Shown in pieces: positions 1 through 64,000 of a DNA stretch of 64,000 nucleotides. Location of the stretch: the IMG/VR virus record IMGVR_UViG_3300027770_001980, positions 124,001 through 188,000 of that record; one strand, given 5' to 3'. Within the stretch, counting starts at the first letter, position 1. Every line of letters starts with the position of its first letter. The position numbers and the translations under genes are program-made. The notes beneath the pieces were generated by a model. The model had not been told where the DNA came from. It saw only the letters and a program-made list of their open reading frames with translations, and did no database searches.

Positions 1-41
1 CTATAGCTAACAGGATTTAGTTCGATGTTTTTGTAAGGCAT
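1..41 (-). CDS. 5' end of a gene running off the window (MPYKNIELNPVSYS...); by position after gp5 possibly a gp25-like baseplate wedge protein
   Basis: ATG at 41-39, preceded 4 nt upstream by the late-promoter-like TAAATA (51-46, minus strand); open to the window edge. Product inferred from synteny only. Confidence 0.4.
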   Translation of the reverse strand, partial: MPYKNIELNPVSY

Positions 42-71
42 ATTATATTTATTAGAGTAAAAAATGTCTAA

Positions 72-2597
72 TTAATCAATCGCAGGTTTACGTTTTCCAG
101 GATTGTCTCCTCCTGTTTTAATAGGGTTACCATCTCGATCGGTAATGATACCACCGTTCCTATCTTTCCATACATTATCCGGCACAGGCTTGGCCGGGGT
201 AGGGCCGTTGAGTTGCCCTAAGAAGCATTCGTAATATCCACGTTTCTTACGATGTATATCTTCGGTACAAAATCCCACTGCTTTATATCCTTCTTCAAAA
301 TAATCCGATCCCGGATTAGTATTAAGTTTCTGTAAACGTGGATGAGATGTAAAATATAATACCGCAATTATTCCTGCATATTTAGGATCATTAACTGAAG
401 TTGGATTATCAAGCAATTCTGTATCAACTGTTGAGTGTCCTCCCATATATAATAATTTACTAAATTTAGCGTAGTTACCCCTACCGGTCAATTGAATATA
501 TCCACGCCCTATATATTTTCCACCATCTCCTGGTTGTGTATTTCCTAATCCTGCACCTTTCTTGGTATTATATCCATACAAAATTTCAGGTAGGCTATTA
601 TTAGGATTTCCTGCATACTGTTGTGCCAATGCCTGATCACCTTTGAATACACTTGGGAATACAGCTAACAATCTATCTGCCTTATAACTAAATCCTTCAG
701 TTACTGTTTTCCATCCGCTCTCTCCGCCGGCGATGGCTAATATAGTCGCCACCATATAAGGACTGGTTATGTTTAATTTTTTACAGGCTGCTTTGATATC
801 GGCAATACCATCTTGTGAGGATTTAGCATTGATATCTTTACCATAAACAATATCACAGGTATTAGGAAGCACATCGGGCTTATTAGCAGGCTCCCCTGTC
901 TGAGAAGCGGCAGAGGCTTCCGAAGGTGATACCCCAGCAGCAACACGGGGACTTGCAGGTACTTCCGGTGTAGCTGATTGTGCAGGTTGTGCAGGCACAG
1001 GTGGTGGACCCGGTTGTGCAGGTATTACCGGCCGAGCTGGTTTAGCTGGAATTGCTGGTGTATCTGCCGCAGTGACATCTGTAGCTGCTGGTGTAAATTG
1101 ATTAGGATTTATATTTTCATGCTGTGGCCAAGGTTCATGAGTTGGTACACGTTGCATAATGGATTTAATATCATCTGCTTTATAGAATACACCATTAGAC
1201 CATCCTTTACTAACCTGTCTGTTTGGTAGATTGAATATAGTTAACGGTGGTGGAATTTCAGCATTGTCAGCTACAGCTGGTGTACCTGCGATAGGTCCAT
1301 TTAGATGTATATTCGCACCTGTCGCTACAATATTTCCTGTTGCAGACAAATTGAGTTGAGAATTGGTACCAAGATTAACATTTTTTACTGCTGCAATATT
1401 TGTCGAGCCTTCTGAAGATAGTTTAGTATCTCTGTTGACATTTAAATTGTAATCGTTAGAAACTGATATCTTTACAGTATCACCTATTGTTTCATCGTGA
1501 GAACCCTTAACAACAATTTTTTGCTCTTTATCTACCAGCAAGAAATTATAGCCGTTTATGTTGGTTTCCATATTTTCGCCTGCCTTGACATGTATATGTC
1601 GACCTGCTTCAAAATTAATATCTCTATCAGCACGGAAATTAAAATCATTTTCAGAATGTATGCTGATACTATCTTTAGCATAGATATCAATTTTACCATT
1701 AGATGTTAGTTCTATCCATGCGGTGCCTTTACTATTTGCAATATATATTAAATCCTGACTATTGTGCATTAATATCTGATGACCTGTTCTGGTACGTATC
1801 CTAACCAATTCGTTCTGTCCATTAACATCTCCGTCATCCATGACAAATGTAGTTCCTCCCAATCTACTCACAGGGGCACTGGTTTTTCCTGGACTATCTT
1901 GATTACCTTCATTTGAGCTATATCCTATTTGACCACGTTTTGCACCAGAGCTGGTATCTAATGGGCCTGGTGTAGATATTCCAAATACCCCACTTGGAAC
2001 TTCTCTACGAGCACTACTGGATGTTACACCTCTAATAGTATCTAATAATAATCCCTGATTTAATAATCTATCAGCAAATGGGTGTATGGGTTTGCCCCAT
2101 CTTTCAGGGTTAGGATTTTTTAAATCTTTTGAACCTTTATGAAACTCTGCCACAGGTAGATAATCAGTTCCGTACTTTCTTCTCTGCTCATCAGTCATCT
2201 CAACTTGTTTACTGGCCGCAATACCGGGTATCATATGATTTTGGAAAATATCCGATATACATCCCATCCAGTATCCCTGATTAACATCTCCATCAATAAA
2301 GATAACCATCCCTCGTGTTCCGATATCCGGTGGCATCATCCACATACCGTAACTTTTTTGTACATCGTTGAAGTCGCTGCTATTAGTACCTTCAAATTTA
2401 AGTGCAGTTACACCCGAAAACGGACTGAGATATTTTACTCTATACGTTTCGCCCTGCTTTTCCTCATCGGAATCAACACCTTGCTTTATTGCAACTTCTA
2501 ACCCGCCCATATATGATGGGTCAAGGTGGTTGGTTATTACTGCTAAGAAAGGACCTGGGCTCGATAACGGGCCCGATGCTCTTGTTTCATCACTCAT
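72..2597 (-). CDS. gp5: Baseplate hub/central spike protein (gp5-like) with C-terminal GH19-family lysozyme/chitinase domain
   Basis: N-terminal OB-fold-type GPFLAVITNHLDPSYMGGLEV; beta-helix-type repeats (RIRTRTGHQILMH...DFNFRADRDINFEAG); Pro/Ala linker; GH19 signature YIGRGYIQLTGRGNY. Confidence 0.8.
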   Translation of the reverse strand: MSDETRASGPLSSPGPFLAVITNHLDPSYMGGLEVAIKQGVDSDEEKQGETYRVKYLSPFSGVTALKFEGTNSSDFNDVQKSYGMWMMPPDIGTRGMVIFIDGDVNQGYWMGCISDIFQNHMIPGIAASKQVEMTDEQRRKYGTDYLPVAEFHKGSKDLKNPNPERWGKPIHPFADRLLNQGLLLDTIRGVTSSSARREVPSGVFGISTPGPLDTSSGAKRGQIGYSSNEGNQDSPGKTSAPVSRLGGTTFVMDDGDVNGQNELVRIRTRTGHQILMHNSQDLIYIANSKGTAWIELTSNGKIDIYAKDSISIHSENDFNFRADRDINFEAGRHIHVKAGENMETNINGYNFLLVDKEQKIVVKGSHDETIGDTVKISVSNDYNLNVNRDTKLSSEGSTNIAAVKNVNLGTNSQLNLSATGNIVATGANIHLNGPIAGTPAVADNAEIPPPLTIFNLPNRQVSKGWSNGVFYKADDIKSIMQRVPTHEPWPQHENINPNQFTPAATDVTAADTPAIPAKPARPVIPAQPGPPPVPAQPAQSATPEVPASPRVAAGVSPSEASAASQTGEPANKPDVLPNTCDIVYGKDINAKSSQDGIADIKAACKKLNITSPYMVATILAIAGGESGWKTVTEGFSYKADRLLAVFPSVFKGDQALAQQYAGNPNNSLPEILYGYNTKKGAGLGNTQPGDGGKYIGRGYIQLTGRGNYAKFSKLLYMGGHSTVDTELLDNPTSVNDPKYAGIIAVLYFTSHPRLQKLNTNPGSDYFEEGYKAVGFCTEDIHRKKRGYYECFLGQLNGPTPAKPVPDNVWKDRNGGIITDRDGNPIKTGGDNPGKRKPAID

Positions 2598-2621
2598 GTT
2601 TATTATCCATAATTATTAATA

Positions 2622-5600
2622 TTAACCTTCACCCCAACCGTTATTATTTGGTAGCGGTGGTAATCCTAATCTTGCTCTAACTGCTGGGTTGGTTCCACTG
2701 TATGATAGTGCGGTTGGATCTTTACCAATCACCGACTCAACCGGGTTAGGTGTTGATAATGAGTTACTTCCAAATTTAGCAGCAACTGATCCCAACGAGC
2801 TTGCATCTGGTATTTTTACTTGTCCTGTTATATTGGATAATTGATCTTTGGCTGAATTTATTTTATCACTAATAGCACTTGTATCAATCGAATTTGTTAA
2901 TCCTTTAAGTTTATCAAACGGATTTAGACTTAGGTTAGATACCTGTTGTTTAGCCGATGCGATTAACTCACCCGGTACTACGTTAGTTGACAATTTACTA
3001 ATTGACGAGACCCCATATAAATCTGCAAGGGCTGCTGGACCACGCTGTTTAATAACAGACTTGGCATAATCAAGATCCACCTGAGGAGCAGGAGCGGTAC
3101 TATACGGAGGTGTAGCAGGTATGTTTTGTATTTTACTGGCAGATATATAATCTAATACTAATCCAGAATCTGCAGCTTGTTTTAAATTTACATTTGAAGG
3201 AACATTATCAATCATTTGTTTAACCTGACTTGGTAATTTACTTTGAAGTGCGCCACCTAATCCTGATAATTTTGAAGTATCTAATCCCACTTTAGCAGCA
3301 ATGCTACTTGGATCAGCCGGCAATGCACGTAAAGCATTTACCTTATCACCAATACCACCAACCAATCCAGCAGCTTCGGTTTTTATATTAGATAATTTAT
3401 CAAGTGCTGCGGCTCCAAATGACTTTGTATCAGTTATGTTACTAACACTGGCAGCTGGTAATTTTAAATTATCAACTGCACTGTCAATTGATACAGTAGC
3501 ACCCTTACCTATGCCTGATCCAATATTAGGTATATTGCGAGCTGACTCAATAGCAGAGCTTAATAGAGATCCACCTATTAATCCCACAGCCCTTTGTATA
3601 GGCAATCCACCGGTTAATACATTAGACGCTATTGTTAGATACGGAGAAGTAGGTGCAACTTTTTCTAATGATTGTTGTGTGTATATTTGTGTTAGCCCCG
3701 ACGACTGCAATCTTACATTTGATGCAATACTATCAGGCGTCTGTAATCTAATATCCGATGTAACATTACCCACATCGGGTAAAGACTGACCTACTATAGA
3801 AGATGCAGATATAGGACTATCAATATTAGCAACTGCTCCCATAGTCTGATTTAATAAAGAAGGATTAGTCATACCGGTTCCGTATCCACCACTACCGGCT
3901 GCAACAGCACTATTTAGAGATTCTATTTCCCCTATTGTCATTCCTGATTCAGATTCTATAGTTCCACCTAATCCACCGGTAGCATCAGTGAAGTTTGTAT
4001 CAATGTCAGGAAGTCCCCTACCTAACTGTTCTGCCAATGTATTTGAATCTGCCCTTTGTGATGGGCTTAGTGCTCGAGTTTGATTGGGTACTACTTGGTC
4101 TTCTGGTTTTGGGGTAGACGATCTTAGATCGGCAGGATCACTGTCTCGAAGGTTAGAATCCAATACCTGACCCGGCATTCTCATTATATCTAACTTTTGA
4201 GAAAATACACCATCTTTGAATGTGCTGGTTACTTCATTAACTTGATATACTCCACTAAATGGTACTCGATTTCCATCAAAATTAAGCATTCCGCCATCTT
4301 CGAAACTATTATAATCAATAGGATTTCTAAAATTAATAGTGACTAATACAGAACCATATGTATGATCCACTTCTCCATCATCTGTAGTTCCGCGGGGGGC
4401 TTTTTCTTTTTTTGGTCTGTAATTTCCTATACCGCCTGTGGCAAGATAAAACGGATCTCCTAATATTTGCATCTCTCCAGTTACCATACTGGCTTTAGAA
4501 TTAATGACAGATTCGTGCATTTGTCTTGCCATGACACTATAAGGATCACTTTGTGGTTGTGCTGCCACTCCACCTGTGTAATTTTTTATAGTGGTAACTT
4601 CTACCTTAACGGGAGGTTTTGGCATTTCTGTTGCCGTCTTCGCTGGCGCCCTTGACTTATAGGCGGCCATATTTTCATCCTGTTCCTTAGTATTACTTTT
4701 TATCTCAACATTATTTGCAGGAGCTGCCCCGTCAATTGCACCTTTAGCGGTTTTATTACCCATATCAGCAGGTACTGCTTCAAAAAACAAAGTATTAAAA
4801 TTTAATTTAAAACTTAATACATCTGTATTCTGTCCTGTATAGATATAATTATATGTCCTGGTACTTGATTTTTTTAAGGTCTCTTCTTTTATATCCATTT
4901 GAGAATAACCAGGGATACGAGTATAATGAACCTTGTAAGGAACAACTAAAAATTTAAAGTGTTGATAATATTTTTTCGTGTCGGAGTTTTTTTCTTTTTT
5001 ATTTGTTGTTTCAACATTTATTATAAAATACTCAATAAAACCAAATTGATCAGGAATATTAGGATTTTTCTTTTTAGCGACAGATTCAATTATATCTTTA
5101 ACATATTCACTATCTTTAATAACAGATGTGATAGCATCATTAATTTTTAAACCTTGTGGAAAATTAACTACTGTTTTTCCAGGTATATATTTTATACTCT
5201 CGGGTTTCTTTGCTTGATCAGCAGGGGTTGGCTTTTCTGCTTTATCTGATTGATATCCATTTGGCTTTTTAGTATCTCCGGGCTCCGGCATTGAATATAA
5301 AATATTATCTTGAAGTATCTGATTTAATTTTTTATTTTTAATGGCTAAATTGGGAGGATTATCAACCAACTCTCCTTTTGCATTTCTACTTGGAAATACT
5401 ATCTCGTAGGTATCATAATCTTTTGGTTTTTCTTTTTTACTTTTATCATCTGATTCTTTTACCTGTTGATTCATGTTGGCAATGAAATTGTTTAAAATTT
5501 CTCCAATGGTGCTACCTTCCATCTTAATAGGTTTCTTAACTTCGGCAGGTTTTCCAAACGCCCTATCAGTTGATGCTGTAGCCTCACATTTATACCTTGT

Positions 5601-6530
5601 TCCCCTTTCAGTAACATCTACATCGATGTTAGTAAGCATTATAGGAAAATATCTTGTTGAATCTTCAATTTCCATTGGTTCTGGCAAATCCTCATCATCA
5701 GGATATCCGTAAAATTGCATCTTAAGTAGTAGACAACAATCTAAATAACTCTCATAACCTGCGGCAATGGCTGCGACATACAATGCTTCAATAAATCCAT
5801 TCATACTATAAGGTTCAATTACCTCAAATGTCATAGTAGTAGGGGTAGTAGAATTACTTTTATCATCAGATGTCATTATGGTGCCAATAGTGACATCGTT
5901 TATATACATATCAAATCTACCAGGACTTTTAGCGTTGAATCCTTCTACGATGTCCTTGGCACCGTAATCCATTTTTTTAATATCTTGTTTTACTGTTTTG
6001 TTAATCTTTTGAAAATTATCTCGGCCGACTCTTTTGCGTTCTGTAACGGTGACTTCTTTTTGCCCAACAACCCGCTCAATTGGTATAACATCTGTTGTTA
6101 TACCTGTATATCCTTTACCACCGGATTTTAATATGGTGTATTTTAATTCTGCATCTCGATATGCTTCTGGTTGACTGGCCTCGTCTTTTTCCAGCATGGC
6201 TAAAGTGAAGTTATAGGTTACCGACCTATAACCATTTAATACATTGTTTTTACCCGATGATACTACTTCCTGCTCAGATAGAGCATCAAAGCTATCATTG
6301 TTTTTTTTCTCAACGTTTTCAGAACCTTTAAATCCTTGTTTTGATTGTCTTGCTAATCTTGCAGATTCAGCATCCGATTCATTTTCTGCAGGGGCGGTGG
6401 TTCCACCAAGCCATGTAGGAAGGAGAGAAGAAATTTTCCATCCTTGATCTTTATTATAGTTAGCTGCCGAAGGACCTGCTGGATTCTTCTTGGCTTCAGC
6501 TGGAGTTTTTCCTGCAAAACCTACCGCCAT
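2622..6530 (-). CDS. Large baseplate hub/tail-associated structural protein (1302 aa) with low-complexity S/A/G/L-rich C-terminal half
   Basis: Long ORF with SD AGGAG; sits between gp53-like and gp5-like genes; hub-like motif GEMQILGDPFYL. Confidence 0.6.
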   Translation of the reverse strand: MAVGFAGKTPAEAKKNPAGPSAANYNKDQGWKISSLLPTWLGGTTAPAENESDAESARLARQSKQGFKGSENVEKKNNDSFDALSEQEVVSSGKNNVLNGYRSVTYNFTLAMLEKDEASQPEAYRDAELKYTILKSGGKGYTGITTDVIPIERVVGQKEVTVTERKRVGRDNFQKINKTVKQDIKKMDYGAKDIVEGFNAKSPGRFDMYINDVTIGTIMTSDDKSNSTTPTTMTFEVIEPYSMNGFIEALYVAAIAAGYESYLDCCLLLKMQFYGYPDDEDLPEPMEIEDSTRYFPIMLTNIDVDVTERGTRYKCEATASTDRAFGKPAEVKKPIKMEGSTIGEILNNFIANMNQQVKESDDKSKKEKPKDYDTYEIVFPSRNAKGELVDNPPNLAIKNKKLNQILQDNILYSMPEPGDTKKPNGYQSDKAEKPTPADQAKKPESIKYIPGKTVVNFPQGLKINDAITSVIKDSEYVKDIIESVAKKKNPNIPDQFGFIEYFIINVETTNKKEKNSDTKKYYQHFKFLVVPYKVHYTRIPGYSQMDIKEETLKKSSTRTYNYIYTGQNTDVLSFKLNFNTLFFEAVPADMGNKTAKGAIDGAAPANNVEIKSNTKEQDENMAAYKSRAPAKTATEMPKPPVKVEVTTIKNYTGGVAAQPQSDPYSVMARQMHESVINSKASMVTGEMQILGDPFYLATGGIGNYRPKKEKAPRGTTDDGEVDHTYGSVLVTINFRNPIDYNSFEDGGMLNFDGNRVPFSGVYQVNEVTSTFKDGVFSQKLDIMRMPGQVLDSNLRDSDPADLRSSTPKPEDQVVPNQTRALSPSQRADSNTLAEQLGRGLPDIDTNFTDATGGLGGTIESESGMTIGEIESLNSAVAAGSGGYGTGMTNPSLLNQTMGAVANIDSPISASSIVGQSLPDVGNVTSDIRLQTPDSIASNVRLQSSGLTQIYTQQSLEKVAPTSPYLTIASNVLTGGLPIQRAVGLIGGSLLSSAIESARNIPNIGSGIGKGATVSIDSAVDNLKLPAASVSNITDTKSFGAAALDKLSNIKTEAAGLVGGIGDKVNALRALPADPSSIAAKVGLDTSKLSGLGGALQSKLPSQVKQMIDNVPSNVNLKQAADSGLVLDYISASKIQNIPATPPYSTAPAPQVDLDYAKSVIKQRGPAALADLYGVSSISKLSTNVVPGELIASAKQQVSNLSLNPFDKLKGLTNSIDTSAISDKINSAKDQLSNITGQVKIPDASSLGSVAAKFGSNSLSTPNPVESVIGKDPTALSYSGTNPAVRARLGLPPLPNNNGWGEG

Positions 6531-6531
6531 A

Positions 6532-6825
6532 TTATACTCCTAACACAGTTGTAAGGGTCGACTGCTTGGGTAGATATATTTTTATTCCGGGTTTTAAATC
6601 AAATATAGGATCTTTTATAATACTTTTATTGCGGACTGCAAACACCCACCAAAGATGAGGATCTTTATATAGATCATATGCCAATAGATCTGGTCTGTTT
6701 TCATATGTAGGTGTTACTTGAAATAATATATCATCTCTTAAGGCCGGAATATCTCGAAGAGCCATTACACTAAGATAACCGTTGACTATGTCAGTCTTGA
6801 AATACGGACTTGATTTGGTATACAT
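6532..6825 (-). CDS. gp53: Baseplate wedge protein, gp53/LysM-like
   Basis: Motif RPDLLAYDLYKDPHLWWVFAVRN typical of the gp53 family; baseplate context. Confidence 0.7.
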   Translation of the reverse strand: MYTKSSPYFKTDIVNGYLSVMALRDIPALRDDILFQVTPTYENRPDLLAYDLYKDPHLWWVFAVRNKSIIKDPIFDLKPGIKIYLPKQSTLTTVLGV

Positions 6826-7709
6826 TATAGATATCCCTTTCCTTGATACATTGCATATTTTACAAAAGTATCAACTGAGAACTGTTGCATCTCATCTCTA
6901 CTATACATCGGTAAACAAACAATTTGTATGGTTGATATTGTTGGTACTGTATTTGTTTCTCCAAAGCCGTTATAACTAAAATAATCTATATTATCAGGCA
7001 ATTCAACCCTAAAATCCTTAATAACTACAGGAACATTTGATATCATAGCATCACCATATGCACTTAATCGACATACAGGTGGAGTTGATCCACTATCTAT
7101 GTCACCTGTTAATGCTCCACCGGAACGCATTCTCATTAATGATTTTATTAAAAGAACTGTTGAAAGATATGTGTGAGCATCGGCTCCGTTTTCTACTGTA
7201 AACTTTCCTGAAATACTGATTTCACTCAAACTACTATTTTTATAAAAATTTTGAGCAAAATTTGTATGTATAGGTGTTTGTGTTGTATATTCTGCTTTAT
7301 ATGAGTAACTTATACTTGGAGTATAAGGAAAAATAATTCCTCCAGCATCTTGTAGATGAAAACTATTTGATGAGATCTTTGCACCTCTGGTCATTCTTGT
7401 TAAATATTTTGGTGGAACACGTATAATCACACGTTGATCGGGTTTTCTAATATTGCCGTTTATATCTACAAACTCAACAACAGTTTGTTGAGCTTCTGGT
7501 GGTTCTGCTCCAGGCGGCAGTTCTGCTCGACCGGTTATAAATTCTTCGTTATCATTAAGAGTTACTGGATCATCAACTGTATACGGTGTTCTATCTTCTT
7601 CAATAACCGGGGGCGGAGGTGGCTCCGGTGTTGGTACAGCCGCAGGCGGCGACCACTCTCTTTCGGTTTGTTTCATTCCAAAACCAAATCCACCATTTGT
7701 ATATGCCAT
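6825..7709 (-). CDS. Baseplate/tail-tube initiator-like protein (gp48/gp54-type fold suspected)
   Basis: GGIIFPYTPSISYSY...EISISGKFTVEN pattern; TAAATA and GAGG upstream; operon with gp53-like gene. Confidence 0.5.
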   Translation of the reverse strand: MAYTNGGFGFGMKQTEREWSPPAAVPTPEPPPPPVIEEDRTPYTVDDPVTLNDNEEFITGRAELPPGAEPPEAQQTVVEFVDINGNIRKPDQRVIIRVPPKYLTRMTRGAKISSNSFHLQDAGGIIFPYTPSISYSYKAEYTTQTPIHTNFAQNFYKNSSLSEISISGKFTVENGADAHTYLSTVLLIKSLMRMRSGGALTGDIDSGSTPPVCRLSAYGDAMISNVPVVIKDFRVELPDNIDYFSYNGFGETNTVPTISTIQIVCLPMYSRDEMQQFSVDTFVKYAMYQGKGYL

Positions 7710-7732
7710 AATCTATAATTCCTCGTATAGTT

Positions 7733-7749
7733 TATTTAACCAATAAATA
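7733..7749. promoter_or_regulatory. Back-to-back late-promoter boxes (TAAATA on minus 7738-7733; TAAATA on plus 7744-7749)
   Basis: Same hexamer found upstream of most structural genes; matches the core of the T4 late promoter TATAAATA. Confidence 0.6.
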
Positions 7750-7772
7750 AAGTGCTCTTATAACATTAATGG

Positions 7773-7800
7773 TTGACATACGGTTTAACTATGTTAAAAT
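7773..7800 (+). promoter_or_regulatory. Sigma70-type promoter for the late sigma factor gene
   Basis: TTGACA (7773-7778), 16 nt spacer, TGn-TAAAAT (7795-7800). Confidence 0.7.
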
Positions 7801-7830
7801 GTTATACATCAAAGGAGATCAATAATAATA

Positions 7831-8742
7831 ATGACTACCCACATATCCCCTACTGGGAAAAAAGTAAAATACCTAAACAATCGCGATTTATTGACAGAGA
7901 TACACAGAAGTAAATGCTCATTTGGTAGTTTTACAGATCCAAAATATCAACAACACGACATCATATTAACAAATTTGGATAAAGTTAATATTAGAACCGT
8001 AGCCGAAGCCAAACGTAATAGAGCGAAACGAGAAGGTATATTGGCGTTTGGTGCAGCCAGAATAGCAGGCGATAAAAAAATCAAACTTGCAGAATGCACA
8101 GCAGACTATAAAACCATAGCTAAAACCGATATTGTGATACGTATTATGACTTTTGATCACATACCCATGGCACCGGGACGTAAAAAAACACTAAAGAATA
8201 CAGCCGATAGTCATGAGAAAGTTAACTTTCCTCCTTATCAACATTGGAAGTTTAACGACGAAGATGAATTGATCTGCGTAGGTAAGAGCCACTGGAAAGG
8301 CCCAATCGAAACTGGCAAATTTAGCAAAGATCATGGACGCATTACTGAGAACTTGGGCAGGATGTTTATTAAATTAAGTGAACGATATGCACAAAGAAGC
8401 AACTGGCGGGGGTATACTTACAATGAAGAAATGCGGGGACAGGCGATCCTACAATTAAGTCAAATTGGACTACAGTTTGACGAGAGCAAATCAGAGAACC
8501 CATTTGCATACTACACCGCAGCAGTCACTAACTCATTTACTCGTGTTCTAAATATTGAAAAGAAAAATCAAAACATTCGAGATGACATGTTGGAAGAAGC
8601 CGGATTGACTCCAAGTATGACTCGACAGTATAAACAAGAGTATGCTGAAGAAACTGCTCGTCAAGCAGAACTATACAAACACTTTAGGCAACCTAAATCA
8701 GAAGAAACAAGCATTGAGGAAGATGAGCAAACTGATGTTTGA
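7831..8742 (+). CDS. gp55: Late-transcription sigma factor, T4 gp55-like, with a long internal insertion
   Basis: YLNNRDLL at the N-terminus; NWRGYTYNEEM and SENPFAYYT...SFTRVLNIEKK match gp55-family motifs; adjacent to gp47/gp46 as in T4. Confidence 0.85.
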   Translation: MTTHISPTGKKVKYLNNRDLLTEIHRSKCSFGSFTDPKYQQHDIILTNLDKVNIRTVAEAKRNRAKREGILAFGAARIAGDKKIKLAECTADYKTIAKTDIVIRIMTFDHIPMAPGRKKTLKNTADSHEKVNFPPYQHWKFNDEDELICVGKSHWKGPIETGKFSKDHGRITENLGRMFIKLSERYAQRSNWRGYTYNEEMRGQAILQLSQIGLQFDESKSENPFAYYTAAVTNSFTRVLNIEKKNQNIRDDMLEEAGLTPSMTRQYKQEYAEETARQAELYKHFRQPKSEETSIEEDEQTDV

Positions 8743-8767
8743 CTTTTATATACAGAGTGTGTAAACT
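8739..8767 (+). promoter_or_regulatory. Sigma70-type promoter for gp47/gp46
   Basis: TTGACT (8739-8744), 17 nt spacer, TAAACT (8762-8767). Confidence 0.55.
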
Positions 8768-8787
8768 CGTAGGTAGGAGAATATTTA

Positions 8788-9801
8788 ATGGCATTGTTTA
8801 AAAAAGTAGCAGTATTTACGGATCTTCATGTGGGACTAAAAAGCAATTCCGCAACACATTTGAGAGATTGTGAAGAATTTGTAGATTGGTTTATCGACGA
8901 GGCTAAAAAATCCAATTGCGAAACTTGTATATTCATGGGTGACTGGAGTCACAATCGTAATAGTCTAAACTTATTCACCCTTAATACTTCATTAAGTTTG
9001 TTAGAAAAACTAGGAGCAGCATTTGAACAGTTCTTCTGGTTCCCAGGTAACCACGATCTGTTCTATAAAGACAAGCGTGACATTCATTCGAGTGCCTTTG
9101 GTCGGCACATTCCAGGCGTCACTGTTGTAGACAGTATATGGACCCGGGATGATGTCACACTTGTACCTTGGCTAATAGGCGATGAGTGGAAGTCTATGAA
9201 AGACATTAAGAGCAAATATGTATTTGGCCACTTTGAATTACCCAAGTTTTTTATGAACGCCATGGTACAAATGCCCGATCACGGTGAACTCAGAGCAGAA
9301 GACTTCGACGGGCCTGACTATATATTCAGCGGGCACTTCCATAAACGACAAGAAAACAACAAGGTGATCTACATCGGTAATGCATTTCCACATAACTTCT
9401 CAGATACATGGGACGACAAGCGTGGTATGATGACGTTAGAGTGGGGTGGTGAACCTACTTTTATTGATTGGCCCGACTGCCCTAAGTATAGAACTGTTAA
9501 ACTCAGTGACTTGATTGATAAAGCCGACTCAATTATGAAGTCAAAGATGCACATCAAAGTAAATCTGGACATTGATATCAGTTACGAAGAAGCAAACTTC
9601 ATCAAAGAAACATTTATCCGCGATTACGATATCCGTGAGATTAGTCTAATCCAAGATAAAACCAATATGGATGGAACAATTGATGACAACCCAGATGCAC
9701 ACTTTGAAAGTGTTGATCAGATTGTGACAGAACAATTGATCAATATCGAATCAGAACAGTTTGACAAATCAACCCTATTAGAAATTTACAATAATCTATA
9801 A
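8788..9801 (+). CDS. gp47: Recombination endonuclease subunit, Mre11/SbcD-like
   Basis: Metallophosphoesterase motifs DLH, GD, GNHD, GHFH; SD AGGAG. Confidence 0.92.
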   Translation: MALFKKVAVFTDLHVGLKSNSATHLRDCEEFVDWFIDEAKKSNCETCIFMGDWSHNRNSLNLFTLNTSLSLLEKLGAAFEQFFWFPGNHDLFYKDKRDIHSSAFGRHIPGVTVVDSIWTRDDVTLVPWLIGDEWKSMKDIKSKYVFGHFELPKFFMNAMVQMPDHGELRAEDFDGPDYIFSGHFHKRQENNKVIYIGNAFPHNFSDTWDDKRGMMTLEWGGEPTFIDWPDCPKYRTVKLSDLIDKADSIMKSKMHIKVNLDIDISYEEANFIKETFIRDYDIREISLIQDKTNMDGTIDDNPDAHFESVDQIVTEQLINIESEQFDKSTLLEIYNNL

Positions 9802-11582
9802 TGTTTCGACTTAAAAATATCACAGTTAAGAACTTTCTTAGCGTAGGAAATCAAACCCAAGCAGTGGACTTTGATAAACAGGCCCTGACATTGGTATTAG
9901 GATCTAACCTCGATCTCGGCGGTGATGATACCGGTTCTCGTAATGGTACCGGTAAAACTACCATCGTCAACGCATTATCGTATGCATTATACGGTCAAGC
10001 CCTAACTAATATCAAACGAGAAAACTTAATCAACAAAACTAACGGCAAATCCATGTTAGTTACTGTTGAGTTTGAAAAGAATAATACAAAATTTCGTATA
10101 GAGCGTGGTCGTAAACCCAACATATTGAAACTATTTGTCAACGATAGTCAACTAAAAACAGAAGATAGCGAGGACGATAGCCAAGGCGATAGTAGAGAAA
10201 CACAAAAGGCCATTGAACAAATGTTGGAAATGAGCCATACAATGTTCAAACATCTTGTGGCCTTGAATACCTACACAGAACCTTTCTTGAGTATGAAGGC
10301 TGCGGATCAGCGTGAAGTCATTGAACAACTGTTAGGTATCACTTTATTAAGTGAAAAAGCAGAAGCATTGAAGATTTTAGTCAAAGAAAGCAAGGATCTT
10401 ATACAGCAAGAGTCATTTAAGATCGAGGGTATCAAGGCTGCTAACGAAAATGTGCAGAAAAGCATTGATAGTTTAGGTATTAAGAGCAGTGCTTGGGAAA
10501 CAAAGAAAGATTCTGACATTGAAAACTTAGGTCGTGCTATGATGCGACTTGAAAATGTCGATATTGAAGCAGAATTAGCAGCACATGCTCAACTTAAAGT
10601 ATGGGCAGAGAACAATACCAAGATATCAAACCTTAATCGACAGAAGGCAACTCTGGAATCTGCTGTAGGGCAGGCTGAAAAAACTGTTAAGAAGTATGAG
10701 CGAGAGTTAGAAAGCCTTGCAAATAAAACGTGTCATGCTTGTGAACAGGAACTTCACGATCATAAACATGAAGAAATGACCACTGTTGCTGTCCAACATT
10801 TAGAAGAATCAATGAAATACTTTGATAAGGTATCTCAAGACTTACTAAAGATTGTAGATGAAACCACACAGATAGGCACACAATCACGTAGACCTGAAAC
10901 TTTCTACGATACAGAAGCAGAAGCATTAGGACACAAGAATAATTTAGATGGATTAGAGAAAAGTCTAACCACAAGGATTGGCGAATCAAACCCTTACGAA
11001 GAACAAATCGAAGAATTAAAGAAGACCGCTATACAAGAAATCAATTGGGCTGCTGTAAATGAGTTAACCAAGCTCAAAGATCATCAAGAGTTCCTACTGA
11101 AACTACTGACCAACAAGGACAGTTTTATCCGTAAGAAAATTATCGATCAGAATTTAAGTTACTTAAACAAGCGATTGAGTTATTATATTGACAAACTCGG
11201 ATTGCCGCATCGTGTTGTATTCCAAAATGATTTAAGTATTGAGATCACGCAGTTAGGACAGGATTTAGATTTTGATAATTTAAGCAGAGGCGAGCGTAAC
11301 AGATTGATCCTAAGTATGAGTTTTGCTTTCCGAGATGTTTGGGAAGGGCTATATCAAAGTATCAATTTATTATTTGTAGATGAACTTATGGATGCTGGTA
11401 TGGATGCTGCCGGTGTAGAAGCCGGATTAGCGGTTCTAAAGAAGATGGCCAGGGAACGCAATAAGAATATATACTTAATATCACACAAGGATGAGTTAGT
11501 AGGTAGGGTAAACAATGTGCTTAGAGTTATCAAAGAAAATGGTTTTACCTCCTACAGCAACGATGTAGACTATGTCGAGTGA
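9801..11582 (+). CDS. gp46: Recombination ATPase subunit, Rad50/SbcC-like
   Basis: Walker A NGTGKT, coiled coil with CHAC zinc hook, signature LSRGE, Walker B LLFVDE, ISH loop. Confidence 0.93.
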   Translation: MFRLKNITVKNFLSVGNQTQAVDFDKQALTLVLGSNLDLGGDDTGSRNGTGKTTIVNALSYALYGQALTNIKRENLINKTNGKSMLVTVEFEKNNTKFRIERGRKPNILKLFVNDSQLKTEDSEDDSQGDSRETQKAIEQMLEMSHTMFKHLVALNTYTEPFLSMKAADQREVIEQLLGITLLSEKAEALKILVKESKDLIQQESFKIEGIKAANENVQKSIDSLGIKSSAWETKKDSDIENLGRAMMRLENVDIEAELAAHAQLKVWAENNTKISNLNRQKATLESAVGQAEKTVKKYERELESLANKTCHACEQELHDHKHEEMTTVAVQHLEESMKYFDKVSQDLLKIVDETTQIGTQSRRPETFYDTEAEALGHKNNLDGLEKSLTTRIGESNPYEEQIEELKKTAIQEINWAAVNELTKLKDHQEFLLKLLTNKDSFIRKKIIDQNLSYLNKRLSYYIDKLGLPHRVVFQNDLSIEITQLGQDLDFDNLSRGERNRLILSMSFAFRDVWEGLYQSINLLFVDELMDAGMDAAGVEAGLAVLKKMARERNKNIYLISHKDELVGRVNNVLRVIKENGFTSYSNDVDYVE

Positions 11583-11937
11583 GAATTATAATAGATATAA
11601 AGAAATACATTCAGAATATCTCTCGCGGTTTGTAGATTTGCATAACTATCATCAAGAGTTTCTCGACTTTCCTTCGTTTCAGAAGGGTGCAAGGGTTAGA
11701 AAAGCCATTTCCGATATGATTATATTGGAGAGAAAGTTACGCAAACTCTCGTCAGCAGTGTATGCTGAGCATAAGAAAAATGTCAAAGCAGGTCACATAG
11801 CAGAAAAACGAGAGAAAGCAAGACTAAGGGCTCTTCCAAAGAAGCGTGGAAGGCCAAAAGTAAAAGAGATAGTAGTTAACACAAGAGGTCGAGGAAGACC
11901 AAGAAAGGACGAAAATGTCAACAACACAACAAATTAA
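11572..11937 (+). CDS. Basic DNA-binding protein: Hc1-like helical region plus two AT-hook motifs
   Basis: KGARVRKAISDM resembles AGTRARKALADL of the next gene; KKRGRPK (11839-11859) and RGRGRPRK (11884-11907). Confidence 0.55.
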   Translation: MSSENYNRYKEIHSEYLSRFVDLHNYHQEFLDFPSFQKGARVRKAISDMIILERKLRKLSSAVYAEHKKNVKAGHIAEKREKARLRALPKKRGRPKVKEIVVNTRGRGRPRKDENVNNTTN

Positions 11938-12115
11938 AGATCAAGTAGCATTATTCTTATCAGAAGATGCAAAATTTGCAGCAGGTAATAGTGCTGCTGG
12001 AACCCGTGCCCGTAAGGCATTGGCAGATTTAGGCAAAGTCATGAAGACTCGACGCAATGAAATCACTGCTGAGAAGAATGCTCGCAAGGAAGCCAAGGCG
12101 GCAATGGGTCAATGA
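11915..12115 (+). CDS. Histone H1-like nucleoid protein (Hc1-type family)
   Basis: Motif GNSAAGTRARKAL, matching the GNKAAGTRARK signature of bacterial/phage Hc1-like proteins; 66 aa, K/R/A-rich. Confidence 0.7.
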   Translation: MSTTQQIKDQVALFLSEDAKFAAGNSAAGTRARKALADLGKVMKTRRNEITAEKNARKEAKAAMGQ

Positions 12116-12540
12116 CCTGGTACCATAAAGGTTCTATAGTTACAGAACTGCCCGAGGATTGTGTGGGATTCGTTTATCTTATCTCATGCAATACTTCTGG
12201 TAGGCTCTATGTTGGCAAAAAATTAGCAAAGTTTGCAAAGACGACCTACAAAACTGTAAAGTTAAAGAACGGCACTAAGAAGAAAAAGAAGATCAGAAGC
12301 AAGATCAACAGCGACTGGCAAGAATATTATGGCTCCAGTGCGGAACTTACCGCAGATATAGAAACATTAGGCAAAGAAAATTTCACAAGAGAGATATTAC
12401 ATTACTGTAAAAGCAAAGCAGAAACATCTTACGTTGAGGCCCGTGAACAATTCGACCGCAAAGTATTAGAATCAAATGAATATTATAACGGACAGATCTC
12501 AGTCCGTGTCCATGGCTCCCACATAAAAAACAAAATTTAG
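12112..12540 (+). CDS. Stand-alone GIY-YIG family nuclease
   Basis: GFVYLI...LYVGKK, DWQEYYGSS, FTREIL, EAREQF, YYNG motifs; ATGA overlap with the Hc1-like gene. Confidence 0.75.
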   Translation: MTWYHKGSIVTELPEDCVGFVYLISCNTSGRLYVGKKLAKFAKTTYKTVKLKNGTKKKKKIRSKINSDWQEYYGSSAELTADIETLGKENFTREILHYCKSKAETSYVEAREQFDRKVLESNEYYNGQISVRVHGSHIKNKI

Positions 12541-12979
12541 GCTCAGTTAATCGGTTACAAGGCTCGCACCTGCTAATTTCTGGTGCCCGGAAACCTGGAT
12601 CTCGGATCACAGGGAGGGAAATCTCTTGCCGATAAGAGTGCTCAACTACTACCCGAAAGGATGAAGATCGCTATAAAGCCCTGCGATTTAGTTGTTTGAA
12701 GATGAATTTATAGGCAAAATGAAGGGAGAAAAACCCTGGGTTTACAATATGATAGCGTATATATGTAAACTGCCGTTGGATGAAGACGGAGCTCGTGGTA
12801 CCGGACAACCGCCACTGTAATGCTCTAACGCTGTGTGACTGTTCGAACTCGGATAATGTCTTTTTTTCGCCCTTGAGCGGGCGAAGTGTGACCAAGGAAT
12901 CTGGATAATATTAATTCGTCTCTAAGACGAAGTAAATTGCTCTGAGTGCGAACGAAAGAGCAAATGAACTGCGTTCATT
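12541..12979 (+). ncRNA. Candidate large structured non-coding RNA (or hairpin-rich origin); family not recognised
   Basis: Longest non-coding gap in the window, more GC-rich than other intergenic DNA, tiled with at least 11 stems (listed in findings). Strand assumed from upstream operon. Confidence 0.6.
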
Positions 12980-12987
12980 TATAAATA
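12980..12987 (+). promoter_or_regulatory. Late promoter TATAAATA
   Basis: Exact T4 late consensus 23 nt upstream of the ATG at 13011. Confidence 0.75.
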
Positions 12988-13010
12988 ACAAATACATTCA
13001 GGACTTCCAT

Positions 13011-15182
13011 ATGGACATACGGCAATTAACTTCAAGATTAGATCGAATAGAAAATAATAGATTATATGAAGGTCTAACTCTGACTGAAGTAAAGTCAGTT
13101 AAGTTATGGGAGAACGCTGGCCGATTAATTAAAGAAGCAGCCCTAACTCCTGATCAAGTACAACAACTATTCACCAGTATAGAGCAAGGTGCAACTGCTG
13201 CTGGTGGCAATAGAACCATGATAGGCAAAGGTAAAGATGCTGCGTCTGCTGTTAACAAAGCATGGGAAGATCTAAAAACCAAAGTTCAAAACAGTGCTCC
13301 TATTGCAAATGTAGATTCTGCATATGATAGTGCTGTAGCCAAAATTGAAGCAGGGTTAGGTGGGCCTGACAATGCTGTTAATCAAGTTATTCAAAAGTAT
13401 AGAGCATTTGCCAAAGCACATCCAATTGCACAGGGGTTGATCTATTCAGCCCTTATTGCTGCTGCTGGTATCAGTGGAGCAGGATTAGGTGGGGCTGCTG
13501 TATTAGGTCTGTTAAAGATGACAGACAAGTTGCTGCAAGGTGAGAAGTTTTCCAGTGCTGCTTATAGTGGTGCTAAGACCGGTGCAATGGCATATGGTGC
13601 AAGTCAGATTGGAAAAGCATTGAAAGGTGGGGATAACGCAGGTAATAGCGGACCTCATCCTAAAGGTGATACAGCAGCAGGTGGAACTGACTCTTCGAGT
13701 TATTCTCATACTGTAGGGGAGATTAATCCTAAAACCGGTCAACAACTATATTCAATAAATCAGGATGGAACTTATGATTATGGTCCTCCGGGGCTAAGTG
13801 ATGATCAATGGTTAGATTTAAAAAATCAGGCTCGACATCAACTTAGCGGTGGCGGAGACTCAGGAGCGGATCAGGCTGTTTCTGCAAAGGCCAACATGGC
13901 TTCACACCGAGGAGCAGCAAGCGGTGACATGAAGCCCGGTGACTACCAGAATATGCCAAAAGGATATAACCAACAAGCATATGATGAATATTTAAAATCA
14001 CATCCACCCATTGGTAATAGTATCCAAGCAAAAATGATTGCAAAAGACATGGCGATGCGGCATGCTAAAGAGCAGGGATTTGATCAGGCTGTTTCTGCAA
14101 AGGCCAACATGGCTTCTGGAAATACCGCAAACCTCAGTCAGGACCAAGTTGCTGCAATGGATGGTGGAGACAATCCATTAGGTATAACTGCAAGACCAAG
14201 TATAAACAATGTAGATCAACCAGGATCAGTTGATGTTCCGGGTAGTGATAATCCATTAGGTATAACTGCAAGACCAAGTATAAACAATGTAGATCAACCA
14301 GGATCAGTTGATGTTCCGGGTAGTGATAATCCATTAGGTATAACTGCAAGACCAAGTATAAACAATGTAGATCAACCAGGATCAGTTGATCTTCCGAGTG
14401 ACAACCCATTGGGCATAACTGCAAGACCGTCGATGAATGTAGCACCTGGTGACTTTCCACCTGCAGCCGATACAGCAATTAATCGTCTAACTGGCAAACC
14501 GTTTACTAACTTTAAAGCACCATCGTGGACTGACATGTCTCCCGAACAACAGGCGGCTTTTACTCTTAAACAGCAAGCACAGGCCGCCGACGCTGCCCAA
14601 GCAGCACAAAATGCCAAAGATTATTGGGCCAACAAGTCTCCTTTAACACGCGGTTTAAAAGAAGGTGTTCAATTATCTGAAAGACAACTTGCCACATTAT
14701 TCACATTGATTCAGATTAAAAATCGTCAAGTCAATGAAGGCATGTGGGATAGTATCAAAGGTGCTGCAGGAAAAGCAGCAGGTGCAGTAGCTGATAAAGC
14801 CGCAACGGTTGGTAAGAATTTAACCACTAAAATCACCGCAGACAAATTAAACTCAGCATGGAAGAAAGCCGGTAGCCCAACAGACAGTGAGCAAGTAGCA
14901 CAGGTGATTCAAGGTGCCGGTGCAGATCCAGCATTGGTTTCAAAAGCCTTTACAGATTTAGGAATTCCTGCACCGACTGGTGAGATACAAGATCCTCCGA
15001 TGTCCAAAAATGATAAAGCAGCACCAGGAACCGATACAGCCGCAGCAGGACAACCGGATGAATTAGATGCAGTTAAAAAAAATGCAGGACTTCCTGTAGT
15101 AAATATCAAAGATCTGCTTGTACAGATAATGGCTTTATCCCCCGAAGAACAAAAGCAAGTATTAGAATACTTAAAGAAATAA
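13011..15182 (+). CDS. Putative internal head/ejection protein with tandem repeats
   Basis: Late promoter; many (L/V/I)-x-E sites (LYEG, IKEA, LKEG, VNEG) of the gp21-protease cleavage type; hydrophobic Gly/Ala segment; repeat-containing middle. Confidence 0.5.
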   Translation: MDIRQLTSRLDRIENNRLYEGLTLTEVKSVKLWENAGRLIKEAALTPDQVQQLFTSIEQGATAAGGNRTMIGKGKDAASAVNKAWEDLKTKVQNSAPIANVDSAYDSAVAKIEAGLGGPDNAVNQVIQKYRAFAKAHPIAQGLIYSALIAAAGISGAGLGGAAVLGLLKMTDKLLQGEKFSSAAYSGAKTGAMAYGASQIGKALKGGDNAGNSGPHPKGDTAAGGTDSSSYSHTVGEINPKTGQQLYSINQDGTYDYGPPGLSDDQWLDLKNQARHQLSGGGDSGADQAVSAKANMASHRGAASGDMKPGDYQNMPKGYNQQAYDEYLKSHPPIGNSIQAKMIAKDMAMRHAKEQGFDQAVSAKANMASGNTANLSQDQVAAMDGGDNPLGITARPSINNVDQPGSVDVPGSDNPLGITARPSINNVDQPGSVDVPGSDNPLGITARPSINNVDQPGSVDLPSDNPLGITARPSMNVAPGDFPPAADTAINRLTGKPFTNFKAPSWTDMSPEQQAAFTLKQQAQAADAAQAAQNAKDYWANKSPLTRGLKEGVQLSERQLATLFTLIQIKNRQVNEGMWDSIKGAAGKAAGAVADKAATVGKNLTTKITADKLNSAWKKAGSPTDSEQVAQVIQGAGADPALVSKAFTDLGIPAPTGEIQDPPMSKNDKAAPGTDTAAAGQPDELDAVKKNAGLPVVNIKDLLVQIMALSPEEQKQVLEYLKK
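13869..14116 (+). repeat. 35-bp exact direct repeat (13869-13903 and 14082-14116) encoding DQAVSAKANMAS
   Basis: GATCAGGCTGTTTCTGCAAAGGCCAACATGGCTTC occurs twice, in frame. Confidence 0.9.
14169..14430 (+). repeat. In-frame 78-bp tandem repeat (~3.4 copies) encoding DNPLGITARPSINNVDQPGSVDVPGS
   Basis: Units start at 14169, 14247, 14325 and 14400 (third unit 75 bp). Confidence 0.95.
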
Positions 15183-15193
15183 TAGGAACCCAT

Positions 15194-16429
15194 ATGAAAA
15201 TTTCTCAACTCGTTACGACTAAAACAAAAACTCCATATCATGAAAGTGTAGCCGGAAGATTACCAAGGGGTATTAAATCTCAGCAACAACTGTTAAATCT
15301 TGGATACAGGATTGCGGTTGAAGATCTTGGATTAACAAAAGCAAAAACATTAAATGAAAACTTTGCCATCAAATTAATTAATTCATATCATACTCAATGT
15401 TTAAATGAAGGTATTGGGTCATTCTTAGGTAAAGCAGCAGGGCATGTTGTAGGAGCAGTAGGTGCTGCCGGTCGTGGAATTAAAGGAGCATGGGACGATG
15501 CTAAACAAGGGTATCAACAAGGTAAAGCATGGTGGGGAAGCGGAGAAGGTCCAACAGCAAGTGGAGCAGCACCAGCCGCAGGTGGAGCAGCACCGGCAGC
15601 AGGTGGAGCAGCACCGGCAGCAGGTAGTCCTACTACAACTACATTAACCAATCCAGGTAATAATAACGCACCGGGTGGATCGGCGGAACCGGAAGCCGCA
15701 CCTTCACCGGGCGGCGCAACACCAACACCACCGGCAGCAGGAACACCTCCAACTACAGGTGGTAAAGGTGTAGGTGACATCATGAAAGCTATTGATGGAT
15801 TAGATCCTGCAAGTAAAAAACAATTAGCAGGTGAATTAGATAAAAGTATCAAAGCAGCACCACCAGCAGGTGCTGCACCAGCAGGAGCAGAAGATCCTAA
15901 TAGTGGTACCAAGACTGGCACAACAAATCCAGGTGACTGGGCAGCAGATGGAAGAGATGCCTCGGCAGCAGATCATGCAACACCGGCAAATGTAAAACCA
16001 GCAGCAGGTGGAACAACACCTCAGCCAGACGAATTAGATGCTGTTAAAAAGAATGCAGGACTTCCAACAGGCGCAACTACACCAGCAGCAGGCGCAACTA
16101 CACCAGCAGCACCCGGAGCAACTCCACCAGCAGCACCCGGAGCAACTCCACCAGCAGCAAAAGCACCTGTAACAGGAACATCAGGTGGAGCAGGTAAAAG
16201 TATGATGGACTTAAAAGGTGCCGGCGTTAGCAATGCTTCACAATTAGCTAATCTACAAAAAACTGGAGCAGCAAATTTAGCAGCGGAAAAAGGAGCGGCA
16301 AATATGAACATACAGAAACCAACTTTTGCTGCTGATAAAAGAACTCCTGCCCAAATAGCTAAAATGAAACAAGCCGGATTTAGAGAAGAAGTTGAATTCC
16401 ACAGCAACTTCCTCGGTCGGAAGATTTAA
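15194..16429 (+). CDS. Putative internal head/ejection protein, Pro/Ala/Gly/Thr-rich
   Basis: LNEN, LNEG and FREE sites; shares QPDELDAVKKNAGLP with the upstream gene; short tandem repeats GAAPAAG and GATTPAA/PGATPPAA. Confidence 0.5.
   Translation: MKISQLVTTKTKTPYHESVAGRLPRGIKSQQQLLNLGYRIAVEDLGLTKAKTLNENFAIKLINSYHTQCLNEGIGSFLGKAAGHVVGAVGAAGRGIKGAWDDAKQGYQQGKAWWGSGEGPTASGAAPAAGGAAPAAGGAAPAAGSPTTTTLTNPGNNNAPGGSAEPEAAPSPGGATPTPPAAGTPPTTGGKGVGDIMKAIDGLDPASKKQLAGELDKSIKAAPPAGAAPAGAEDPNSGTKTGTTNPGDWAADGRDASAADHATPANVKPAAGGTTPQPDELDAVKKNAGLPTGATTPAAGATTPAAPGATPPAAPGATPPAAKAPVTGTSGGAGKSMMDLKGAGVSNASQLANLQKTGAANLAAEKGAANMNIQKPTFAADKRTPAQIAKMKQAGFREEVEFHSNFLGRKI
15560..16160 (+). repeat. Short in-frame tandem repeats: ~3x21 bp (GAAPAAG, ~15560-15625); 2x21 bp plus 2x24 bp (~16068-16160)
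   Basis: Directly visible repeated GGAGCAGCACCGGCAGCAGGT, GGCGCAACTACACCAGCAGCA and CCCGGAGCAACTCCACCAGCAGCA. Confidence 0.85.
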
Positions 16430-16644
16430 AAGAACGGCATCTGGGAAGTCTTTGTAATTTCCAGATTTTCTTCAATTATTTTTGCGATAATTTCTCTGTC
16501 TTCTGGGCACAGGAGATAGGCTTCACTTATTGAGATACTTCCTCTCATGTACCAACAGATTCTAAATAAAAGATCTTTTAAGGCTTTTGAATCTCGTTCG
16601 TATTCTTGACTTAGAGCATCAATGCCCGCTATATCAAGATTCAA
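16426..16644 (-). CDS. gp51-like baseplate/tail assembly protein; probably expressed as a -1 frameshift extension of the gp26-like gene
   Basis: ICWYMRGSISISEAYLL.PEDREII motif; only a TTG start with a poorly spaced SD; reading frame open from the slippery site at 16662-16656. Confidence 0.6.
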   Translation of the reverse strand: MNLDIAGIDALSQEYERDSKALKDLLFRICWYMRGSISISEAYLLCPEDREIIAKIIEENLEITKTSQMPFF

Positions 16645-16649
16645 AAGCC

Positions 16650-17537
16650 TTATACGAAAAAAGTTGTAGGATCAAATACTAAAGGAACTTCAAGGGTTTC
16701 ACCTTTAAATCCTTTTTCTCTCATTTCCTCAGTAACTTGAATTGTTAACGGTTTAAGTGTATTAATTTCTTTTAATGCTTCGAGATGTTTTTGTACAACT
16801 GTGAATATTTCTTTATCTACATTATCCACAAACTCTTGTATGAAAAAAGGATCATCGGTACTACCCTCACTACTATCAACTTTAAAAATAGACGATCTAA
16901 CTATTCCGATAGTTACTTCGGTAAGTTTATTAAAACTTTTATTAAAGGCTTCTAATTTGTTTTCATCTGTGGCATTTTCATCATTGACTATCTGCATGAT
17001 TTTTTGAGTTTCAAATGCTTTTAATGCATTTTCACTTACTACCTTATAGTTTAAAGGACGAACAAATACTGTTAGATCTTCGGTAATTGGTACAACTGGA
17101 TCCCATGTGACCTGTTGTTGATATGCATCCATTACTAATCTCAAGTCAACATCATAGTTCAATGTTAACTCATCATCGCCTTCGCCAAAATTAACTGGAG
17201 TATCCATCTTTTCACCATATGTAGCCATGCGTACAGCTATTAACAGATAGTCAAGATCGATGCTGGGTGTCATCCAAGCATTTTTTATATTAGGAATACA
17301 ATGCTGTAATACATCGACAACTGCTTGCCCTGTCATTACCGCATCGGGAATTTTTAGCATAAGTTCATCTTTGGCAGTCATTGAGTATACAGGATATTCA
17401 CCTGTTTCGGATATTTCTAAACTACCCTCTGGCCAATATTGTCCTTCACTGGGAAACCTGATGTAGATTTTAGGCTGTCTCATAAATGACGCTAAAGGAT
17501 TTTGCTTCTTAGGAATAGTTGGTGATGATGTTTTCAT
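16650..17537 (-). CDS. gp26: Baseplate hub assembly protein, gp26-like
   Basis: NPLASFMRQPKIYIRFPSEG, YSMTAKDEL, IDLDYLLIAVRMATYGE, VRPLNY motifs; late promoter TATAAATA at 17586-17579. Confidence 0.7.
   Translation of the reverse strand: MKTSSPTIPKKQNPLASFMRQPKIYIRFPSEGQYWPEGSLEISETGEYPVYSMTAKDELMLKIPDAVMTGQAVVDVLQHCIPNIKNAWMTPSIDLDYLLIAVRMATYGEKMDTPVNFGEGDDELTLNYDVDLRLVMDAYQQQVTWDPVVPITEDLTVFVRPLNYKVVSENALKAFETQKIMQIVNDENATDENKLEAFNKSFNKLTEVTIGIVRSSIFKVDSSEGSTDDPFFIQEFVDNVDKEIFTVVQKHLEALKEINTLKPLTIQVTEEMREKGFKGETLEVPLVFDPTTFFV
16656..16662 (-). promoter_or_regulatory. Candidate -1 programmed ribosomal frameshift heptamer T TTT TTC
   Basis: X XXY YYZ pattern in the correct phase, two codons before the gp26 stop; the -1 frame continues into the gp51-like ORF. 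Confidence 0.65.
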
Positions 17538-17551
17538 GCTTTTGTCTCCGA

Positions 17552-17586
17552 TAAATAAAAGATACGATCTATAACTCTTATTTATA
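17552..17586. promoter_or_regulatory. Face-to-face late promoters: TAAATA plus (17552-17557) for tape measure; TATAAATA minus (17586-17579) for gp26
   Basis: Motif matches; the predicted 5' UTRs overlap. Confidence 0.6.
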
Positions 17587-17610
17587 TACGTAGATAACCA
17601 CCTAAAAACA

Positions 17611-20340
17611 ATGTCTGATGTAACCGGTTCGATTGGAAATCAAGCAGTAGAGCTAAAAAATGCCGCCACGGAGGCCACGCTCAAGTTATTACTGCAAAAT
17701 ATGTCCACCAGTAATAGGCAAATAGCTGATGCTATTTCCAACATGGCAACTAAGGCAGGGTTAGATCCAACTAAAGTAGCAGGTGTTAATAAAGGACTTA
17801 CATCACTTACACAAGCCGGACAAGAAAGTGGCGGGGTATTAGGTGGATTGGGAACTTCTGCACAAGGTGGAGCAAGCTGGCTGAAAAAGATGAGCTTTTC
17901 AGTTGGAGTTGTTGATGGTGGACTTCAAAGGTTAGGTGGCGTTCTTGGCAACCTTGCACAGATAGCCGGTAGCGGCTCAATGAACATAAGTGAGTTTGGG
18001 GCCGCACTTAAAGGACTACCGCTGGTTGGTTGGTTCCTTGGGTTAGCTGGAGAATTATCAAAATTAAAAGAAGCCGAATTTAAAACATATCAAAATATCT
18101 CTCAAAGTGGTATTCAAATGGGTGGGTCATTAACTGGTCTGCGTCATGCTGCTATGGGCAGCATGATGACCTTGGATCAGCTTGGTGGTGTACTGAGAAA
18201 AAATTCTGAAACATTTACCAGAATGGGCGCAAACGCCGACGAAGGTGCTAAAAGATTTACACAAATGTCTGCACGGTTGGTAAGTTTAAACGACGGTGCT
18301 CTCATGAAGTTAGGACTCACAGGAGAGCAAGCTGCTAATGGGTTGGCGTCTTATATAGAAATGACCGGTGGTCTATCAAAAAGTGAACAACAAGATTCAA
18401 CTAAAACTGTTGCAAATACTGCAAAATATTTAGAACAACTTGATGCTTTAGCCGATATAACAGGTAAAAGCAAAGAGGAGATGGAAAAACAATTAAAAGA
18501 ACAAAGTAAAAATGCCGCATGGCAGGCTAAGTTAGCTACCATGACTCCTGAACAGAAAGAAAAAGCAATAGCAGGTATGGCTAAAGCATTGGCGCTTGGC
18601 GGTAAAGGAGCAGCAGATGCATTCCAATCTAAAGTCATGGGTGTTCCTCCTATTACTAAAGAAGCTAAAGCATTTACTGCTGTTATGGGAGAAACAAACA
18701 AATCTGTAATAGGCATGGCCAATGGAGTTAACGATTCATCACAAACTTTAGCAGATCAAAATAAACAGTATGCACAAGGACAGCAGGCTACTATTAAAGA
18801 TATGGGTAAAATGGGCGAACAACAAAGATTTTACATGATACAGCAAGGTGGTGCCGTTGGTGGTGTGATGCAAACAGTCGGGGAGGTTGCTCTTAAATCA
18901 AAAGACAAAACACTTGAAGAACTTAACCTTGATAGTGTTGCTGCTGAGAAAAAAAGACAATTAGAAGGAAGTGAAGCCGCCAGAGCAGCAGAAGCACAGA
19001 AAGCGTGGGTCGCGGTACAACAAGCATTATACGATGCATTAACTGGTTTAATGGGCGATCCCCAGGGCATATTAATGGAAGCTGCTCAAATTGCCCTTGG
19101 CATGATACAGTGGCTAACCAAATGGAAAAGCGAAATTATAACTCTTGTTAAAGTTATAGCCGGCGGCGCCGCAGTGATGACAGTGTTTTGGGCATTTATG
19201 AAAGCTAAAACCGCTATAGAAGCTGCACAGTCTTCAAAAGCAAGTGGAGGCGGATTATTAAAACAATTTAGTGCTGCTACTGGAGTAGGAGCAGGTGCAT
19301 TAGGATCAAACCCAAATAATCCAATGTGGGTTAAAGTTGTTGGTGGTGGCGCTTTAGGTGGGGGCGGTGCCGGTGGTAGAGGAGGTGCAGGGGGCGGCGG
19401 AGCCGGTGGTGGAGGAGGTCCGGGCATTGGTTCTAAGTTAGCCGAAGGATTGGGCGGCTTAGGAAAAGGTCTTCAAGGATTGCTTTCAGGTCTTGGAAAA
19501 GGTGCCGGGGAATTAATTAGAAGTATATTAACCGGATTAGGTAATGGGTTAGGTGCATTAGGAAAACCACAGGTGATGTTAGGTGCTGTTACATTAGGAT
19601 TGTTAGCGGCTGTATTGTGGGGAGCATCTAAAGCACTACAAAATTTTGCCACAATATCCTGGGAAGATATGGGAAAAGGATTTACCACGTTGCTGGGATT
19701 AGGAGCGTTGGCAGCAGTCTTAAGTTTTGCATCTCCTCTTATTATTGCTGGCTCGGTTGCTATTGGTGCAATGGGATTAGCACTAATCCCATTTGCTGTA
19801 GCGATGGCATTGGTTAGTGTATCGATGCCTACATTTACTGCCGGACTTACTGCAATGTCAACTATCAACGGTGTCGGCTTAGGTAAAGTTGCACTCGGAG
19901 CAGGTGCATTAGGTGGAGCACTTATTGCATGGGCACCGTTTGCTGTATTTGGTAGTGTTGCTGCAAGTGCGTTAACTCAGATGGCTGATAGTTTTGCAAA
20001 ACTTAGTACTGTAGATCCTGTTAAATTAGAAAAAGTAGCAGCAGCAATGCAAAAAGTTAAAGATGCAACACCTGGTATTGGCCAAGCAGTTGGTGGCGCT
20101 ATATCTGGATTTGCCAATAAATTAATTGGTACAAGTGAACCAGCACCGGCTGCCGCCGCAGCAAAATCGACACCCGCAGCAACTGATACAAGCAATCCAG
20201 CAAATGTTACAGTAACTGAACTAAGATCGTTAAATAAACAAATAACAGAAGTTTTGAAATTTATTAAAGAAACAGCTGATAATACTAAACAAACCGTGTC
20301 TGCTACTAAAGCACTCGACGGTAATAGATTTAAAAGGTAA
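17611..20340 (+). CDS. Tail tape measure protein
   Basis: 909 aa, helical A/G/K/Q-rich, poly-Gly stretch and several hydrophobic helices in the C-terminal third; divergent from gp26/gp51-like chaperones. Confidence 0.7.
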   Translation: MSDVTGSIGNQAVELKNAATEATLKLLLQNMSTSNRQIADAISNMATKAGLDPTKVAGVNKGLTSLTQAGQESGGVLGGLGTSAQGGASWLKKMSFSVGVVDGGLQRLGGVLGNLAQIAGSGSMNISEFGAALKGLPLVGWFLGLAGELSKLKEAEFKTYQNISQSGIQMGGSLTGLRHAAMGSMMTLDQLGGVLRKNSETFTRMGANADEGAKRFTQMSARLVSLNDGALMKLGLTGEQAANGLASYIEMTGGLSKSEQQDSTKTVANTAKYLEQLDALADITGKSKEEMEKQLKEQSKNAAWQAKLATMTPEQKEKAIAGMAKALALGGKGAADAFQSKVMGVPPITKEAKAFTAVMGETNKSVIGMANGVNDSSQTLADQNKQYAQGQQATIKDMGKMGEQQRFYMIQQGGAVGGVMQTVGEVALKSKDKTLEELNLDSVAAEKKRQLEGSEAARAAEAQKAWVAVQQALYDALTGLMGDPQGILMEAAQIALGMIQWLTKWKSEIITLVKVIAGGAAVMTVFWAFMKAKTAIEAAQSSKASGGGLLKQFSAATGVGAGALGSNPNNPMWVKVVGGGALGGGGAGGRGGAGGGGAGGGGGPGIGSKLAEGLGGLGKGLQGLLSGLGKGAGELIRSILTGLGNGLGALGKPQVMLGAVTLGLLAAVLWGASKALQNFATISWEDMGKGFTTLLGLGALAAVLSFASPLIIAGSVAIGAMGLALIPFAVAMALVSVSMPTFTAGLTAMSTINGVGLGKVALGAGALGGALIAWAPFAVFGSVAASALTQMADSFAKLSTVDPVKLEKVAAAMQKVKDATPGIGQAVGGAISGFANKLIGTSEPAPAAAAAKSTPAATDTSNPANVTVTELRSLNKQITEVLKFIKETADNTKQTVSATKALDGNRFKR

Positions 20341-20348
20341 TATATAAT

Positions 20349-22070
20349 ATGGCTGGTTGGAAAAAGTATTTCACCCCGGTAAATGCATCAGGTGCTTTAA
20401 GCCCTATAAGCGGATCTACGAATTCTCAAACAAGCCCTACCCACAGGAATTATTCCAGCTACCTGCCTGATATATATTCCGGACATCCAAATCGTTTAGA
20501 ACGTTATGGACAATATGATACTATGGATGCAGACAGTGAAGTTAATGCTGCATTAGATATTTTAGCTGAGTTCTGCACACAAGCCAATGAAGAAAATGGA
20601 ACACCATTTAGAGTATTTTTTAATGATCATGCTACCAGCACTGAAATCAAGATCATTAGAAAGTACATGCAGCAATGGTCCAAACTGAACAAATTCCAAA
20701 CAAGAATATTTAAAATTGTACGTAACAGTTTCAAATATGGCGACACATTCTTTGTCAGAGATCCTGAAACTCAAGCATGGATGTACATTGATCCTAACAA
20801 AGTAGATCGTATTATTGTCAATGAATCAGAAGGTAAGAAGCCTGAACAATACATGATTCGTGACTTCAACCCTAACTTAGAAACATTAGCAACTACTGCC
20901 ATCAACCCAAGTAACATTACCGGTGGTGGTAGTCAATATGCCGGTGGTGGTATGAGTCCAGGGCAAGGTGGTGCAGGTGGAAGTAGGGGAATGACCGGGT
21001 CGTACCCAAGCAATGTGGCCGGTAACAGATTTAGTAAAATGGAAAATCAATATGCTATTGATGCTCGCCACGTTATCCATATTAGCATGAGTGAAGGCCT
21101 TGATAACAATTTTCCGTTTGGTACAAGTCTAATGGAAAGTATCTTCAAGGTATTCAAACAAAAAGAATTATTAGAAGATGCTATTCTAATCTACCGTATA
21201 CAACGTGCTCCAGAACGTAGAGTATTTTACATTGACGTAGGAAATATGCCCAGCCATTTGGCTATGAGTTTTGTTGAAAGAGTTAAAAATGAAGTCAACC
21301 AGCGCCGTATTCCAAGTGCAACCGGTGGTGGTCAAAGTGTAGTAGATGCAGGATATAATCCATTAAGTATTAATGAAGATTACTTTTTCCCACAGACCGC
21401 AGAGGGCAGAGGTAGTAAGGTTGAAGTATTACCCGGCGGTACTAATTTAGGAGAAATTGATGACCTTAAATATTTTACTAATAAGTTGTTTAGGGCTTTA
21501 CGCATACCTAGCACTTATCTTCCGACCGGCTCTGACGACGGAGGAAGCAACTTTAATGATGGTAGAGTTGGAACAGCATACATTCAAGAACTTAGATTCA
21601 ACAAGTATTGCGAGCGATTACAAAGCCTAATGAACGAACAGTTTGATACTGAATTCAAATTATATCTACATACTAAAGGCATTAACATAGACAGCAATCT
21701 ATTTGAAGTTAAGTTTAATCCACCGCAGAACTTTGCAAGTTATAGACAATCAGAAATGGACACAGCTCGTGTTAATACGTTTAACACTATGATTGCAATT
21801 CCGCAAATCAGTAAAAGATTTGCATTAAAGCGTTTCTTAGGACTTACAGCAGAAGAAATGGCCGACAATGAAAAACTATGGAAAGAAGAAAACATTGATG
21901 AGGATACTTCTTTACCAGCAAGTGCAGAATTAAGAAGCGTAGGAATTACTGCAAACGGAATGGGTGGTGATATATCTTCGTTAAATTCTGCAACAGAAGC
22001 ACCTCCACCTGCTGAGCCGGGTGCAGAAGCAGCAGCACCTGCTGCTCCAGAAACTCCTCCAGCAGCATAA
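20349..22070 (+). CDS. gp20: Portal protein
   Basis: RAPERRVFYIDVGNMP, EDYFFPQ..GRGS, LPGGTNLGEIDD motifs of the T4 gp20 family. Confidence 0.93.
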   Translation: MAGWKKYFTPVNASGALSPISGSTNSQTSPTHRNYSSYLPDIYSGHPNRLERYGQYDTMDADSEVNAALDILAEFCTQANEENGTPFRVFFNDHATSTEIKIIRKYMQQWSKLNKFQTRIFKIVRNSFKYGDTFFVRDPETQAWMYIDPNKVDRIIVNESEGKKPEQYMIRDFNPNLETLATTAINPSNITGGGSQYAGGGMSPGQGGAGGSRGMTGSYPSNVAGNRFSKMENQYAIDARHVIHISMSEGLDNNFPFGTSLMESIFKVFKQKELLEDAILIYRIQRAPERRVFYIDVGNMPSHLAMSFVERVKNEVNQRRIPSATGGGQSVVDAGYNPLSINEDYFFPQTAEGRGSKVEVLPGGTNLGEIDDLKYFTNKLFRALRIPSTYLPTGSDDGGSNFNDGRVGTAYIQELRFNKYCERLQSLMNEQFDTEFKLYLHTKGINIDSNLFEVKFNPPQNFASYRQSEMDTARVNTFNTMIAIPQISKRFALKRFLGLTAEEMADNEKLWKEENIDEDTSLPASAELRSVGITANGMGGDISSLNSATEAPPPAEPGAEAAAPAAPETPPAA

Positions 22071-22078
22071 ATATTGAT

Positions 22079-22324
22079 ATGTTATTGAACGAGTTCATTT
22101 ATTTTGATAGTAAGCAATCTAATCAAGTTGACGATTTGAGATATAACTCTGACAATGATACAAGTGTTTTGAAATCAAAAGATTTACGTAAAACCCGATT
22201 AACATTACGCATGTTGAACGATTTACGTAAAGCTGGTGATGCAAGAGAAGAAGAGAAAAAAGAAGAATTAGGTTTAGTAAGAAAGATGTATGCTGCACCT
22301 CCTCCGGAAGCAGCAGCAGCATAA
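22079..22324 (+). CDS. Small prohead-associated protein (81 aa)
   Basis: TAAATA-N5-ATG; MLLNEF start; RKTRLTLRMLNDLRK; between portal and core genes. Confidence 0.55.
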   Translation: MLLNEFIYFDSKQSNQVDDLRYNSDNDTSVLKSKDLRKTRLTLRMLNDLRKAGDAREEEKKEELGLVRKMYAAPPPEAAAA

Positions 22325-22336
22325 TTTTACTAAAAA

Positions 22337-22351
22337 TGTCAAATTTTGACA
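22337..22351. promoter_or_regulatory. Perfect inverted repeat TGTCAAA-T-TTTGACA, operator-like
   Basis: 7-bp arms; upstream of the head assembly operon promoter (TAAATA ~22422). Confidence 0.4.
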
Positions 22352-22477
22352 AAATCTTATGCCCAATGGCCTAAAATGAGCCGTTTTTGGCCTATTTCCC
22401 ATACCTTTATTAAAATAGGTTTAAATAAGCACACAATACAGCCTTGCCGCGCAATCTAATTAAGGAGAATACACGCA

Positions 22478-23494
22478 ATGTCTACAAAATTTGAACAACT
22501 ATTGGATCTCATAGTTAACGAAGAAAATGAAAAAGCCAATGAGCTTTTCCATGCTATCGTTGTTGAGAAGTCCAGAGAAATTTACGAAAATCTAATCGCC
22601 GAAGAAGCTGAAGAAGAATCGGCAGAAATGGATGAAGCCAAAGACGAAGAAGAAGAAGAATCAGTTGATGAAGGTGCTGATGAAGAAATGGATGAGTCCG
22701 ATGAAGAAATGGACGAGTCAATGGACTTAGAAGATTCCTACAGCATGGAAGCCGGTGACGAAGAAGGTGATGCAACTGACAAGTTTGGTAAAGACATCGG
22801 AGCCGATGACGAAGAAGATGACGAAATGGATATGGGTATGGATGATGAATCCAGTGAAGAAACTGCAATCATGGATATCAAATCTGCAATCGAAGAACTT
22901 GAAGCAGCATTCGCTGAACTTGAGCACGCTAAAGGTGGCGGCAGCGATATGGGATTTGGTAGCGATGAAGAGCCAATGGACGGTGGTGACGACATGATGG
23001 GAGGTAGCGATGACATGATGGGAAAGCCAGCATTTGAAGGTCGCCGTGTTACCCGTGAATACGTTGAGAAAGTTGGTAACGACTGGGAAAAGAATAGCCA
23101 AAAAAGCCAAGGTCAGTACGTAGGTTCTGGTTCTGGTGATAAAGATGGTAGCCCAGTTGAAGGCCGTAGCCCAATTGCTTCTGGTAAAAACAAGCCAGGT
23201 CCAGCAAATGTAAATGGTAAAAACTTAGTTCAAGGTTCTACCGAAGGTCAAAACAATACTGGAACAAGCCCAGGTAAAGTAAACAAAGGCATCACCCCAG
23301 AAAAGAGTGAGAAGTTTGCCAGTGGTAACGGAAATGTTCCTGGTGGAAAAATGGGTGTTAAGAACCTAAGTAAAGTTGGATCGGGTTATCCTGGTAACAA
23401 CAAGACTCCTGGTCCAGTTGGATCCGGTTCAGGCGATAAAGCTGGTCAAACCAGCGTTGGCGCTGTAAAGCAATTCTTAAAGCCAGCTAATTAA
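22478..23494 (+). CDS. Prohead core protein (gp67/gp68-like position); acidic N-half, G/K/N/S-rich C-half
   Basis: SD AAGGAG; D/E-rich; first gene of the protease-scaffold-capsid operon. Confidence 0.6.
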   Translation: MSTKFEQLLDLIVNEENEKANELFHAIVVEKSREIYENLIAEEAEEESAEMDEAKDEEEEESVDEGADEEMDESDEEMDESMDLEDSYSMEAGDEEGDATDKFGKDIGADDEEDDEMDMGMDDESSEETAIMDIKSAIEELEAAFAELEHAKGGGSDMGFGSDEEPMDGGDDMMGGSDDMMGKPAFEGRRVTREYVEKVGNDWEKNSQKSQGQYVGSGSGDKDGSPVEGRSPIASGKNKPGPANVNGKNLVQGSTEGQNNTGTSPGKVNKGITPEKSEKFASGNGNVPGGKMGVKNLSKVGSGYPGNNKTPGPVGSGSGDKAGQTSVGAVKQFLKPAN

Positions 23495-23507
23495 TTAGAG
23501 AATTAGG

Positions 23508-24137
23508 ATGAAAGTATCTTATCTAAGAGAACATCTAAGTTTTGATCAATCCGGCATCGTAATGGAGTCGGATGACAAAGATGGCAAAAGCCTTTACTTA
23601 AAAGGTATTGCTATCCAAGGTGGTATTCGCAATGCAAATCAAAGAGTCTATCCTGTAGACGAAATTGAACGTGCTGTGAAAACATTAAATGATCAACTAC
23701 AAAGTGGTTACTCTGTATTAGGTGAAGTAGACCATCCAGATGATCTAAAAGTGAATTTGGACCGTGTATCCCATATGATTACTCAGATGTGGATGGAAGG
23801 TCCTAATGGATATGGCAAGATGAAAATTTTGCCTACGCCAATGGGCAACTTAATTCGTACTATGCTTGAAAGCGGTGTGAAACTTGGTGTCAGTAGTAGA
23901 GGCAGCGGTAACGTTGATGAAATGTCTGGCAAAGTATCCGATTTTGAGATTATCACAGTTGATGTAGTTGCACAACCCAGCGCACCCGGTGCATATCCTA
24001 CTCCTGTTTATGAGCATCTCATGAACACCAGAGGTGGAAACCGTGCTTTTGGTGTTGCTAAAGAAGTAAAAGAAGATCCAAAGGCCCAGAAATATCTTCA
24101 AGAGAGTCTCTTGAATATTATTAAAGGTCTAAAATAA
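23508..24137 (+). CDS. gp21: Prohead protease
   Basis: LGEVDHP, LGVSSRGSG, DVVAQPSAP motifs of the gp21 family. Confidence 0.93.
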   Translation: MKVSYLREHLSFDQSGIVMESDDKDGKSLYLKGIAIQGGIRNANQRVYPVDEIERAVKTLNDQLQSGYSVLGEVDHPDDLKVNLDRVSHMITQMWMEGPNGYGKMKILPTPMGNLIRTMLESGVKLGVSSRGSGNVDEMSGKVSDFEIITVDVVAQPSAPGAYPTPVYEHLMNTRGGNRAFGVAKEVKEDPKAQKYLQESLLNIIKGLK

Positions 24138-24153
24138 GCCCGAGGAGAAAAAT

Positions 24154-25236
24154 ATGGACGCATTCAAACAATTAGTAGAAGCAGGAGTAATGACAGAAGA
24201 CACACGTTCTGTTATTGAATCTGCCTTTGCCGAGAAAATTCAAGAGAATCGCGACCAAGTCACCGCAGAACTTCGTGAAGAGTTTGCACAAAAATACAGT
24301 CATGACAAAACAGTTATGGTTGAAGCAATCGATAAGATGTTAGGCGACAGATTGGCCGTAGAGATGGCCGAATTGTATAATGATAAAAGAGCACTGGCTG
24401 AAGCAAAAGTAGCATACCAACAACGTATTGCTGAAGATGCTAAAAAGTTAGAAGGCTTTGTTATCAAACAATTAGGCAAAGAAGTTGTTGAGTTCCAAAG
24501 CGATCGTAAGAAAGTTGCTGAGAACTTTAGCAAATTAGAACAATTTATTGTACACGCATTGGCAAAAGAAATCCAAGAGTTTGCAGTAGATAAACGTGAT
24601 TTAGCTGAAACGAAAGTTAAGTTAGTTCGCGAAGCAAAAAACAAGTTTGAAGAAATTAAACAAAGTTTCATTAAGCGTAGCGCACAAGTAGTCGAGTCTA
24701 CAGTCACTAAACAAATGAGATCTGAAATCAAGCAATTGAAAGAAGATATCGATAGTGCCCGTAACAACGCATTTGGTCGTAAGTTATATGAAGCATTTGC
24801 ACAAGAGTATTCTGCGTCTTTCCTAAACGAAAAATCTGAAACAAGTAAATTGTTAAAGATCATTTCTAAGAAAGACCAAGAACTTGCAGAAACAAAGCAA
24901 GCATTGACAGAAAAGTCTACCATTGTTGAGTCTAAGGACCGCGAAATCCGCGTTACTAAAGATTTAATGGAAAGAAAACAAGTCATGGCTGAATTGTTAT
25001 CACCAATCACTGGTGAAAAAAGAGCGCTAATGAGTCAGTTACTTGAGTCTGTTGACACAAGAAAACTTTCAGTAGCATTTGAGAAATACCTACCAACAGT
25101 AATGGAAGGTGCAACAATTAAAACAGCGAAAGCAACATTAACTGAAAGCACGGAAGTAACTGGAAATCGAGAAAGCAAGCCACAGGTAGGCTTAGATAAC
25201 ATCTTAGATATCCGCAAGTTAGCGGGTCTAAAATAA
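24154..25236 (+). CDS. gp22: Prohead scaffold protein
   Basis: Coiled-coil E/K/A-rich protein between protease and capsid genes. Confidence 0.8.
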   Translation: MDAFKQLVEAGVMTEDTRSVIESAFAEKIQENRDQVTAELREEFAQKYSHDKTVMVEAIDKMLGDRLAVEMAELYNDKRALAEAKVAYQQRIAEDAKKLEGFVIKQLGKEVVEFQSDRKKVAENFSKLEQFIVHALAKEIQEFAVDKRDLAETKVKLVREAKNKFEEIKQSFIKRSAQVVESTVTKQMRSEIKQLKEDIDSARNNAFGRKLYEAFAQEYSASFLNEKSETSKLLKIISKKDQELAETKQALTEKSTIVESKDREIRVTKDLMERKQVMAELLSPITGEKRALMSQLLESVDTRKLSVAFEKYLPTVMEGATIKTAKATLTESTEVTGNRESKPQVGLDNILDIRKLAGLK

Positions 25237-25256
25237 TTATATTCAAGGAGACATAA

Positions 25257-26438
25257 ATGTCACAATTATTAAATGAAAGATGGTCAGAGACCAAAGAAGC
25301 TCTGCTTGAAGGCCTAACTGGTAACCGTCGTGCAAGCATGGGCGTTTGCCTAGAAAACACACGTCGCAGTTTGTCTGAAAGCGCAACTGCTGGTTCAACC
25401 AGCGCTGGTAACATTGCAACACTTAACCGTGTTATTCTACCAGTTATTCGTCGTGTAATGCCTACAGTTATTGCCAATGAAATCATCGGTGTTCAGCCAA
25501 TGACTGGCCCTGTTGGTCAAATCCACACTCTACGTGTTCGCTACGCTGATGGCGTTGCTTCCGGTGATGTAGTAACAGCTGGTGAAGAGGCTCTAAGCCC
25601 ATTCAAGATTGCTGCTGCTTACTCTGGTAACAACAGTGCTACTCCAGGTGCAGATACAACTGCTAAACTTGAAGGCACACCAGGCAAGCGTATGTCCATT
25701 CAAATCTTGAAGACACCAGTTGAAGCTAAGTCTCGTAAACTAAGCGCTCGCTGGACATTTGAGGCTGCTCAAGATGCACAAGCCCAACAAGGTATTGACA
25801 TTGAAGCAGAAATCATGGCTGCGTTAGCTCAAGAAATTACAGCTGAAATTGACCAAGAAATTCTAGCAAGTCTACGTGCTTTAGCAACTCTTGAAGAGTC
25901 TTATGACCAATCATTAGTTTCTGGTACAGCTACATTTGTTGGTGACGAGCACGCTGCTCTTGCTATCCAGATCAACCGTGTAAGCAACTTGATTGCTCAA
26001 CGTACACGTCGTGGTTCTGGTAACTGGGCTGTTGTTTCTAACCAAGCATTGACAATTCTACAATCTGCTACTACCTCTGCTTTTGCACGTACAACAGAAG
26101 GTACATTTGAAGCTCCTACAAACACTAAGTTTGTTGGTACATTGAATGGTGCAATGCGTGTGTATGTTGACGCTTATCTAAGCGACACATCAGATGTAAA
26201 CCAAGTTCTGGTTGGATACAAAGGTACAAGCGAAGCAGATGCTGCTGCGTTCTATTGCCCATATATTCCTCTAATGAGCTCTGGCGTTGTTCTAGATCCA
26301 GCAACATTTGAGCCAGTAGTTGGCTTCCTAACACGTTACGGTTATGTAGAGTTAAGCAACACTGCTTCTTCTCTAGGTAACGCTGCTGACTATTTAGGTC
26401 GTGTTGAAATCAAGAGCTCCACAGTAAGCTTCAAGTAA
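25257..26438 (+). CDS. gp23: Major capsid protein
   Basis: IIGVQPMTGPVGQIHTLR, AKSRKLSARWTFEAAQD, AAAFYCPYIPL, TRYG motifs; LSE/S cleavage site; strong SD and terminator. Confidence 0.95.
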   Translation: MSQLLNERWSETKEALLEGLTGNRRASMGVCLENTRRSLSESATAGSTSAGNIATLNRVILPVIRRVMPTVIANEIIGVQPMTGPVGQIHTLRVRYADGVASGDVVTAGEEALSPFKIAAAYSGNNSATPGADTTAKLEGTPGKRMSIQILKTPVEAKSRKLSARWTFEAAQDAQAQQGIDIEAEIMAALAQEITAEIDQEILASLRALATLEESYDQSLVSGTATFVGDEHAALAIQINRVSNLIAQRTRRGSGNWAVVSNQALTILQSATTSAFARTTEGTFEAPTNTKFVGTLNGAMRVYVDAYLSDTSDVNQVLVGYKGTSEADAAAFYCPYIPLMSSGVVLDPATFEPVVGFLTRYGYVELSNTASSLGNAADYLGRVEIKSSTVSFK

Positions 26439-26460
26439 TCCGTTACTTGTAATACAAACA

Positions 26461-26484
26461 AAAACCCGCTTCGGCGGGTTTTTT
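26461..26484 (+). terminator. Rho-independent terminator after the capsid gene
   Basis: AAAACCCGC-TTCG-GCGGGTTTT-TT. Confidence 0.9.
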
Positions 26485-26501
26485 GTTGAATTAAATATGT
26501 A

Positions 26502-26969
26502 ATGTTAGATCAGGTACAACAATATAATCTTGTATTTCCTAAAGAATTGATTAAAAATATCTACGTCTTGAAAAATAAAAATAGACCAATCTTAAGAAGT
26601 AATAGGTTAGGATGGCAATCACCACAATATGAAAACACCAATGATATCAAATGGATCAATAATTTTTTATCAGAATGCATGACAATTTCTAATATAACTG
26701 AGTTGCCAAATCAAATATGGTTTAATATAAGTCCAAAAAATGCATATCACGATTGGCATAGTCATGGTAGATATAATCGTATAGGAGTATTCTATATACA
26801 AATTCCAGAGAACAGCGGAAACATAGAATTTAAAGATAATGATACAATCTATTCTATCACACCATACGAAGGATTATTGTTAATTGCTCCTGGGGGAGTT
26901 GAGCATCGAGTATTATCTAACAATTCAGATCAAGATAGAATAAGTATGGCGTTCAACTTATCCAATTAG
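26502..26969 (+). CDS. 2OG-Fe(II) oxygenase-like protein
   Basis: HDWHSH...HRV...RISMAFNL iron/2OG-binding pattern; very AT-rich; own TAAATA-N4-ATG. Confidence 0.7.
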   Translation: MLDQVQQYNLVFPKELIKNIYVLKNKNRPILRSNRLGWQSPQYENTNDIKWINNFLSECMTISNITELPNQIWFNISPKNAYHDWHSHGRYNRIGVFYIQIPENSGNIEFKDNDTIYSITPYEGLLLIAPGGVEHRVLSNNSDQDRISMAFNLSN

Positions 26970-27055
26970 TATAAATACACTGTTCACTCTTAGGTTAGAG
27001 TTTATGCGGAACCCCACCGCGTAGTAGATAGAATCTACTAGTTTATTTTAAGGAG
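26970..27055 (+). promoter_or_regulatory. Late promoter TATAAATA followed by a triple-hairpin 5' leader and SD
   Basis: TATAAATA 26970-26977; ACTCT/AGAGT, TATGCGG/CCGCGTA, TAGTAGA/TCTACTA; AAGGAG 27050-27055. Confidence 0.65.
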
Positions 27056-27062
27056 AAACAAA

Positions 27063-27968
27063 ATGGGACGTCCAATTAAAAAGAAATTTTTCGGTAATAC
27101 AATTACCCCATATCAAGATCACGCCACTGGTGGAAAAACAGGTGTAGGCGGGGAAGGTGTAGCATCAATTGCTGGCAGCGGCAGCGGTGGTTCGCTATAT
27201 TCTCAAGGTTCTGTTGTATCTGTTGCAGCCCCGGGTCTTACAGGTGGTATCCAGGCAACCGTTACTCAATCAATTACTGCTCCGGGCGGCGTTATTACTA
27301 TATCGGTAAACAATCCAGGATCTGGCTATTTGACTGCGCCGGCAATCTCTGTTGCTAAAGCAGCAACAGTTACTAAAGCAACAACAACAGGCACAAGTGC
27401 TACTAACACAATTTATGTAATTAATACAACAGGTTTGTATGTTGGCATGCAGGCTGCTGGTACTAATCTTAGTGGAACTGCAACAAATTATGTTACGTCT
27501 ATCGTGGGATTAGCAATTGGTCTAACCTGGCCTAATACTGGCACCGTATCTACTACTGTAACTTTCAGTGATGAAGGTACAAGTTTCAGTAGAACAGCAG
27601 TGTTAACAAGCACACGTCAAGATTCAATTAGATTTGCGTCAACACTCACTGGCGGAAGTGTACGCACTACTGGTGATATTCTTAAACAAGAAGGTAGTCA
27701 TCGTTATCTGATTCAGAACACCGACGGTAAAGGTATTTGCAAATTAGTAGCTAAAGAAAATGCTGATTTATTGGCAGGTGAAATGAATATCATCGCAACT
27801 GACTATAATGGCAATACATATTTTGTAACAAAACTAACTGCAAGAAAAGCACGTTTGGTACATCTTGTTAATAACGAAGCCGATTGGTTAGTAGCCGATG
27901 GTGGAGTAGCTGGATGGACTATTGGTGCAGCAACTGCTACAAAAGTTAGTATTGCACACTCAAACTAA
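27063..27968 (+). CDS. Virion structural protein, Thr/Gly-rich (possible head decoration)
   Basis: Own late promoter, strong SD and terminator suggest high expression; MGRPIKKKFFG start. Confidence 0.55.
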   Translation: MGRPIKKKFFGNTITPYQDHATGGKTGVGGEGVASIAGSGSGGSLYSQGSVVSVAAPGLTGGIQATVTQSITAPGGVITISVNNPGSGYLTAPAISVAKAATVTKATTTGTSATNTIYVINTTGLYVGMQAAGTNLSGTATNYVTSIVGLAIGLTWPNTGTVSTTVTFSDEGTSFSRTAVLTSTRQDSIRFASTLTGGSVRTTGDILKQEGSHRYLIQNTDGKGICKLVAKENADLLAGEMNIIATDYNGNTYFVTKLTARKARLVHLVNNEADWLVADGGVAGWTIGAATATKVSIAHSN

Positions 27969-27987
27969 TCTATCATTGGATTACATT

Positions 27988-28010
27988 AAAGGGCTCTCCG
28001 GAGCCCTTTT
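27988..28010 (+). terminator. Rho-independent terminator
   Basis: AAAGGGCTC-TCCG-GAGCCCTTT-T. Confidence 0.85.
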
Positions 28011-28049
28011 CCATTTACAGCGTAGTATATGCTGTAAGGTAAATACGGT

Positions 28050-28574
28050 ATGAATTCCAATTGGGCCCTACCTACATCTATAAGTCAATATGCTGAACCC
28101 GGTGCTGAAGATCATCATGTATCATGGATAGATGATAATGACTTTGAAGGACTGAAACAAGTTAATGATGGATCTGTAAAAATTTCAAGAGATCTTTTAC
28201 ATATTGCAAAACAACCAAATCATGATTTGGTAGAGAAAACATATTTCTTAAAATTAACAGGATTTAATTTTAATAATTTACCAGATGTTGTATCTGGAAT
28301 TGAAATGAGATTAACAATGAAGAGATATGGTAGAATAAGCGATGAAACTGTACAATTATATTTAGATAATGATGCCATTGGTGACAATCGAGCATCAATA
28401 AGTTTGGATCCAGTTAACTTATATGGTAGTGAAGATGACAATTGGAACACAAATTTATCTATCTCAGATGTTCAAAATCCAACATTTGGATTATTAGTTA
28501 GATTTAGAAGTCATCCAAAGTGGCCACATAAATCCAGTGCATTAATAGATGCAGTTGAGATAAGAATACATTAA
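28050..28574 (+). CDS. Hypothetical virion protein (174 aa)
   Basis: TAAATA-N4-ATG; beta-rich composition; in the structural cluster. Confidence 0.5.
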   Translation: MNSNWALPTSISQYAEPGAEDHHVSWIDDNDFEGLKQVNDGSVKISRDLLHIAKQPNHDLVEKTYFLKLTGFNFNNLPDVVSGIEMRLTMKRYGRISDETVQLYLDNDAIGDNRASISLDPVNLYGSEDDNWNTNLSISDVQNPTFGLLVRFRSHPKWPHKSSALIDAVEIRIH

Positions 28575-28601
28575 CAAATAAATATATCTGAGGATCAGAG
28601 A

Positions 28602-31600
28602 ATGACAACTAACGTATTAAATTTACCAGGCGATTATAAGATTGTAGTGAACGGAACCAACGGGCTCGTTACCGTCGCGGGTGATACGCAATTAGGAGCA
28701 AATCCATCAAATACAATTGATGCTATAGCAGAATTTGTAAGTGATCTGATTCCACAAACTTCTTCAACATATAACTTTGGTACATCTGAACAATCTTGGA
28801 ATACTATATATATTGAAAAAGGAAGATTTCTTGACGGAACCAATGTTGAAAACAGACTCAATCGCCCATATGATCCTTTAGATATTTACGATGTTCCAGA
28901 ACACAGAAATACCGCTTCGGTATATATATCAGGTGGATTGGGTGTTGAAAAAGATATCAATGTTGGCGGCTTTATATATGGTAGAATTGAAACCGCTAAT
29001 ACTGCATTATCTATTCTTACCACTGTTACCAATGCAGATTTTGATTATTTTCCTACATTAGTTTTTAGTACATCGGATCAACAGATAGTTTTTGTTGACA
29101 ATGACGGAGTCACTGGTGGATTAAGATACAATCCATACTACGGCAAATTAAAAACTGATAGAGTATTTGTAGCAGAAACAGATTTATCAACCAGTACTGA
29201 TACAGGATCATTGGTAGTTGCAGGCGGTGTTGGTATTGCCGGAACTATGACTATCGGTGGAGATGTATTACCATCCGCAGATTTAACAGGTAAAATTGGT
29301 CACACATCTACACAATGGGCAGAAGCATATGTTCACGATATATATACCAGAGTATTAGCATCTACCACAGGTTCAATTGAAGTTAAGCCATACGACGGTA
29401 TGACTGATGTATTTGGTGATATTAGAGTTCGAGGTACTAATCCAATAGGAACTGCTCCTGTCGTAACTAACGTTTTATATGTTACAGTAGATGGCAATGA
29501 TACAAACGATGGCCGCGCTCAGGATGCAAGTAGAGCATGTCGCACTATTGGTGCAGCATTAAACAGTCCATACTATCAGCCAGGAACACAGATACTTGTT
29601 AGCGCAGGCCACTATTATGAAGACAATCCTCTAAGATTAAAACCTTATACAAGTGTCAGGGGTAGTGACATCCGTACTACATTTATTGAACCTATCAATA
29701 AAACACAAGATTTATTCCACCTTGAAAGTGGATGCTATCTTAACTATATGACTTTCTTAAATGGAAGAAGCGGACTACTCCAGGGTCAGTATGCGCTTGG
29801 ATATAATAGGGGTGCTTATGCTACTGCATTTCCACCACAGACTGGCGATAATCGTATAGACTTATTCCATTCTCCATACGTACAAAACTGTACCAATCAA
29901 AGCGGCCCTTGGTTAAAAGATGGTACAATGTTTGTACCTAACCAAACTGTTCAAGTACCAAAAGCGATTGGTACTGGTACCTGGATAGCTAACACAACTA
30001 CTATTGAAGTAACAGTGCAAGGCACTATTACTCAAGGTATGTCTATTAATGCAGGACAACAGAATGTTGGATTTTTTAGTGCCCGCACATTGTTATTAGC
30101 CAACAAACCATTCTTACAAGAGCAAACGGTGTTGTATGTTAATGATACATATCCCGGGTTTGATTATAATCGAGAAAAATGCCGCCGAGATGTTGGTATA
30201 TTGGTTGAAAATATTGCATACGATGCAGCATTTGGTGGAAACGAAAAATCAGTTGAAAGTGGACTATCATATTGGCAAGGTGTTGTTAGCGTAATTGCAG
30301 GACAAGAAGTACAAACAAATGCTGCAATTGAATTCTTACGTGATAGAATGTTAGAGGTAATAACTAATACTCCATGCTCTATAGTATACGCAGGTGTGGA
30401 ATCTCAAGTTATTAATATAGTATTGACTGGCGGAGATATTTCAACTGACTCTATTACAAATTTAGTATCTACTATTACCAATATTATTACAAATGGTCCT
30501 GATGTTGCTCCAACAGTTTATAAGAGCACCGGCCCTGATGCTGCTTTTGTTAGTGCAGAAATATTAATGCAGGCCAACAGAAAGTTTATTCAAGAAGATA
30601 CTATCAATTACATCAACAGTATTATATACGATACCGGTACTGGCGGTTTTCCATATAGTGAGATTAAATGCCGAAGAGATACTGGACTAATTGTTGATTC
30701 TATTATCTATGATTTATTGTATGATGGAACTACACAAAGTAATTTTGCCGGAATTCAATATTGGAATCAAAGCGGCTGGACAGGTGCGATTGAAAGCGAG
30801 CTATCACCTACTATAAGTTCTATTAGATATTTAAAAGACTTGTCAGTTAAAATTATAAAAAATATCACAAGCTCAGATGATTTGATTGGGAGATTTGGTG
30901 TTGCAGATCAACCTATATCATTAGAATCTGCTACTACTGCTGAAGCTGATGTTATAAGTCCATTGTTTACTACAATGATCAATATTATCAATGGAACTAA
31001 TAAGTTCTGGACAGATAGTATTATTCCAAACGGATCTCCAAGTGACCTCCTTGGTGTTCAAAATGCTGTAGCATTATTGCAGGAAAATAAAACCTACATA
31101 GCCAACGAAATAAGTGCATATATACAAGCACCTACTTCTGAAACACACGGTGCATTTACTGGACTTAATTTTTCAGCATATGATGATGGTAAATGCAGAC
31201 GAGATGTAGGATATATTATTGATTGTATATCATTTGACTTATTAAATGGTGGCAATCGTCAAAGTATACAAGCCGCAGTATATTATCTTGGATTTGCAGA
31301 AGGCAATGGATCAAGTATAGCAGGACAGATTGTACAAACAACCGGAGCGTTTAATTATCTATCTACGATTGCCCAAGAAATTATACAAAATGTTCCTATA
31401 GCTACGTTAAGGCAAAATAAAGTAAAACAGAATTTATCTCTTGATGTACCTGCTTCTGCTCCAACAACCGCTTTAAATTCAAAAGTAGTTAAACTCAATA
31501 GCATTATTGATCCTGATTTTTACGGAGCAGGTGATGGTGGATTAGACTACACCGATGCTCCTGCACCGATATCATTGACAATAACTACAGATGATGATAT

Positions 31601-34139
31601 TCTCAAAGCATGTGAAATTTTAAAAGCCAATAGGCAATTTATTGTAGAAGAAGTAATTGCTTATATTGATCAAACTTACAATCTTGGTAGATTCAATTAC
31701 GACGAAACTTTATGCTATAGAGATACTGGACTAATTGTAGATGCGGTTAGCCAAGATATACTGTTGGGTGGTAATTCTAAATCAGTTGAAGCCGGTCTTG
31801 CTTATTGGAACTTTGGTTATAATCAAGTTGCCGGGCAAGAAACTACAACCACGATGGCTATTAATTATGCAAGAGATATAGCTTTGCAAATTATTGCTAA
31901 CGAACCCGTTACTCCACAGTCACAAACTACCACACCTCAAGTTATTAACACATTCTTCCAATACGGTGGTGATTATATGCCACAGGAAGCAGTAACACGC
32001 AACTTTGGAATTATTACCGATATAATTGAAAGAGGACCGCTATATGCTCCTCCAGTATATTCAGGTGGAGGACTTTTTTCATTAACTGGATTAAATGGGT
32101 CAGATGTAAAAATTTCTCCAACAGTAACTTCTGTTCAAAATTTAGGATCTGGCAAATATCAAATTGGGTTAAGTGGTCCAACTATCGGGTTTGGCACTAA
32201 TGCTACATTATACTTTGGAGACACATTGATATATCCATTAAAGGATTCTGAGATTGAAGCATTAAGTTTAGAATATACAGGAGATTCAACCACATGGAAT
32301 CAACGTAAGGTTGATCCAATTGGTAGTATGGGTGGAAGTTTAGTTGATGGCGGAGTTATATCCGTTCGTAGCCCTATTCAATCTTTTGTTTATGATGCAT
32401 TTACGCAAGTTAACCAAGGCGGTAGGGGAGTACATATCACCAATGACGGATATGCACAGTTAGTTTCTGTCTTTACAATTTTCTGCTCAATAGGTGTACA
32501 AACAGATAACGGTGGCATCGCAAGTATCGTTAACAGTAATGCTAACTTTGGAGATATTTGTTTATTGTCAAAGGGTTACGGAAAGCGTCAGCATAGTGGA
32601 ACAATTTACAATCCAGCATTTAAAGCATATCCAGAAAGTCCAGGACCAGACGGATTTGATCAATATTATCCAAATGGTTTCTGGCCAAATAATGGACGTT
32701 TAGAAGTATTTATGCCAGATATCGACGATAGACCTCACATTTCTTTAGTGATGGAAGTTGTTCCACCTGAAGGTCACGAAAACGAACAAGCGTTTCCTGG
32801 ATTTTTAAATGCAAGTCCTAATACAGGAACATTGATAGCCGGCACCATTACATTGACCGGAATAGATACTACTGGTATTTCTGTAGGTAATAGTGTATAT
32901 GCAAGAGATCAATTTGGGTTTGAATACGATCATTTTGAATATCTCTATAATCAATATGGCGAATATGTTGACATTAACGGAAATGTGACCACAGATTCAG
33001 GACAATGGATTTCAAATCCAAACTATGGAATTAGATATATTGCCACTGATACTGTAGTTACAGATATTGGATATCAAAGTGTAACATTAAATTTTGCCGT
33101 AACAGGTAATGGAAGCGATCCTGGAAATAACGCAGATAGTTATAACAATAATTACTTTGATCTATACTTCTGCGGAAATGCTTATTACACAGTATTAAGT
33201 AGCGAAATAGCAAAAACACCCAATGATACTCCGGTTGGGTTTAATATATTGAGTACCCTTACTAATGTTACCTTTGATCAAGTTCCTAACCACATAAGTG
33301 CATTAGGACAACTAAACAATTTAGTAGATGATGTTATTTCAAACACACCGATATCACCCAATCCTTATAATATAACTTCTGTACAAACGATAAACAATCA
33401 AATTGCTCATGGCGGAGGTGCTGCGTCATTTATTGATCTAAGATTTGATGAAATTATTGGTATAGTAGATGCTGATAATTTAGCTGCTGCTGAAGCATTT
33501 AGACCACTTTCAACCAGAACAAAAACCGGACCGGCCGTGCAAGGTGCAGGAGATGCTATTGCGTTAATCAAACTTAATCTTGATTTCTTAGCCGACGAGA
33601 TTGTTGCCTATACATATTATAATCTTGCATCTCCACCATACGATGACAGTAAGTGTCGTCGAGATGTTAAATTAATTTTACAAAGATTGATTTACGATAT
33701 TGAAACCGGGGGTAGATATAATTCTGTCATGTCAGGATTAAGCTATTGGTCAAGAAGCGGAACTCATCACATTGTTCAATTAGGAGAAAATGTAACCAGA
33801 ACGGATTTATTTCCAGACGGTGCAGATGTTAATTTCTATCAGAGAAGTTATATTAGTGCCAGTGGATATGTATTTGAATATGTAGGAGCCGGTACCAATT
33901 ACGGAGCATTGCCGCAACGTGGTGTTGCAGATCCAGTACAAGGTAAAGAAGTTGTACAATTAGATTCAGGAAAGGTATTTTTTACATCAACCGATCAAAA
34001 TGGAGATTTCCGTATTGGTCCAGGATTGGTGATTAGTCAAGCAACAGGTGTTCTAAGTGGTAGAACATTTACCAAGTCGCTATTTGCAAATATGACACCA
34101 TTCATATTAGCAATCGAAGGCGGCACTGGATTAGGATAA
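28602..34139 (+). CDS. Very large virion structural/fibre-base protein (1845 aa) with five CxRD repeats
   Basis: GSLVVAGGVGI fibre motif; LYVTVDGNDTNDG beta-helix-cap motif; repeats KCRRDVG/KCRRDTG/LCYRDTG at ~30177, 30666, 31191, 31710, 33651. Confidence 0.65.
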   Translation: MTTNVLNLPGDYKIVVNGTNGLVTVAGDTQLGANPSNTIDAIAEFVSDLIPQTSSTYNFGTSEQSWNTIYIEKGRFLDGTNVENRLNRPYDPLDIYDVPEHRNTASVYISGGLGVEKDINVGGFIYGRIETANTALSILTTVTNADFDYFPTLVFSTSDQQIVFVDNDGVTGGLRYNPYYGKLKTDRVFVAETDLSTSTDTGSLVVAGGVGIAGTMTIGGDVLPSADLTGKIGHTSTQWAEAYVHDIYTRVLASTTGSIEVKPYDGMTDVFGDIRVRGTNPIGTAPVVTNVLYVTVDGNDTNDGRAQDASRACRTIGAALNSPYYQPGTQILVSAGHYYEDNPLRLKPYTSVRGSDIRTTFIEPINKTQDLFHLESGCYLNYMTFLNGRSGLLQGQYALGYNRGAYATAFPPQTGDNRIDLFHSPYVQNCTNQSGPWLKDGTMFVPNQTVQVPKAIGTGTWIANTTTIEVTVQGTITQGMSINAGQQNVGFFSARTLLLANKPFLQEQTVLYVNDTYPGFDYNREKCRRDVGILVENIAYDAAFGGNEKSVESGLSYWQGVVSVIAGQEVQTNAAIEFLRDRMLEVITNTPCSIVYAGVESQVINIVLTGGDISTDSITNLVSTITNIITNGPDVAPTVYKSTGPDAAFVSAEILMQANRKFIQEDTINYINSIIYDTGTGGFPYSEIKCRRDTGLIVDSIIYDLLYDGTTQSNFAGIQYWNQSGWTGAIESELSPTISSIRYLKDLSVKIIKNITSSDDLIGRFGVADQPISLESATTAEADVISPLFTTMINIINGTNKFWTDSIIPNGSPSDLLGVQNAVALLQENKTYIANEISAYIQAPTSETHGAFTGLNFSAYDDGKCRRDVGYIIDCISFDLLNGGNRQSIQAAVYYLGFAEGNGSSIAGQIVQTTGAFNYLSTIAQEIIQNVPIATLRQNKVKQNLSLDVPASAPTTALNSKVVKLNSIIDPDFYGAGDGGLDYTDAPAPISLTITTDDDILKACEILKANRQFIVEEVIAYIDQTYNLGRFNYDETLCYRDTGLIVDAVSQDILLGGNSKSVEAGLAYWNFGYNQVAGQETTTTMAINYARDIALQIIANEPVTPQSQTTTPQVINTFFQYGGDYMPQEAVTRNFGIITDIIERGPLYAPPVYSGGGLFSLTGLNGSDVKISPTVTSVQNLGSGKYQIGLSGPTIGFGTNATLYFGDTLIYPLKDSEIEALSLEYTGDSTTWNQRKVDPIGSMGGSLVDGGVISVRSPIQSFVYDAFTQVNQGGRGVHITNDGYAQLVSVFTIFCSIGVQTDNGGIASIVNSNANFGDICLLSKGYGKRQHSGTIYNPAFKAYPESPGPDGFDQYYPNGFWPNNGRLEVFMPDIDDRPHISLVMEVVPPEGHENEQAFPGFLNASPNTGTLIAGTITLTGIDTTGISVGNSVYARDQFGFEYDHFEYLYNQYGEYVDINGNVTTDSGQWISNPNYGIRYIATDTVVTDIGYQSVTLNFAVTGNGSDPGNNADSYNNNYFDLYFCGNAYYTVLSSEIAKTPNDTPVGFNILSTLTNVTFDQVPNHISALGQLNNLVDDVISNTPISPNPYNITSVQTINNQIAHGGGAASFIDLRFDEIIGIVDADNLAAAEAFRPLSTRTKTGPAVQGAGDAIALIKLNLDFLADEIVAYTYYNLASPPYDDSKCRRDVKLILQRLIYDIETGGRYNSVMSGLSYWSRSGTHHIVQLGENVTRTDLFPDGADVNFYQRSYISASGYVFEYVGAGTNYGALPQRGVADPVQGKEVVQLDSGKVFFTSTDQNGDFRIGPGLVISQATGVLSGRTFTKSLFANMTPFILAIEGGTGLG

Positions 34140-34151
34140 AAAGGATAAATC

Positions 34152-34571
34152 ATGGCGTTAATTCCATTAAATCAATTTAAAACAAAAACACAAAAGTTAG
34201 TACCTATCACATCATATGTTGAAAAGTCAACTGGAAACAATACTGCAACTGTATATACAGCACCAATTGGTGTAACCTCCATTGTTCTAATGGCCCAGGT
34301 AGCAAATCTTACGACACAAACACAGCTATGTAGTTTTGTTCATCATAGACAACGACCTATCTTGTCTGATGCCCAGGGTAACGGCGCCCAGGAACCCAAC
34401 ATTGATAGTTATCTTGTCAAAGATTTTGCTATACCTGCGGGTGATTCTGCATCGGTGCTAACTGGAAAATTAATTATTGAAACATTAGATAGTATACGTG
34501 CATATTCTCATAGTGATAGCACCTCTACATTACAACTTGTGTTGAGCATACTTGAATCAGCAAATACCTAA
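34152..34571 (+). CDS. Small virion structural protein (139 aa)
   Basis: Intact ORF with SD in the fibre operon; VYTAPIGVTSIVLMAQVAN beta-sandwich-type motif. Confidence 0.55.
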   Translation: MALIPLNQFKTKTQKLVPITSYVEKSTGNNTATVYTAPIGVTSIVLMAQVANLTTQTQLCSFVHHRQRPILSDAQGNGAQEPNIDSYLVKDFAIPAGDSASVLTGKLIIETLDSIRAYSHSDSTSTLQLVLSILESANT

Positions 34572-34582
34572 GAGAATAAAAT

Positions 34583-35977
34583 ATGTCAAGTCTACTAAGC
34601 GGATCAAAATTACGATATGGCGGCAGCGGGGAATTTCTTCCTCTTGCAGGCGCCATGCCTCAACTTCCGGAAACTACCAGCACTACTGGGTTCACACTGA
34701 TCACAAATAATTTATTGCAAACCAGATATGCTTCCAGCCTTGGTAACATAGAGTTTACTCAGGCTCAGATGTATAGTAATTTAGAGGAAGGTACTATAAG
34801 AATATTGGCTACCGGAACTACATCAGTTTCGTTAAGTACAGAAACAGGCACACTGGTAGTTACCGGCGGGGTTGGTATTGGTAAAAATATGTGGGTTGCC
34901 GATGATATCCATGTAAACAATTTAACAATTGGACAGGGTATTCCTGATGGTAATAATATAGTTTTTGTTGGTAGTTATACTGAGTACGGTTTCGAAGGCG
35001 GTCAAAATAATATTTCTATTGGATATAATGCATTAACTGGAATATTAACAGCTCAAAAAAGTATAGCAATTGGAAATCGTGCATTAAGTAACGGCCCAGG
35101 AATCACTAACTCAATTGCGATCGGTGACGGATCATTAAACAGTTTAGGAATGGCGGCATTAACTGAAGTGGGATTTATTAATCTCGTAACTCAAAGTAGT
35201 CCGGTAAGAGTAGTCACTGATGCATCACACAATTTAAACTCCGGCGATCGCATACTAATTACTGATGTCATAGAAATGACTGAATTAAATAGTGGAACTT
35301 TTTATGTGCAATATGTAGATTCGATAACATTTGATCTTTATGAAGATTTAATATTAAATATTCCATTAGATGGAACAGGATATACAGAATTTATAACTCC
35401 TGGAGGAATTGTTAGCAAATATGTATTGAGCAATAATAATATTGCTATTGGAGTTGATGCGGGGAAAAATTTAGTAGACGGAAAGAAGAATTTTTTCTTT
35501 GGTGATCGAACAGCCGACGGTCTTGTAAGTGGCTCTTCAAATATTTTCCTTGGGTCTGATGTTGCAAGAAACTTAACTAACGGTAACGGAAATATTTCTA
35601 TCGGTGGAGACAATTTAATTGACGGAGTTGATAATCAAATTAATATCGGTAGTGTATTTTACTACGACGGAATTAATTATTTAGATATAAATTCCAACAC
35701 ACACTTAGGGCTTGGCGAAGAATCTACTTCAACATCTACCGGCGCACTAACAGTATCGGGCGGCATTAGTACAGAATACAGTATCTATAGCAGAGAAGGT
35801 AATCCCCAGGAAAATTATCTACTATACACTCCTCGGGTGTTTGTGTCTTCAACAAGTCCAATTGCACCCAGAATAGCCGATTTTTGGATATTTAATGACG
35901 GACTCGGAAGTTCATCATATCTTCAATATGTAAGAGATGGTACTGATACCTTCTGGTTACAAGTTGGTTTAATTTAA
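34583..35977 (+). CDS. Tail fibre-like protein with NxxxG/AIG beta-solenoid repeats
   Basis: GTLVVTGGVGIGK; NNISIGYNAL, SIAIGNRAL, NNIAIGVDAG repeats. Confidence 0.6.
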   Translation: MSSLLSGSKLRYGGSGEFLPLAGAMPQLPETTSTTGFTLITNNLLQTRYASSLGNIEFTQAQMYSNLEEGTIRILATGTTSVSLSTETGTLVVTGGVGIGKNMWVADDIHVNNLTIGQGIPDGNNIVFVGSYTEYGFEGGQNNISIGYNALTGILTAQKSIAIGNRALSNGPGITNSIAIGDGSLNSLGMAALTEVGFINLVTQSSPVRVVTDASHNLNSGDRILITDVIEMTELNSGTFYVQYVDSITFDLYEDLILNIPLDGTGYTEFITPGGIVSKYVLSNNNIAIGVDAGKNLVDGKKNFFFGDRTADGLVSGSSNIFLGSDVARNLTNGNGNISIGGDNLIDGVDNQINIGSVFYYDGINYLDINSNTHLGLGEESTSTSTGALTVSGGISTEYSIYSREGNPQENYLLYTPRVFVSSTSPIAPRIADFWIFNDGLGSSSYLQYVRDGTDTFWLQVGLI

Positions 35978-35992
35978 TTAAAAGAGAAATAT

Positions 35993-36892
35993 ATGGCAAT
36001 TTTAAATTTTCCAAAATTTCCAAATGATGGAGATCTATTTACTCCACCCGGAAGTACAAAAACATATGTTTGGCGAGCTGCGGCTAATGCATGGCTAATT
36101 TCTAACGCACAAAATACTGCTACAACGGTACAGGCATTTACAGTAGAAGTTACTTCGTCAACTAATTCAATATCAACAGAAACCGGTTCATTGATTGTTC
36201 GTGGTGGTGTTGGTATCGGCGGGGATGTACACGTCGGTGGTGTGATATATTCCGGCGGGGTGCCTGCTCTAACAACAGCAAGTTTTAATAATACAATCGG
36301 AGAAGGTAGTGATATTGATATCACCACGGTAACCGATCCTCTTTCTGGGCTTGACACTTTATATTTTTCCGATATATCAACATTGGCCAGTGTGACAGGA
36401 CGTGGTGCTACTACCCCTGAAATTGTACGCTTTACTAATTCAACTAACTCTACAGCAACTAATAATGGTGCTATTGTAGTCAGCGGTGGAGTTGGTATTG
36501 CAGGAAGGGTAAATACAGAAAGTATTAAAATTGCAGATACTGTATTTGACTCTACTAAGACAACAGTAGATACAGTTACAGAAAATGTGATTGATACTTA
36601 TTTGTTAAGTCAATATAGATCGTCAAAATATTTTATACAGATTGGTGAATCGTACGAGTTATATGGTACCGTTAATCCACGATTCCAATCGGTTGAAATA
36701 AACTTAACAGCGAAGAATGATGGAACACCATATCTAACACAGTATGGTCAGGTTACCACAGATGGAGAGTTAGGAACTTTTAGTGCAAGAGGAGATGTAA
36801 GTGGAAGTGATATTACAATATCGTTAACTTTTACGCCAATCGATACTGAACCTAAAATAATTAAGGTACTAAGGACGGCAATGGTCTCCTAA
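35993..36892 (+). CDS. Tail fibre-associated structural protein
   Basis: FPKFPNDGD...YVW N-terminus; two GxLxVxGGVGI repeats; C-terminal YRSSKYFIQI domain. Confidence 0.55.
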   Translation: MAILNFPKFPNDGDLFTPPGSTKTYVWRAAANAWLISNAQNTATTVQAFTVEVTSSTNSISTETGSLIVRGGVGIGGDVHVGGVIYSGGVPALTTASFNNTIGEGSDIDITTVTDPLSGLDTLYFSDISTLASVTGRGATTPEIVRFTNSTNSTATNNGAIVVSGGVGIAGRVNTESIKIADTVFDSTKTTVDTVTENVIDTYLLSQYRSSKYFIQIGESYELYGTVNPRFQSVEINLTAKNDGTPYLTQYGQVTTDGELGTFSARGDVSGSDITISLTFTPIDTEPKIIKVLRTAMVS

Positions 36893-36906
36893 TTAAAGGA
36901 ATAAAA

Positions 36907-39900
36907 ATGGCGACAGCAATAGCAATTACAGAAGATTTTGTAACCAAGAGTGGTTTGATTGTACAAGGCACCGGTACGGTTACAAGTTCTACAGGGCAAA
37001 CCACAGCTTTGCAGGTCAATGGTGGTGCTGCCATCGCCAAGAATTTAATTGTAGGAACTACCGCTAATATTAATGGAACATTATCAGTTGGAACAACTGC
37101 CACTATTGGTGTTGACGCAATCGTTAATAGAAATTTAATAGTATCAGGAAACTCGAGATTAGTTACAGTTACTGCAACCGGCGTTGTATCTATTACTAAC
37201 GCAACTGCGGCTACAACAGCCAGTATCGGTGCATTGATAATTACAGGTGGCATTTATGCTGGGAAAAATGTTGTAATAGCAAGCACAACATCAAATACCG
37301 GAACAACCATTAATAATGCATTATATGTAGCCGGCGGCATTGGTATTGGTAAATCATTGGTAGTTGATGGAGAAACATTATTTAAAGGTGATGTTACCTT
37401 TGTTGGATCATCGACTTTTCTTTACAGTGTAAATTCTCTATACACAGATAACATTATTGAATTACATGTACCACCGGCTCCTCAAACAACTTGGTCAGTC
37501 GACGATGGTAGGGATATAGGATTACGATTCCACTATTATAATGGTGCAGATCAAAATGCCGGATTGGTGTTAGCGCATGATACAAAATACTTAGAATGGT
37601 ATGACACCGGAACAGAGGACGGCTCTGGTGATTTTGTAAGTGGTACATACGGAACCTTTAAAACAGGTGTTATACAATTAGTAAGCGGTACAGCCAGCTC
37701 AAATACCTACAGTGGAGATTTGATAGTTGCTGGTGGTGTTGGTGTTGCTGGTGATATCTATGTTGGTAATTCTGTTAATTCTCCATTATTTGTTGGTAAT
37801 CTCACTGGAGTAGTTACTACTGCTACTAATCTCGAAGGTGGGTCAGCAGGAGCATTACCTTATCAAACCTCAGACGGTGCTACTACATTCCTTTCAATTA
37901 GTTCCGATGGATATGTTCTAACAATCGATAGTGGATTGCCTACATGGGCTCCTATACAAACAGTTGTAGTTGATTATGCTAATACCGCTACTAATTTAAA
38001 ATACGGTGATGATATGGAAATTCCATATCAGTTAAGTCCGGGAGTGACCGAATTTAATTTCAATTTAAGATACGATCATGTCAACAGTACGTTACGAACA
38101 GTTAATGCGGTATTTACTGGAACCGACGACTCATCAAGTGTTGGTAGTGGAGCATTACAAGTTGTAGGTGGTGTTGGAATTGGTGGTAACATCTACGTTG
38201 GTAGTAATGCTTCAATAGTTGGAAATTTAGAAATAGATGGTGGTGATATCACTACACTAAACACCACTATCAATTTAATAAACACTACCGCAACTACTGT
38301 CAATTTTGCCGGAGAAGCTACTGCTATTATTGTTGGATCAACTGATGGTTCTACAACTATAAGAAATTTAACAACTATCTCAAATACTGCATCCGCTGTA
38401 AGTACTGTGACCGGAGCATTGCAGGTAGTAGGTGGAGTTGGAATACAAGGTGCTATTTATATTGGTGGCACATCTACTTTCTTAAGCGATTTACTTCCTG
38501 AAAATTCGCGTGTAAATCTTGGGTCGCTGGCATCACCTTTCAAAGATTTATATCTAAGTGGTAATAGTTTATATGTTGGAAGCATTACAGTTTCTTCTAA
38601 CGGATCGGCCATGGTGGTTTCAAGTTCTGCAGGACCTGCAAATTTACAAGCACCATTTATTGCTGCTACAACTACCACTAATGCAGAAAGCACAAATACT
38701 GGTGCATTACAGGCAGTCGGTGGTGCTGGTATAGGTCGAGATTTATGGGTAGGTGGCAATGAAACATTATTAGGTGATTTAGAAATACGTGGTGGCAATC
38801 TTACTACAGATCAAACTACATTTAATTTATTAAACACTAACGCTACCACAGTTAATTTTGCTGGCGCAGGAACCGTTATTAATATCGGCTCCACCAGTAC
38901 TGGCTACACAAACATTAATAATAGAACCACTGTAACTAATACCGCAGTGGCATCAAGTACTGTTACTGGTGCCCTTGTTGTAGCCGGCGGCGTTGGCATC
39001 GGAAAATCTTTATGGGTAGGTGGCAATGAAACTCTATTAGGTGATTTAGAAATACGTGGCGGCGATCTTACTACAGATCAAACTACATTTAACCTAATTA
39101 ATGCAGTTTCAACCACGGTTAATTTTGCTGGTGCAGGAACTGCTATTACTATTGGTTCAACTAATGGAACCACTATAATACGTAATAGAACAACTGTAAG
39201 TAATAGATCAGCTGCATCAAGTACTGTTACTGGAGCTCTGGTAGTTGGCGGCGGAGTCGGTATTGGTGGCGCATTATATGTCGGAGCAGCAAGCTATATA
39301 GATAGTTCAATAATAATAACCGAAGCAACTTTAGGACTATACGGAGTAAGCTCACTAACCGCAGGAACAGATACTCAAGTTAGTACCTCAACTGGTCCGG
39401 TAGTTATATGGAATAACAGTACATTACAGACTATAACAGATAGAGATAATTCAACTACAAATATTATATCAATTACCAATACTACAGATTCAACCGGAAC
39501 ATCAAACGGAGCACTAACTGTATCTGGTGGAGTTGGTATTTCTAAAACATTATATGTTAATACGGTTACTGTTGTAAGTCGTACTGCATCAATTTCCACT
39601 AACACAGGAGCATTAGTAGTTGCAGGTGGTGTTGGGATTGCTGGAAATATATACCTTGGCGGAATAATGTATGGAATTGCAAATACCGCCACCAATGTAG
39701 CCGGCGGTGCCGCTGGAAAAATTCCTTTCCAAATTAGTACCGGTACTACAGGATTTTTTGGGCCAGGGACAAATGGTCAAATATTAATTAGTAAAGGAAC
39801 AACTTCATCTGGTCATTTATTTGTTGATACATCTACATTTTTAATAGGATATTCTGTCAATGTAGCAGGTGGAACATCTGGGTCATTACTGTATCAATCA

Positions 39901-42126
39901 TCCGCTAACACTACGAATTTTATTGGTATAGGTGCAGATGATACATTCTTAAGAAGTGATGGTTCGACTGCTACTTTTGTAACTACAAGCTCAATGTTTG
40001 TTGGCCGCGCATCATTAACAAATAATGTAGCAGGCGGTGTTAGTGGATCACTGCTATATCAAAGCAATCCAGACACTACAACATCGTTGCCTATAGGAAC
40101 AAACGGACAAATTTTACAATCCGACGGATCAAATCCTGCTTGGGTTGACTTTCCGGGCGGTGTGGTTATACCAAATGCTGCTAATGTTGGTATCAATAAC
40201 GATACAAGCAATGCAGATACAAACTATATTACATTTGTAAATACCTCAACTGGGCAAACTGGAATTAGAGTATCCAGTCCTTCTGGTATTACATATGTTC
40301 CAAGTACAGGAAATATGGGTATAGGTGTAAGCACCGCAACAACTAAATTAGAAGTCGGTGGCGGCGTAAGAATTTCCGGTGCTACTACAATAACTAATAC
40401 CACGGTAGCATCGAGTACTACCACTGGTGCTTTACAGGTAGCAGGTGGAGTTGGTATTGGTGGTACGGCATATATTGGTGGAAATATCAATGTAGTAGGT
40501 ACTGGAACATTTTCTGGCGATATTGTGATAAATGGTGGTGATATCACTACAAATCAACCCACATTTAACCTAATTAATGCAGTTTCAACCTCGGTTAATT
40601 TCGCGGGAGCAGGAACCGCTATCAGTATAGGGTCTTCGTCAGGCATCACAACAATAAAGAATAATTTAACAGTTGTTGGAAATATAACTGTTCAAGGTAA
40701 AACTACTATTGTTGATAGTACAGTTACTAATTTTGCTGATCCTGTAATAACATTAGGTGGTTTAGCAAACGATGATCCTCTTACTACCAATGATAATTTT
40801 GATAAGGGAATCGCATACAAATACTATTCCGGTAGTGCTAAATTAGGATTTTTTGGATATACACAGGGTTCTGGATTTTTAACATTTATTCCTGATGCTA
40901 CAATCGTTAATAATGTAGTAACCTCGGGTGCTAAAGGTGCTATAGATATAAATCTTGCAGGTGGAACATTACAATCAATTCCATATCAAAGTAATTTCAA
41001 TGTTACCTCCTTCTTGGCAGCCGGTAATGCTGGAGAATTATTACAAACCAATGGAACGGGTTCTGCTCCAAGTTGGGTACCGACAGCTGGATTGACAGCA
41101 GGTAATGCATCTACCTCTACACATTTATCAGGCGGTAATGCTGCACAAATACCATTCCAAACATCTATAGGAAGAACAAGTTTCATTAGTACAGGTACAG
41201 CAGGACAAATACTGGTCAGTGCCGGAACTACATCAACTGGTCCAGTGTTTACAAATACATCCAGCATTAGGGTAGGTTTTGCCACCGTTGCTAACAATAT
41301 AGTATCGGGTAGTTCAGGACAGGTGTTATTCCAATCAACAGGAAGTACCACTGGATTTGCAGGACCTGGATCAATTGGCAACTTATTGGTCAGCAATGGT
41401 CCTACCTCGGGCGGTCCTACTTTCCAAAGTACTTCAACAATATTAGTAGGATATGCTGTAAATGTACAAGGTGGAACGTCGGGTCAATTAGTATTTCAAT
41501 CAACAGGAAGTACTACATCATTTGCTGGTCCAGGTACAGCAGGACAAATATTAATCAGTGCTGGAACCACATCAACTGGTCCTGTGTTTACCAATACCGC
41601 AACATTCTTAGTAGGCTATTCCGTAAATGCATTTAACCTAACAGGTGGTTCAACTGGATCGGTTGTATATCAAAGTGCAACCGGAACCACTGCAATGTTA
41701 GCACCGGGTGCTGCTGGAAATATATTGCAAACTAATGGCCCTGGCTTGGCACCATCCTGGCTATCTGTAAGTGGACTAACAGCAGGTAATGCTACTACTT
41801 CCACTAATTTAGCTGGCGGTACAGCAGGACAAATTCCATATCAACAATCTCCTGGAATAACCAGTTTTATTAGTACCAGTACCGCAGGTAATATATTAGT
41901 CAGTAATGGAACAGGTGCTCCGACATATAACAATACATTAACATTAGCAGGCACCACTGCTGCAACTAATACCACAACGGGTGCATTACAAGTTAAGGGT
42001 GGTGTTGGTATTGGTGGTAGTGTTTATGTTGGTAACAGAGTTGGATTTGTTAATGCCAGTAATGTTAGCACAGTCTATCAATATTACAATGCTACAACTA
42101 ATAGTTTAGATACGGTGTTTGGATAA
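36907..42126 (+). CDS. Long tail fibre protein (1739 aa)
   Basis: Many STxTGALxVxGGVGIGG and NLAGGxxGxxxYQ repeats; T/S/G-rich. Confidence 0.75.
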   Translation: MATAIAITEDFVTKSGLIVQGTGTVTSSTGQTTALQVNGGAAIAKNLIVGTTANINGTLSVGTTATIGVDAIVNRNLIVSGNSRLVTVTATGVVSITNATAATTASIGALIITGGIYAGKNVVIASTTSNTGTTINNALYVAGGIGIGKSLVVDGETLFKGDVTFVGSSTFLYSVNSLYTDNIIELHVPPAPQTTWSVDDGRDIGLRFHYYNGADQNAGLVLAHDTKYLEWYDTGTEDGSGDFVSGTYGTFKTGVIQLVSGTASSNTYSGDLIVAGGVGVAGDIYVGNSVNSPLFVGNLTGVVTTATNLEGGSAGALPYQTSDGATTFLSISSDGYVLTIDSGLPTWAPIQTVVVDYANTATNLKYGDDMEIPYQLSPGVTEFNFNLRYDHVNSTLRTVNAVFTGTDDSSSVGSGALQVVGGVGIGGNIYVGSNASIVGNLEIDGGDITTLNTTINLINTTATTVNFAGEATAIIVGSTDGSTTIRNLTTISNTASAVSTVTGALQVVGGVGIQGAIYIGGTSTFLSDLLPENSRVNLGSLASPFKDLYLSGNSLYVGSITVSSNGSAMVVSSSAGPANLQAPFIAATTTTNAESTNTGALQAVGGAGIGRDLWVGGNETLLGDLEIRGGNLTTDQTTFNLLNTNATTVNFAGAGTVINIGSTSTGYTNINNRTTVTNTAVASSTVTGALVVAGGVGIGKSLWVGGNETLLGDLEIRGGDLTTDQTTFNLINAVSTTVNFAGAGTAITIGSTNGTTIIRNRTTVSNRSAASSTVTGALVVGGGVGIGGALYVGAASYIDSSIIITEATLGLYGVSSLTAGTDTQVSTSTGPVVIWNNSTLQTITDRDNSTTNIISITNTTDSTGTSNGALTVSGGVGISKTLYVNTVTVVSRTASISTNTGALVVAGGVGIAGNIYLGGIMYGIANTATNVAGGAAGKIPFQISTGTTGFFGPGTNGQILISKGTTSSGHLFVDTSTFLIGYSVNVAGGTSGSLLYQSSANTTNFIGIGADDTFLRSDGSTATFVTTSSMFVGRASLTNNVAGGVSGSLLYQSNPDTTTSLPIGTNGQILQSDGSNPAWVDFPGGVVIPNAANVGINNDTSNADTNYITFVNTSTGQTGIRVSSPSGITYVPSTGNMGIGVSTATTKLEVGGGVRISGATTITNTTVASSTTTGALQVAGGVGIGGTAYIGGNINVVGTGTFSGDIVINGGDITTNQPTFNLINAVSTSVNFAGAGTAISIGSSSGITTIKNNLTVVGNITVQGKTTIVDSTVTNFADPVITLGGLANDDPLTTNDNFDKGIAYKYYSGSAKLGFFGYTQGSGFLTFIPDATIVNNVVTSGAKGAIDINLAGGTLQSIPYQSNFNVTSFLAAGNAGELLQTNGTGSAPSWVPTAGLTAGNASTSTHLSGGNAAQIPFQTSIGRTSFISTGTAGQILVSAGTTSTGPVFTNTSSIRVGFATVANNIVSGSSGQVLFQSTGSTTGFAGPGSIGNLLVSNGPTSGGPTFQSTSTILVGYAVNVQGGTSGQLVFQSTGSTTSFAGPGTAGQILISAGTTSTGPVFTNTATFLVGYSVNAFNLTGGSTGSVVYQSATGTTAMLAPGAAGNILQTNGPGLAPSWLSVSGLTAGNATTSTNLAGGTAGQIPYQQSPGITSFISTSTAGNILVSNGTGAPTYNNTLTLAGTTAATNTTTGALQVKGGVGIGGSVYVGNRVGFVNASNVSTVYQYYNATTNSLDTVFG
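38742..39128 (+). repeat. Internal ~267-bp-period duplication in the 1739-aa fibre gene, with a partial third copy near 40561-40604
   Basis: TTTATGGGTAGGTGGCAATGAAAC...CTTACTACAGATCAAACTACATTTAA at 38742 and 39009. Confidence 0.85.
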
Positions 42127-42347
42127 TGCCTATAGTAGCATCACGTTTGACCTCAACAGGTACATTGTTTATCAGTGGAGAATTTAATGAAGTCACTACG
42201 TCGACTATACGTTTAACCACCACTACTTATTATGCCGCAGGGTTTGATGAGGTGTCAATTCGTGGTGGCAGTGTAGCAAAGCGTGAAACAACTACAGGTA
42301 CATTACTGGTATCTAATGGATTTGATGAAGTTAACAAACCCGTTTAA
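42126..42347 (+). CDS. Small fibre-associated protein with three F(N/D)EV motifs
   Basis: TAATG overlap with the upstream gene; intact 73-aa ORF. Confidence 0.55.
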   Translation: MPIVASRLTSTGTLFISGEFNEVTTSTIRLTTTTYYAAGFDEVSIRGGSVAKRETTTGTLLVSNGFDEVNKPV

Positions 42348-42368
42348 CATTTAGGTAAATATTATACT

Positions 42369-45300
42369 ATGGCACAATTACTATCAGGAACAAGAATATA
42401 CGGAACAGGAACTGTTGATTCTCAATTGTTTATTAACGGAAATACTGCTGCTACCAGTACAAATACTGGTGCTTTACAAGTTGTTGGTGGTGTTGGAGTT
42501 GGTGGTAATCTGTTTGTAGGCGGCACATTATATGCATCCGCAGTAACTGGAAATATTACTACCGCTACGAATTTAGCAGGCGGCAACGCCTCACAATTAG
42601 CATTCCAAACTGCCCTGGGTGTTACCAGTTTTGTCAGTTCGGGTACCGCAGGACAAATACTGGTCAGTGCTGGTAGTACATCAACTGGCCCGGTATTCAC
42701 CAATACATCAACCATTAGGGTAGGATTTGCTACCAATGCTATAAATGCTTCAACACTATTAAGTGGAACTGCACAATCAATTGTATATCAATCAAGTACA
42801 GGAACAACCGCTTTCTTATCTGCAAGTACATCCGGTTATCTGTTATCAACACAAGGTACCGGTGCTGCACCTGCATGGATTTCTCAAGCAAGTCTAACAG
42901 CAGGTGGTGTTGATACGGTAAAAACTATAGAAAATGCAACGAATTCTATTTTTTATCCAACTTTTGTAAATTCTAATAATGTGTCTGCAACTGGCGAGTC
43001 TTTATATACCACCAGCAGTTTTAGTATCAACCCATATACTGGCTATGTAACAATTGGTACAAGTTCTACTATTAGCGGTTCTGTCTCTGCTCCGTTAACT
43101 GTATATAAAGATGGTTCACAAGAATCAAACACTCCTGTTGGAACATATAATGTTGCTCAATTTGGTAATTCGGCCGGTTCTCGAGGCGTTGGAATAAACT
43201 ATGACCCAACTAATGTAACCGGTGGATTGTATAGTTTTGGAATTAATTCTAATTTAATTTTTTATACCCCAACTGGTTCAACATACAAAGAACGTATGCG
43301 CATTTCTACCGGCACCGTTGGAATCGGAACGGTTGGATTAGTTACAACTGCTCCATTGCATGTTGCAGCACCACTTTCAACTGGAACTATTGTTACAGTT
43401 GGAATGTTTACACAAAACATTGATACAGCACTAACTACTGGTTCAGGAGTAAGGCTTGTTCTCGCAGCCGGTAACAGCCAGTCAAGGGCTGCAATTATCG
43501 AAGCCGCTGTTGAAAGTGGCCTTAACGCACACTACCTTGCATTCTCTACTAATGCCAGCGGTGCGAGTCCAACTGAGAAGATGCGTATCACCTCCGCCGG
43601 TGGGATTGCATTTGGTGGAGCAACTAACTATGGTGCTACTGGAAATGTATTAGTTAGCCAGGGCGATGCTGCTCCACAATGGACTGCTATAGGAGCAATT
43701 GCTGCCGGTCAAGCAACCACTGCAACCAACTTAGCAGGCGGCAGTGCTGCACAGATAGCATTCCAAACAGCTATAGGAAAAACCAGTTTTGCAGGTCCTG
43801 GCACAGCAGGACAAATACTGGTCAGTGCTGGTAGTACATCAACTGGCCCGGTATTCACCAATACATCAACCATTAGGGTAGGATTTGCTACCAATGCTAC
43901 AACATTAGAAAATGGAACTGCCCAATCAATTGTATATCAATCAAGTACAGGAACAACCGCTTTCTTATCTGCAAGTACATCCGGTTATCTGTTATCAACA
44001 CAAGGTACCGGTGCTGCACCTACGTGGATTTCTCAAGCAAGCATAACAGCAGGTGGTGTTGATACGATAAAGACAGTGGGTCAAGCAAGCATTGCTGATT
44101 ATTATCCAACTTTTGTAAATTCTAATAATGTGTCTGCAACTGGCGAGTCTTTATATACCACCAGCAGTTTTATTATCAACCCTGCGACAAAGGAAATATC
44201 TGTTAATGGAACAGGTAGATTTACTAGTCCAGCAAACGGAACAACAGGTGCGGTTGTATTACGAGCAAATACTACAAATACAGCAACAACTTATCTACAG
44301 TGGTCCAATAATGCGAGTACTATTCAATATGGTGCCATAGGTGTTACAAGTGCGACTGATATAGTATTTTTAAACAGTAGTGTTGAGCGTATGCGTATCA
44401 CCTCCACTGGTGCTATTGCATTCAGTGGAGCAACTAACTATGGATCAAGTGGAAATGTATTAGTTAGCCAGGGCGATGCTGCTCCACAATGGACTGCTAT
44501 AGGAGCAATTGCTGCCGGTCAAGCAACCACTGCTACTAATTTAGCAGGCGGTACAGCAGGACAACTACCTTATCAAAATGCCCCAGGTGATACCAGTTTT
44601 GCAGGTCCTGGCACAGCAGGACAAATACTGGTCAGTGCTGGTAGTACATCAACTGGCCCGGTATTCACCAATACATCAACCATTAGGGTAGGATTTGCTA
44701 CCAATGCTACAACATTATCAAGTGGAACTGCACAATCAATCGTATATCAATCAAGTGTAGGAACAACTGCTTTCTTAGCAGCCGGTACTTCAGGACAAGT
44801 ATTACAAACAAATGGAACTGGCTCTGCACCTACATGGGTATCAACTGGATCATTGACTGCCGGTCAAGCAACCACTGCTACTAATTTAGCAGGTGGTACA
44901 GCAGGACAATTAGCATTCCAAAATGCCCCAGGTGATACCGGTTTTGCAGGCCCTGGCACAGCAGGACAAATACTGGTCAGTGCTGGTAGTACATCAACTG
45001 GCCCGGTATTCACCAATACATCAACCATTAGGGTAGGATTTGCAGATAATGCTTCAACATTATTAAGTGGAACTGTACAATCAATCGTATATCAATCAAG
45101 TACAGGAACAACCGCTTTCTTATCTGCAAGTACATCCGGTTATCTGTTATCAACACAAGGTACCGGTGCTGCACCTGCATGGATTTCTCAAGCAAGTCTA
45201 ACAGCAGGTGGTGTTGATACGGTAAAGACCGTGGGTCAAGTAACCAGTTCTACTTTTTATCCAGTATTCGTTAATTCCAATAATTCATCTGCAACTGGTG

Positions 45301-46547
45301 AGTATTTGTATACCACCAGTAGTTTTAGTATTAATCCTTATTCCGGACATGTTGGTATTAGTAAAACAAACCCATCTGCTCCATTAGAAATAGGTGATGA
45401 AAATCAATTCAGTGGTGATCCGTGGATCCGTATTAGATCAACTGCCAGTAACATTCGTTCCGCTTTCATACAACTCACAGGTAGACAGCTTGGAGTTGAC
45501 GAAACCTGGAGTATGATAGCAGCAGGGTCTGGCCTTGGAAATGCTGGATTACGTTTTACACGAGGTGATTGGGTTACTGGAACAGTAGCAATGGTGATTG
45601 ATTCCAGCGGCAACGTGGGAATTGGAACCGGTCCAACACAGACAATCGCATCAACATATGGTTCCGATTTAGTTGTACATAGGGGTGCGACACGCGGAGG
45701 CGGCGGTGCTGATACCAGAATAGCAATATCAAACACCAGTACAACTGGTGCAAGCAATCTACGGTTTTATACCAGTGCTACTTCGTATCTAACCGCAGAA
45801 ATTGCGGTAGGTGGTCCAGGATATACATCATGGGCCGGGGCACTTAGTTTGAACTTTCTTGCTGTTCAAGGCGGTCCAATAGCATTTCATAAAGGTGGCA
45901 ACACCCCGGGTTCTTCTGGTAGCGCAACTGAACTGATGCGTATCACCCCCAATGGTGCTATTGCATTCAGTGGAGCAACTAACTATGGATCAAGTGGAAA
46001 TGTATTAGTTAGCCAGGGCGATGCTGCTCCACAATGGACTGCTATAGGAGCAATTGCTGCCGGTCAAGCAACCACTGCAACCAATTTAGCAGGTGGTACG
46101 GCCAACGCGATCCCTTATCAATCAAGTGCAGGAACAACCGCTTTCTTGGCAGCAACTACATCCGGTTATGTGTTAGCAACACAAGGTACTGGATCTGCAC
46201 CTACATGGGTTTCTCAAGCAAGTATAACATCAAGTGTTGGAGATTCATTAAAAACAGTTTCAACAGCTACCTCGGCAAAGTTTTATCCAACATTTGTAAA
46301 TAGTAACAACGCAAGTCCAACTGCCGAGCAGTTATACACTACTTCTTCTATCAGTGTAAATCCCGGTACAGGTGATGTATCTGCACCACAATTCATAGCA
46401 AACAATGCTATGATACTCAATACATCAACCGTGATGAACAGTTATACTATACCCACTGGATATAATGCTATGAGTGTTGGACCTATTAGTGTTTCAAACG
46501 GTGTTACCGTAACAATCAGTAGCGGACAACGATGGGTTATTCTTTAA
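42369..46547 (+). CDS. Modular tail fibre protein (1392 aa)
   Basis: TAAATA-N7-ATG; MRIT and NLAGG repeats; C-terminal adaptor-type motif YTIPTGYNAMSVGPISVSNGVTVTISSGQRWVIL. Confidence 0.75.
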   Translation: MAQLLSGTRIYGTGTVDSQLFINGNTAATSTNTGALQVVGGVGVGGNLFVGGTLYASAVTGNITTATNLAGGNASQLAFQTALGVTSFVSSGTAGQILVSAGSTSTGPVFTNTSTIRVGFATNAINASTLLSGTAQSIVYQSSTGTTAFLSASTSGYLLSTQGTGAAPAWISQASLTAGGVDTVKTIENATNSIFYPTFVNSNNVSATGESLYTTSSFSINPYTGYVTIGTSSTISGSVSAPLTVYKDGSQESNTPVGTYNVAQFGNSAGSRGVGINYDPTNVTGGLYSFGINSNLIFYTPTGSTYKERMRISTGTVGIGTVGLVTTAPLHVAAPLSTGTIVTVGMFTQNIDTALTTGSGVRLVLAAGNSQSRAAIIEAAVESGLNAHYLAFSTNASGASPTEKMRITSAGGIAFGGATNYGATGNVLVSQGDAAPQWTAIGAIAAGQATTATNLAGGSAAQIAFQTAIGKTSFAGPGTAGQILVSAGSTSTGPVFTNTSTIRVGFATNATTLENGTAQSIVYQSSTGTTAFLSASTSGYLLSTQGTGAAPTWISQASITAGGVDTIKTVGQASIADYYPTFVNSNNVSATGESLYTTSSFIINPATKEISVNGTGRFTSPANGTTGAVVLRANTTNTATTYLQWSNNASTIQYGAIGVTSATDIVFLNSSVERMRITSTGAIAFSGATNYGSSGNVLVSQGDAAPQWTAIGAIAAGQATTATNLAGGTAGQLPYQNAPGDTSFAGPGTAGQILVSAGSTSTGPVFTNTSTIRVGFATNATTLSSGTAQSIVYQSSVGTTAFLAAGTSGQVLQTNGTGSAPTWVSTGSLTAGQATTATNLAGGTAGQLAFQNAPGDTGFAGPGTAGQILVSAGSTSTGPVFTNTSTIRVGFADNASTLLSGTVQSIVYQSSTGTTAFLSASTSGYLLSTQGTGAAPAWISQASLTAGGVDTVKTVGQVTSSTFYPVFVNSNNSSATGEYLYTTSSFSINPYSGHVGISKTNPSAPLEIGDENQFSGDPWIRIRSTASNIRSAFIQLTGRQLGVDETWSMIAAGSGLGNAGLRFTRGDWVTGTVAMVIDSSGNVGIGTGPTQTIASTYGSDLVVHRGATRGGGGADTRIAISNTSTTGASNLRFYTSATSYLTAEIAVGGPGYTSWAGALSLNFLAVQGGPIAFHKGGNTPGSSGSATELMRITPNGAIAFSGATNYGSSGNVLVSQGDAAPQWTAIGAIAAGQATTATNLAGGTANAIPYQSSAGTTAFLAATTSGYVLATQGTGSAPTWVSQASITSSVGDSLKTVSTATSAKFYPTFVNSNNASPTAEQLYTTSSISVNPGTGDVSAPQFIANNAMILNTSTVMNSYTIPTGYNAMSVGPISVSNGVTVTISSGQRWVIL
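42648..46096 (+). repeat. Three families of near-identical DNA repeats: A ~90 bp x4 (42648, 43806, 44616, 44961); B ~155 bp x3 (~42764, ~43914, ~45068); C ~160 bp x3 (~43581, ~44390, ~45936)
   Basis: Read directly, e.g. GCAGGACAAATACTGGTCAGTGCTGGTAGTACATCAACTGGCCCGGTATTCACCAATACATCAACCATTAGGGTAGGATTTGC is identical in all four A copies. Confidence 0.92.
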
Positions 46548-46558
46548 TATAGTCAATT

Positions 46559-48514
46559 ATGCCAAGTTTTATTAATGCCTCAACAACAGGATCGGGCGGA
46601 CTTATCGCATTTGGTGATAATTCTGGAATATTAGATTTCCAAACTGGTAGCAGTACAAAGATGCGTATTGACTCCAGCGGGAATGTGAGCATTAATACAA
46701 GCACCGCAGTTTCTCAAAGTAAACTAACAGTAAACGGTTCTATCAGTTCAACTGGATCTGACGGTAGATTTGGCAGCGGTGGTCAACGAGCAATATTTGA
46801 TATTGAACAAATTGGAATATGGACTGCACGAATCGGAGCAACATCCGGAGGTGTGACTACAGGAACTAATCTTGGATTTTATGTAGGAACCAGCGCTGGC
46901 AGTAACTCTCAGGCTATGCTCATTACTTATAATGGCGCTATTGCATTTGGTGGTACAACTAATTATGGATCAACCGGAACAATTTTACAGAGCAACGGCA
47001 ATGCTCCTCCAACCTGGGTCGATACATCGAGTATAGTAGCAGGTTCAACCCCATTGACAAATACATATGTTGGATATGGTGCCAGTGGCGTATTATCAGG
47101 AAGTAGTAATTTAACATGGAGTGGATCACAGTTATATATTAATGGTGGATCACTATCAACTCTTACTAATAGTCAAATAATTGCACAGCGTTTTCAAGTC
47201 TCAAGTACCAACGCTGACTATTTAGAAATTAGCAATGTTCGTGGCACAACAGGCGCAGGATGGAATCAAGCAGGTTGGAGAATTCAACAAAAAATTGATA
47301 GTACCTGGATGGCATACATTCAGTTTAACGGTACAAGAACTGGCACTAACGATAGTGGAATGAGTTTCGGTACTGGTAGTACTACTGCCTTTGCAAATAC
47401 TGTCAGTGAGCGTATGCGTATTGATCAGGACGGCAACGTGGGTATCGGACCAAACGGTACTGATGCTAATGTTAGATTGTTGGTACAGAATAGTGGTAAT
47501 CAGAATGTCGCTTGGTTTAAAAATTTCAGTGGAACAAGAGCAGCACCAATAGAAAATGCCGATTGGCCATGGCCTGTTATGACATTGTCTGGATATGGCA
47601 ATTTTTACCGACAAAATATGCTGTCATTTACATTGCCAAATGATGCCAAGAGTCAAACAAACGGTATATATCACACAGACGATAGTGTTTGGAATTTTTC
47701 ACTCAATGGTGTAACAGGTGTAAATAGTTGGGATAATGCGTCTGGCAGCACCACTCCTGCTACAACATCAACCACTTCTACCGGTCTACAATTATTAGGT
47801 CCTGGTAATTTACGTTTAGGCACCACCGCCTCCAACAGTATATTTTTTAGAACTTCCAACGTTGATAGGGCTACAATTCATCCTAACGGTTATATGAGTA
47901 TAGGCGGCAACTTAGCATCATCAAGCCAGTTGAATATCAGTGGTAGTAATCAAAGGGGTGGCGCTTCCTACCACGATTTCTTATATGTAAACAGTACATA
48001 TGCCAGCGTCACAACTGGTAGCAAATCTTTTAGATTAGGTGCCGCTGGCACGGTAGAAATAGTCAATGCTGCATATACTTTGGTGATATTCAATCTTACA
48101 GATGCCGGGGCACTAAGTGTAACTAATGAAATTACAGCATATTCTTCAGATAAGAGATTAAAGACCGACGTTAGACCTATTGATAATGCTATCGATAAAG
48201 TAAAATCATTAAACGGTATTATCTATAAATGGAATGATTTAGCAAATAGTTTGGCAGGATATAACATCAATGAAGATTTAATTGGATTATTTGCACAAGA
48301 TGTACAAGCAGTATTACCACAAGCAGTAAGACCTGCACCATTTGACCAAGAAAATGGTGCAAGCAAATCCGGTGAAGATTATCTAACTGTTCAATATGAA
48401 AAACTTGTTCCATTATTAGTAGAAGCGATCAAAGAACAACAGGCTATTATCGAACGACAACAAAAACAAATAGATCAGATTCAAGCCATGCTGGCAGAAC
48501 TGCTCAATAAATAG
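46559..48514 (+). CDS. Distal tail fibre with C-terminal intramolecular chaperone (peptidase S74-type)
   Basis: SDKRLKTDVRPIDNAIDKVKSLNGIIYKWN...GLFAQDV...YEKLVPLLVEAIKEQQ plus coiled coil. Confidence 0.85.
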   Translation: MPSFINASTTGSGGLIAFGDNSGILDFQTGSSTKMRIDSSGNVSINTSTAVSQSKLTVNGSISSTGSDGRFGSGGQRAIFDIEQIGIWTARIGATSGGVTTGTNLGFYVGTSAGSNSQAMLITYNGAIAFGGTTNYGSTGTILQSNGNAPPTWVDTSSIVAGSTPLTNTYVGYGASGVLSGSSNLTWSGSQLYINGGSLSTLTNSQIIAQRFQVSSTNADYLEISNVRGTTGAGWNQAGWRIQQKIDSTWMAYIQFNGTRTGTNDSGMSFGTGSTTAFANTVSERMRIDQDGNVGIGPNGTDANVRLLVQNSGNQNVAWFKNFSGTRAAPIENADWPWPVMTLSGYGNFYRQNMLSFTLPNDAKSQTNGIYHTDDSVWNFSLNGVTGVNSWDNASGSTTPATTSTTSTGLQLLGPGNLRLGTTASNSIFFRTSNVDRATIHPNGYMSIGGNLASSSQLNISGSNQRGGASYHDFLYVNSTYASVTTGSKSFRLGAAGTVEIVNAAYTLVIFNLTDAGALSVTNEITAYSSDKRLKTDVRPIDNAIDKVKSLNGIIYKWNDLANSLAGYNINEDLIGLFAQDVQAVLPQAVRPAPFDQENGASKSGEDYLTVQYEKLVPLLVEAIKEQQAIIERQQKQIDQIQAMLAELLNK

Positions 48515-48534
48515 GAAGCCGACAAGGGAAAATT

Positions 48535-48753
48535 ATGTCAGTATTACCAGCAACAGGCGCAGCAATATCGATGGGACGAACACAACAAGCATACAATAAT
48601 GTAGCAGCAGGAACCGGTGCGGCGGCCACTGGTGGCAGCACCTCCGTTAGATTGAGTGCATCGTTAGGTGCAAGTTATGGTGGTAGGGCTGCTGGAACAG
48701 CTATTAGTTTTTCTTCAACCTTCGGTGGCAAAACAACCCCTTATACTTACTAA
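48535..48753 (+). CDS. Small Gly/Ala-rich fibre-tip-associated protein
   Basis: TAAATA upstream; LPATGAAISM...ISFSSTFGG pattern typical of genes following S74 fibres. Confidence 0.5.
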   Translation: MSVLPATGAAISMGRTQQAYNNVAAGTGAAATGGSTSVRLSASLGASYGGRAAGTAISFSSTFGGKTTPYTY

Positions 48754-48755
48754 AC

Positions 48756-49214
48756 ATGAAACTTGAACAAATTGATGATGTAATATCCAAAATTAAAATT
48801 GGACCCAGTAAATGGGAATTAGATACTATTGTTTGGCATGACAGATTGTCTAATCCAGTAACTTTGGTAAATTTTTTACTTCGAATACAAATGTTATCTG
48901 AAAAAAATTCCGAATCTCAAGAACTAACTCATCTTTTAGAATTATTAGATGAAATGGAAGAAAGCGATATCAATGAGCTAATTGAGAGATCCGAAGAAGA
49001 AGCACACGATGCATTTATTGAAAATTTGGCAAAAAAAAGTGCTCTTGAAGTTTTAACTAACGGCAGAGTGGACATTGAAACATTAAATACCTCTTGCAAA
49101 CTCAGCCCTAATGACTTTATACTATGTGCTAAACGAACCCAAGATTTACTAGTTACTATTCATGGACTGGTGATCAAAGGCGAGTCACTTAGTGAAGATG
49201 TCGCAGGCGCATGA
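48756..49214 (+). CDS. Hypothetical acidic helical protein
   Basis: Intact 152-aa ORF, coupled to its neighbours. Confidence 0.5.
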   Translation: MKLEQIDDVISKIKIGPSKWELDTIVWHDRLSNPVTLVNFLLRIQMLSEKNSESQELTHLLELLDEMEESDINELIERSEEEAHDAFIENLAKKSALEVLTNGRVDIETLNTSCKLSPNDFILCAKRTQDLLVTIHGLVIKGESLSEDVAGA

Positions 49215-49867
49215 AAACAAAATCAGTATTCTCATCCAGTAGTTGGTCAACAAAAAAAAGTAAATTAGCAGTTTGCATACCTTGCAGGGATACTCTGCAT
49301 TCTGCACATGCTATGTGTTTAGTTGAATTAGTCAAATTCAACACCATGAACAATATAGACACACATGTGTTTATGGATGCAAGTACTGTATTGCTAACCC
49401 AAAGAGAACGATTGGCCATGATGGCATCGGATCTTAATGCAGAATATACACTTTGGTTAGATAGTGATATGACATTCCCTTCTACTACTGCGGTGAGATT
49501 GATGTCACACAATGAAGAAGTTGTGGCAGCAAATTATGTCAAGCGACAACTGCCTGCTAAGGGTGTGGCCTATGAAAAAATATGGGATTGGCAAAATCCG
49601 TTAGGGTTTGATATACAAGATCAACTAGTTCCTGTAGAGGGAATAGGAATGGGGTGTATGTTAATGAAAACCGATATTTTCCGAGAAATTCCACAACCCT
49701 GGTTTGAATTCCAATGGACTCCTGAATCTAATGATCATCTAGGGGAAGATATGATACTATGTCAAAAGATTGCCAAGACTGGTAGAACTGTTAAAGTTGA
49801 TACTGTATTAAGTCAAGAACTAAGACACCTTGGTACCTGGGCGTTTGGACCAGATCTGTTAAAGTAA
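49211..49867 (+). CDS. Glycosyltransferase, GT-A fold (family 2-like)
   Basis: VCIPCR, LWLDSDM (DxD), GIGMGCML, GEDMILC, KVDT...HLG motifs. Confidence 0.75.
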   Translation: MKTKSVFSSSSWSTKKSKLAVCIPCRDTLHSAHAMCLVELVKFNTMNNIDTHVFMDASTVLLTQRERLAMMASDLNAEYTLWLDSDMTFPSTTAVRLMSHNEEVVAANYVKRQLPAKGVAYEKIWDWQNPLGFDIQDQLVPVEGIGMGCMLMKTDIFREIPQPWFEFQWTPESNDHLGEDMILCQKIAKTGRTVKVDTVLSQELRHLGTWAFGPDLLK

Positions 49868-50299
49868 TTCTAATAATAATTCTATCTTAGCACGAATTAT
49901 CTTGCTACTAAAAGAATTCTTCACACCTCTGTGCAATGGTTTAGGCCATTGATCATAACTAACCCATGCATATCCATCATGCTCATCATTTAGTGATGGG
50001 ATAAATTCTCTATCAACAACTAATACATAGGTATTATATTGAAACTGTTGATCGTTACTTACAAATAATTCTAAAGGTACAACTTTTTTAATAGTAGGTG
50101 TTCGACCTACTTCTTCTTGTATCTCTCTTGTAAGTGCATCAAAGGGAGTTACATCTGACGGTTCTTTTCTACCTCCGACCAATCCCCATGTGCCGGCAGT
50201 ATTAATCTTGGTCCTTGATAATAGTAAGAATCTTTTGGTATCTTTTGCTAAAAATAAACCGCCACTACACACCACTTGATTTACAGTATTAATCTCCAT
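49859..50299 (-). CDS. NUDIX hydrolase
   Basis: Nudix box WGLVGGRKEPSDVTPFDALTREIQEEVG. Confidence 0.85.
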   Translation of the reverse strand: MEINTVNQVVCSGGLFLAKDTKRFLLLSRTKINTAGTWGLVGGRKEPSDVTPFDALTREIQEEVGRTPTIKKVVPLELFVSNDQQFQYNTYVLVVDREFIPSLNDEHDGYAWVSYDQWPKPLHRGVKNSFSSKIIRAKIELLLELL

Positions 50300-51702
50300 A
50301 GTGCTGCATCATAGACGCCCTCATAACTTTTACTCCATGCTCCATTTTCCCACTTATACTGTGTGTTAGTATATGAGTTAGTTATGTATATCACATCTGT
50401 ATGATCAACAGAACTGAAAATCACTTGCCAAGAATCTCCATTCCATTCAATTATATCATTAGCAAATGCTTGAAAATCATCCCCATTATTATTTTTCCAA
50501 GCGTTTGGTCCTGTATATCCAGGTGTTCCAAATTGAATTGTATTATTAATGTCGTTGAGTATTAGATATCTGGTTCCAGCAGCAACTGTTTCGGGATTAT
50601 AAGTTTCAGGATCTATAACTGCATCTATGGTTCCTCTGCCCACAGGATTATAGTTACTGCTTATAGTTGTATTTGTAGGCACACCCGGACTATCGGGGTC
50701 GATATTTAATTTCATAATAAAATCATCATTTGGGTCCAAGCTAATGTAAGCAATAACTTCGTTACCACCAGAGTGCCCAAATCGTAATTGACTTAAACTT
50801 GCTCTAAATCTTCCCGGATGTAAATCTAATATTTTTAACCAAGAAACAGAATTAAGTGGAGAACTGACATCTATATTTTCCCCAAGGCCGTTGGAATTTA
50901 TTAGTCTTGCGGTATTATTCAATACCAACAAATCATATTTTCCTGCTGTAACTACTACACCAGCATCTGGTGTTATACCACCGAACATATCAGCAGCACC
51001 GACTTGGCTGTATTCATTAGCAATAGTACCTTGTGCATTAGAAGAAAATATATTAGATATAATCTTAGTAATGATTCCTAATTTCTTAACTTTAGCAGGA
51101 GGGGTTATCCAAATAGGAGTTTCAAAAGTCATAGTCATTATATCGATGTCTTCGGTGGTACCCTGTGGAATTTGTCGACTTGTCCAATTTACATCATCTA
51201 ACCTTACTGAACTTAAACTGGTCCAGTCGAGATAATTATCAGTGGTTTGTATCTCAAAACTGGGTGTGAAGAAAACTGCTATCTGTTCAAATATTTGTAA
51301 TTTTTGTTCATTGCTGGTAGTCCATATATCTGCATTCATTGTTAACTTATATGGAGTTGGCATGATACGTTCTATGGTATAATTACTACCTTGATTGTTT
51401 GTATACAATCCGGATCCATCATCAAATGCACGTTCTCTAACTTGTATCTTGCCGACAAATGTGGGATCCTGCATACGCTCTCTATCAAATTCTAATTCCT
51501 TGATGTAGCAAGCAATGAACGGAGCACTGGGCATTGTGTTCTCACTATTCTTTTTAAGTATCTGCCCAACTTGTCGAGTCATATCACCATACCGAACAGG
51601 CACCTGGACAAGATTCCCTTTGGCATCTTTGTAAGCATAGTTGCTCATCAGTTGAATAAATTGTGCCAAGTATCTACGTACTTGACCGTCATAAAAATAA
51701 TC
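50281..51702 (-). CDS. gp15: Tail terminator/sheath stabiliser (gp15-like) with C-terminal extension; conserved frame begins at DYFYDGQVRRY without a start codon
   Basis: FYDGQVRRY, VPVRYG, PTPYKL...EQIAVFFTPSF motifs; ORF track starts at an internal TTG (51669) but the conserved frame extends to 51702. Confidence 0.75.
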   Translation of the reverse strand, partial: DYFYDGQVRRYLAQFIQLMSNYAYKDAKGNLVQVPVRYGDMTRQVGQILKKNSENTMPSAPFIACYIKELEFDRERMQDPTFVGKIQVRERAFDDGSGLYTNNQGSNYTIERIMPTPYKLTMNADIWTTSNEQKLQIFEQIAVFFTPSFEIQTTDNYLDWTSLSSVRLDDVNWTSRQIPQGTTEDIDIMTMTFETPIWITPPAKVKKLGIITKIISNIFSSNAQGTIANEYSQVGAADMFGGITPDAGVVVTAGKYDLLVLNNTARLINSNGLGENIDVSSPLNSVSWLKILDLHPGRFRASLSQLRFGHSGGNEVIAYISLDPNDDFIMKLNIDPDSPGVPTNTTISSNYNPVGRGTIDAVIDPETYNPETVAAGTRYLILNDINNTIQFGTPGYTGPNAWKNNNGDDFQAFANDIIEWNGDSWQVIFSSVDHTDVIYITNSYTNTQYKWENGAWSKSYEGVYDAALWRLIL

Positions 51703-51720
51703 CGATTTAGTACAACGGCG

Positions 51721-52287
51721 TTAAACCGAAGCCTCCTTAAGTTGTTTTCGAGCCAATGCTCTCTCAGTTATTGCTGTTTTTCTTGCATTAGCAATTTCTG
51801 GTCCGTATATTTCTTCCCAAGTCATACCTAATTTTTTACCTTTGTTAGCAGAATTTTTGCCTTTATTTGGATGAGACTTACCCTTCATAGGGCCGCCGTC
51901 TTTTCTTTTCCAACCTCCATCTTTACCTTCTGCTTTTCGTCTAGCATGTGCTATTTTTTGAGCACTGCTCATTCGTTGTTTACTTTCTTCTGAATGCAGT
52001 TTATTTCCGCCTGCTTGTCGAATATTAAATCCATTATTAATAGAATCAAATTTTTCTACATATTTTCCTTCAAGCATGTTTAATTCTTCTAAAGAGTTAG
52101 CCGTTGTAAGAACTTCAAATGTAAATGCATCTATTCCGTATTTTCTTAAGGCATTATGAAAATGATACTCTCTTGTGGTATATCGACTATCTGCAATATG
52201 CTCTAATCGTCGTTGATTAGGATTTTGTATAGTTTGACCTATATAGCATCTGTTAGACTCTATATGTGTAAATTTATAAATGTGCAT
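51721..52287 (-). mobile_element. Free-standing GIY-YIG homing endonuclease with NUMOD3 motif, inserted at the gp14/gp15 junction
   Basis: HIYKFTHIESNRCYIGQT (GIY-YIG), RRLEH, FHNALRKYG, catalytic-type E in LNMLEGKY, GFN; NUMOD3 HSEESKQRMS. Confidence 0.85.
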
Positions 52288-52288
52288 G

Positions 52289-53497
52289 TTAGTTATCTGC
52301 TCTTGGTTTTAGTACTTGACTCAACGCTTGACGTTCTTGAACAACTTCTCCAGCAATGGTTGCAGTATTGATATTATTAACAAAACTTGATTTTAGTTTT
52401 CTTCTTACCAATATCGGATTGTCAGTTTGTGTCTCTCCCAACATACTGGTTGTCATTCTAACATTATCTTCATATTTAATCCAATGTTTTCCATCATGCC
52501 TAAACAGCCTATTAGGCAAATAATCTGTTCTTAGAAAGAAATCACCCAATTGAGGATTTGCAGGAAAATTAATTCCAAATCCATATGCTGATCCATTTGG
52601 CGGAATTCCATCACCTGTTAGATATCCAATAAAATAATTTTTAGAAGGTGTATTTAAAACAGCCGATGCATCTAAATATGACATTGACATATCGCCGCTG
52701 GCATCTGTATTTGAAATAGACGCATCTGCAATAGATGCTAATTGCGTTCCTGTATTTTCTATAGGAATTACAAAAAATTGTTCTGTTTTATAACCGCTTG
52801 CTTCAACATCTGCTTGTGCCTGTTGAATAATTTGATTGTTAATCTCAATATTTTTCTTGTAGGTTGACAATAAATCACGTAATGTACTTCCGTCTTCGGC
52901 ACCCGAATCTGCATCAAGAATCTCTTTAAATTCTTGACTATCGACCAACGGAACACATTTAGCTCTAATTAGGTGAGGGTACCATGTTTGACTATATCCC
53001 GATGCTGGCCTATTAACTTCTGATACTACATAAAATCTCTTTAGTGCTACAATACTATCATCTAATGCGTATTCATCTTTCTGGTGTGGTAATTCTATAA
53101 CATCACCGGACATTATTTTTCTACCCAAAGCATCGTAACTACTTCTTAAGTGGAAACTAATCATAACATTATCATTGTTTAAGAACAATCCAAATTGACT
53201 TAAATTAAAATCTAAATCTTGCAAGGTATAAATTCCACGGATAACATACACATCCGGGTCATAGTGTCTATCTCTATTTTCCATGAATAGCAAATCCTGT
53301 ATTCCTAACTCAGGAATAGCAGTTGCTGAATTGTTTGGAATAGTAGGGCTACTGGTTCCTTCTAATGGATCAACGGTCCCTAAATATTTGTGTATATAGA
53401 CATCAGTTCCGCCAACTTGAAATTCTTCGTTGATCACTCGATCTATAAATTTAAAATCATTGCCCTTTTCGGGACGGTACATAGAAAGTCTTGGCAT
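52289..53497 (-). CDS. gp14: Neck protein, gp14-like
   Basis: IQDLLFMENRDRHYD, LSQFGLFL, GDVIELPH motifs; TAAATA-N7-ATG. Confidence 0.7.
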   Translation of the reverse strand: MPRLSMYRPEKGNDFKFIDRVINEEFQVGGTDVYIHKYLGTVDPLEGTSSPTIPNNSATAIPELGIQDLLFMENRDRHYDPDVYVIRGIYTLQDLDFNLSQFGLFLNNDNVMISFHLRSSYDALGRKIMSGDVIELPHQKDEYALDDSIVALKRFYVVSEVNRPASGYSQTWYPHLIRAKCVPLVDSQEFKEILDADSGAEDGSTLRDLLSTYKKNIEINNQIIQQAQADVEASGYKTEQFFVIPIENTGTQLASIADASISNTDASGDMSMSYLDASAVLNTPSKNYFIGYLTGDGIPPNGSAYGFGINFPANPQLGDFFLRTDYLPNRLFRHDGKHWIKYEDNVRMTTSMLGETQTDNPILVRRKLKSSFVNNINTATIAGEVVQERQALSQVLKPRADN

Positions 53498-53504
53498 AGT
53501 ATTC

Positions 53505-53520
53505 TATTTATGGCTAAATA
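53505..53520. promoter_or_regulatory. Palindromic divergent late promoter TATTTA-tggc-TAAATA for gp14 (minus) and gp13 (plus)
   Basis: Inverted repeat; boxes lie 7 and 5 nt from their ATGs. Confidence 0.7.
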
Positions 53521-53525
53521 TCAGT

Positions 53526-54284
53526 ATGACCGAGAACGAAAACGAACGCCAAAAGATAGTAGAATATGTCAAAGCCATGTTAGGCGGTGGTATGATTGAC
53601 GTTGAACTTGACCCTGTACATTACAATACTGCAATTGACAGGGCATTAGCTAAATTCCGTCAAAGAAGCAGTAATGCATCTGAAGAAAGTTTTGGATTTT
53701 TAACCTTACAGTTAGATCAAAATGAATATATTCTACCACAGGAAGTCACTAATGTGCGCCAAATATTCCGACGTAGTATTGGTAGCAGATCAGGCGGCGG
53801 AAATGGTGGTACATTGTTTGAACCATTCAACTTAGCCTATAGTAACACATATCTACTAACCTCTACTAATATGGGTGGATTGGCTACATATTTTGCATTT
53901 GCCAGTTATCAGAAGTTAGTCGGTAAGATGTTCGGCAGTGAAATCAATTTCACATTTAACAAAACTACCAAGAAACTTACAGTTATGCAACGTCCGCGGG
54001 CAGAAGAAGAAGTCATGTTATGGTTATATAACTTCCGTCCGGACTTTAACTTAATGCAGGATCAGTTTGCAGGACAATGGCTCAAAGATTATGCATTAGC
54101 GACCTGTAAACTCATGCTTGGCGAAGCACGTGAAAAGTTTGGAAGTATCGCGGCACCATCTGGCACCACACAATTAAATGGTGCATCTCTTAAGGGTGAG
54201 GGTAAAGCTGAAATTGAAACACTTGAACTCGATTTGGTCAACTACAAAGATGGTGGAACACCATTAACATTTGTAATTGGCTAA
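53526..54284 (+). CDS. gp13: Neck protein, gp13-like (start moved to MTENENER at 53526)
   Basis: MLGGGMIDVELD, WLKDYALA..K.MLGEAREKF, LNG motifs; upstream part of the track ORF overlaps gp14 and its promoter. Confidence 0.8.
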   Translation: MTENENERQKIVEYVKAMLGGGMIDVELDPVHYNTAIDRALAKFRQRSSNASEESFGFLTLQLDQNEYILPQEVTNVRQIFRRSIGSRSGGGNGGTLFEPFNLAYSNTYLLTSTNMGGLATYFAFASYQKLVGKMFGSEINFTFNKTTKKLTVMQRPRAEEEVMLWLYNFRPDFNLMQDQFAGQWLKDYALATCKLMLGEAREKFGSIAAPSGTTQLNGASLKGEGKAEIETLELDLVNYKDGGTPLTFVIG

Positions 54285-54291
54285 GGAAATA

Positions 54292-54320
54292 TTGACACTG
54301 TAGCAAAAATGTAATAAATT
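54292..54320 (+). promoter_or_regulatory. Sigma70-type promoter for dNMP kinase
   Basis: TTGACA (54292-54297), 17 nt spacer, TAAATT (54315-54320). Confidence 0.6.
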
Positions 54321-54341
54321 ATAGTATCACTTAGGGGTTCT

Positions 54342-55007
54342 ATGATTATTGGTTTTGTAGGGTTAATTGGTTCGGGCAAAGATACTGCTGCGGATTATTT
54401 GGTTAATTTTCACGGCTTTAGAAGAGATAGTTTTGCCAGCACTCTTAAAGATGCTGTCGCACATGTGTTTGGATGGGATCGAACGTTACTCGAAGGACGC
54501 ACAGCAGAAGCCCGAGAATGGAGAGAACAACGCGACGAATGGTGGTCTGCTCGTTTAGGCAAAAATATAACACCACGCTGGATCCTACAATATTGGGGTA
54601 CTGATTTATGTCGAGTAGGATTCCACGATGACATATGGGTTGCAAGTCTTGAGAATAAGATGCGTAAAACTGGTGATAATATTGTTATCAGTGATGTGCG
54701 TTTTCCTAATGAAATTCGGGCAATACACAATTCAGAAGGAATAGTAGTGCGTATTCAACGAGGATTAGATCCCGAATGGATGGATGCAGCGAAATCATAT
54801 AACCGTGGTCCTAACAGAAACTCTAAATGGTCGTTAAGCAAAGGTAAGTTAGATAAACTAAAAATACATGCAAGTGAATATTCCTGGGTAGGTAGTGATA
54901 TTGATTATACAGTAAACAATGACACCACAATAGATTCACTGTTTGATCAGATACATGCTATTGTTAAAGATCGGGTACCAGATCCCCTTGCCTCCAAGGC
55001 AGCTTGA
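54342..55007 (+). CDS. gp1: Deoxynucleoside monophosphate kinase
   Basis: GFVGLIGSGKDT P-loop; SFASTLKD; PRWILQYWGT; ISDVRFPNE. Confidence 0.9.
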   Translation: MIIGFVGLIGSGKDTAADYLVNFHGFRRDSFASTLKDAVAHVFGWDRTLLEGRTAEAREWREQRDEWWSARLGKNITPRWILQYWGTDLCRVGFHDDIWVASLENKMRKTGDNIVISDVRFPNEIRAIHNSEGIVVRIQRGLDPEWMDAAKSYNRGPNRNSKWSLSKGKLDKLKIHASEYSWVGSDIDYTVNNDTTIDSLFDQIHAIVKDRVPDPLASKAA

Positions 55008-55299
55008 GTTTGTGTAATATTCGTTGACAGTTAGCACACACTGTCTTAAGATTTGTATACCTACAATTAGTTGGATTCCCGTCAATATAGAATACATTAA
55101 ACTGTTCTATATATTTAGAAGTAAAGCCACATTTATCGCATGTGGCTTTCTTTTTGTATCCTGATTTCTGCCATAGCGGGGTGCCATCCTTGCGGTGGCT
55201 GGCACAATGATCACATTTAGATCTGTAGAAGGCTCTACCTTCTTTATAATAGTTAACAGCAACGGGTCTTTGCCCGCATTCTTTACATAGATTTCTCAT
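54964..55299 (-). CDS. Zinc-finger/degenerate HNH protein (start likely MRNLCKEC at 55299)
   Basis: Four CxxC pairs; HNH-like core VFYIDGNPTNCRYTNLKTVCANC lacking the catalytic His; TAAATA at 55334-55329. Confidence 0.65.
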   Translation of the reverse strand: MRNLCKECGQRPVAVNYYKEGRAFYRSKCDHCASHRKDGTPLWQKSGYKKKATCDKCGFTSKYIEQFNVFYIDGNPTNCRYTNLKTVCANCQRILHKLKLPWRQGDLVPDL

Positions 55300-55396
55300 A
55301 TGCGCCCTTTTGTTGCCCTTTTCACTTGTATTTAACCCCTTGTTTTTTTCAAGACCGGCTAAATAACTCAAGTAATCCAATTAGGAGATATTACAT

Positions 55397-58366
55397 ATGG
55401 CAACTTTGAATTCACCAGGCGTAAGCGTATCAGTAATTGACGAGAGTTTTTACACAACATCGGCTCCAGGCACCGTGCCTATGATATTTGTAGCGTCAGC
55501 ACAAGATAAAACAAATCCAAGTGGATCAACAGCACTCGGAACCACCGCAGCTAATGCTGGTAAAGTTTGGTTGATGACCAGCCAACGTGATCTAACCGAC
55601 ACGTTTGGAACACCGAAATTTTATACAGATGCAAGCGGAAATCCTCAACACGGAAACGAGTTGAACGAATATGGACTACAGGCAGCTTATAGTGCATTAG
55701 GTGTTAGTAGCCGTGCATATGTAGTTAGAGCAGATATTGACACCGGGATGTTAATTCCAACCAGTAATATACCAAAAGGTGAACCAGTTGGTGGTACATA
55801 TTGGGTCGATACTAATGCCAGCCAATATGGTATTAAAGAATGGAATAATACTACAAAGAAATTTACAGTTAAGACTCCATTGATACTAAACGACGATTCT
55901 ACATCAGACGAAATAGACATGGGAGAACCTACTTCCAATGTTGGTAAAGACGGCGATTACTGCATAGTAGTAACTAAAGATAATGAAAACAGTCTTTATC
56001 ATAGAGCAAGTGGTACTTGGAATTTAGTATATGACACCTTTGAAGGCGGCAAGTCTGTACAAATTAGTACACATTATGATTATCCTGATACAACCAGTTG
56101 GACAACAGGTAGTATATGGATTACCACAACAACAGCAACCAATGGAGCAAAATGGACTGTTAAGAGATATAATAGTGCATCTCAGGGATGGGATACTGTT
56201 ACTGCTCCTTTATACAGCAGTATTCCAGCAGCTACAAAAGCTATCGACGGAACCGGTGGACTAAACATCGCAACTGGTAGTGTATTCATCGAAACAGATT
56301 ATAATCAAAGTGATAGTCAAACAGCAACATTTAAATTATGGAGACGTGCTCATAAAGGTATTACCAGCATTGTTAGTGCAGCAAGCACTGCTGTTACTGC
56401 CAGCCAGGCGTATGACTTTAAAATTAGAGAAACCACAGCGGGTTCCGATACATGGAGTTCCTGGATCGATGGTACAGTCATGGGTGATGGAGCCAAGACA
56501 TTTGGATCAGCATTAGCAGACGCTATCAATTCAATGGGAACAGATAACATCTCGGCCAGTTATAATTCTACCACACACAAAATTACAGTAAGACATAATT
56601 TAGGTGGTGATTTTGAGATCCGAGATACTACCGATCCATTTTCGTCAGCAGGATTCACTGTATATAATACTGTAACCAAGACAGGTACCGATAATCTATA
56701 TACGCCTAACACAGGTGATCAAGGTGACAATGCAACTTTCTTAGCCACCAACTGGAAAGCATTAGTATACGAAGCTAAAAATGATGCTCCTTATACTACA
56801 CCATCGGATGGCACATTATGGTGCAATGCAACCCACGACGAAGTTGACATCATGATACACGATGGTTCAACATGGGTAGGATATGCCACCGTATATCCAG
56901 ATGCAGATCCACTTGGCCCTATCGTTGCGGTAATTGAGCCAATTGAACAAAGCGATGGTAGCGATCTTGTAGATGGAGATATTTGGGTATCTACTGCAAA
57001 CATGGATAGATACGGCAATGATCTTTATGTGTATGACTCAACTATCATGACTGGTAGCAAGTGGGTAGCACAGGATACAACAGATCAGTCAAGCCCAACA
57101 GGCTGGTTATTTGCAGATGCACGTTGGTCAAACAGCGGTACAGATGACTTCGAATATTTAGAAAGCATTCCTAATCTGTTAGTTAGCGATTACTTAGATC
57201 CCGATGCTCCTGATCCTGCATTATATCCAAAAGGTATGCGTTTATGGAATACACGTCGTAGTGGTAACAATGTTAAGAAATTCGTTTCTGGATACATTGA
57301 CATCACTGCTAACGATGGATTGAATACTCGCTATCAAGATGAAGATATGGCAGCTTACAATATCGATCGTTGGGTAAGTCAAAATAATGTTGCAGAAGAC
57401 GGGTCCGGTGTATTTGGCAGATTAGCACAAAGAGCACAGGTAGTCGCAGCCTTGAAAGAAACAATAGACACTAACTCATTGATTAGAGATACAGATACAG
57501 TAGTGTTTAATTTGATCGTAGCACCCGGATATTCTGAAGCTATTGCTAATATGGTTAGTTTCAACACTGATCGTGGAATCACCGCTTTCGTCATCGGTGA
57601 TACACCATTTAGATTAAAGCCAACTGGTACAGACTTAGCAGCCTACGGTAAAAATACTAATTTAGCATTGGATAACAATGACAAAGGTGCAGTCACACAT
57701 GATGAATACATGGCTATGTATTACCCAAGTGGTTATACCAATGATAATTCTGGTAACTATATTGTTGTTCCACCGAGCCACATGATGCTAAGAACATTCA
57801 TTAATAACGACAATAAGAGTTATGTATGGTTTGCTCCAGCTGGAACTCGTCGTGGTGGTATTGATAATGCTACAAGCGTTGGATATATTACTGAAGAAAA
57901 TGAATTCAAAACTGCGGCAATATATCAATCACTACGCGATGTTATGCAAGATCCAACAGTTCAACTTAACCCGATCGCTACACTGGTCGGCGCTGGTTTA
58001 GTAGCATTTGGTCAACGTACTCGTGCAAGAAATGCCAGCAGTTTAGATAGAGTTAATGTTGCTCGTTTAGTTTGCTACTTACGTCGTCAATTAGATATTC
58101 TTGCAAGACCATATTTGTTTGAACCTAACGATGCACAGACCCGTCGTGAGATCAAAGCGGCTGCAGAAAGTCTAATGCAAGAGTTAGTAGGACAACGAGC
58201 ATTATATGACTACATCGTAGTATGCGATGAAAGTAATAATACTCCTTCAAGAATTGACCGTAACGAATTGTACATGGATATTGCTATTGAACCTGTTAAG
58301 GCAATCGAGTTTATATACATTCCGTTGAGACTGAAAAATACTGGCGCAATCAAAGCTGGTTTATAA
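55397..58366 (+). CDS. gp18: Contractile tail sheath protein with inserted domains (989 aa)
   Basis: SPGVSVSVIDES, WFAPAGTRRG, DRVNVARL, LFEPND, EFIYIPL motifs; TAAATA (55360) and SD AGGAG. Confidence 0.92.
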   Translation: MATLNSPGVSVSVIDESFYTTSAPGTVPMIFVASAQDKTNPSGSTALGTTAANAGKVWLMTSQRDLTDTFGTPKFYTDASGNPQHGNELNEYGLQAAYSALGVSSRAYVVRADIDTGMLIPTSNIPKGEPVGGTYWVDTNASQYGIKEWNNTTKKFTVKTPLILNDDSTSDEIDMGEPTSNVGKDGDYCIVVTKDNENSLYHRASGTWNLVYDTFEGGKSVQISTHYDYPDTTSWTTGSIWITTTTATNGAKWTVKRYNSASQGWDTVTAPLYSSIPAATKAIDGTGGLNIATGSVFIETDYNQSDSQTATFKLWRRAHKGITSIVSAASTAVTASQAYDFKIRETTAGSDTWSSWIDGTVMGDGAKTFGSALADAINSMGTDNISASYNSTTHKITVRHNLGGDFEIRDTTDPFSSAGFTVYNTVTKTGTDNLYTPNTGDQGDNATFLATNWKALVYEAKNDAPYTTPSDGTLWCNATHDEVDIMIHDGSTWVGYATVYPDADPLGPIVAVIEPIEQSDGSDLVDGDIWVSTANMDRYGNDLYVYDSTIMTGSKWVAQDTTDQSSPTGWLFADARWSNSGTDDFEYLESIPNLLVSDYLDPDAPDPALYPKGMRLWNTRRSGNNVKKFVSGYIDITANDGLNTRYQDEDMAAYNIDRWVSQNNVAEDGSGVFGRLAQRAQVVAALKETIDTNSLIRDTDTVVFNLIVAPGYSEAIANMVSFNTDRGITAFVIGDTPFRLKPTGTDLAAYGKNTNLALDNNDKGAVTHDEYMAMYYPSGYTNDNSGNYIVVPPSHMMLRTFINNDNKSYVWFAPAGTRRGGIDNATSVGYITEENEFKTAAIYQSLRDVMQDPTVQLNPIATLVGAGLVAFGQRTRARNASSLDRVNVARLVCYLRRQLDILARPYLFEPNDAQTRREIKAAAESLMQELVGQRALYDYIVVCDESNNTPSRIDRNELYMDIAIEPVKAIEFIYIPLRLKNTGAIKAGL

Positions 58367-58398
58367 TAGGTAAATAACATAGATTAAGGAGCATTTAT

Positions 58399-59049
58399 AT
58401 GCCGGTTTCAAGTTTAAATAGATTTACAGTACCATTATCCGGAACACAAGGTGGCGGAACACAGGGACTGTTGATGCCAAAACTAAAGTATCGCTTTCGC
58501 GTTACTTTGGATCAGTTTGGTATTCCTGGACAACCAAGTACAGAATTAACCAAACAAGTTATTACTGTAAGTCGCCCGGAACTTACTTTTGATGATGCTA
58601 CATTGGAAGTATACAACAGTAGAATTAAGTATCTTGGTAAGCACAAGTGGGGCGATCCAAAATTAAAAATTCGTGATGATGCCAGTGGTGTTGTTAGTAA
58701 GAAAGTCGGTGAACAGTTACAGAAACAATTTGACTTCTTTGAGCAATCAGGTGCAGCATCTGGTATTGATTATAAGTTCAGAATGCGTGTAGAAATTCTC
58801 GACGGCGGCAATGGTGCTTACGAGCCTGTTACACTTGAAAGTTTTGAATTCTTAGGATGCTTTGTTAAACAAGTAACTTATCAAGGTGGTGACTACGCTT
58901 CTAATGACGCAATGGATATTGAAATGACTTTATCAGTTGATAATGTAATCCAGTTAGAAGCACCTGGTGGTGCTTCCAGCGGTATTGGATTAGATATCGG
59001 CAGAGTGGTTCGCCCACCAACCGCACAAGGTCTCGGTACAGGCGGTTAA
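58399..59049 (+). CDS. gp19: Tail tube protein
   Basis: LMPKLKYRFRV and tube-type beta pattern; follows the sheath with own TAAATA, SD and terminator. Confidence 0.8.
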   Translation: MPVSSLNRFTVPLSGTQGGGTQGLLMPKLKYRFRVTLDQFGIPGQPSTELTKQVITVSRPELTFDDATLEVYNSRIKYLGKHKWGDPKLKIRDDASGVVSKKVGEQLQKQFDFFEQSGAASGIDYKFRMRVEILDGGNGAYEPVTLESFEFLGCFVKQVTYQGGDYASNDAMDIEMTLSVDNVIQLEAPGGASSGIGLDIGRVVRPPTAQGLGTGG

Positions 59050-59070
59050 TCAATAACGTCCTCCAAGCAG

Positions 59071-59099
59071 AACCTGGCTTAAACCCCAGGTTTTTCTTT
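59071..59099 (+). terminator. Rho-independent terminator after the tube gene
   Basis: AACCTGG-CTTAAACC-CCAGGTT followed by TTTCTTT. Confidence 0.7.
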
Positions 59100-59113
59100 G
59101 GCTAAATAATAAT

Positions 59114-60346
59114 ATGAGTAATAGTCAAGCAAATGGATATTTAATAAACGCCGCCGGTGCTATAGGCAAACCTATCATGTCAGATTGGCAACATGCGAGT
59201 AAATTGTATGTTGATGAACTTTATAAAAGAGCTCCAAAATTTGGATTTCTTTATTTTGTAAATTTTAATATTGTTAGAAATGATACGATAATGGATCAAG
59301 GGTGGAAAGAGGAAGGATCCTATCAAGTTGGATTACTTGCTAAGAAAATTGATCTTCCTAAATTTTCAATCGAAACTGAAACATTAAATCAATATAACAG
59401 AAAAACAGTTATACAAAAAGGAATCAAATACAATAATATAAATGTAGAATTTCACGACGACCATGGAAATATTGCAAATAATCTCTGGGTAAATTACTAC
59501 AAACATTATTATTTTGATAGCCAACAACAACCAGAAGCATATCACGATACAAAATATCAAAATACAGATTATCAATACGGAAGATATAATAATGATTTAA
59601 AACCAAGTAATTTTTTCGGAACTATTGAAATATTTGTATTGAATCAAAAAAGATTTACAAAATATACATTGGTCAATCCAAAAATTACAGAGTGGAAACA
59701 CGACGAAGTAGCTCAAGATGCTGGTAGTAAAATTTTACAGAATAGCATGACTATAGCATATGAAAATGTTTTATATGATGAAGGCGTGGTTGATGCAGAT
59801 TTCGCAGGGCAGTTTTATGATAAAACACAAAGCCCTACGACACTTGGTCCAGACAATGAAGTTTTATATAAGAAGAGGCTTGAATCACCATTTGATAAAC
59901 CCGGCAAAGATACTGTGTTTAGCAACAGACCGCGCCCTCGTGGATTTGATAACGAGTTTGGAAAAAGAGACTTTAAAAAAGAGAAAGGTGCATTTCTTCC
60001 ATCTGGTAATTTTGATAAAACATATAATCCAAGAACGTATGGAGCAATACGACCTAAAGCACCAGGCCAATTTTCACTGATAGCAGGTATATTGATGAAC
60101 AATTATCTCAATCAAAATGGACTTACAAGACAAACTGCTACGGCATATAATATAGCAGGTAGTGTAATGAAGGCGACATTGAGTTCGGGTGCAGGAAAAT
60201 ATGCCGACCCACCAAGTACAGAAACAGCACCGGGTGTATTCCAATTGCCAGGCGGGGTTGGAATCAATATTTTCAAAGGATTTAATACCACAGTAGATGG
60301 TGGCATAAGAGCCAATCCTGCTGCTATATTATTCCCAAGCAGGTAA
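59114..60346 (+). CDS. Tail-tube paralogue/baseplate tube initiator (gp54/gp48-like)
   Basis: LAKKIDLPKFSIETETLNQYNRK, INVEFHDD, NSMTIAYE tube-fold motifs; TAAATA-N5-ATG. Confidence 0.6.
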   Translation: MSNSQANGYLINAAGAIGKPIMSDWQHASKLYVDELYKRAPKFGFLYFVNFNIVRNDTIMDQGWKEEGSYQVGLLAKKIDLPKFSIETETLNQYNRKTVIQKGIKYNNINVEFHDDHGNIANNLWVNYYKHYYFDSQQQPEAYHDTKYQNTDYQYGRYNNDLKPSNFFGTIEIFVLNQKRFTKYTLVNPKITEWKHDEVAQDAGSKILQNSMTIAYENVLYDEGVVDADFAGQFYDKTQSPTTLGPDNEVLYKKRLESPFDKPGKDTVFSNRPRPRGFDNEFGKRDFKKEKGAFLPSGNFDKTYNPRTYGAIRPKAPGQFSLIAGILMNNYLNQNGLTRQTATAYNIAGSVMKATLSSGAGKYADPPSTETAPGVFQLPGGVGINIFKGFNTTVDGGIRANPAAILFPSR

Positions 60347-60351
60347 TAAAC

Positions 60352-60720
60352 ATGAAACAAACCTATTCAAATGTTCCATCGGAACCAAGTAGTAATGATA
60401 CTGTAAACGAATTTGATAATTTTTTATCAAGTAACACCGAATTGAGTCCAGCAGTATATTCATCAATGATAGGATTTTTTGTCAACAGAGGGTTTAGCGA
60501 AGTATCATCCGAGACCATAACAACTACTCTAATGACACAGGCTCAACAGGATAATTTCAATCCTATGGCTATTTTAGATACTTTAAGAGGATTGCAATCT
60601 GTTGAATTATCAAGCATAGTTTCTGAGATATTAAATTATAATAGATATAAAAGCAGTAGTTTAGGATATTCACAAAAATTCAGTCCTAATCAAGAAGTAT
60701 CAAGAAATATAATCGCATGA
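60352..60720 (+). CDS. Hypothetical protein (122 aa)
   Basis: Intact ORF, ATGA-coupled to the next gene. Confidence 0.55.
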   Translation: MKQTYSNVPSEPSSNDTVNEFDNFLSSNTELSPAVYSSMIGFFVNRGFSEVSSETITTTLMTQAQQDNFNPMAILDTLRGLQSVELSSIVSEILNYNRYKSSSLGYSQKFSPNQEVSRNIIA

Positions 60721-61154
60721 GTCTAAAGTTTAGCCAAATGGTATATCAGGTAAAGAATCCTGAAAAATACGTTGGCACCAAACTTCCATATTGTAGAAGC
60801 AGCTGGGAAACAACATTCTGTATGTTTTGCGATGGTAATCCCAGTGTACAACAATGGTCCAGCGAACCCGTTAAGATTCCCTATAGAGATCCATTAACAG
60901 GAAAAGCAACAGTCTATGTGCCTGATTTTCTGATCACATATGTTGATAAAAATATGAAAAAACATGCTGAGCTTATAGAAATTAAACCACGCAATCAAGC
61001 GGTATTAGAACATGTTGGAAAGAATGCATATAATCAAGCACAATATGTTAAGAATATGGCCAAGTGGGCTGCTGCTAATAAATGGGCACAACAACAAGGA
61101 TTAAAGTTTAGGGTGATTAACGAAACTGATATTTTTTCCAATACTAAAAAATAA
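60717..61154 (+). CDS. gp4: Head completion nuclease (TnsA-like fold)
   Basis: RSSWE..F..FCD.NP.V..WSSEP..IPY, YVPDF, LIEIKP motifs. Confidence 0.85.
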   Translation: MSLKFSQMVYQVKNPEKYVGTKLPYCRSSWETTFCMFCDGNPSVQQWSSEPVKIPYRDPLTGKATVYVPDFLITYVDKNMKKHAELIEIKPRNQAVLEHVGKNAYNQAQYVKNMAKWAAANKWAQQQGLKFRVINETDIFSNTKK

Positions 61155-61167
61155 AATAAGTAATATT

Positions 61168-61644
61168 ATGACTAAACGACTTGAAGACCTACTAAACGTA
61201 GAACCCTCTGAACCTCTAATTACTCCTACAAGTGTAGATGCAACTCCGGTTACAACTATTGACATAGAGGATAAATTAGAAGAATTTGATAAAATCTCAG
61301 CCGCATTACCCCGTGTAAAAGGATTGGGCGATATCAGTGATGCAGAATTTGATTCATTGGCCGCAAAAGCAGAACAAGCATATGACGATCTAATGGACTT
61401 AGGAATGAATGTAGAAGCACGTTATGGTAGCAAGATGTTTGAAGTTGCTGCTACTATGATGACTGCTGCTATCACCGCTAAGAGCGCAAAGATTGATAAG
61501 AAATTAAAGATGATCGATCTACAGATTAAAAAGTTAGCAATTGATAGAAAAAACGGAAAAGAAGGAGAAACAGTAGAAGGAGAAGGATATATCCTTACTG
61601 ATAGAAATAGTATCCTTGCAAAGTTAAAAGATTTGAAATCTTAA
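61168..61644 (+). CDS. gp16: Terminase small subunit
   Basis: Helical acidic/basic protein with ARYGSKMFEVA resembling the gp16 PRAFEV motif; near the large subunit. Confidence 0.6.
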   Translation: MTKRLEDLLNVEPSEPLITPTSVDATPVTTIDIEDKLEEFDKISAALPRVKGLGDISDAEFDSLAAKAEQAYDDLMDLGMNVEARYGSKMFEVAATMMTAAITAKSAKIDKKLKMIDLQIKKLAIDRKNGKEGETVEGEGYILTDRNSILAKLKDLKS

Positions 61645-61655
61645 TAAATAATACT

Positions 61656-62246
61656 ATGAAAACATTTACTCAATACCTATCCGAGTCAACTAAAAAGTAT
61701 GACTTCCGCATTAAATTTGCTGGGGAGTTCACTACCGAGCAAGAAGCCTCAATGAAATCATTATTGAGCAAATATGCAGTTAGTGGCTTTAAAAAGACTG
61801 GCACTACTCCTATCCAAGCATTACCATTAGACTTTCCTCAAGTTAAAAACTGTGAAGTTAACATCTATGAAGTAGTGTTAGATTACCCTACTACACAGCA
61901 AGAACTTACTGAATACTTAACTTCAGAGTTGAAAGTCAGTAAAAGAAATTTAGTTGTTCGTAGTCCATTTGAACATACTGAAGAATATCAGCATACTGAA
62001 GAACCACGTAAAGGTGCATTGTTAGATGACCCAAACTATTCAGAAGCAGGTAGTCCTAAATTTGAGGATTACTATGGAGACAAGTATAACTCGGGTTTTG
62101 TTAAAGAGCTAAATGATATTCTTAAACTCCAACGCAAAGCACGTGGAGAAGAGATACCCACAGAAAGTGCCGCTAAATTTAATACCGACACTGAAGAAAA
62201 ACAAGCAAGCCTTTTAAAGTTTCAGGCCCAAGACCTAAGGAAATAA
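61656..62246 (+). CDS. Conserved hypothetical late protein
   Basis: TAAATA-N5-ATG; MKTFTQYLSES start, a typical protease-cleaved head-protein leader. Confidence 0.55.
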   Translation: MKTFTQYLSESTKKYDFRIKFAGEFTTEQEASMKSLLSKYAVSGFKKTGTTPIQALPLDFPQVKNCEVNIYEVVLDYPTTQQELTEYLTSELKVSKRNLVVRSPFEHTEEYQHTEEPRKGALLDDPNYSEAGSPKFEDYYGDKYNSGFVKELNDILKLQRKARGEEIPTESAAKFNTDTEEKQASLLKFQAQDLRK

Positions 62247-62248
62247 TT

Positions 62249-62881
62249 ATGCAAATGATCGATGTAATGAAGCGTTTGGCAGAGTTGGACAGCAAGAATC
62301 CTACTATTGTTAAAGAAAATCAAGAAATAGAAGAATGCGGTATGATGCCTATGCCTGGTATGGGTATGGAACGTCCATCAACACCGGCCAGCATAAACAT
62401 GACAGCAGGCAGCGGCGAAGAACTAAGCGACATGCTTGCTACTATTATGCAATTGGCAGGAGTTAAGCAACACGGCGTTGAAGAACCAATGAGTGCGGAA
62501 CCCATGGGTGCTGAACCAATAGTAGCATTAACCGCTGAACCAGAAATGGGCGGAAATGATGATACTATGGATATGCGTTCTATCATCGATAAATTAAATC
62601 CAATGGATGGCGAACAGGATGGCGTTAGTGCAGCACATGGTGACATTGACAACGACGGCGACCACGATATGGCCGACCATGAAGAAGAAACCGACGAAGG
62701 TCAATACGACAACAGTCCTGCTGATCCACGTAAGCCACCTCCATTTAAGGCAAATCAATTTGCACACCAAGAAAATCAACCCGGACAAGGTGACAGAATG
62801 GATGGCAACATGCCCAAGGCCACAATGGAACAACAATTAATGGCTGACTATAAGCGTTTCATTTCTGAAACAAATGAATAA
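62249..62881 (+). CDS. Acidic putative internal head protein
   Basis: D/E/M/P-rich; IVKE and FISE sites; LATIMQLAGV motif; DIDNDGDHD Ca-loop-like motif. Confidence 0.5.
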   Translation: MQMIDVMKRLAELDSKNPTIVKENQEIEECGMMPMPGMGMERPSTPASINMTAGSGEELSDMLATIMQLAGVKQHGVEEPMSAEPMGAEPIVALTAEPEMGGNDDTMDMRSIIDKLNPMDGEQDGVSAAHGDIDNDGDHDMADHEEETDEGQYDNSPADPRKPPPFKANQFAHQENQPGQGDRMDGNMPKATMEQQLMADYKRFISETNE

Positions 62882-62901
62882 TAAACATTAGAACGTAGTT
62901 C

Positions 62902-62929
62902 AAATAGCCTCTTCGGAGGCTATTTTTTT
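62902..62929 (+). terminator. Rho-independent terminator
   Basis: AAATAGCCTC-TTCG-GAGGCTATTT-TTTT. Confidence 0.9.
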
Positions 62930-62943
62930 CATTAAATAAGATT

Positions 62944-64000
62944 ATGGGATCAAAAAACTTAGACGGACAATTAGTAAAGAAGGCACACATCACTCAGAAA
63001 TTCACTGAGAAAGATATAGAAGATCTGGCGGCCTGTATGGACCCTATCAACGGTCCACACTATTTCCTGGAACACTTCTTCTACATACAACATCCTATCA
63101 AGGGTAAACTATTGTATGAACCTTACGAATATCAAAAAAGACTAATTGACAGTTATCACAATAATAGATTCAACGTAAATCTACTTCCTCGTCAAACTGG
63201 TAAAACAACTACAGCGGCAGGATATCTATTGTGGTTTGCTATGTTTGTTCCAGACAGTACCATACTTGTAGCAGCACATAAGCATACAGGTGCTCAAGAG
63301 ATTATGACCCGTATTAGATATGCCTACGAGTTGTGCCCTGATCATATTCGCTGCGGCTCTAATAGTTATAATAAACAAAGTCTGGAATTTGATAACGGTA
63401 GCCGTATCATGGCACAAACCACTACAGAAACAACAGGTCGTGGTTTGTCATTATCATTACTATACGCAGACGAGTTTGCATTCGTACCACCAAACATTGC
63501 CAGCGAATTCTGGACTTCAATATCACCTACATTAAGCACAGGTGGTAAGGCCATTATCACCAGCACTCCTAACAGTGATGAAGATCAGTTTGCACAGATA
63601 TGGAAAGAAGCAAATTACAGATTTGACGAATACGGTAACGAACAACCGTTGGGTCGTAATGGGTTCTTTCCATTCAGAGCATTCTGGCATGAACATCCAG
63701 ATCGTAATGAAGAGTGGGCAGAAACAGAACGTAGTCGTATCGGGGAAGAACGCTTCCGACGTGAGCATGATTGCGAATTCTTGGTATTTGATGAAACACT
63801 AATCAGCAGTCTTAAGTTAGCTACATTGGAAGGAAGTCGCCCTATAATGAACATGGGCGAAGCACGTTGGTACAAGAAGATCAATCCTATGAGCACATAT
63901 ATCGTATCAATGGATCCAAGTCTTGGTACAGGCGGAGATCCTGCTGCTATACAAATTGTAGAGATACCAAGTTTCGAACAGGTAGGAGAATGGACCCACA
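62944..64000 (+). CDS. gp17: Terminase large subunit, truncated by the window end (absent from the ORF track)
   Basis: Manual translation MGSKNLDGQLVKK...LPRQTGKT (Walker A)...LLYADEFAFV (Walker B)...IVSMDPSLG (nuclease); TAAATA-N5-ATG. Confidence 0.93.
   Translation, partial: MGSKNLDGQLVKKAHITQKFTEKDIEDLAACMDPINGPHYFLEHFFYIQHPIKGKLLYEPYEYQKRLIDSYHNNRFNVNLLPRQTGKTTTAAGYLLWFAMFVPDSTILVAAHKHTGAQEIMTRIRYAYELCPDHIRCGSNSYNKQSLEFDNGSRIMAQTTTETTGRGLSLSLLYADEFAFVPPNIASEFWTSISPTLSTGGKAIITSTPNSDEDQFAQIWKEANYRFDEYGNEQPLGRNGFFPFRAFWHEHPDRNEEWAETERSRIGEERFRREHDCEFLVFDETLISSLKLATLEGSRPIMNMGEARWYKKINPMSTYIVSMDPSLGTGGDPAAIQIVEIPSFEQVGEWTH

What the first reader, a model, noticed from the sequence alone, without database searches (positions are those of the whole stretch)
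41..62946. Two-tier late expression: many genes appear leaderless (TAAATA-N4-7-ATG)
Seen: box-to-ATG spacings of 4 nt (41 minus, 26502, 28050), 5 nt (22079, 53526, 59114, 61656, 62944, and variant TAAGTA at 61168) and 7 nt (42369, 53497 minus), none with room for an SD. High-copy genes (head operon, 27063, sheath, tube) have the same box plus a longer leader with AGGAG. Known: the T4 TATAAATA box lies about 5-6 nt upstream of +1, so these mRNAs would start at or next to the AUG. Inference: stoichiometry is encoded by leaderless versus SD-led translation, which also hints at a host tolerant of leaderless mRNA or at stress-resistant translation.
Basis: partly seen in the sequence, partly recalled or inferred. 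Interest (0 to 1): 0.6.

Follow-up and report, generated by a model that had tools for sequence, protein, structure and literature searches.

The report
Late promoters fused to start codons
In this uncultured freshwater giant phage and its relatives, about half of the T4-style late promoter boxes sit 4-7 bases before an ATG with no ribosome-binding site, so these genes are most likely made from leaderless mRNAs, an arrangement absent from T4 and the cultured relatives examined.

Summary
TAAATA is depleted in the genome, yet it is the most enriched hexamer 4-7 nt before ORF-opening ATGs (42-fold, p about 1e-27). There are 22-25 such genes on the 221-kb contig, 10 of them in the window.

These genes lack a Shine-Dalgarno (SD) sequence, always start with ATG, and have T or C at -1 in 47 of 49 cases. 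Three follow an intrinsic terminator directly. Two divergent pairs share only 28 nt. Box and spacing are conserved in relatives whose proteins are 43-82% identical.

The same box lies 15-35 nt before SD-led genes (sheath, tube, head operon). The motif is avoided equally on both DNA strands inside genes, which marks a DNA signal, and a gp55-like late sigma is encoded at 7831-8742. With T4 geometry (box end at -6), a 5-nt spacer puts +1 on the A of ATG.

T4, Salmonella phage Munch and PA5oct have 0-1 such genes. No transcript 5' ends could be obtained, so "leaderless" remains an inference (about 0.7). The stoichiometry idea is only loosely supported, and the host is unknown.

Verdict: a new variant of a known kind, of moderate to high interest.

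The parts
7831..8742 (+). gp55-like late sigma factor gene (303 aa)
   Evidence: phrog_12791 'sigma factor for late transcription' at 2.9e-82 and phrog_234 at 4e-26. Aligned with T4 gp55, it keeps pocket residues N13, F86, Y97 and T99 and carries an insertion of about 120 aa.
39..51 (-). Box TAAATA (46-51) + 4 nt + ATG (41-39); the 145-aa gene runs off the window's left edge
   Evidence: The orthologue in G001 keeps a box-proximal ATG.
22068..22081 (+). Box (22068-22073, its TAA is the portal stop codon) + 5 nt + ATG of an 81-aa gene
   Evidence: 38 of 38 orthologues have the box at d=4-7, 3 of 38 have an SD, all start with ATG. The box is kept even where the portal stop lies elsewhere, and codon periodicity starts at codon 2.
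26457..26504 (+). Terminator hairpin (26457-26487, -16.5 kcal/mol) + U-run, box 26492-26497, 4 nt, ATG of a 2OG-Fe(II) oxygenase
   Evidence: In relatives other, unrelated cargo genes occupy this slot with the same terminator-box-N5-ATG layout.
28040..28052 (+). Box + 4 nt + ATG of a 174-aa gene
   Evidence: 10 of 10 orthologues have the box at d=4-6 and none has an SD. Most relatives have a terminator just upstream. Independent gene callers use the same start.
42356..42371 (+). Box + 7 nt + ATG of a 1392-aa fibre-like protein
53495..53528 (.). Divergent pair: ATG 53497(-) with box 53505-53510(-), d=7; ATG 53526(+) with box 53515-53520(+), d=5; only 28 nt lie between the two ATGs
   Evidence: Both boxes and spacings are conserved in L011-L014, including L014 where the intergenic region is longer, and in G001. 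A second such pair lies at genome 207545(-)/207575(+).
59069..59116 (+). Terminator hairpin (59069-59094, -14.9 kcal/mol), box 59103-59108, 5 nt, ATG of a 410-aa tube-like protein
   Evidence: The stem sequence differs in relatives while pairing is kept (read by eye), and the sequence gaCTAAATAtt..ATG is conserved.
61157..61170 (+). Variant box TAAGTA + 5 nt + ATG of a 158-aa gene; status uncertain
   Evidence: TAAGTA is conserved in L011-L013. It lies within the 13-nt gap after the upstream gene's stop codon, so translational coupling is an equally good reading.
61645..61658 (+). Box + 5 nt + ATG of a 196-aa virion protein
   Evidence: d=5-7 in relatives. In G001 the box lies 21 nt upstream with a weak AGGA, which is a switch of class.
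62902..62946 (+). Terminator hairpin (62902-62925, -13.9 kcal/mol) + U-run, box 62933-62938, 5 nt, ATG of the large terminase
   Evidence: The same layout occurs in L013 and G001. In Salmonella phage Munch the TerL gene instead has the box about 42 nt upstream, plus an SD.
55360..55399 (+). SD-led class: box 55360-55365, 31-nt spacer with AGGAG, ATG of the tail sheath
   Evidence: Box, leader and SD are conserved in L011-L014.
58371..58401 (+). SD-led class: box 58371-58376, 22-nt spacer with AAGGAG, ATG of the tail tube
22422..22480 (+). SD-led class: box 22422-22427, 50 nt, AAGGAG, ATG of the first head-operon gene (followed by protease, scaffold and capsid)
   Evidence: 52 of 53 orthologues have an SD, and 48 of 53 have a box 30-54 nt upstream.

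Best explanation
TAAATA (often ATAAATA) is the -10-like core of late promoters read by host RNA polymerase carrying the phage's gp55-like sigma factor. The promoters come in two layouts.

In the first layout the box lies 15-35 nt (up to 50) before the ATG, and the leader carries a Shine-Dalgarno (SD) sequence, as in T4. In the second layout the box ends 4-7 nt (mode 5) before the ATG. Transcription would then begin at, or within a base or two of, the A of AUG. The first cistron would be a leaderless mRNA, translated by the SD-independent pathway that depends on a 5'-terminal AUG.

Shown here: the motif, its positions, its conservation, its character as a DNA-level signal, the sigma gene, and the lack of SD. 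Inferred: where transcription starts, and that these mRNAs are translated without a leader. Weaker inference: the leaderless layout gives lower or differently regulated output, suited to enzymes and minor virion parts.
For: 1) A gp55 homologue is encoded in the window and keeps residues that in T4 hold A-12, A-9 and A-8 (PMC7892883).

2) That numbering places TATAAATA at -13..-6. TAAATA therefore ends at -6, and a 5-nt spacer puts +1 on the A of ATG. The observed mode is d=5.

3) Inside genes TAAATA is depleted equally on the sense strand (56 against 119 expected, z = -7.8) and the antisense strand (52 against 120, z = -8.0), relative to synonymous shuffles. This is what a DNA signal predicts, not an RNA signal.

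4) The same box stands at a T4-like distance before the SD-led sheath, tube and head-operon genes.

5) Box-proximal genes have no SD and use ATG only. GTG and TTG show no peak, although they open 21% of SD-led genes.

6) Position -1 is T or C in 47 of 49 box-proximal sites against 70 of 140 SD-led genes (p = 6e-10). This matches the pyrimidine(-1)/purine(+1) start-site preference.

7) Intrinsic terminators lie directly before three boxes, leaving 12-15 nt for both promoter and 5' end. Two divergent gene pairs share only 28 nt.

8) Conservation. 38 of 38 orthologues of 22079 and 10 of 10 of 28050 keep the box at d=4-7, while flanks and spacer are fully diverged. The class is conserved between G000 and G001 (p = 4e-10). 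Switches of class occur by a change in box-to-ATG distance together with gain of an SD.

9) Whole-genome counts at d=4-7 versus d=12-39: G000 22/26, G001 35/51, T4 0/37, Munch 1/56, PA5oct 1/53.

10) ATAAATA was independently predicted as the late promoter of the related phages CBB and GAP32 (PMC5259590).
Against: No transcript 5' end was mapped. The only RNA data available were assembled metatranscriptome contigs, which cannot show starts and did not cover 26400-28400.

The start-site distance is borrowed from T4. This sigma carries an insertion of about 120 aa, H95 is replaced, and no gp45-type clamp was found, so the geometry could differ.

Spacers of 4 and 7 nt need a flexible start site or leave a 1-2 nt leader. 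The d=4 sites lack the -1 pyrimidine bias.

Only 3 of 26 sites have a clear terminator directly upstream. Many of the other genes could also be translated from read-through transcripts.

The host, and whether it translates leaderless mRNA efficiently, is unknown.
Confidence: 0.7

Rival explanations
1. The box is a promoter, but these genes are translated mainly from longer read-through or polycistronic transcripts, by termination-reinitiation or SD-independent internal initiation. On this view the box-ATG proximity reflects genome compaction, with the promoter serving downstream genes, rather than a leaderless mode.
For: Most box-proximal genes (23 of 26) have no clear terminator just upstream. 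At 22079 the box overlaps the portal stop codon, 8 nt before the ATG. At 61656 and 64545 the box follows closely on the upstream gene's end. Forty-seven other genes on the contig have neither an SD nor a box, so SD-less initiation must occur here anyway.
Against: Compaction does not explain the narrow spacing (mode 5), the -1 pyrimidine, the ATG-only rule, or the retention of the spacing when the intergenic region is long (L014) and when the portal stop lies elsewhere. The cases behind terminators and the 28-nt divergent pairs cannot rely on read-through.
Confidence: 0.13
2. At 4-7 nt from the ATG the motif acts in the RNA, as an A/U-rich, unstructured translation-initiation enhancer that replaces SD. 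It is not a promoter at these sites.
For: A/U-rich sequences before start codons are known to favour SD-independent initiation in many bacteria (general knowledge). The motif sits where an SD would be.
Against: The motif is depleted equally on the antisense strand inside genes, which an RNA signal does not predict. An identical motif lies at T4-like promoter distance before SD-led genes. A general A/U-rich enhancer would not need an invariant hexamer beside a freely varying spacer. The terminator immediately upstream would remove the transcript that is supposed to carry it.
Confidence: 0.06
3. Leaderless or near-leaderless 5' ends are produced by endonucleolytic processing at or after UAAAUA in longer transcripts, not by initiation there.
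For: Two sites lie 11-17 nt after tRNA 3' ends inside a tRNA array, where processing is certain. Phages of this superfamily encode sequence-specific RNases such as T4 RegB (general knowledge).
Against: No candidate nuclease was identified. The both-strand avoidance and the match to T4 promoter geometry favour a DNA signal. The sites behind terminators would have little precursor to process.
Confidence: 0.06
4. The pattern is a chance product of AT-rich intergenic DNA or of TAA stop codons next to start codons.
For: The genome is 61% A+T. One box (22079) contains a stop codon.
Against: Enrichment is 42-fold with p about 1e-27, and replicates in G001. Hexamers of the same composition show no comparable peak. 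T4, Munch and PA5oct, which have equal or higher A+T, have 0-1 such genes. The box is invariant across orthologues with diverged flanks.
Confidence: 0.01

Closest known systems
Bacteriophage T4 late promoters (TATAAATA, gp55/gp33/gp45)
   Same: Both have a gp55-type sigma, an A/T-rich -10-like box with no -35 element, and the box placed before virion genes. The SD-led class here looks like T4, with the box 15-35 nt before the ATG.
   Different: The core is only TAAATA or ATAAATA. No gp45-type clamp was detected, and none is reported for the related phage CBB. About 45% of promoter-proximal genes have the box 4-7 nt from the ATG and no SD. T4 has none of these: 0 of 37.
Rak2/GAP32/CBB/Munch-type jumbo myoviruses (predicted ATAAATA late promoter)
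   Same: These have the closest cultured capsids (66-70% aa), a syntenic structural module, a gp55-like sigma, and a predicted ATAAATA late motif (PMC5259590).
   Different: In Munch the boxes lie 20-50 nt upstream with an SD, including before TerL; 1 of 57 is box-proximal. PA5oct, Vibrio phage 2.275.O and Phosso show no enrichment.
Thermus phage phiYS40 leaderless middle/late mRNAs
   Same: It is a large myovirus in which most middle and late transcripts lack a leader, so the stage-specific promoter abuts the start codon (review PMC3594737).
   Different: The phage lineage and promoter type are unrelated. Its host phylum (Deinococcus-Thermus) itself uses -10 boxes adjacent to ORFs widely (PMC12340547). 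Starts were mapped experimentally there; here they are only inferred, and SD-led and leaderless late genes coexist under one box.
Leaderless genes of bacteria, as modelled by GeneMarkS-2 (a -10 box a few nt before the start codon); lambda cI from PRM
   Same: A -10-type element 5-7 nt before an AUG, no SD, and dependence on AUG.
   Different: Here the element belongs to a phage late sigma rather than the host's housekeeping sigma. It defines a co-regulated late set, conserved across an uncultured phage clade.

Membership tests
T4-type (gp55-dependent) late promoter | The phage encodes a gp55-family sigma factor | tested here: met
   Window 7831-8742: phrog_12791 at 2.9e-82 and phrog_234 at 4e-26. 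It is 31% identical to T4 gp55 and keeps N13, F86, Y97 and T99.
T4-type (gp55-dependent) late promoter | TATAAATA-like -10 element without a -35 element, placed upstream of late (virion) genes | tested here: met
   The TAAATA core is invariant, an A precedes it in 57% of cases, and nothing is conserved further upstream. It stands before the sheath, tube, head operon, terminase, adaptor and other genes. The leading TA of the T4 octamer is not conserved.
T4-type (gp55-dependent) late promoter | The motif behaves as a DNA signal: avoided elsewhere on both strands | tested here: met
   Sense z = -7.8 and antisense z = -8.0 against synonymous shuffles.
T4-type (gp55-dependent) late promoter | Co-activation by the gp45 sliding clamp and gp33 | tested here: not met
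   PF02916 is found in T4 (2.9e-35) but not in G000, G001 or Munch. PF09116 is not found in G000; that search had no positive control. gp33 was not searched for. CBB authors also report no gp33 or gp45. G000 is only 62% complete.
T4-type (gp55-dependent) late promoter | Transcription starts about 6 nt after the last A of the box | not testable with these tools
   Only assembled RNA contigs were available. The geometry is taken from T4 cryo-EM numbering.
Leaderless mRNA genes | The transcript 5' end coincides with (or lies within about 3 nt of) the A of the start codon | not testable with these tools
   Inferred from box position (mode d=5) and from pyrimidine at -1 with A at +1 in 47 of 49 sites. 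There is no 5'-end data.
Leaderless mRNA genes | No Shine-Dalgarno sequence, and no alternative SD-led start | tested here: met
   Of 26 sites, 24 have no SD of 4 nt or more and 2 have marginal 4-mers; alternative SD-led starts are rare. Coding periodicity and N-terminal conservation begin at codon 2. Public gene calls use the same starts.
Leaderless mRNA genes | The start codon is AUG (not GUG or UUG) | tested here: met
   ATG peaks at d=4-7 (25 in G000, 36 in G001). GTG and TTG stay at noise level (3 and 1), although they open 21% of SD-led genes (p = 0.008). All 48 orthologues use ATG, whereas the scaffold gene uses TTG in 46 of 78.
Leaderless mRNA genes | The gene is the first cistron of its transcription unit | tested here: inconclusive
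   This is clear for the three sites behind terminators and the two divergent pairs. For sites inside same-strand gene runs (22079, 61656, 64545) the unit boundary is not known.

The most novel reading that the evidence does not exclude
An aquatic clade of Rak2-like jumbo phages has split its late regulon into two translation channels under one sigma factor. One channel is SD-led mRNAs for bulk virion proteins. The other is truly leaderless mRNAs for enzymes, minor parts and swappable cargo genes. On this reading the phage also tunes the ribosome pool to serve both channels: a close relative encodes ribosomal protein bS21. That would make leaderless translation a programmed, phage-controlled layer of late gene dosage rather than a by-product of compaction.
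Probability: 0.12. Interest if true: 0.8.

Novelty: new variant of a known kind. Interest (0 to 1): 0.6.

Why it matters
T4 late transcription is a textbook system, and its promoters have always been described with SD-bearing leaders. This lineage comprises hundreds of environmental contigs. In it the same type of promoter has repeatedly been placed against the start codon.

That predicts a large leaderless late regulon, which can be tested directly by 5'-end mapping or by in vitro transcription with the recombinant sigma.

It also bears on gene calling in phage metagenomes, where SD-based start models will misjudge these genes. The compact terminator-box-N5-ATG cassette appears to be how new cargo genes are plugged in behind the capsid gene. 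And it raises the question of how phages balance protein dosage when one promoter type drives both abundant and rare products.

Tried and rejected
RNA evidence. One run search and one read-laying run (window 22400-28399, 6000 letters, four metatranscriptomes) returned only assembled contigs. These came mostly from relatives' capsid genes, gave no coverage at 26400-28400, and carried no start-site information. Exact-protein look-ups for the 81-aa and 174-aa genes found only DNA metagenome contigs.

Host. Relatives of the capsid gene in MAG bins are scattered over many phyla (Cyanobacteria, Bacteroidota, Proteobacteria, Patescibacteria and others), which suggests mis-binning, so no host can be named. 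The word search with the relative's bS21 returned unnamed metagenome proteins, many on contigs of 300-370 kb.

Clamp. Searches with Pfam gp45 models found nothing in this genome. Absence is not secure, because the contig is only 62% complete.

Literature. Six full-text searches found no description of leaderless late mRNAs in T4-superfamily phages. The library is incomplete, and the primary phiYS40 paper was not held. The phiKZ late TATG motif was considered as an analogue and rejected, because there +1 is the G.

Gene finder. My home-made gene finder mis-picks some internal starts and leaves gaps, for example at 1841(-) and 8041. The key statistics were therefore repeated without gene calls.


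Full report
**What the window is.** The window is bases 124001-188000 of a 221,356-bp linear IMG/VR contig from a freshwater metagenome. CheckV rates it 62% complete, and its G+C content is 39%. It carries the structural module of a T4-superfamily jumbo myovirus:
- baseplate hub with lysozyme, a gp55-like sigma, and gp47/gp46-like nuclease;
- portal, prohead protease, scaffold and major capsid;
- giant fibre-like proteins, sheath, tube, head-closure protein and large terminase.

The nearest cultured capsids are 66-70% identical at the protein level. They belong to Sinorhizobium phage Phosso, Vibrio phage 2.275.O, GAP32, CBB, Serratia phage BF, Munch and PA5oct. More than 600 IMG/VR contigs carry a capsid relative, and the best 80 are 76-94% identical.

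- TAAATA is under-represented. The window has 64 copies against 96 +/- 9 expected. The genome has 199 against 283-415 for hexamers of the same composition.
- The distance from a box to the next ATG opening 60 or more codons has a sharp peak: d=4: 7, d=5: 11, d=6: 2, d=7: 5. A second broad hump lies at about 15-35 nt.
- Without any gene model, TAAATA is the most enriched of all hexamers at d=4-7 before first-ATG ORFs: 21 of 277, 42-fold, p = 2.5e-27. This is on a par with AAGGAG. The independent 328-kb relative G001 gives 31 of 383, p = 1e-39.
- The contig has 22-25 such genes, 10 of them in the window. An eleventh carries the variant TAAGTA, and one more lies just past the right edge at 64545.

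**Are the ATGs the true starts?**
- In 18 of the sites the ATG is the first possible start in the frame.
- None has a real SD, and downstream SD-led alternatives are almost absent.
- Orthologues align from residue 1, with synonymous changes already in codons 2-3.
- In 31 distinct orthologues of 22079 and 7 of 28050, three-base periodicity starts at codon 2. The box is invariant, while the spacer and upstream flank are fully diverged at about 1.7 bits per position.
- JGI, ENA and Logan gene calls use the same starts.
- Three paralogues elsewhere on the contig (MRIAILL...) each keep the box.

**What is the box?** The evidence points to a DNA-level promoter element read by the phage's late sigma.
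- *The sigma is present.* A gp55 homologue is encoded at 7831-8742. It conserves N13, F86, Y97 and T99, residues that line the pockets holding A-12, A-9 and A-8 of the T4 late promoter. H95 is replaced by F, and there is an insertion of about 120 aa (PMC7892883).
- *The motif is avoided on both strands.* Inside coding regions the hexamer is avoided equally on the sense strand (56 against 119 expected, z = -7.8) and the antisense strand (52 against 120, z = -8.0), relative to synonymous codon shuffles. A signal read in mRNA would be counter-selected only on the sense strand.
- *It also sits at T4-like distance.* The identical box, with the same weak preference for A just upstream, lies 15-35 nt before SD-led genes such as sheath (d=31, AGGAG) and tube (d=22, AAGGAG), and 50 nt before the head operon (AAGGAG). 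These arrangements are conserved in relatives.
- *Others predicted it too.* ATAAATA has been predicted as the late promoter in the related phages CBB and GAP32 (PMC5259590).

**Why leaderless?** In T4 the flipped adenines at -12, -9 and -8 fix TATAAATA at -13..-6. TAAATA therefore ends at -6, and a 5-nt spacer places +1 exactly on the A of ATG. Five is the mode here, in G001, and across 80 related loci, where the counts are d=5: 63, d=4: 18, d=7: 9. Further points agree:
- *Position -1.* It is T or C in 47 of 49 sites with d=5-7, against 70 of 140 SD-led genes (p = 6e-10). This is the pyrimidine(-1)/purine(+1) preference of bacterial RNA polymerase.
- *Start codon.* Only ATG shows the peak. 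GTG and TTG open 21% of SD-led genes, and TTG opens the scaffold gene in 46 of 78 relatives, yet both are at noise level here.
- *Terminators.* Strong intrinsic terminators (-14 to -16.5 kcal/mol, each followed by a U-run) end 5-8 nt before the boxes of 26502, 59114 and 62944. That leaves no room for any other promoter or leader. In relatives the stem sequence of the 59114 terminator differs while pairing is kept, as read by eye from the sequences.
- *Divergent pairs.* Two divergent gene pairs have only 28 nt between their ATGs, each with its own box. When the spacer is longer in a relative (L014), each box stays at its own distance from its ATG.
- *Cargo slot.* Behind the capsid terminator different relatives carry different, unrelated genes, each with the same terminator-box-N5-ATG layout. 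The window's 2OG-Fe(II) oxygenase at 26502 is one of these and has no orthologue in the 80 loci.

**Comparative picture.** An unbiased orthologue analysis gives the following.

| Gene | Orthologues with box at d=4-7 (for 28050, d=4-6) | Orthologues with SD |
|---|---|---|
| 22079 | 38 of 38 | 3 of 38 |
| 28050 | 10 of 10 | 0 of 10 |
| capsid | 0 of 79 | 76 of 79 |
| scaffold | 0 of 78 | 78 of 78 |
| 22478 | 0 of 53 | 52 of 53 (48 of 53 also have a box 30-54 nt upstream) |

Between G000 and G001, whose proteins are 43-73% identical, the class is conserved (p = 4e-10). The few switches (61656, and genome 67880) involve a longer box-to-ATG distance plus a weak SD, as expected if the box is a promoter in both layouts.

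Whole-genome counts for first-ATG ORFs:

| Genome | Boxes at d=4-7 | Boxes at d=12-39 |
|---|---|---|
| G000 | 22 | 26 |
| G001 | 35 | 51 |
| T4 | 0 | 37 |
| Munch | 1 | 56 |
| PA5oct | 1 | 53 |

Pattern counts against a reversed control show no enrichment in Vibrio phage 2.275.O or Phosso, and only a weak one in G002. Some more distant contigs share the layout. One is a marine Mediterranean (MED) bin labelled Rickettsiales, and two are large contigs binned as Haliscomenobacter. The arrangement is therefore a derived trait of an aquatic sub-clade, not a property of the whole family.

**The stoichiometry idea.** The tendency is real but soft.
- All the obviously abundant proteins (capsid, scaffold, sheath, tube) and the first head-operon gene (22478) carry the strongest SDs, AAGGAG or AGGAG.
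- The box-proximal class contains the large terminase, an adaptor, a 2OG oxygenase, a tube-like paralogue, a fibre-like giant protein, an HNH endonuclease and unknowns.
- Against it: many low-copy genes are SD-led, and 47 genes have neither signal. Gene 22079 occupies the position that T4 gives to the prohead-core gene 67, an abundant core protein according to general knowledge of T4. No abundance data exist.
- I rate this part at about 0.35.

**Limits.** No transcript start was mapped. The RNA runs were held only as assembled contigs and were uninformative. The host is unknown. A gp45-type clamp was not detected, so activation may differ from T4. Spacers of 4 and 7 nt require flexible start-site choice or leave 1-2 nt leaders.

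**Comparison with what is known.**
- The promoter type matches T4 and Rak2-like late promoters.
- The leaderless layout resembles the middle and late genes of Thermus phage phiYS40 (PMC3594737).
- It also resembles the "-10 region adjacent to ORFs" of Deinococcus-Thermus (PMC12340547).
- I found no report of leaderless late genes in the T4 superfamily.
- I therefore class this as a new variant of a known kind, with 0.7 confidence in the leaderless reading.

Noticed in passing
G001:C1:151806-152012 (L159:1498-1704), not in the window: The 328-kb relative with 35-40 box-proximal genes encodes a ribosomal protein bS21 homologue (PF01165, 3.2e-16) directly after a ClpX-like gene. Close homologues sit on many 300-370 kb metagenome contigs. 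None was found in G000, which is only 62% complete. It may be relevant to how SD-led and leaderless mRNAs are balanced.
   Followed up: partly
L001:5650-18512 (genome 5.6-18.5 kb): There is an array of 41 tRNA genes. Two box-N5-ATG genes (genome 8883 and 11272) begin 17 and 21 nt after the 3' ends of tRNA-Ser and tRNA-Phe, with the box starting 6 and 10 nt after them.
   Followed up: partly
window 51721-52287 (-): A GIY-YIG homing endonuclease gene lies between the sheath-stabiliser and a virion gene. It is present only here and in the near-identical L010, and absent from L011-L014, so it looks like a recent mobile insertion.
   Followed up: partly
window 26502-26969 and the same slot in L017-L096: The position just behind the capsid terminator is a variable cargo slot. 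The 2OG-Fe(II) oxygenase here has no orthologue in the 80 related loci, which carry other unrelated small genes there, each with terminator-box-N5-ATG.
   Followed up: partly
window 24154 and its orthologues in L017-L096: The scaffold gene starts with TTG in 46 of 78 relatives (ATG in this window), always behind a strong SD.
   Followed up: no
window 7831-8742: Relative to T4 gp55, the gp55-like sigma has an insertion of about 120 aa after the N-terminal helix. Salmonella phage Munch shares it. No gp45-type clamp (PF02916) was found in G000, G001 or Munch.
   Followed up: partly
genome 11272(+), 17891(-), 23287(-) (L001, L002): Three paralogues of an unknown family (phrog_13607, N-terminus MRIAILL/MKIAILL) are scattered in and beyond the tRNA region, each with its own box 4-6 nt before the ATG. 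The G001 homologue has AAGG/GGT upstream instead of a box.
   Followed up: no
window 28602-34139, 36907-42126, 42369-46547: Three giant ORFs (1845, 1739 and 1392 aa) sit in the structural module. For the 1392-aa one, PHROGs gave only a marginal hit to a family of unknown function; the other two were not scanned. Their roles (fibres or whiskers?) were not examined.
   Followed up: no

What the first reader, a model, noticed from the sequence alone, without database searches (positions are those of the whole stretch)
12541..12979. ~440 nt hairpin-tiled non-coding element directly behind a GIY-YIG nuclease gene: candidate new large ncRNA
Seen stems: GCACC/GGTGC (12566-86); CCTGGATC/GATC-a-CAGG (12594-613); CTCTT/AAGAG (12623-38); CAACTA/TAGTTG (12643-94) enclosing CC-GAAA-GG and GATCGC/GCGATT; AGGG/CCCT (12723-37); GTTTACA/TGTAAAC (12740-70); CCGTT/GACGG (12773-89); nested GAGC-GTGG-CGG/CCG-CCAC-GCTC (12789-825); TTCGCCC/GGGCGAA (12866-85); TTCGTC/GACGAA (12915-31); TTGCTCT/AGAGCAA (12937-63); ATGAAC/GTTCAT (12964-78). 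The loop GCCGAT (12628-33) could pair with ATAGGC (12710-15) as a pseudoknot. GGATGAAGA and GGATAAT each occur twice. No U-tailed terminator separates it from the nuclease gene, and every other intergenic gap is under ~160 nt. Inference: an ornate RNA comparable in size to ROOL/GOLLD/HEARO classes, possibly the RNA partner of the adjacent nuclease; alternatively a replication origin.
Basis: partly seen in the sequence, partly recalled or inferred. Interest (0 to 1): 0.82.

Follow-up and report, generated by a model that had tools for sequence, protein, structure and literature searches.

The report
Full-length Polynucleobacter-1 phage RNA
The 440-base gap behind the nuclease gene encodes a real, highly folded non-coding RNA of freshwater T4-like phages; its first third is already catalogued (Rfam Polynucleobacter-1, function unknown), while its last third, with two always-identical sequence boxes, appears undescribed.

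Summary
Window 12549-12978 (+) is a real structured non-coding RNA of about 430 nt. It is not a new class. Bases 12561-12697 match Rfam RF01718 (Polynucleobacter-1 RNA) over the full model at 108 bits. The central helices and one pseudoknot are already drawn in the 2010 supplementary alignment of that motif.

The whole 430 nt is conserved at 72-93% in more than 130 viral and metagenome contigs. It has about 20 helices and three pseudoknots supported by compensatory changes, no codon periodicity, and G-U pairs only on the + strand.

The 3' 150 nt (12835-12978) seems undescribed. It holds two 7-nt boxes, 12851-57 and 12903-09, that are identical to each other in 80 of 81 distinct sequences although nine alleles exist. 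This is identity covariation, not base pairing, and I could not explain it.

The RNA sits at the end of a gp55-gp47-gp46-GIY-YIG gene block, just before a T4-type late promoter. It persists where the GIY-YIG gene is replaced or displaced and where no co-oriented downstream gene exists.

- Nuclease partner: poorly supported.
- Downstream leader: poorly supported.
- Replication origin: poorly supported.
- Most likely reading: a stand-alone, trans-acting RNA. This function is inferred, not shown.

The parts
12112..12540 (+). Upstream gene: 142-aa GIY-YIG-only protein (SegE-type catalytic domain, no DNA-binding domain)
   Evidence: Pfam PF19835, E 2.8e-32. Directly upstream of the RNA in 116 of 120 loci.
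12549..12978 (+). Full structured RNA, about 430 nt
   Evidence: Aligns at 72-93% identity in more than 100 viral contigs. Covariation seen. The 5' limit is set by loci with other upstream genes, where similarity starts at the pk1 strand.
12550..12554 (+). pk1, 5' strand; pairs with the P3 loop at 12629-12633
   Evidence: 12551/12632 are TA26, AT21, GC20; 12553/12630 are GC73, AT8. More variants.
12561..12697 (+). 5' domain = Rfam RF01718 Polynucleobacter-1 (helices P1 12566-86, P2 12595-612, P3 12623-38, P4 12643-94 with two inner hairpins)
   Evidence: 108.2 bits against a gathering score of 37, model positions 1-141 of 141.
12723..12737 (+). P5 hairpin
   Evidence: All 4 pairs show changes on both sides (helix 1).
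12740..12770 (+). P6 long hairpin; its loop 12752-12757 forms pk2 with 12829-12834
   Evidence: 12 of 13 pairs show changes on both sides. For pk2, 12756/12830 are TA42, CG37.
12775..12779 (+). pk3 strand; pairs with 12805-12809 inside the P8 hairpin loop
   Evidence: 12777/12807 are TA58, CG23; 12778/12806 are GC63, AT17.
12788..12826 (+). P8 hairpin (outer 12788-92 x 12822-26, inner 12795-98 x 12812-15)
   Evidence: helices 3-5.
12851..12857 (+). Box A (GGATAAT, after invariant CTC)
   Evidence: Identical to box B in 80 of 81 distinct sequences across 8 alleles.
12866..12885 (+). P9 hairpin between the boxes
   Evidence: helix 1: 98% paired, 4 pairs with changes on both sides.
12903..12909 (+). 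Box B (GGATAAT, after invariant TCT)
12915..12931 (+). P10 hairpin, variable in sequence and length
   Evidence: Alignment A4. Often has a TTCG loop in relatives.
12937..12963 (+). P11 hairpin with inner 2-bp stem
   Evidence: helices 2-3: 100% paired, every pair with changes on both sides.
12963..12979 (+). P12 terminal hairpin
   Evidence: helix 4: all 6 pairs with changes on both sides.
12981..12988 (+). TATAAATA, a T4-type late promoter for the downstream gene (not part of the RNA)
   Evidence: Exact motif at this place in 42 of 63 distinct loci, about 25-35 nt before the next ORF. A gp55-like late sigma factor is encoded at 7831-8742.
13011..15182 (+). Downstream 723-aa gene, variable between relatives
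   Evidence: Homolog present in only 22 of 120 loci. No Pfam or PHROG match.

Best explanation
Window 12549-12978 (+) encodes the full-length form of the Polynucleobacter-1 RNA, a ~430-nt non-coding RNA.

**Architecture**
- 5' domain: the part held in Rfam.
- Central pseudoknotted domain.
- 3' domain: two identical boxes, each followed by a hairpin, then two closing hairpins.

**Location.** It is carried by freshwater T4-like phages. It lies at the end of the late-sigma / Mre11 / Rad50 / GIY-YIG gene block and just before a late promoter.

**Mechanism (inferred).**
- It is made by transcription running on from the upstream gene.
- It acts as a free-standing, trans-acting RNA.
- The two boxes are two equivalent recognition sites for one partner, most simply a nucleic acid read by base pairing.
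- The nuclease genes beside it are neighbours in a DNA-metabolism module and a landing place for homing endonucleases. They are not its obligate partners.

**Shown:** identity, extent, structure and context. **Inferred:** transcription mode and function.
For: **Identity**
- RF01718 matches at 108 bits over the full model.
- The upstream flank matches that of a 2010 seed scaffold.

**One RNA, not three**
- Ascertainment through the 5' motif always brings the 3' part.
- Ascertainment through box B always brings RF01718.

**Structure**
- Central domain: 97.4% of cells paired, covariation 0.548 against 0.170 in shuffles and at most 0.085 when the partner is slid.
- 3' domain: 99.2% paired, 0.516 against 0.186.
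- Pseudoknots are 89-97% paired against 6-44% when slid.
- G-U pairs far outnumber A-C pairs in well-aligned helices, for example 132 to 2 and 121 to 2.
- No codon periodicity.

**Independence from neighbours**
- The downstream gene varies. 8 of 63 distinct loci have only a convergent gene. 42 have TATAAATA between the RNA and the next ORF.
- The RNA is kept behind other genes in L069, L035, L295 and L299.

**Transcription**
- No terminator and no conserved promoter lie before it.
- Lake metatranscriptome contigs bridge the GIY 3' end into the RNA.

**Boxes**
- Identical in 80 of 81 distinct sequences across 8 alleles.
- A ninth, very different allele (AGCGAAA) is again mirrored in the Polynucleobacter chromosome copy and in GOS scaffolds that were found through the 5' domain only.
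Against: - No partner for the boxes was found. No cis complement lies within 560 nt either side. Reverse complements within about 10 kb occur at chance frequency: 54 seen, about 55 expected.
- Transcript ends are unknown. The metatranscriptome data are contigs of relatives, may include DNA, and stop aligning near 12848.
- A nuclease gene of one family or another sits directly upstream in nearly all loci: GIY-YIG, PD-(D/E)XK or UvdE. A functional link to nucleases is therefore not excluded.
- One sequence (L253) has discordant boxes.
Confidence: 0.6

Rival explanations
1. It is a 3' untranslated element of the early/middle operon. It protects the transcript's 3' end, ends transcription, or insulates the early unit from the late promoter that follows. 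It has no trans function.
For: - It lies at the operon's end with no terminator before it.
- The last hairpin abuts the late promoter.
- In loci with a convergent downstream gene, a terminator-like hairpin follows P12 (alignment).
- RNA-library contigs bridge the gene and the RNA.
Against: - A single hairpin would do that job. Here about 20 helices, 3 pseudoknots and invariant single-stranded stretches are kept at higher identity than the flanking coding sequence.
- The twin boxes are unexplained by this reading.
- In L299 the RNA follows a terminator hairpin and so looks separately transcribed.
Confidence: 0.2
2. It is the RNA cofactor or guide of the nuclease encoded just upstream, by analogy with the omega RNAs of IscB and TnpB.
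For: - A GIY-YIG gene lacking any DNA-binding domain is directly upstream in 116 of 120 loci.
- Where it is absent, the upstream gene is another nuclease in L069 (PD-(D/E)XK) and in L295 (UvdE).
- The boxes could be guide-like.
Against: - The GIY family is found in 746 cultured-phage records. In the three closest examined, the gaps behind the gene are small and Rfam and both models find no such RNA.
- In L035 the GIY gene is 1.9 kb away, with radical-SAM genes in between.
- All type I loci are syntenic relatives, so their adjacency is not independent evidence.
- There is no hypervariable guide segment; only nine box alleles were seen.
Confidence: 0.08
3. It is a cis-regulatory leader (riboswitch-like) of the downstream late gene, as the 2010 table marked the motif as likely cis-regulatory.
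For: - A + strand ORF starts about 30 nt after the element in 52 of 63 distinct loci.
- The 2010 table lists cis-regulation as 'y' and riboswitch as '?'.
Against: - Downstream genes are not homologous across loci.
- 8 distinct loci have no co-oriented downstream gene.
- A late promoter lies between the RNA and the ORF, so late transcripts would not contain the RNA.
- The 2010 supplement itself says the RNAs lie downstream of a gene family.
Confidence: 0.05
4. It is a DNA-level element: a replication origin, or protein-binding repeats, with the boxes acting as iteron-like sites.
For: - Two direct repeats that stay identical would suit one DNA-binding protein.
- It is the largest gap I saw in this part of the genome.
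Against: - Compensatory changes keep Watson-Crick and G-U pairing of the + strand only.
- There are only two repeats.
- There is no skew switch.
- The boxes lie between helices that covary as RNA.
Confidence: 0.04

Closest known systems
Polynucleobacter-1 RNA motif (Rfam RF01718; Weinberg et al. 2010, PMC2864571)
   Same: - Bases 12561-12697 match the whole 141-position model at 108 bits.
- The upstream gene family is the same as in the 2010 description.
- The 2010 Stockholm file already holds helices equal to my P5, P6 and P8 and a pseudoknot equal to pk2.
   Different: - Rfam's model stops after 141 nt, and the 2010 motif stops after P8.
- Not annotated in either: pk1, pk3, and the 3' 150 nt with twin boxes and P9-P12.
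- In 2010 no purified phage had it. Here it lies in viral contigs with T4-like genes.
- The cis-regulatory label is not borne out.
GOLLD and ROOL large ornate RNAs
   Same: Large, multi-helix RNAs of unknown function, associated with phages and, for GOLLD, with lake samples (PMC5737381).
   Different: - No match to any Rfam family other than RF01718, even at E up to 10.
- From memory, this RNA is smaller than GOLLD and ROOL.
- Not near tRNA genes: none in the 64-kb window.
HEARO / omega RNAs of IscB and TnpB
   Same: A structured RNA placed directly beside a nuclease gene.
   Different: - The nuclease fold differs (GIY-YIG).
- There is no Rfam match.
- There is no hypervariable guide.
- The RNA and the nuclease each occur without the other.
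- The resemblance is positional only.
Free-standing homing endonuclease genes beside conserved RNA genes in T4-like phages (from memory: segB in the T4 tRNA cluster)
   Same: - Nuclease genes gather next to a highly conserved RNA gene.
- L039, L093 and L102 carry a 243-aa homing endonuclease inserted at the GIY gene's 3' end, with a recoded duplicate of the last codons.
   Different: - The core 142-aa GIY-YIG gene is fixed in this clade and lacks a DNA-binding domain, so it is not itself a typical homing endonuclease.
- No cleavage site was tested.

Membership tests
Rfam RF01718 Polynucleobacter-1 RNA | Covariance-model score at or above the gathering score over the full model | tested here: met
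   108.2 bits against 37, model positions 1-141, E 1.6e-22.
Rfam RF01718 Polynucleobacter-1 RNA | Consensus helices and the conserved CACAGGGA-N-GGAAA junction | tested here: met
   Alignment to the model. Helices are 98-100% paired in 81 relatives.
Rfam RF01718 Polynucleobacter-1 RNA | Lies downstream of the GOS11034 / P-SSM2 PSSM2_218-like gene (2010 supplement) | tested here: met
   The flank of a 2010 seed scaffold ends with the same coding tail as the window's GIY gene. The GIY family is present in cyanophages.
Rfam RF01718 Polynucleobacter-1 RNA | 'Tail' helices and tail pseudoknot of the 2010 alignment | tested here: met
   P5, P6, P8 and pk2 are present and covary.
   No family other than RF01718 matches at E up to 10 on 12300-13200 or on 12695-12995.
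Nuclease guide RNAs (omega RNA type) | Obligate co-occurrence with its nuclease | tested here: not met
   The RNA occurs without an adjacent GIY gene in L069, L035, L295 and L299. The GIY gene occurs without the RNA in Melnitz, ACP17 and BUCT-ZZ01.
Nuclease guide RNAs (omega RNA type) | Hypervariable guide segment at one end | tested here: not met
   Both ends are conserved helices. The only co-varying single strands are the two boxes, with nine alleles.
Riboswitch or cis-regulatory leader | Sits in the 5' UTR of a conserved regulated gene, with an expression platform | tested here: not met
   The downstream gene is variable or absent, and a late promoter lies between.
Riboswitch or cis-regulatory leader | Binds a ligand | not testable with these tools
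   Needs in-line probing or binding assays.
Replication origin | Iteron array, AT-rich unwinding element, skew switch | tested here: not met
   Two repeats only. GC is 0.40-0.43, like the flanks. Cumulative skew rises steadily through the region.

The most novel reading that the evidence does not exclude
The twin boxes may be a recognition device of a kind not yet described.
- Either they are two equivalent pairing sites through which the RNA reads one trans nucleic acid. That would possibly steer the nuclease, repair and ligase proteins that are encoded around it in three very different sub-types.
- Or they are two strands of a parallel homo-base-paired helix bridged by hairpin P9. That would explain identity rather than complementarity.
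Probability: 0.08. Interest if true: 0.9.

Novelty: new member of a known kind. Interest (0 to 1): 0.5.

Why it matters
- An orphan Rfam motif listed as a 141-nt sRNA turns out to be one third of a 430-nt, triple-pseudoknotted RNA.
- That RNA is kept by a large clade of uncultured freshwater T4-like phages. Remoter versions exist in other phages and in a Polynucleobacter chromosome.
- This puts it among the large phage-associated RNAs of unknown function, and gives correct boundaries for structure work.
- The boxes stay identical through nine alleles. That is a rare kind of covariation and offers a simple experimental handle: change one box, then both.
- For annotation, it shows that the 'cis-regulatory' label and the nuclease-partner idea should not be carried over.

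Tried and rejected
- **Cultured-phage DNA search:** no DNA match to the region.
- **tRNA/tmRNA scan:** none in the window.
- **Promoter and terminator scans:** nothing above chance on the + strand.
- **Coding reading:** rejected by the lack of codon periodicity. The 74-aa minus-strand ORF at 12671-12895 is spurious.
- **Cellular genomes:** the exact-pattern scan gave 50 hits, of which only two short phage-like contigs binned in one MAG were real. The pattern misses divergent copies such as the Polynucleobacter one.
- **Metagenome scan:** my box-B pattern was too loose. About 21 of 120 hits were real.
- **Helix between 12841-46 and 12893-98:** it holds only in one sub-group (43-84% paired) and was dropped.
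- **Cis partner of the boxes:** none within 560 nt either side. Reverse complements within about 10 kb occur at chance level.
- **Pairing of the boxes with the pk3 strand:** considered by eye on the alignment. The boxes do not covary with it.
- **Unbiased search for more type II members:** a 16-mer scan found only the three already held.
- **Metatranscriptomes:** the single read-laying run gave contigs of relatives only, so no transcript ends.

Full report
**What is there.** The gap between the GIY-YIG gene (12112-12540) and the next ORF (13011) holds no ORF longer than 75 aa. Rfam places RF01718, Polynucleobacter-1 RNA, at 12561-12697 on the + strand. The score is 108.2 bits against a gathering score of 37, over the full model. 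Nothing else in Rfam matches 12300-13200, or 12695-12995 alone, even at E up to 10. Folding of the single sequence is only marginally better than shuffles (z = -1.92). The case therefore rests on relatives.

**Relatives.**
L016 is the window's own 221-kb contig.
- BLAST shows that the whole of 12541-13010 aligns at 72-93% identity in every locus with enough sequence, not just the Rfam part.
- Per-column identity is higher in the RNA than at the start of the downstream gene.
- A pattern that constrained only box B of the 3' domain recovered about 21 more members from metagenomes. All 11 divergent ones tested carry RF01718 just upstream, at 75-124 bits.
- The domains therefore always travel together.
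- No cultured phage has the RNA.
- In 185,579 species genomes, the exact pattern hit only two short phage-like contigs binned in one MAG.

**It is RNA, from the + strand.**
- The GIY ORF shows codon periodicity of column entropy (0.59/0.48/1.14). The RNA shows none.
- RNAalifold on 60 sequences below 93% identity gives 77 pairs, 51 of them with compensatory changes.
- I built two covariance models, R1 (12698-12842) and R2 (12835-12985). R2 hits once in every true locus. R1 does too, except in the very divergent L110 and L021. Neither hits the chance match L078 or the three cultured phages.
- On the resulting alignments, 97.4% and 99.2% of cells are paired. Covariation scores are 0.548 and 0.516, against 0.170 and 0.186 in shuffles (0 of 500 reach the observed value) and at most 0.088 when partners are slid. 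These alignments are fitted to the models, which favours the structure. The independent MAFFT alignment agrees.
- In well-aligned helices G-U pairs far outnumber A-C pairs, for example 132 to 2 in P4b and 121 to 2 in P6b. This fixes the strand.

**Architecture.**
- *5' domain:*
  - P1 12566-86, P2 12595-612, P3 12623-38.
  - P4 12643-94, with two inner hairpins and an extra covarying pair 12649/12663.
  - pk1 joins 12550-54 to the P3 loop 12629-33.
  - pk1 covaries richly (ATCGG/CCGAT, ATCAG/CTGAT, GACAG/CTGTC, CATCG/CGATG).
  - In loci with a different upstream gene, similarity to the window begins at the pk1 strand. That fixes the 5' end about 9 nt after the GIY stop codon.
- *Central domain:*
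  - P5 12723-37, P6 12740-70, P8 12788-826.
  - pk2 joins the P6 loop 12752-57 to 12829-34.
  - pk3 joins 12775-79 to 12805-09 inside the P8 loop.
- *3' domain:*
  - Box A 12851-57, P9 12866-85, box B 12903-09.
  - P10 12915-31, variable and often with a TTCG loop.
  - P11 12937-63 and P12 12963-79.

CCGTT/GACGG and the GCCGAT x ATAGGC pseudoknot are not.

**The twin boxes.**
- Boxes A and B follow invariant CTC and TCT respectively, and lie 52 nt apart.
- They are identical within a locus in 80 of 81 distinct sequences, through eight alleles: GGATAAT, AGATAAT, GAATAAT, GCATAAT, GGATGAT, AGATGAT, GGATGAA and GGAAAAT. L253 is the one exception.
- The three bases before CTC/TCT usually match too.
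- The order is the same in both boxes, so this is not base pairing.
- The 2010 seed sequences were found through the 5' domain only. They show a ninth, very different allele, AGCGAAA, again in both boxes. It occurs in the Polynucleobacter chromosome copy and in GOS scaffolds.
- I found no third partner. None lies within 560 nt either side. Reverse complements within about 10 kb occur at chance frequency.
- This remains unexplained.

**Context.**
- The gene order is: gp55-like late sigma (7831-8742), Mre11-like, Rad50-like, an AT-hook protein, an Hc1-like protein, GIY-YIG, the RNA, then TATAAATA and late genes.
- The GIY-YIG gene is directly upstream in 116 of 120 loci. All of these are syntenic relatives, because Rad50 is also present in 108.
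- Downstream genes vary. 8 of 63 distinct loci have only a convergent baseplate-hub gene. 42 have an exact TATAAATA between P12 and the next ORF.
- Exceptions upstream:
  - L069 has a PD-(D/E)XK nuclease instead.
  - L035 has two genes in between, a radical-SAM gene and a 151-aa ORF.
  - L039, L093 and L102 have a 243-aa homing endonuclease inserted at the GIY gene's 3' end, with a recoded duplicate of its last codons.
- The GIY family itself is found in 746 cultured-phage records. In Melnitz, ACP17 and BUCT-ZZ01 no comparable gap or RNA follows it.

**Remoter relatives.** A twin-box pattern with the AGCGAAA allele found six viral contigs that RF01718 does not detect.
- L294, L297 and L298 are hit by R2 (E 1.5e-12 to 1.6e-7) and R1 (E 6e-6 to 2e-4). 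They again lie behind a GIY gene of 59-65% identity.
- L295, L296 and L299 are a third type.
  - In L295 the RNA lies behind a UvdE endonuclease.
  - In L299 it lies behind an unknown gene and a terminator hairpin.
  - DNA ligase genes lie nearby in L295 and L299, and an RNA ligase gene in L295.
  - Only L299 is weakly hit by R2, at E 0.007.
- The central and 3' parts are thus kept where the Rfam part has drifted.

**Expression.** Four lake metatranscriptomes hold contigs of relatives (mostly below 95% alike) covering Hc1, GIY and the RNA to about 12848. Some of these bridge the GIY 3' end into the RNA, for example 12447-12839 and 12287-12583. Depth is higher there than over the end of Rad50. 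Contigs have no direction and may include DNA. This is weak support for co-transcription and says nothing about transcript ends.

**Prior knowledge.**
- The 2010 paper lists the motif with 16 members, RNA 'y', cis-regulatory 'y', riboswitch '?'.
- Its supplement says three things:
  - the 3' half is not always detected;
  - most members lie downstream of a gene family similar to P-SSM2 PSSM2_218;
  - none was seen in a purified phage.
- Its Stockholm file already draws my P5, P6, P8 and pk2, and ends the motif after P8. The rest is shown as unaligned flank.
- A full-text search found no other paper naming the motif.

**Verdict.** The element is a member of a known orphan family rather than a new class. 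Its true size, two more pseudoknots, the 3' domain with twin boxes, the firm phage context and the remoter sub-types add to what is on record. Function is not shown. A stand-alone trans-acting RNA fits best. The 3' UTR role is the main rival. Nuclease cofactor, downstream leader and origin are each contradicted by tested features.

Noticed in passing
window 26985-27065 (+): A second Rfam hit: freshwater-2 RNA (RF02980, 66 bits against a gathering score of 49.9). It lies between a 2OG-Fe(II) oxygenase-like gene (26502-26969) and an unannotated 301-aa ORF starting at 27063.
   Followed up: partly
L039:3869-4597, also L093 and L102: A 243-aa homing endonuclease (phrog_314, GIY-YIG motif) is inserted at the 3' end of the core GIY gene. 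The core gene ends in recoded codons, while the original last ~30 nt persist in frame at the end of the inserted gene, next to the RNA. This looks like a homing footprint.
   Followed up: partly
L069:4127-4639; L295:1120-2148; L035:4681-6488: Where the GIY gene is not adjacent, the gene directly upstream of the RNA is a PD-(D/E)XK nuclease in L069 and a UvdE endonuclease in L295. In L035 it is an unknown 151-aa protein following a radical-SAM gene.
   Followed up: partly
Polynucleobacter NC_009379.1:2130672-2131206 (sequence printed in the 2010 supplement): The chromosomal copy has the twin boxes as AGCGAAA. The same 7-mer also appears in the loop that corresponds to the P8 hairpin. This three-way identity is not seen in the phage copies. 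I could not fetch its gene context.
   Followed up: no
L253:1370-1522: The only sequence with discordant boxes (GGATGAA against GGATAAT). It could be a real exception or a chimeric metagenome contig.
   Followed up: no
window 13011-15182 and 15194-16429: The two downstream proteins (723 and 411 aa) match no Pfam or PHROG family. Both are low-complexity. The first holds three near-identical ~25-aa repeats (DNPLGITARPSINNVDQPGSVD...). Their length and presence vary widely between relatives.
   Followed up: no
window 11572-12115: A T4-like phage encoding an AT-hook protein (121 aa) and a chlamydial Hc1-type histone-like protein (66 aa, Pfam E 1.2e-13), between the Rad50-like and GIY genes.
   Followed up: no
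cultured-phage records under the GIY match: Homologs of the 142-aa GIY-YIG protein are widely annotated as 'NAD synthetase' (phrog_447). This looks like a propagated misannotation of a GIY-YIG domain protein.
   Followed up: no

Follow-up and report, generated by a model that had tools for sequence, protein, structure and literature searches.

A predicted −1 ribosomal frameshift links a gp26-like gene to a 'gp51'-type tail in a giant T4-related freshwater phage

A tail-assembly gene of phage lambda carries an X XXY YYZ heptamer a few codons ahead of its stop, and a −1 frameshift there gives rise to a short protein, gpG, and a C-terminally extended one, gpGT, which have their N-terminal part in common (Levin, Hendrix and Casjens, 1993; Xu, Hendrix and Duda, 2004; reviewed in PMC5009743). 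The second ORF lacks a start of its own, the gene adjoins the tape-measure gene, and the signal is conserved while the proteins diverge beyond recognition. Each of these features has a counterpart at the locus described here, where the frameshift and its two products are predicted and the tape-measure gene is a putative one. Tail-chaperone frameshifting is among the most conserved phage recoding events, and T4 is its cited exception, G-T frameshifting being described as conserved in long-tailed phages 'except T4' (PMC5009743). The T4 proteins gp26 and gp51 are classed as hub assembly chaperones, gp51 is missing from particles, and the roles of both in hub assembly have been unclear for decades (PMC3004832). 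The motif U_UU.U_UU.C is one of the efficient −1 motifs in Escherichia coli and is used by some IS elements (PMC4066793).

The window analyzed here is a stretch of 64,000 nucleotides (positions 124,001 to 188,000 of IMG/VR record IMGVR_UViG_3300027770_001980), and its source is a giant T4-related freshwater phage. On the minus strand, a gp26-like gene is followed by a 72-codon ORF in the −1 frame (Table 1). The junction reads GAT CCT ACA ACT TTT TTC GTA TAA GGC TTT TGA, with the heptamer T TTT TTC in X XXY YYZ phase relative to the 295-aa ORF and one codon ahead of its stop. The −1 frame reads TTT TTT CGT ATA AGG CTT TTG AAT and stays open until the stop at 16428-16426, and a TGA at 16674-16672 closes it upstream. 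Close to its 5' end the −1 ORF offers a single canonical start, a TTG at 16644, 3 nt past AAGG. A shift at the heptamer would produce a long form of 370 aa (294 + 76) with the predicted junction peptide GETLEVPLVFDPTTFFR, the zero-frame C-terminus being GETLEVPLVFDPTTFFV. A first-pass annotation, made from the sequence alone, had already described the junction sequence, the position and phase of the heptamer, the −1 frame, its closure by TGA and the TTG, and all of this held when compared with the window sequence and its ORF list. A gp55-like late sigma factor is encoded elsewhere in the window (7831-8742).

Table 1. Features of the gp26-like locus and its divergent neighbor, in window coordinates.
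Feature	Position	Strand	Remarks
T4-type late-promoter-like motif TATAAATA	17579-17586	−	upstream of gp26-like gene, by sequence reading; promoter function only putative
GGAG, ribosome binding site of gp26-like gene	17549-17546	−	sequence reading
gp26-like gene, zero-frame short form, 295 aa	17537-16650	−	ATG 17537, TAA 16652-16650; ORF list
Slippery heptamer T TTT TTC	16662-16656	−	last two Phe codons of gp26-like gene
Spacer GTA TAA, 6 nt	16650-16655	−	last zero-frame codon and zero-frame stop
Stem 5' arm GGCUUUUGAAUCUUG	16635-16649	−	includes putative TTG start 16644-16642
Stem 3' arm CGAGAUUCAAAAGCC	16582-16596	−	within −1 ORF
−1 extension, 'T-like' part	16426-16656	−	76 codons, CGT 16656 to stop 16428-16426
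Putative tape measure protein / tail length determinator, 909 aa	17611-20340	+	divergent neighbor

The bare string TTTTTTC occurs at chance level, with 22 copies on both strands of the window against 20.7 ± 4.6 expected, and what exceeds chance is the conservation of the heptamer rather than its occurrence. It is kept in phase in 160 of 160 related IMG/VR loci, comprising 80 relatives of the window gene and 80 cyanophage-type loci, and in 14 isolated phages. All 80 relatives of the window gene, at 51-71% identity, carry T TTT TTC in phase, as do Phosso and Atu_ph07 at 26-29% identity and the phages PA5oct, RaK2, 121Q, Serratia BF, GAP32, CBB, Vibrio 2.275.O and SCTP-2. The in-phase heptamer of XacN1, Xoo-sp13 and RsoM2USA is the variant T TTT TTT, and cyanophage S-BM1 and the 80 cyanophage-type loci (80/80) likewise have it in phase. 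Its position is fixed, while the distance to the zero-frame stop that follows varies between lineages from 1 to 12 codons. In 76 of 76 distinct homologous ORFs the junction is encoded by NNT TTT TTC, compared with a background outside the junction of the same genes in which Phe is encoded by TTT in 82% and TTC in 18% of cases and 39% of codons end in T; the NNT ahead of TTT TTC represents seven different codons for seven amino acids. Part of this conservation is forced by overlapping constraints (the FF pair, the −1 Arg, the stop and a stem arm), and these elements are not fully independent of each other.

Coding constraint is also visible in the −1 frame, where the peptide FFR[ILMV]RLL is conserved among the relatives starting at the slip site, ahead of any candidate start codon. 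Spacer changes are either silent or conservative when read in the −1 frame (CGN, then I/L/M/V) and non-conservative when read in the zero frame (V/A/G/E). No start codon is conserved, since the TTG, which sits at +18 in roughly 85% of the clade of the window, swaps with TTA across relatives. An ATG overlapping the gp26-like stop (ATGA) is present in Phosso, Atu_ph07 and about 12 IMG/VR loci; because it alternates with ATA, CTA, TTA and GTA, we take it for a codon that specifies a hydrophobic residue, not for an initiation site. In eight loci, which represent seven distinct sequences, ATG, GTG and TTG are all missing over 93-114 nt, and one further locus is without any of the three over 60 nt. 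Among the matches to a profile of the tail, the starts that gene callers chose for the small ORF are spread over more than 10 different positions, and in RaK2 and PA5oct no small ORF is annotated at all. The profile search recovered 417 relatives, including C-terminal in-frame fusions. The tail is modeled as helical (pLDDT 73), and the 72-codon ORF has no Pfam or PHROG match.

The frameshift reading of the first-pass annotation is thus supported, and the check it had proposed, conservation of the slippery site in relatives, was strongly positive. It had also stated that the reading would fall if relatives lacked the heptamer and had a proper ATG for the second ORF. This is half met, as an ATG does exist in some relatives, yet it alternates like a hydrophobic codon and the heptamer is kept. 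The first-pass annotation had not seen the covarying stem downstream.

This stem starts six bases past the heptamer and has 13-18 bp with compensatory changes. RNAalifold, run unguided, predicted 10 bp of the helix. The 15-bp stem is paired to 85%, compared with 33-53% in slid controls, and contains 59 double-change cells compared with 9-19. None of 500 shuffles matched its percentage of pairing, its two-sided changed pairs and cells or its covariation score, while the observed value for further pair types was reached by 16 of 500. Compensatory changes affect 10 of the 15 pairs, and the arms are compensated in both Phosso (GGCUCUUG/CAAGAGCC) and Atu_ph07 (GGCUCUUUG/CAAAGAGCC). In the window itself the stem has 18 bp, with −29 kcal/mol and a z of −4.3, and AAGG and TTG both lie inside it. 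For RaK2-type and other lineages the stems are single-sequence predictions only, without statistics, and no conserved downstream structure was found in an ungapped alignment of the cyanophage loci. A Shine-Dalgarno-like stimulator upstream of the heptamer was not seen by eye in the alignment of relatives.

The gp26-like protein belongs to PF12322 (T4_baseplate; E 1e-7, 32.4 bits against a cut-off of 24.5 bits, residues 66-265) and matches phrog_150, baseplate hub (E 2e-10), and its AF2 model is confident (pLDDT 90). No isolated phage matched the locus in a blastn search. We found no sequence or fold similarity between known tail assembly chaperones and either the gp26-like protein or the tail. 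The Pfam search returned no chaperone, the sole trace being phrog_1749 (E 0.005 over 37 residues), and profile searches of the PDB by sequence gave only noise. Foldseek with the confident gp26-like model returned nothing below E 0.1, and a wide VIA-align search only a generic helical hairpin (Z ≤ 8), so that these PDB, Foldseek and VIA-align searches neither make nor exclude a fold link to known chaperones. The mass-spectrometry table of CBB virions lists the tape-measure-like CBB_251, and the gp26-like CBB_250 is absent from it. One GenBank record labels a gp51 homologue 'tape measure protein assembly chaperone'.

The divergent neighbor of the gp26-like gene, a 909-aa ORF, has no Pfam or PHROG match, and neither have two low-complexity neighboring ORFs. 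Its Atlas feature neighbors carry the tape-measure domains PF10145 and PF20155 (scores 0.92-0.93), which we regard as a lead only. Its syntenic homologues belong to the virion in CBB, PA5oct and 121Q, and that of RaK2 is annotated as tape-measure-like. An identity as tape-measure protein is therefore possible, resting on leads and on the virion proteomics of the homologues. In the window and in RaK2-like phages the gp26-like gene is adjacent but divergent to this tape-measure-like gene, while in cyanophage S-BM1 the gene order is collinear (26-'51'-large gene). The comparison with lambda in the first-pass annotation needs a correction here, as the two genes adjoin but the gp26-like gene is divergent, and its neighbor is not downstream as in lambda. 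A search of the 221-kb record with PF06841 did not find the tail tube gene.

Long forms that are encoded without a shift occur elsewhere. About 17 of the best 150 tail-profile matches are in-frame fusions of 319-351 aa with the tail at the C-terminus, and at two of these loci (L096 and L099) a short and a long PF12322 gene stand in tandem. T4, whose gp26 and gp51 are of the same Pfam family as the window gene, also possesses both forms: gp26 consists of nothing but the PF12322 domain, and gp51 adds a 48-aa tail to a full PF12322 domain (residues 1-201). In gp51 the boundary between domain and tail is marked by ..DVF-KLLV.., and the corresponding C-terminal FF is the slip site of the window; the tail follows the domain at the FF junction in T4, the cyanophages and the window clade alike. 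T4 differs from the window in that its two forms come from separate, divergently transcribed paralogous genes, in that gene 26 has an internal start (26'), and in that there is no slippery site, gp26 ending in ..GAG TTC TTT GAG.. with gene 25 following. The same non-slippery codons, TTC TTT, encode the FF motif in the short gene of L096.

The cyanophages have the same arrangement as the window. Their gp26 genes end in NNT TTT TTC NNN stop, as in the window, and are followed in 80 of 80 loci by a −1 ORF of 60-68 codons that starts with FFRxxL, the small 'gp51' ORF of T4-GC_12 and phrog_634. The latter family is common to T4 gp51 (E 1e-23) and the cyanophage −1 peptide (E 4e-31), and hhalign aligns the cyanophage profile to residues 208-244 of T4 gp51. 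The cyanophages differ from the window in the collinear next gene, the absence of a conserved downstream structure in the alignment above, and a distinct sequence family of the tail. Between the window tail and the cyanophage/T4 gp51 tails there is no more than a weak link (hhalign E 8e-4, probability 25%); the window clade has in common with them the junction motif FFRxxLL and a P-x-[ED]-[RK] motif. Compared directly with T4 gp51, the 72-codon ORF showed no significant similarity (BLASTP E 0.08, hhalign probability 4%), and it has no phrog_634 match. The label 'gp51-like' given to this ORF in the first-pass annotation therefore failed on sequence similarity to T4 gp51 and rests on position and the cyanophage annotation T4-GC_12. 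Three results support its proposal that gp26 and gp51 correspond to a short and a long form: the in-frame fusions, the domain-plus-tail architecture of gp51, and the membership of the T4 and cyanophage tails in phrog_634.

Taken together, the gp26-like gene very likely ends in a −1 programmed ribosomal frameshift site, with products of 295 and 370 aa (probability about 0.85). This assessment is in silico, without data on products or on shifting. The heptamer with its phase and conservation, the −1 coding constraint, the lack of a conserved start, the covarying stem and the in-frame long forms elsewhere are shown at that level. According to the proposed mechanism, most ribosomes would read ...ACU UUU UUC GUA UAA and release the 295-aa protein. 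A fraction would be held up by the stem, which starts 6 nt past the heptamer; with tRNA-Phe occupying both the P and the A site on U UUU UUC, these ribosomes would slip back by one base and go on with CGU AUA AGG CUU UUG. The predicted 370-aa product would consist of gp26-like residues 1-294 and the 76-aa helical tail.

We further infer that the two forms may act like gpG and gpGT of lambda, as non-virion assembly chaperones in a fixed ratio, and that their clients may be the tape-measure protein and the central hub encoded next door, for which no binding data are available. T4 may reach the same end with two paralogous genes, 26 for the short and 51 for the long form, as hard-wired equivalents of the two products. 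Such a lambda-like role, which the first-pass annotation had also proposed, is inferred and not shown, given that neither the sequence nor the fold searches tied these proteins to known tail assembly chaperones. The gene order of S-BM1, 26-'51'-large gene, does parallel G-T-H. The window differs from lambda in that its short form is a 295-aa PF12322 protein unrelated to known such chaperones, in that the gene is divergent from the tape-measure-like gene and not upstream of it, and in its strong covarying stem. The frameshift site of lambda is not known to need such a downstream structure. The locus also resembles IS3-family elements and dnaX, where a heptamer is likewise followed, a few nucleotides downstream, by a stem or pseudoknot; it differs from them in having no visible upstream Shine-Dalgarno-like stimulator, and in that its products are assembly proteins and not a transposase or polymerase subunit.

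The alternative that survives best is that two separate proteins are made, the small ORF being translated from TTG 16644 or from the stop-overlapping ATG by initiation or termination-reinitiation, without any fusion and with the heptamer as merely two Phe codons. In its favor are the TTG at +18 in most of the clade and the ATGA overlap in Phosso, Atu_ph07 and about 12 loci, the AAGG or GAGG ahead of TTG, and public annotations that call a distinct small ORF. Against it, the start is not conserved and nine loci are startless for 60-114 nt, the −1 peptide is conserved ahead of all candidate starts, and AAGG is merely 3 nt from TTG with both inside the stem. The wobble T is moreover kept over seven codons, which coupling does not require, and the in-frame fusions and T4 gp51 point to the joined protein as the functional unit. 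We therefore consider this alternative unlikely, but with TTG or ATG at most loci, reinitiation could still yield a certain amount of the small protein in free form.

Less probable still is transcriptional slippage, in which the polymerase would add one U in the T run and the edited mRNA would be translated normally. The site is a homopolymer, UUUUUUU has been discussed as slippage-prone (PMC4066793), and RsoM2USA with T9 and XacN1 and Xoo-sp13 with T7 have run lengths that are known to slip. However, the window and most lineages have only 6 T, and runs known to slip efficiently are longer than this. A strict X XXY YYZ phase that includes the wobble T, and a covarying stem 6 nt away, mark a ribosomal and not a polymerase shift, and we regard slippage as very unlikely. 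The sequencing runs holding the sequence are DNA metagenomes only, and no RNA runs were found.

Finally, an artefact or decay, that is, a homopolymer sequencing error or a recent mutation splitting one gene, could be suspected because homopolymers are error-prone and in-frame single-gene versions exist in other lineages, but it is all but excluded by the same T6 and frame relation in more than 170 independent assemblies and isolate genomes, by at least 120 exact copies of a 20-nt cassette in IMG/VR, by both ORFs remaining intact across divergence down to 22-29% identity, and by contigs from other studies' freshwater metagenomes, which span the T6 run without indels and thus show that it is not an assembly error.

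Returning to the frameshift as the preferred reading, we found no description of it for gp26/gp51 in the open-access literature searched; subscription journals were not covered, and a prior report is possible. A bolder reading, which as a joint claim we favor by a narrow margin only, is that the tail and hub chaperone ancestral to the whole T4 superfamily was encoded by a single gene 26 with a −1 shift into a '51' tail. Cyanophages (Kyanoviridae) and jumbo phages of the RaK2, PA5oct, Atu_ph07 and XacN1 types would have kept this arrangement. In T4 and other members of the Straboviridae, and independently in some uncultured lineages, a duplication would have replaced it by a short copy, 26, and a long copy with both parts in frame, 51. 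T4 would then be an exception only in how the two forms are made and not in its need for them, and gp26 and gp51 would be its tape-measure chaperones.

The finding also bears on annotation, since in hundreds of genomes the small ORF is now missing, cut at arbitrary starts or called 'hypothetical', and this can be corrected. The locus and its relatives provide a natural series for the replacement of a frameshift by duplication, from frameshift through tandem duplicates to divergent duplicates. The predicted frameshift occurs in cyanophages and in several jumbo phage families, and the hard-wired two-gene versions support the same model. A gp26-type domain that is joined to a gp51-type tail by a conserved shift thus offers a testable model for both proteins.

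At the junction the minus strand reads GAT CCT ACA ACT TTT TTC GTA TAA GGC TTT TGA ATC TTG. The first-pass annotation had proposed that a -1 frameshift of the lambda G/GT type joins a gp26-like and a gp51-like ORF here, and its description of the ORFs, the heptamer, its phase and the upstream closure of the -1 frame held in full when the sequence was re-read. The best-supported interpretation is programmed -1 ribosomal frameshifting, predicted to yield two forms, of 295 aa and 370 aa (the latter being residues 1-294 plus a 76-aa tail). We regard this as very likely (probability about 0.85), on comparative evidence only, no product having been observed. The 295-aa protein matches Pfam PF12322 (T4_baseplate, E 1e-7, over the curated cut-off) and is also assigned to phrog_150 (baseplate hub); the small ORF has no family match in Pfam or PHROG.

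Features of the gp26-like locus and T4-superfamily genes of the virus
Feature	Position	Strand	Remark
gp55-like late sigma factor	7831-8742	+	T4-superfamily gene
Ala/Gly/Pro-rich ORF, 723 aa	13011-15182	+	
Ala/Gly/Pro-rich ORF, 411 aa	15194-16429	+	stop (16429) overlaps the convergent -1 ORF stop (16426)
Small ORF, 72 codons	TTG 16644 to stop 16428-16426	-	-1 frame relative to gp26-like ORF
gp26-like ORF, 295 aa	ATG 17537 to TAA 16652-16650	-	from ORF list
Heptamer T TTT TTC	16662-16656	-	X XXY YYZ phase
TGA closing the -1 frame upstream	16674-16672	-	
Late-promoter-like motif TATAAATA	17579-17586	-	read from the sequence
909-aa gene, putative tape measure protein	17611-20340	+	
gp5-like hub/lysozyme protein			T4-superfamily gene
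gp46/47-like nucleases			T4-superfamily genes
Portal protein, prohead protease, major capsid protein			T4-superfamily genes
Tail fibre proteins			T4-superfamily genes

The window derives from a 221-kb IMG/VR virus record with an estimated completeness of 62%, its sequence is present in freshwater metagenomes, and the other genes of the virus place it in the T4 superfamily. The gp26-like gene has a GGAG 8 nt 5' of its ATG. The late-promoter-like motif lies about 45 nt 5' of this ATG, within the 73-nt divergent intergenic region common to the gp26-like and 909-aa genes, and the same window encodes a gp55-like late sigma factor. Both Ala/Gly/Pro-rich ORFs lack Pfam and PHROG matches, share the motif QPDELDAVKKNAGLP and carry internal tandem repeats (for example a unit of about 26 aa, DNPLGITARPSINNVDQPGSVD.., present three times, and repeated AAPAAGG).

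TTTTTTC occurs 22 times on both strands of the window versus 20.7 expected. The heptamer by itself is thus not above chance, and the signal comes from comparison with relatives. Homologues found by tblastn were restricted to jumbo myoviruses (22-29% identity). IMG/VR holds more than 548 relatives, and in all 80 loci retrieved for comparison (the best, 51-71% identity) the junction is NNT TTT TTC GNN TRA GGCTTTT. Among 76 distinct ORFs, the Phe pair is invariably TTT then TTC and the preceding codon always ends in T, although seven different codons are used; over the rest of these genes, TTT makes up 82% of Phe codons and T is the third base of just 39% of all codons. The Phe of the FDP motif, five codons upstream, serves as an internal control and is encoded by both TTT and TTC. 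The in-phase heptamer was also found in Phosso, Atu_ph07, PA5oct, RaK2, 121Q, Serratia BF, GAP32, CBB, Vibrio 2.275.O and SCTP-2, and as the variant T TTT TTT in XacN1, Xoo-sp13 and RsoM2USA. Its position is fixed, while the zero-frame stop follows 1, 3, 4, 6, 11 or 12 codons later depending on lineage. IMG/VR contains the 20-nt cassette in at least 120 exact copies. In three metagenome runs, co-occurring relatives yield short contigs whose match to the window is confined to 16634-16677, which is therefore the most conserved DNA of the gene. In E. coli, U_UU.U_UU.C ranks among the efficient -1 heptamers; it also serves in some IS elements (PMC4066793).

Two side observations concern these sequences. 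The short contigs, from other phages of the same lakes, match over about 40 nt (slip site and 5' stem arm) at 90-95% identity and produce a local depth peak. In one IMG/VR relative (L066, 2097-2198), TCA replaces the zero-frame stop and makes the short form four codons longer, with heptamer, stem and -1 ORF unaltered.

Comparative evidence shows that coding constraint in the -1 frame begins at the heptamer and not at any start codon. The translated frame opens FFR[ILMV]RLL throughout the window's clade, FFRMRL in Phosso and Atu_ph07, FFRSQLL, FFRVMLL, FFRSRLL or FFRTKLL in RaK2-type phages and FFRVALL in cyanophage S-BM1. Read in the -1 frame, base changes in the spacer are either synonymous or conservative (CGN, then I/L/M/V); read in the zero frame, they are non-conservative (V/A/G/E). 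The candidate TTG start interchanges with TTA in relatives, and the stop-overlapping ATG seen in Phosso, Atu_ph07 and roughly 12 loci interchanges with ATA, CTA, TTA and GTA. ATG, GTG and TTG are all missing over 93-114 nt in eight loci (seven distinct sequences) and over 60 nt in a ninth; no downstream gene is annotated in RaK2 or PA5oct. Gene-caller starts of 417 database relatives of the tail fall at more than 10 different profile positions. In the window, only 3 nt separate an AAGG from the TTG, and the stem described below contains both.

This stem begins 6 nt past the heptamer and is formed by GGCUUUUGNAUC and, about 45 nt 3' of it, GAUNCAAAAGCC. Unguided RNAalifold on 64 sequences recovered a 10-bp helix with compensatory changes at five pairs. 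A 15-bp version has 85% of its cells paired, versus 33-53% with the 3' partner slid; 59 cells versus 9-19 carry double changes, and two-sided changes occur at 10 of 15 pairs. None of 500 shuffles reached the observed percentage paired, pairs or cells changed on both sides, or covariation score; for a fifth measure, further pair types, 16 of 500 did. Compensated stems are found in Phosso (GGCUCUUG/CAAGAGCC), Atu_ph07 (GGCUCUUUG/CAAAGAGCC) and another relative, L068 (GAC/GUC), and the window's helix extends to 18 bp (-29 kcal/mol, z -4.3). The 3' arm falls on conserved Lys-Ala codons, and the Ala codon is GCC without exception, a synonymous site constrained by the structure. Other lineages have their own stems 6-14 nt downstream, predicted from individual sequences only, among them a perfect 11-bp hairpin 14 nt past the slip site of RsoM2USA. 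No consensus downstream structure was found in the cyanophage set, aligned without gaps.

In other lineages the long form exists as an in-frame protein. Among the top 150 matches of the tail profile in 1.84 billion representative proteins were, besides small ORFs, about 17 proteins of 319-351 aa whose gp26-like domain is continuous into ..F-R-x-x-L-I.. and a C-terminal tail. Two of the loci encoding these proteins, L096 and L099, carry tandem PF12322 genes, a short one (294-297 aa) followed by a long in-frame one; in L096 the short gene ends in the non-slippery GAC TTC TTT and the heptamer is gone. The short gene of L099 (411-1295) keeps an AAT TTT TTC ACT.. end although the long form is separately encoded, possibly an intermediate state.

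T4 follows the logic of the tandem loci: gp26 (208 aa) consists of an entire PF12322 domain, ending ..EFFELL (FF = TTC TTT) with gene 25 next, and gp51 (249 aa) adds 48 residues to a complete domain of its own (residues 1-201). Throughout Straboviridae, gp51 occurs full-length and in frame. Against phrog_634, gp51 aligns through residues 147-246 (positions 2-103 of the family) and the cyanophage -1 peptide at positions 56-119 (E 4e-31). By hhalign, a profile of the cyanophage tail falls on gp51 residues 208-244 (E 5e-4), and the gp51 junction ..DVF-KLLV.. aligns with FF-RxxLL. Homology of the window's own tail to these is no more than weakly supported, although position and junction motif are in agreement. 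In each of the 80 cyanophage-type loci retrieved, the heptamer is in phase, one codon separates it from the stop, and the -1 ORF spans 60-68 codons. In S-BM1, gp26 ends AGT TTT TTC GCG TAG, a large collinear gene with a weak tape-measure match comes next, and the small ORF carries the name 'T4-GC_12 gp51', which accounts for the gp51 label in the first-pass annotation. T4 gene 26 also has an annotated internal start (26', L083:3803-4090) giving a C-terminal fragment, so the family has more than two products in T4. Two Cys pairs (CxxC ... CxxC), likely a zinc ribbon, are present in T4 gp26 and gp51, Phosso, Atu_ph07, RaK2-type phages and the long in-frame forms, and are lost in the window's clade (compared with loci L001, L002, L083 and L085-L092).

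Separate translation of the small ORF, by its own initiation or by reinitiation, is very unlikely as the main account and leaves unexplained the wobble-T conservation, the coding constraint 5' of the starts, the stem spacing and the in-frame fusions; as a minor route it is not ruled out. Transcriptional slippage at the T run is likewise very improbable in the window, where the run is only T6. Longer runs, of T7-T9, may give it some part, and in RsoM2USA (T9), XacN1 and Xoo-sp13 (both T7) it could supplement or replace ribosomal shifting. Artefact or gene decay is all but excluded by the number of independent assemblies, and contigs from other studies have no indel across the T run, which rules out assembly error.

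Under ribosomal frameshifting, we posit that the two forms would be produced in a fixed ratio, like lambda gpG/gpGT, and act as assembly chaperones for the tape measure protein and hub. This role is inferred from four lines: the general rule of tail-chaperone frameshifting in long-tailed phages (PMC5009743); the classification of T4 gp26 and gp51 as hub assembly chaperones, with gp51 not in particles (PMC3004832); the adjoining 909-aa gene, whose homologues are virion proteins and have tape-measure-like annotations; and the CBB virion proteome, which lists the homologue of this neighbor and lacks the gp26-like protein. Searches of Pfam, PHROG, PDB sequences and folds found no similarity of the gp26-like protein or tail to known chaperone families, and in the window the gp26-like gene is divergent from the tape-measure-like gene. 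Together with the weak tail homology, this weighs against placing the locus in those families.

The chaperone idea is not new, since one GenBank record already names gp51 'tape measure protein assembly chaperone'. We found no description of a gp26/gp51 frameshift in the full-text literature searched (subscription journals were outside coverage), and none of 14 GenBank records inspected annotates one. The predicted frameshift would extend tail-assembly frameshifting to a protein family and a phage lineage in which it had been held to be absent.

Follow-up and report, generated by a model that had tools for sequence, protein, structure and literature searches.

How can an essential phage tail gene be expressed when no start codon lies in its reading frame? 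This question is raised by a locus in a 64,000-nt stretch of DNA (the window; positions 124,001 to 188,000 of IMG/VR record IMGVR_UViG_3300027770_001980), which is part of a 221-kb contig of an uncultured large phage. An earlier note, made from the sequence alone, had pointed out that a GIY-YIG homing endonuclease ORF occupies the position of the ATG of a gp15-like gene, in frame with it, and that no start codon is left between the endonuclease stop and the conserved N-terminal motif. This observation was fully confirmed. The locus, on the minus strand, is built up as follows.

52289..53497 (-): gp14-like virion structural gene (PHROG 11591, E=5e-80), of which the C-terminal ..LKPRADN* is conserved in relatives; its stop TAA (52291-52289) lies 1 nt before the endonuclease ATG
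51721..52287 (-): free-standing GIY-YIG homing endonuclease ORF of 188 aa, predicted from sequence, with ATG at 52287-52285, at the position and in the translation-initiation context of the native gp15 start
51732..51738 (-): Shine-Dalgarno (SD) sequence AAGGAGG inside the 3' end of the endonuclease ORF, the inferred ribosome-binding site for gp15
51713..51731 (-): short, thermodynamically weak local hairpin between the SD and the start region (core CGGU/GCCG, loop UUAAC, closing C-G)
51721..51723 (-): TAA stop of the endonuclease ORF, inside the hairpin loop
51703..51720 (-): 18-nt spacer without in-frame ATG, GTG, TTG or ATH (ATT, ATC or ATA)
51703..51706 (-): ATCG, a near-cognate ATC one base out of frame plus an extra G, at the place of the native ATG
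51689..51706 (-): -1-frame mini-ORF ATC GGA TTA TTT TTA TGA (M-G-L-F-L-stop)
50281..51702 (-): gp15-type tail sheath stabiliser/terminator coding sequence from codon 2 (GAT, 51702-51700) to the stop (473 aa)
51667..51669 (-): TTG, codon 13, the first canonical in-frame start; candidate start of a truncated product, judged unlikely

The endonuclease was identified by Pfam PF01541 (E=3e-5; 24.6 bits, with a cut-off of 22.6) and PHROG 314 (E=4e-25), and gp15 by the Pfam profile T4-gp15_tss (E=1.6e-25) and PHROG 11196 (E=3e-85). The T4-gp15_tss profile starts matching at the Y of DYFY, and a structure match with T4 gp15 aligns from its residue 4, YFY..RRY. The gp15 frame opens with GAT TAT TTT TAT GAC GGT (D-Y-F-Y-D-G). 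As uninterrupted relatives read gp14 stop, ATG, GAY TAY TTT, the native N-terminus is M-D-Y-F-Y-D-G-Q, as the earlier note had guessed. An assembly error, the "spurious C" considered in the note, is refuted by independent assemblies: the related junction L034 (L followed by a number denotes related junctions and contigs), from another sample and 97.5 % identical around the junction, has the same ATCG, and in all 20-21 distinct sequences from many samples carry ATCG directly before gp15 codon 2.

Comparison of about 100 distinct related junctions explains most of the arrangement. All 74 relatives of the endonuclease lie at the gp14/gp15 junction. Native, HEG+ and remnant alleles occur in near-identical gp15 backgrounds (L010/L012/L013, L016/L017, L119/L195, and L090/L094), and inserts range from 594 nt down to 34 nt, and to 15 nt in L344, with remnants of 15-270 nt being frequent. 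L068 and L107 have identical flanks with a degraded endonuclease gene. An Rfam scan of the insert yielded only noise at E≤10, 567 of the 585 nt are ORF, and remnants of 15-65 nt keep the arrangement, so that the element is not inside an intron and, as the note had stated, contains no ribozyme. The element is thus a free-standing cassette fixed at one site, not inside an intron or intein. In cultured phages no DNA match was found, and the endonuclease matched at ≤40 % identity over the catalytic domain only.

The 3' end of the cassette always carries a strong SD, usually a short hairpin, and an altered gp15 start. The SD is retained in every remnant, with deletions stopping exactly at GGAGG and never removing it. 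The genes of this genome typically use TTAAGGAG 6-10 nt before ATG. Of the upstream ORFs or remnants that reach the module, 29 of 30 distinct remnants and all full-length genes with this module end at the TAA. The spacer is 18 nt in all ATH-type modules and 18 or 19 nt in ATCG types; as it is 19 nt in the L002 group, the in-frame relation between endonuclease and gp15 stressed in the note does not generalise. Neither does the 9-bp stem proposed there: it is the MFE structure of the window, but 55 of 200 shuffled sequences fold as well, it shows no covariation, and it cannot form in L344/L348. For the shorter hairpin, RNAalifold gave a 4-bp core, and a 7-bp version has four compensatory pairs, with 0-2 of 500 shuffles being as good. 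Different stems were seen at the same place in L042, L165, L019, L052, and L367. With this hairpin the distance from SD to start would go from 26 nt to about 7 nt, although the consensus energy is only -3.6 kcal/mol and the z-scores of the module folds (from -1.65 to +0.64) are not significant. The hairpin is dispensable when the SD is close: L071 has AAGGAG, 7 nt, then ATT, and in L344/L348 the ATCG follows 7 nt after a plain SD, in both cases without a hairpin.

The gp15 start itself is altered in several ways. In 53 distinct junctions, ATT, ATC, or ATA replaces ATG exactly, adjacent to codon 2; only one hairpin-type module has ATG. L042 has a canonical ATG 8 nt after its hairpin. The ATCG type of the window is invariant in 20-21 distinct junctions across at least nine gp15 lineages. 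Other types have ATC TCG (in the context ATC TCG CAA), GTG AAC, or ATG plus an extra codon, the canonical cassettes L038/L051 encoding M-S-D/S-F-F-Y. In two diverged contigs, ATG is followed by a T6 run, ATG GAC TTT TTT CTA TGA, with an intact gp15 ORF in the +1 frame; in-frame T5 versions were found only at HEG-less native junctions. L344 has the same UUU UUU CUA UGA in the same frame. The ATCG class appears to be functional: all ATCG loci checked have intact gp15 ORFs of about 470-480 aa, and the N-terminal codons are still under protein-level constraint, codons 4-12 specifying invariant amino acids with many synonymous codons, although conservation of codons 2-12 could partly reflect recombination with normally translated alleles. 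The endonucleases of the window and L002 are only 65 % identical, yet TGTACTAAATCGGA is identical in both.

On this basis, it is proposed that the endonuclease gene has taken over the native gp15 initiation site and that the 3' end of the cassette provides gp15 with a replacement ribosome-binding module, consisting of the strong SD, a short hairpin bringing it close to the start position, and a non-native start. In the window, ribosomes would initiate at the out-of-frame AUC (51706-51704) and regain the gp15 frame by a +1 shift within the first four codons, before the -1-frame UGA at 51691-51689. Either G 51703 would be skipped, giving M-D-Y-F-Y, or peptidyl-tRNA-Phe would slip on UUU-U (51697-51694), giving M-G-L-F-Y. 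A low efficiency would be tolerable because, by analogy with T4 gp15, only a hexamer is needed per virion. The lesions in the start region (ATG to ATH, ATCG, ATC TCG, ATG plus an extra codon, GTG AAC, and an extra T in the Phe-Phe run) are most simply explained as changes that make the resident copy of the target resistant to the endonuclease; every cassette type but one alters the native ATG-GAY/CAR string. The anatomy of the locus, the mobility and decay series of the cassette, the ATH substitution, and the conservation of the ATCG and T6 forms follow directly from the sequences, whereas AUC initiation, the +1 shift and its site, the bridging role of the hairpin, the protective function, and cleavage of the empty allele by the endonuclease with copying of the cassette into it are inferred from sequence alone.

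This reading is given a probability of about 0.5. AUC as the start is supported by L344/L348, in which there is no upstream mini-ORF and an in-frame stop lies 5-8 codons upstream, and the feasibility of a +1 shift by the T6 contigs. On the other hand, +1 shifting directly after an initiator tRNA on a near-cognate codon has no demonstrated precedent, and cryo-EM of near-cognate initiation complexes found the normal frame. In members with CUU-C rather than UUU-Y, slippage would put Leu at the otherwise invariant Phe-4. Slip-friendly features are only weakly enriched in the ATCG class (UUU-Y, p=0.19; -1-frame UGA, p=0.04, both uncorrected for relatedness), and AUC initiation multiplied by an unstimulated frameshift might give too little protein. 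As to protection, T4 free-standing endonucleases often cut far from their own gene. The boldest form of the proposal, in which the gene is naturally expressed from what is effectively a four-base start AUCG, or from an out-of-frame AUG in the T6 class, with obligatory +1 re-phasing, and in which these lesions are maintained because they protect the start region, is put at slightly less likely than not.

The interpretation in the earlier note was partly supported. The relatives rule out splicing, readthrough or hopping fusions, and a truncated protein as general routes. Of its three routes, non-canonical initiation is strongly supported for the relatives with in-frame ATH, but the window needs something more, as its ATC is one base out of frame. 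Direct in-frame initiation on a non-cognate codon of the spacer (AAA 51708-51706 or UCG 51705-51703), positioned by the strong SD and giving M-S-D-Y-F-Y or M-D-Y-F-Y, would require no frameshift; the in-frame TCG is shared with the ATC TCG CAA class, the extra Ser in L038/L051 is evidently tolerated, and AAA, ATC, and TCG all lie 5-8 nt from the SD in L344. However, AAA, UCG, and the ACA of L110/L153 each differ from AUG at two positions, initiation at useful levels on such codons is not known in bacteria, and the invariant feature of the class is the string ATCG, with its near-cognate ATC; this route is considered unlikely. A truncated gp15 from TTG 51669, suggested in the note, or from the ATG at codon 20, functioning without the first 12-19 residues, is not supported. 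TTG is present at codon 13 in the window and several relatives, but across the ATCG class the first canonical start lies at codon 13, 16, 17, 19, 33, or 38, without an SD, and TTG 51669 lies inside a local hairpin (51686-51665). The YFY..RRY motif that would be lost is conserved from this phage to T4 at the extreme N-terminus and keeps its amino acids through synonymous changes.

It is about equally improbable that the ATCG alleles are non-functional and persist by complementation from a second gp15 gene or from co-infecting phages. Homing elements can spread despite a cost, and only 64 kb of the 221-kb contig could be inspected, but no second gp15-like sequence was found in the window, a pattern-limited search returned one gp15 locus for the contig, and the class includes HEG-less remnants that have had time to decay. 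Readthrough or hopping from the endonuclease ORF, the second route of the note, would fit the window, where ORF and gp15 are in frame across one TAA in a hairpin loop preceded by an SD. It is contradicted by the 19-nt spacers of the L002, L147, and L171 groups, by second in-frame stops in L110/L153, and by the absence of an upstream ORF in L119, L122, L123, L191, L129, and L146. The last sense codon is GUU (AGU in L019), and no in-frame GUN or AGY lies before codon 2, so that matched take-off and landing codons are lacking; a 188-aa N-terminal fusion on a hexameric tail terminator also seems implausible. Least likely is correction at the RNA level by splicing with trans factors, editing, or polymerase slippage. 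Joining the upstream AUG to GAU would restore the native N-terminus in the window, and slippage could in principle correct the T6 and U5 runs, but remnants are too small for a ribozyme, and the L002 group has no homopolymer run near the start that could slip. RNA excision, the first route of the note, is contradicted by minimal forms such as L119, which have no upstream AUG to join. A hop from UAC to a downstream UAY fits the window and L002 but not L147, L167, or L171, and a +1 shift at the UAA of the NTG-NNN-TAA mini-ORF fails for L110/L153 and L344/L348; both were rejected.

The T4 gene 60 bypass cassette, with its adjacent homing endonuclease (MobA in a 2022 preprint), also combines an endonuclease with a short non-coding element that alters a conserved essential gene, is thought to protect the resident copy, forces non-standard translation, and is retained when the endonuclease decays or is lost. 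An SD, a stop codon, and RNA structure are part of that element. In the present case there is no 50-nt gap and no dependence on an upstream ORF, the lesion falls on the start codon itself, the proposed solution is non-AUG initiation with or without a 1-nt frame correction, and the nuclease family (GIY-YIG) and the target (tail terminator gp15) differ. In the split ribosome-binding sites of T4 genes 38 and 25, an intervening hairpin shortens an SD-AUG distance of 22-27 nt, as is inferred for the present module; here the start is not AUG, the hairpin is weaker with only modest covariation, and the module belongs to a mobile cassette. As with the free-standing Seg-type GIY-YIG endonucleases and intronless homing of T-even phages, the gene lies between conserved genes, is polymorphic in presence, is probably translated by coupling to the upstream stop, and decays in place, but it sits exactly on the start of the downstream essential gene and replaces its initiation signals. 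AUH codons are used as weak starts (AUU of the infC type), and protective 1-nt "savior" indels are rescued by low-level frameshifting; here the two would be combined within the first four codons of an essential structural gene. Compared with prfB, UUU-U re-pairs perfectly in +1 and CUU-C variants re-pair as in prfB, but the next codon is UUA, followed by UGA, there is no SD at 3 nt, no re-pairing from AUC to UCG, and no stop directly after the shift codon.

If the proposed route is right, reading frame can be set or corrected at the very first codons of a natural essential gene, selfish endonucleases can push a host gene into recoding at its start codon, and the T4 gene 60 case is not a one-off principle but has a second, mechanistically different example. 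The 15-34-nt module, with dozens of natural variants (ATG, ATH, ATCG, T6), is a compact natural object on which start-codon selection, hairpin-bridged ribosome-binding sites, and early-elongation frameshifting can be tested in ordinary laboratory systems. For annotation, gene callers will mis-start or truncate this tail gene in many uncultured phage genomes.

A tRNA scan of the window, covering 64 of the 221 kb, found no phage tRNA that could explain odd initiation, and no promoter was found inside the module on the gene strand. A metagenome scan with a relaxed hairpin pattern, dominated by chance matches, added at least two ordinary ATH junctions. A scan for recurrence of the L041 type (GTG, T7), with a pattern one T too long, returned only an unrelated hit, and this type was seen in a single contig.

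On the minus strand, the junction between the gp14-like gene and the gp15-type gene in the window is built up as follows:

53497-52289 (minus strand): gp14-like virion gene (PHROG 11591), ending with TAA
52287 (minus strand): ATG, one base after the gp14-like stop, opening a 188-aa GIY-YIG endonuclease ORF (Pfam PF01541 above its cut-off; PHROG 314, E=4e-25)
51723-51721 (minus strand): TAA stop of the endonuclease ORF
51720-51703 (minus strand): eighteen bases, followed by GAT TAT TTT TAT GAC GGT, which continues as a 473-codon ORF
51706-51704 (minus strand): ATC, one base out of frame with this ORF
51669 (minus strand): TTG, the first canonical in-frame start

The 473-codon ORF encodes a T4-gp15-type tail sheath stabiliser, as shown by a Pfam match (E=1.6e-25) in which the profile starts at the Y of DYFY, and the protein aligns to the solved T4 gp15 structure from residue 4 of the latter. 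No ATG, GTG, TTG, ATT, ATC, or ATA is located in frame between the TAA and GAT. The observation made in the earlier note, that gp15 lacks a start codon behind an endonuclease ORF, is thus confirmed, and it does not result from an assembly error. A protein-guided search of viral contigs returned 34 gp15 loci, one of which (L034, from a different sample and 97.5% identical around the junction) has the same bases, and later searches raised the number of distinct sequences with ATCG directly before gp15 codon 2 to 20-21, from many samples. Uninterrupted relatives read gp14-stop, 0-2 nt, ATG, GAY TAY TTT. The in-frame string ATG GAY TTT TTC TAY GAY GG alone occurs in more than 120 viral contigs, with 69 different HEG-less upstream contexts, so that M-D-[YF]-F-Y-D-G-Q is the native N-terminus and the target is a widely conserved sequence.

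All 74 loci that encode relatives of the endonuclease carry it at this same junction. The distance from the gp14 stop to gp15 codon 2 takes about 45 values between 34 and 594 nt and is only 15 nt in locus L344. Full genes, in-frame internal deletions, frameshifted wrecks, and tiny remnants were all observed, and the loci L068 and L107 have identical flanks but a degraded gene in L107. In a tree of gp15, native, HEG+, and remnant junctions are interleaved, and near-identical gp15 genes carry different junction types (the locus sets L010/L012/L013, L016/L017, L119/L195, and L090/L094). A 14-codon remnant ORF in L003, L006, and L007 contains a run of nine A's (AAA AAA AAA), from which L010 differs by exactly six A's, suggesting replication slippage during cassette decay with preservation of the frame. 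This is the pattern of a free-standing homing endonuclease that invades, becomes fixed, and decays, although cleavage and homing themselves are inferred from sequence alone.

Every remnant retains the last ~34 nt of the cassette, consisting of AAGGAGG, a short hairpin, and a spacer that abuts gp15 codon 2. The deletions in L119, L122, L123, and L191 stop exactly at GGAGG. In this genome, 40% of the long ORFs are preceded by an SD core, against a background of 7%, and the usual form is TTAAGGAG located 6-10 nt before ATG. The TTAAGGAGG of the module is therefore a standard ribosome-binding site that simply lies about 26 nt from the start position. RNAalifold revealed only a 4-bp core for the hairpin, with a weak consensus energy of -3.6 kcal/mol, while a 7-bp version has four pairs with compensatory changes and performs better than shuffled and slid controls. 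Divergent cassettes have quite different stems at the same place (9 bp in L042, 7 bp in L165, others in L019 and L052, and CGACAG/CTGTCG in L367), but none of the folds is thermodynamically exceptional. The module of L367 and L373, 45 nt before the gp15 match, is HEG+ and combines its fully different 6-bp stem with the same TTTAAT loop and an 18-nt spacer that holds both an in-frame TTG and an adjacent ATC. A canonical ATG lies 8 nt after the hairpin in L042, whereas L071 has AAGGAG, 7 nt, and then ATT without a hairpin, and L344 and L348 have GAGG, 7 nt, and then ATC, also without a hairpin. Together, these data fit a hairpin-bridged ("split") ribosome-binding site of the kind shown for T4 genes 38 and 25, in which the hairpin would be needed only while the SD is far away. 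Such a role is considered likely but has not been shown.

The distinct junctions also show that the start codon is systematically altered. In 53 of these, ATT, ATC, or ATA is present exactly where ATG was, a few have ATC TCG, and 20-21 have ATCG. Eight have a canonical start with an extra codon or changed neighbours (ATG TCT GAT, ATG GCT GAC, ATG AGT TCC, ATG ACT CAG, GTG AAC), and one hairpin-type module has ATG GAC. Two diverged HEG+ contigs from different samples (L374, identical to L369, at about 6478-6500, and L375 at about 6437-6460, both on the minus strand of the locus) end their cassette with GGGGGAGAGGA ATG GAC TTTTTT CTA TGA, with T6 instead of T5. The ATG frame of these contigs reads M-D-F-F-L and stops after 5 codons, while an intact gp15 ORF of ~480 aa lies in the +1 frame. 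In-frame T5 versions were found only at native, HEG-less junctions, in a scan that was not exhaustive. A single HEG+ contig, L041 (3050-3078), has GGGGAGGGTAAGAA GTG GAT followed by T7, where the GTG frame needs a -1 slip on U_UUU_UUU to enter gp15; this single-contig observation could still be a homopolymer error. Nearly every cassette-bearing allele thus disrupts the native string around ATG-GAY. The simplest reason would be that this string is part of the target of the endonuclease and that the resident copy must be resistant, which is the logic proposed for the 50-nt insert of T4 gene 60. This is an inference. Free-standing enzymes of T4 often cut far from their own gene.

Whenever an ATG-initiated ORF reaches the module, it ends at the TAA in the hairpin loop. 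This was observed for full endonuclease genes and for 29 of 30 distinct remnants of 5-69 codons, and never in the other two frames, which is far from the one-in-three expected of random deletions. Yet six minimal forms have no upstream ORF at all, so that termination at this position is not required for gp15 expression. More likely, it prevents ribosomes from running across the gp15 start out of frame, and it may allow re-initiation. The TAA is invariant in the loop (UUUAAC, window 51721-51725, and relatives) even where no ORF ends there, as in L052 and the minimal remnants. The loop GUUUAAC resembles the epsilon translational enhancer of the T7 gene 10 leader, and L042 has UUAAC just before its ATG.

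The interpretation offered in the earlier note was supported only in part, as several of the routes it put forward for making gp15 are at odds with the relatives. RNA excision is contradicted by the absence of an intron signature in an Rfam scan, by remnants that are far too small, and by L119, which has no upstream AUG to join. Readthrough of the TAA or hopping is contradicted by a spacer of 19 nt in the L002, L147, and L171 groups and by a second in-frame stop in L110 and L153, which leaves only AGT ACA TCG, while no landing codon matches the take-off codon. A truncated protein, proposed in the note to start from TTG 51669, is not supported either: within the ATCG class the first canonical in-frame start lies at codon 13, 16, 17, 19, 33, or 38, without an SD, and codons 4-12 keep invariant amino acids through many synonymous codons, for example five different Arg codons at position 10. 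In the window, the TTG is covered by a terminator-like hairpin followed by a T-rich tract inside gp15 codons 7-13 (51665-51686, minus strand), which is probably due to chance. A second copy of gp15 was not found in the window.

The only near-cognate start near the SD is ATC 51706-51704. In L344 (1340-1365) and L348 (minus strand, about 7970-7997), the same AAATCG-GAT junction lies 7 nt after a plain SD, with no hairpin and no mini-ORF. The gp14-like ORF in these two loci is in the same frame as gp15, from which it is separated by one TAA plus 5 or 8 codons, and the intergenic region looks like a further-deleted module (GAGGC-ACCC-AAATCG). Whatever rescues ATCG therefore needs only local sequence, and the stem put forward in the earlier note is irrelevant. 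From ATC, the -1 frame reads ATC GGA TTA TTT TTA TGA, and if translation indeed starts here, as is probable, a +1 shift must occur within these 18 nt. Either the G is skipped at once, in which case AUCG would act as a four-base start and the product would be M-D-Y-F-Y, or tRNA-Phe slips on UUU-U (51697-51694), which would give M-G-L-F-Y. The T6 class can only be rescued by a +1 event on UUU UUU C, which could be ribosomal or, less likely, a consequence of RNA-polymerase slippage, and L344 has the identical UUU UUU CUA UGA in the same frame. This favours slippage of tRNA-Phe. The invariance of C and G in ATCG, together with members that have CUU-C, which would replace the invariant Phe-4 by Leu, favours skipping of the G. 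Slip-friendly features are only weakly enriched in the class. Register ambiguity at near-cognate starts has been considered in published work, but cryo-EM revealed the normal frame. By analogy with T4, gp15 would be needed as one hexamer per virion, so a low yield may be enough. The layout of the junction, the distribution and decay series of the cassette, and the recurrence of the altered starts were observed directly in the sequences, whereas initiation at AUC, the +1 shift and its position, bridging by the hairpin, cleavage and homing by the endonuclease, and resistance of the resident copy are inferred.

Each of the ingredients has a precedent, namely intronless homing, a split ribosome-binding site, near-cognate initiation, and compensatory frameshifting at protective indels. 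The closest system is the gene-60 bypass cassette with its endonuclease, which is still called unique in the 2022 survey of that cassette. No description of the present cassette was found in the literature, and no cultured relative was found. The ATCG class of the window, together with the T6 class, poses a recoding problem that is backed by unusually rich natural variation.

Elsewhere in the window, a Cys-rich ORF of 138 aa (54964-55380, minus strand), next to a dNMP kinase gene, has a weak HNH_3 match (E=0.005, below the cut-off) and is possibly a second, HNH-type endonuclease. Directly downstream of gp15 lies a NUDIX hydrolase gene (49859-50299, minus strand), which is the same neighbourhood as in PA5oct-like Pseudomonas jumbo phages. 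With 34% gp15 identity to PA5oct, Atu_ph07, and Phosso, this places the contig among large myoviruses.
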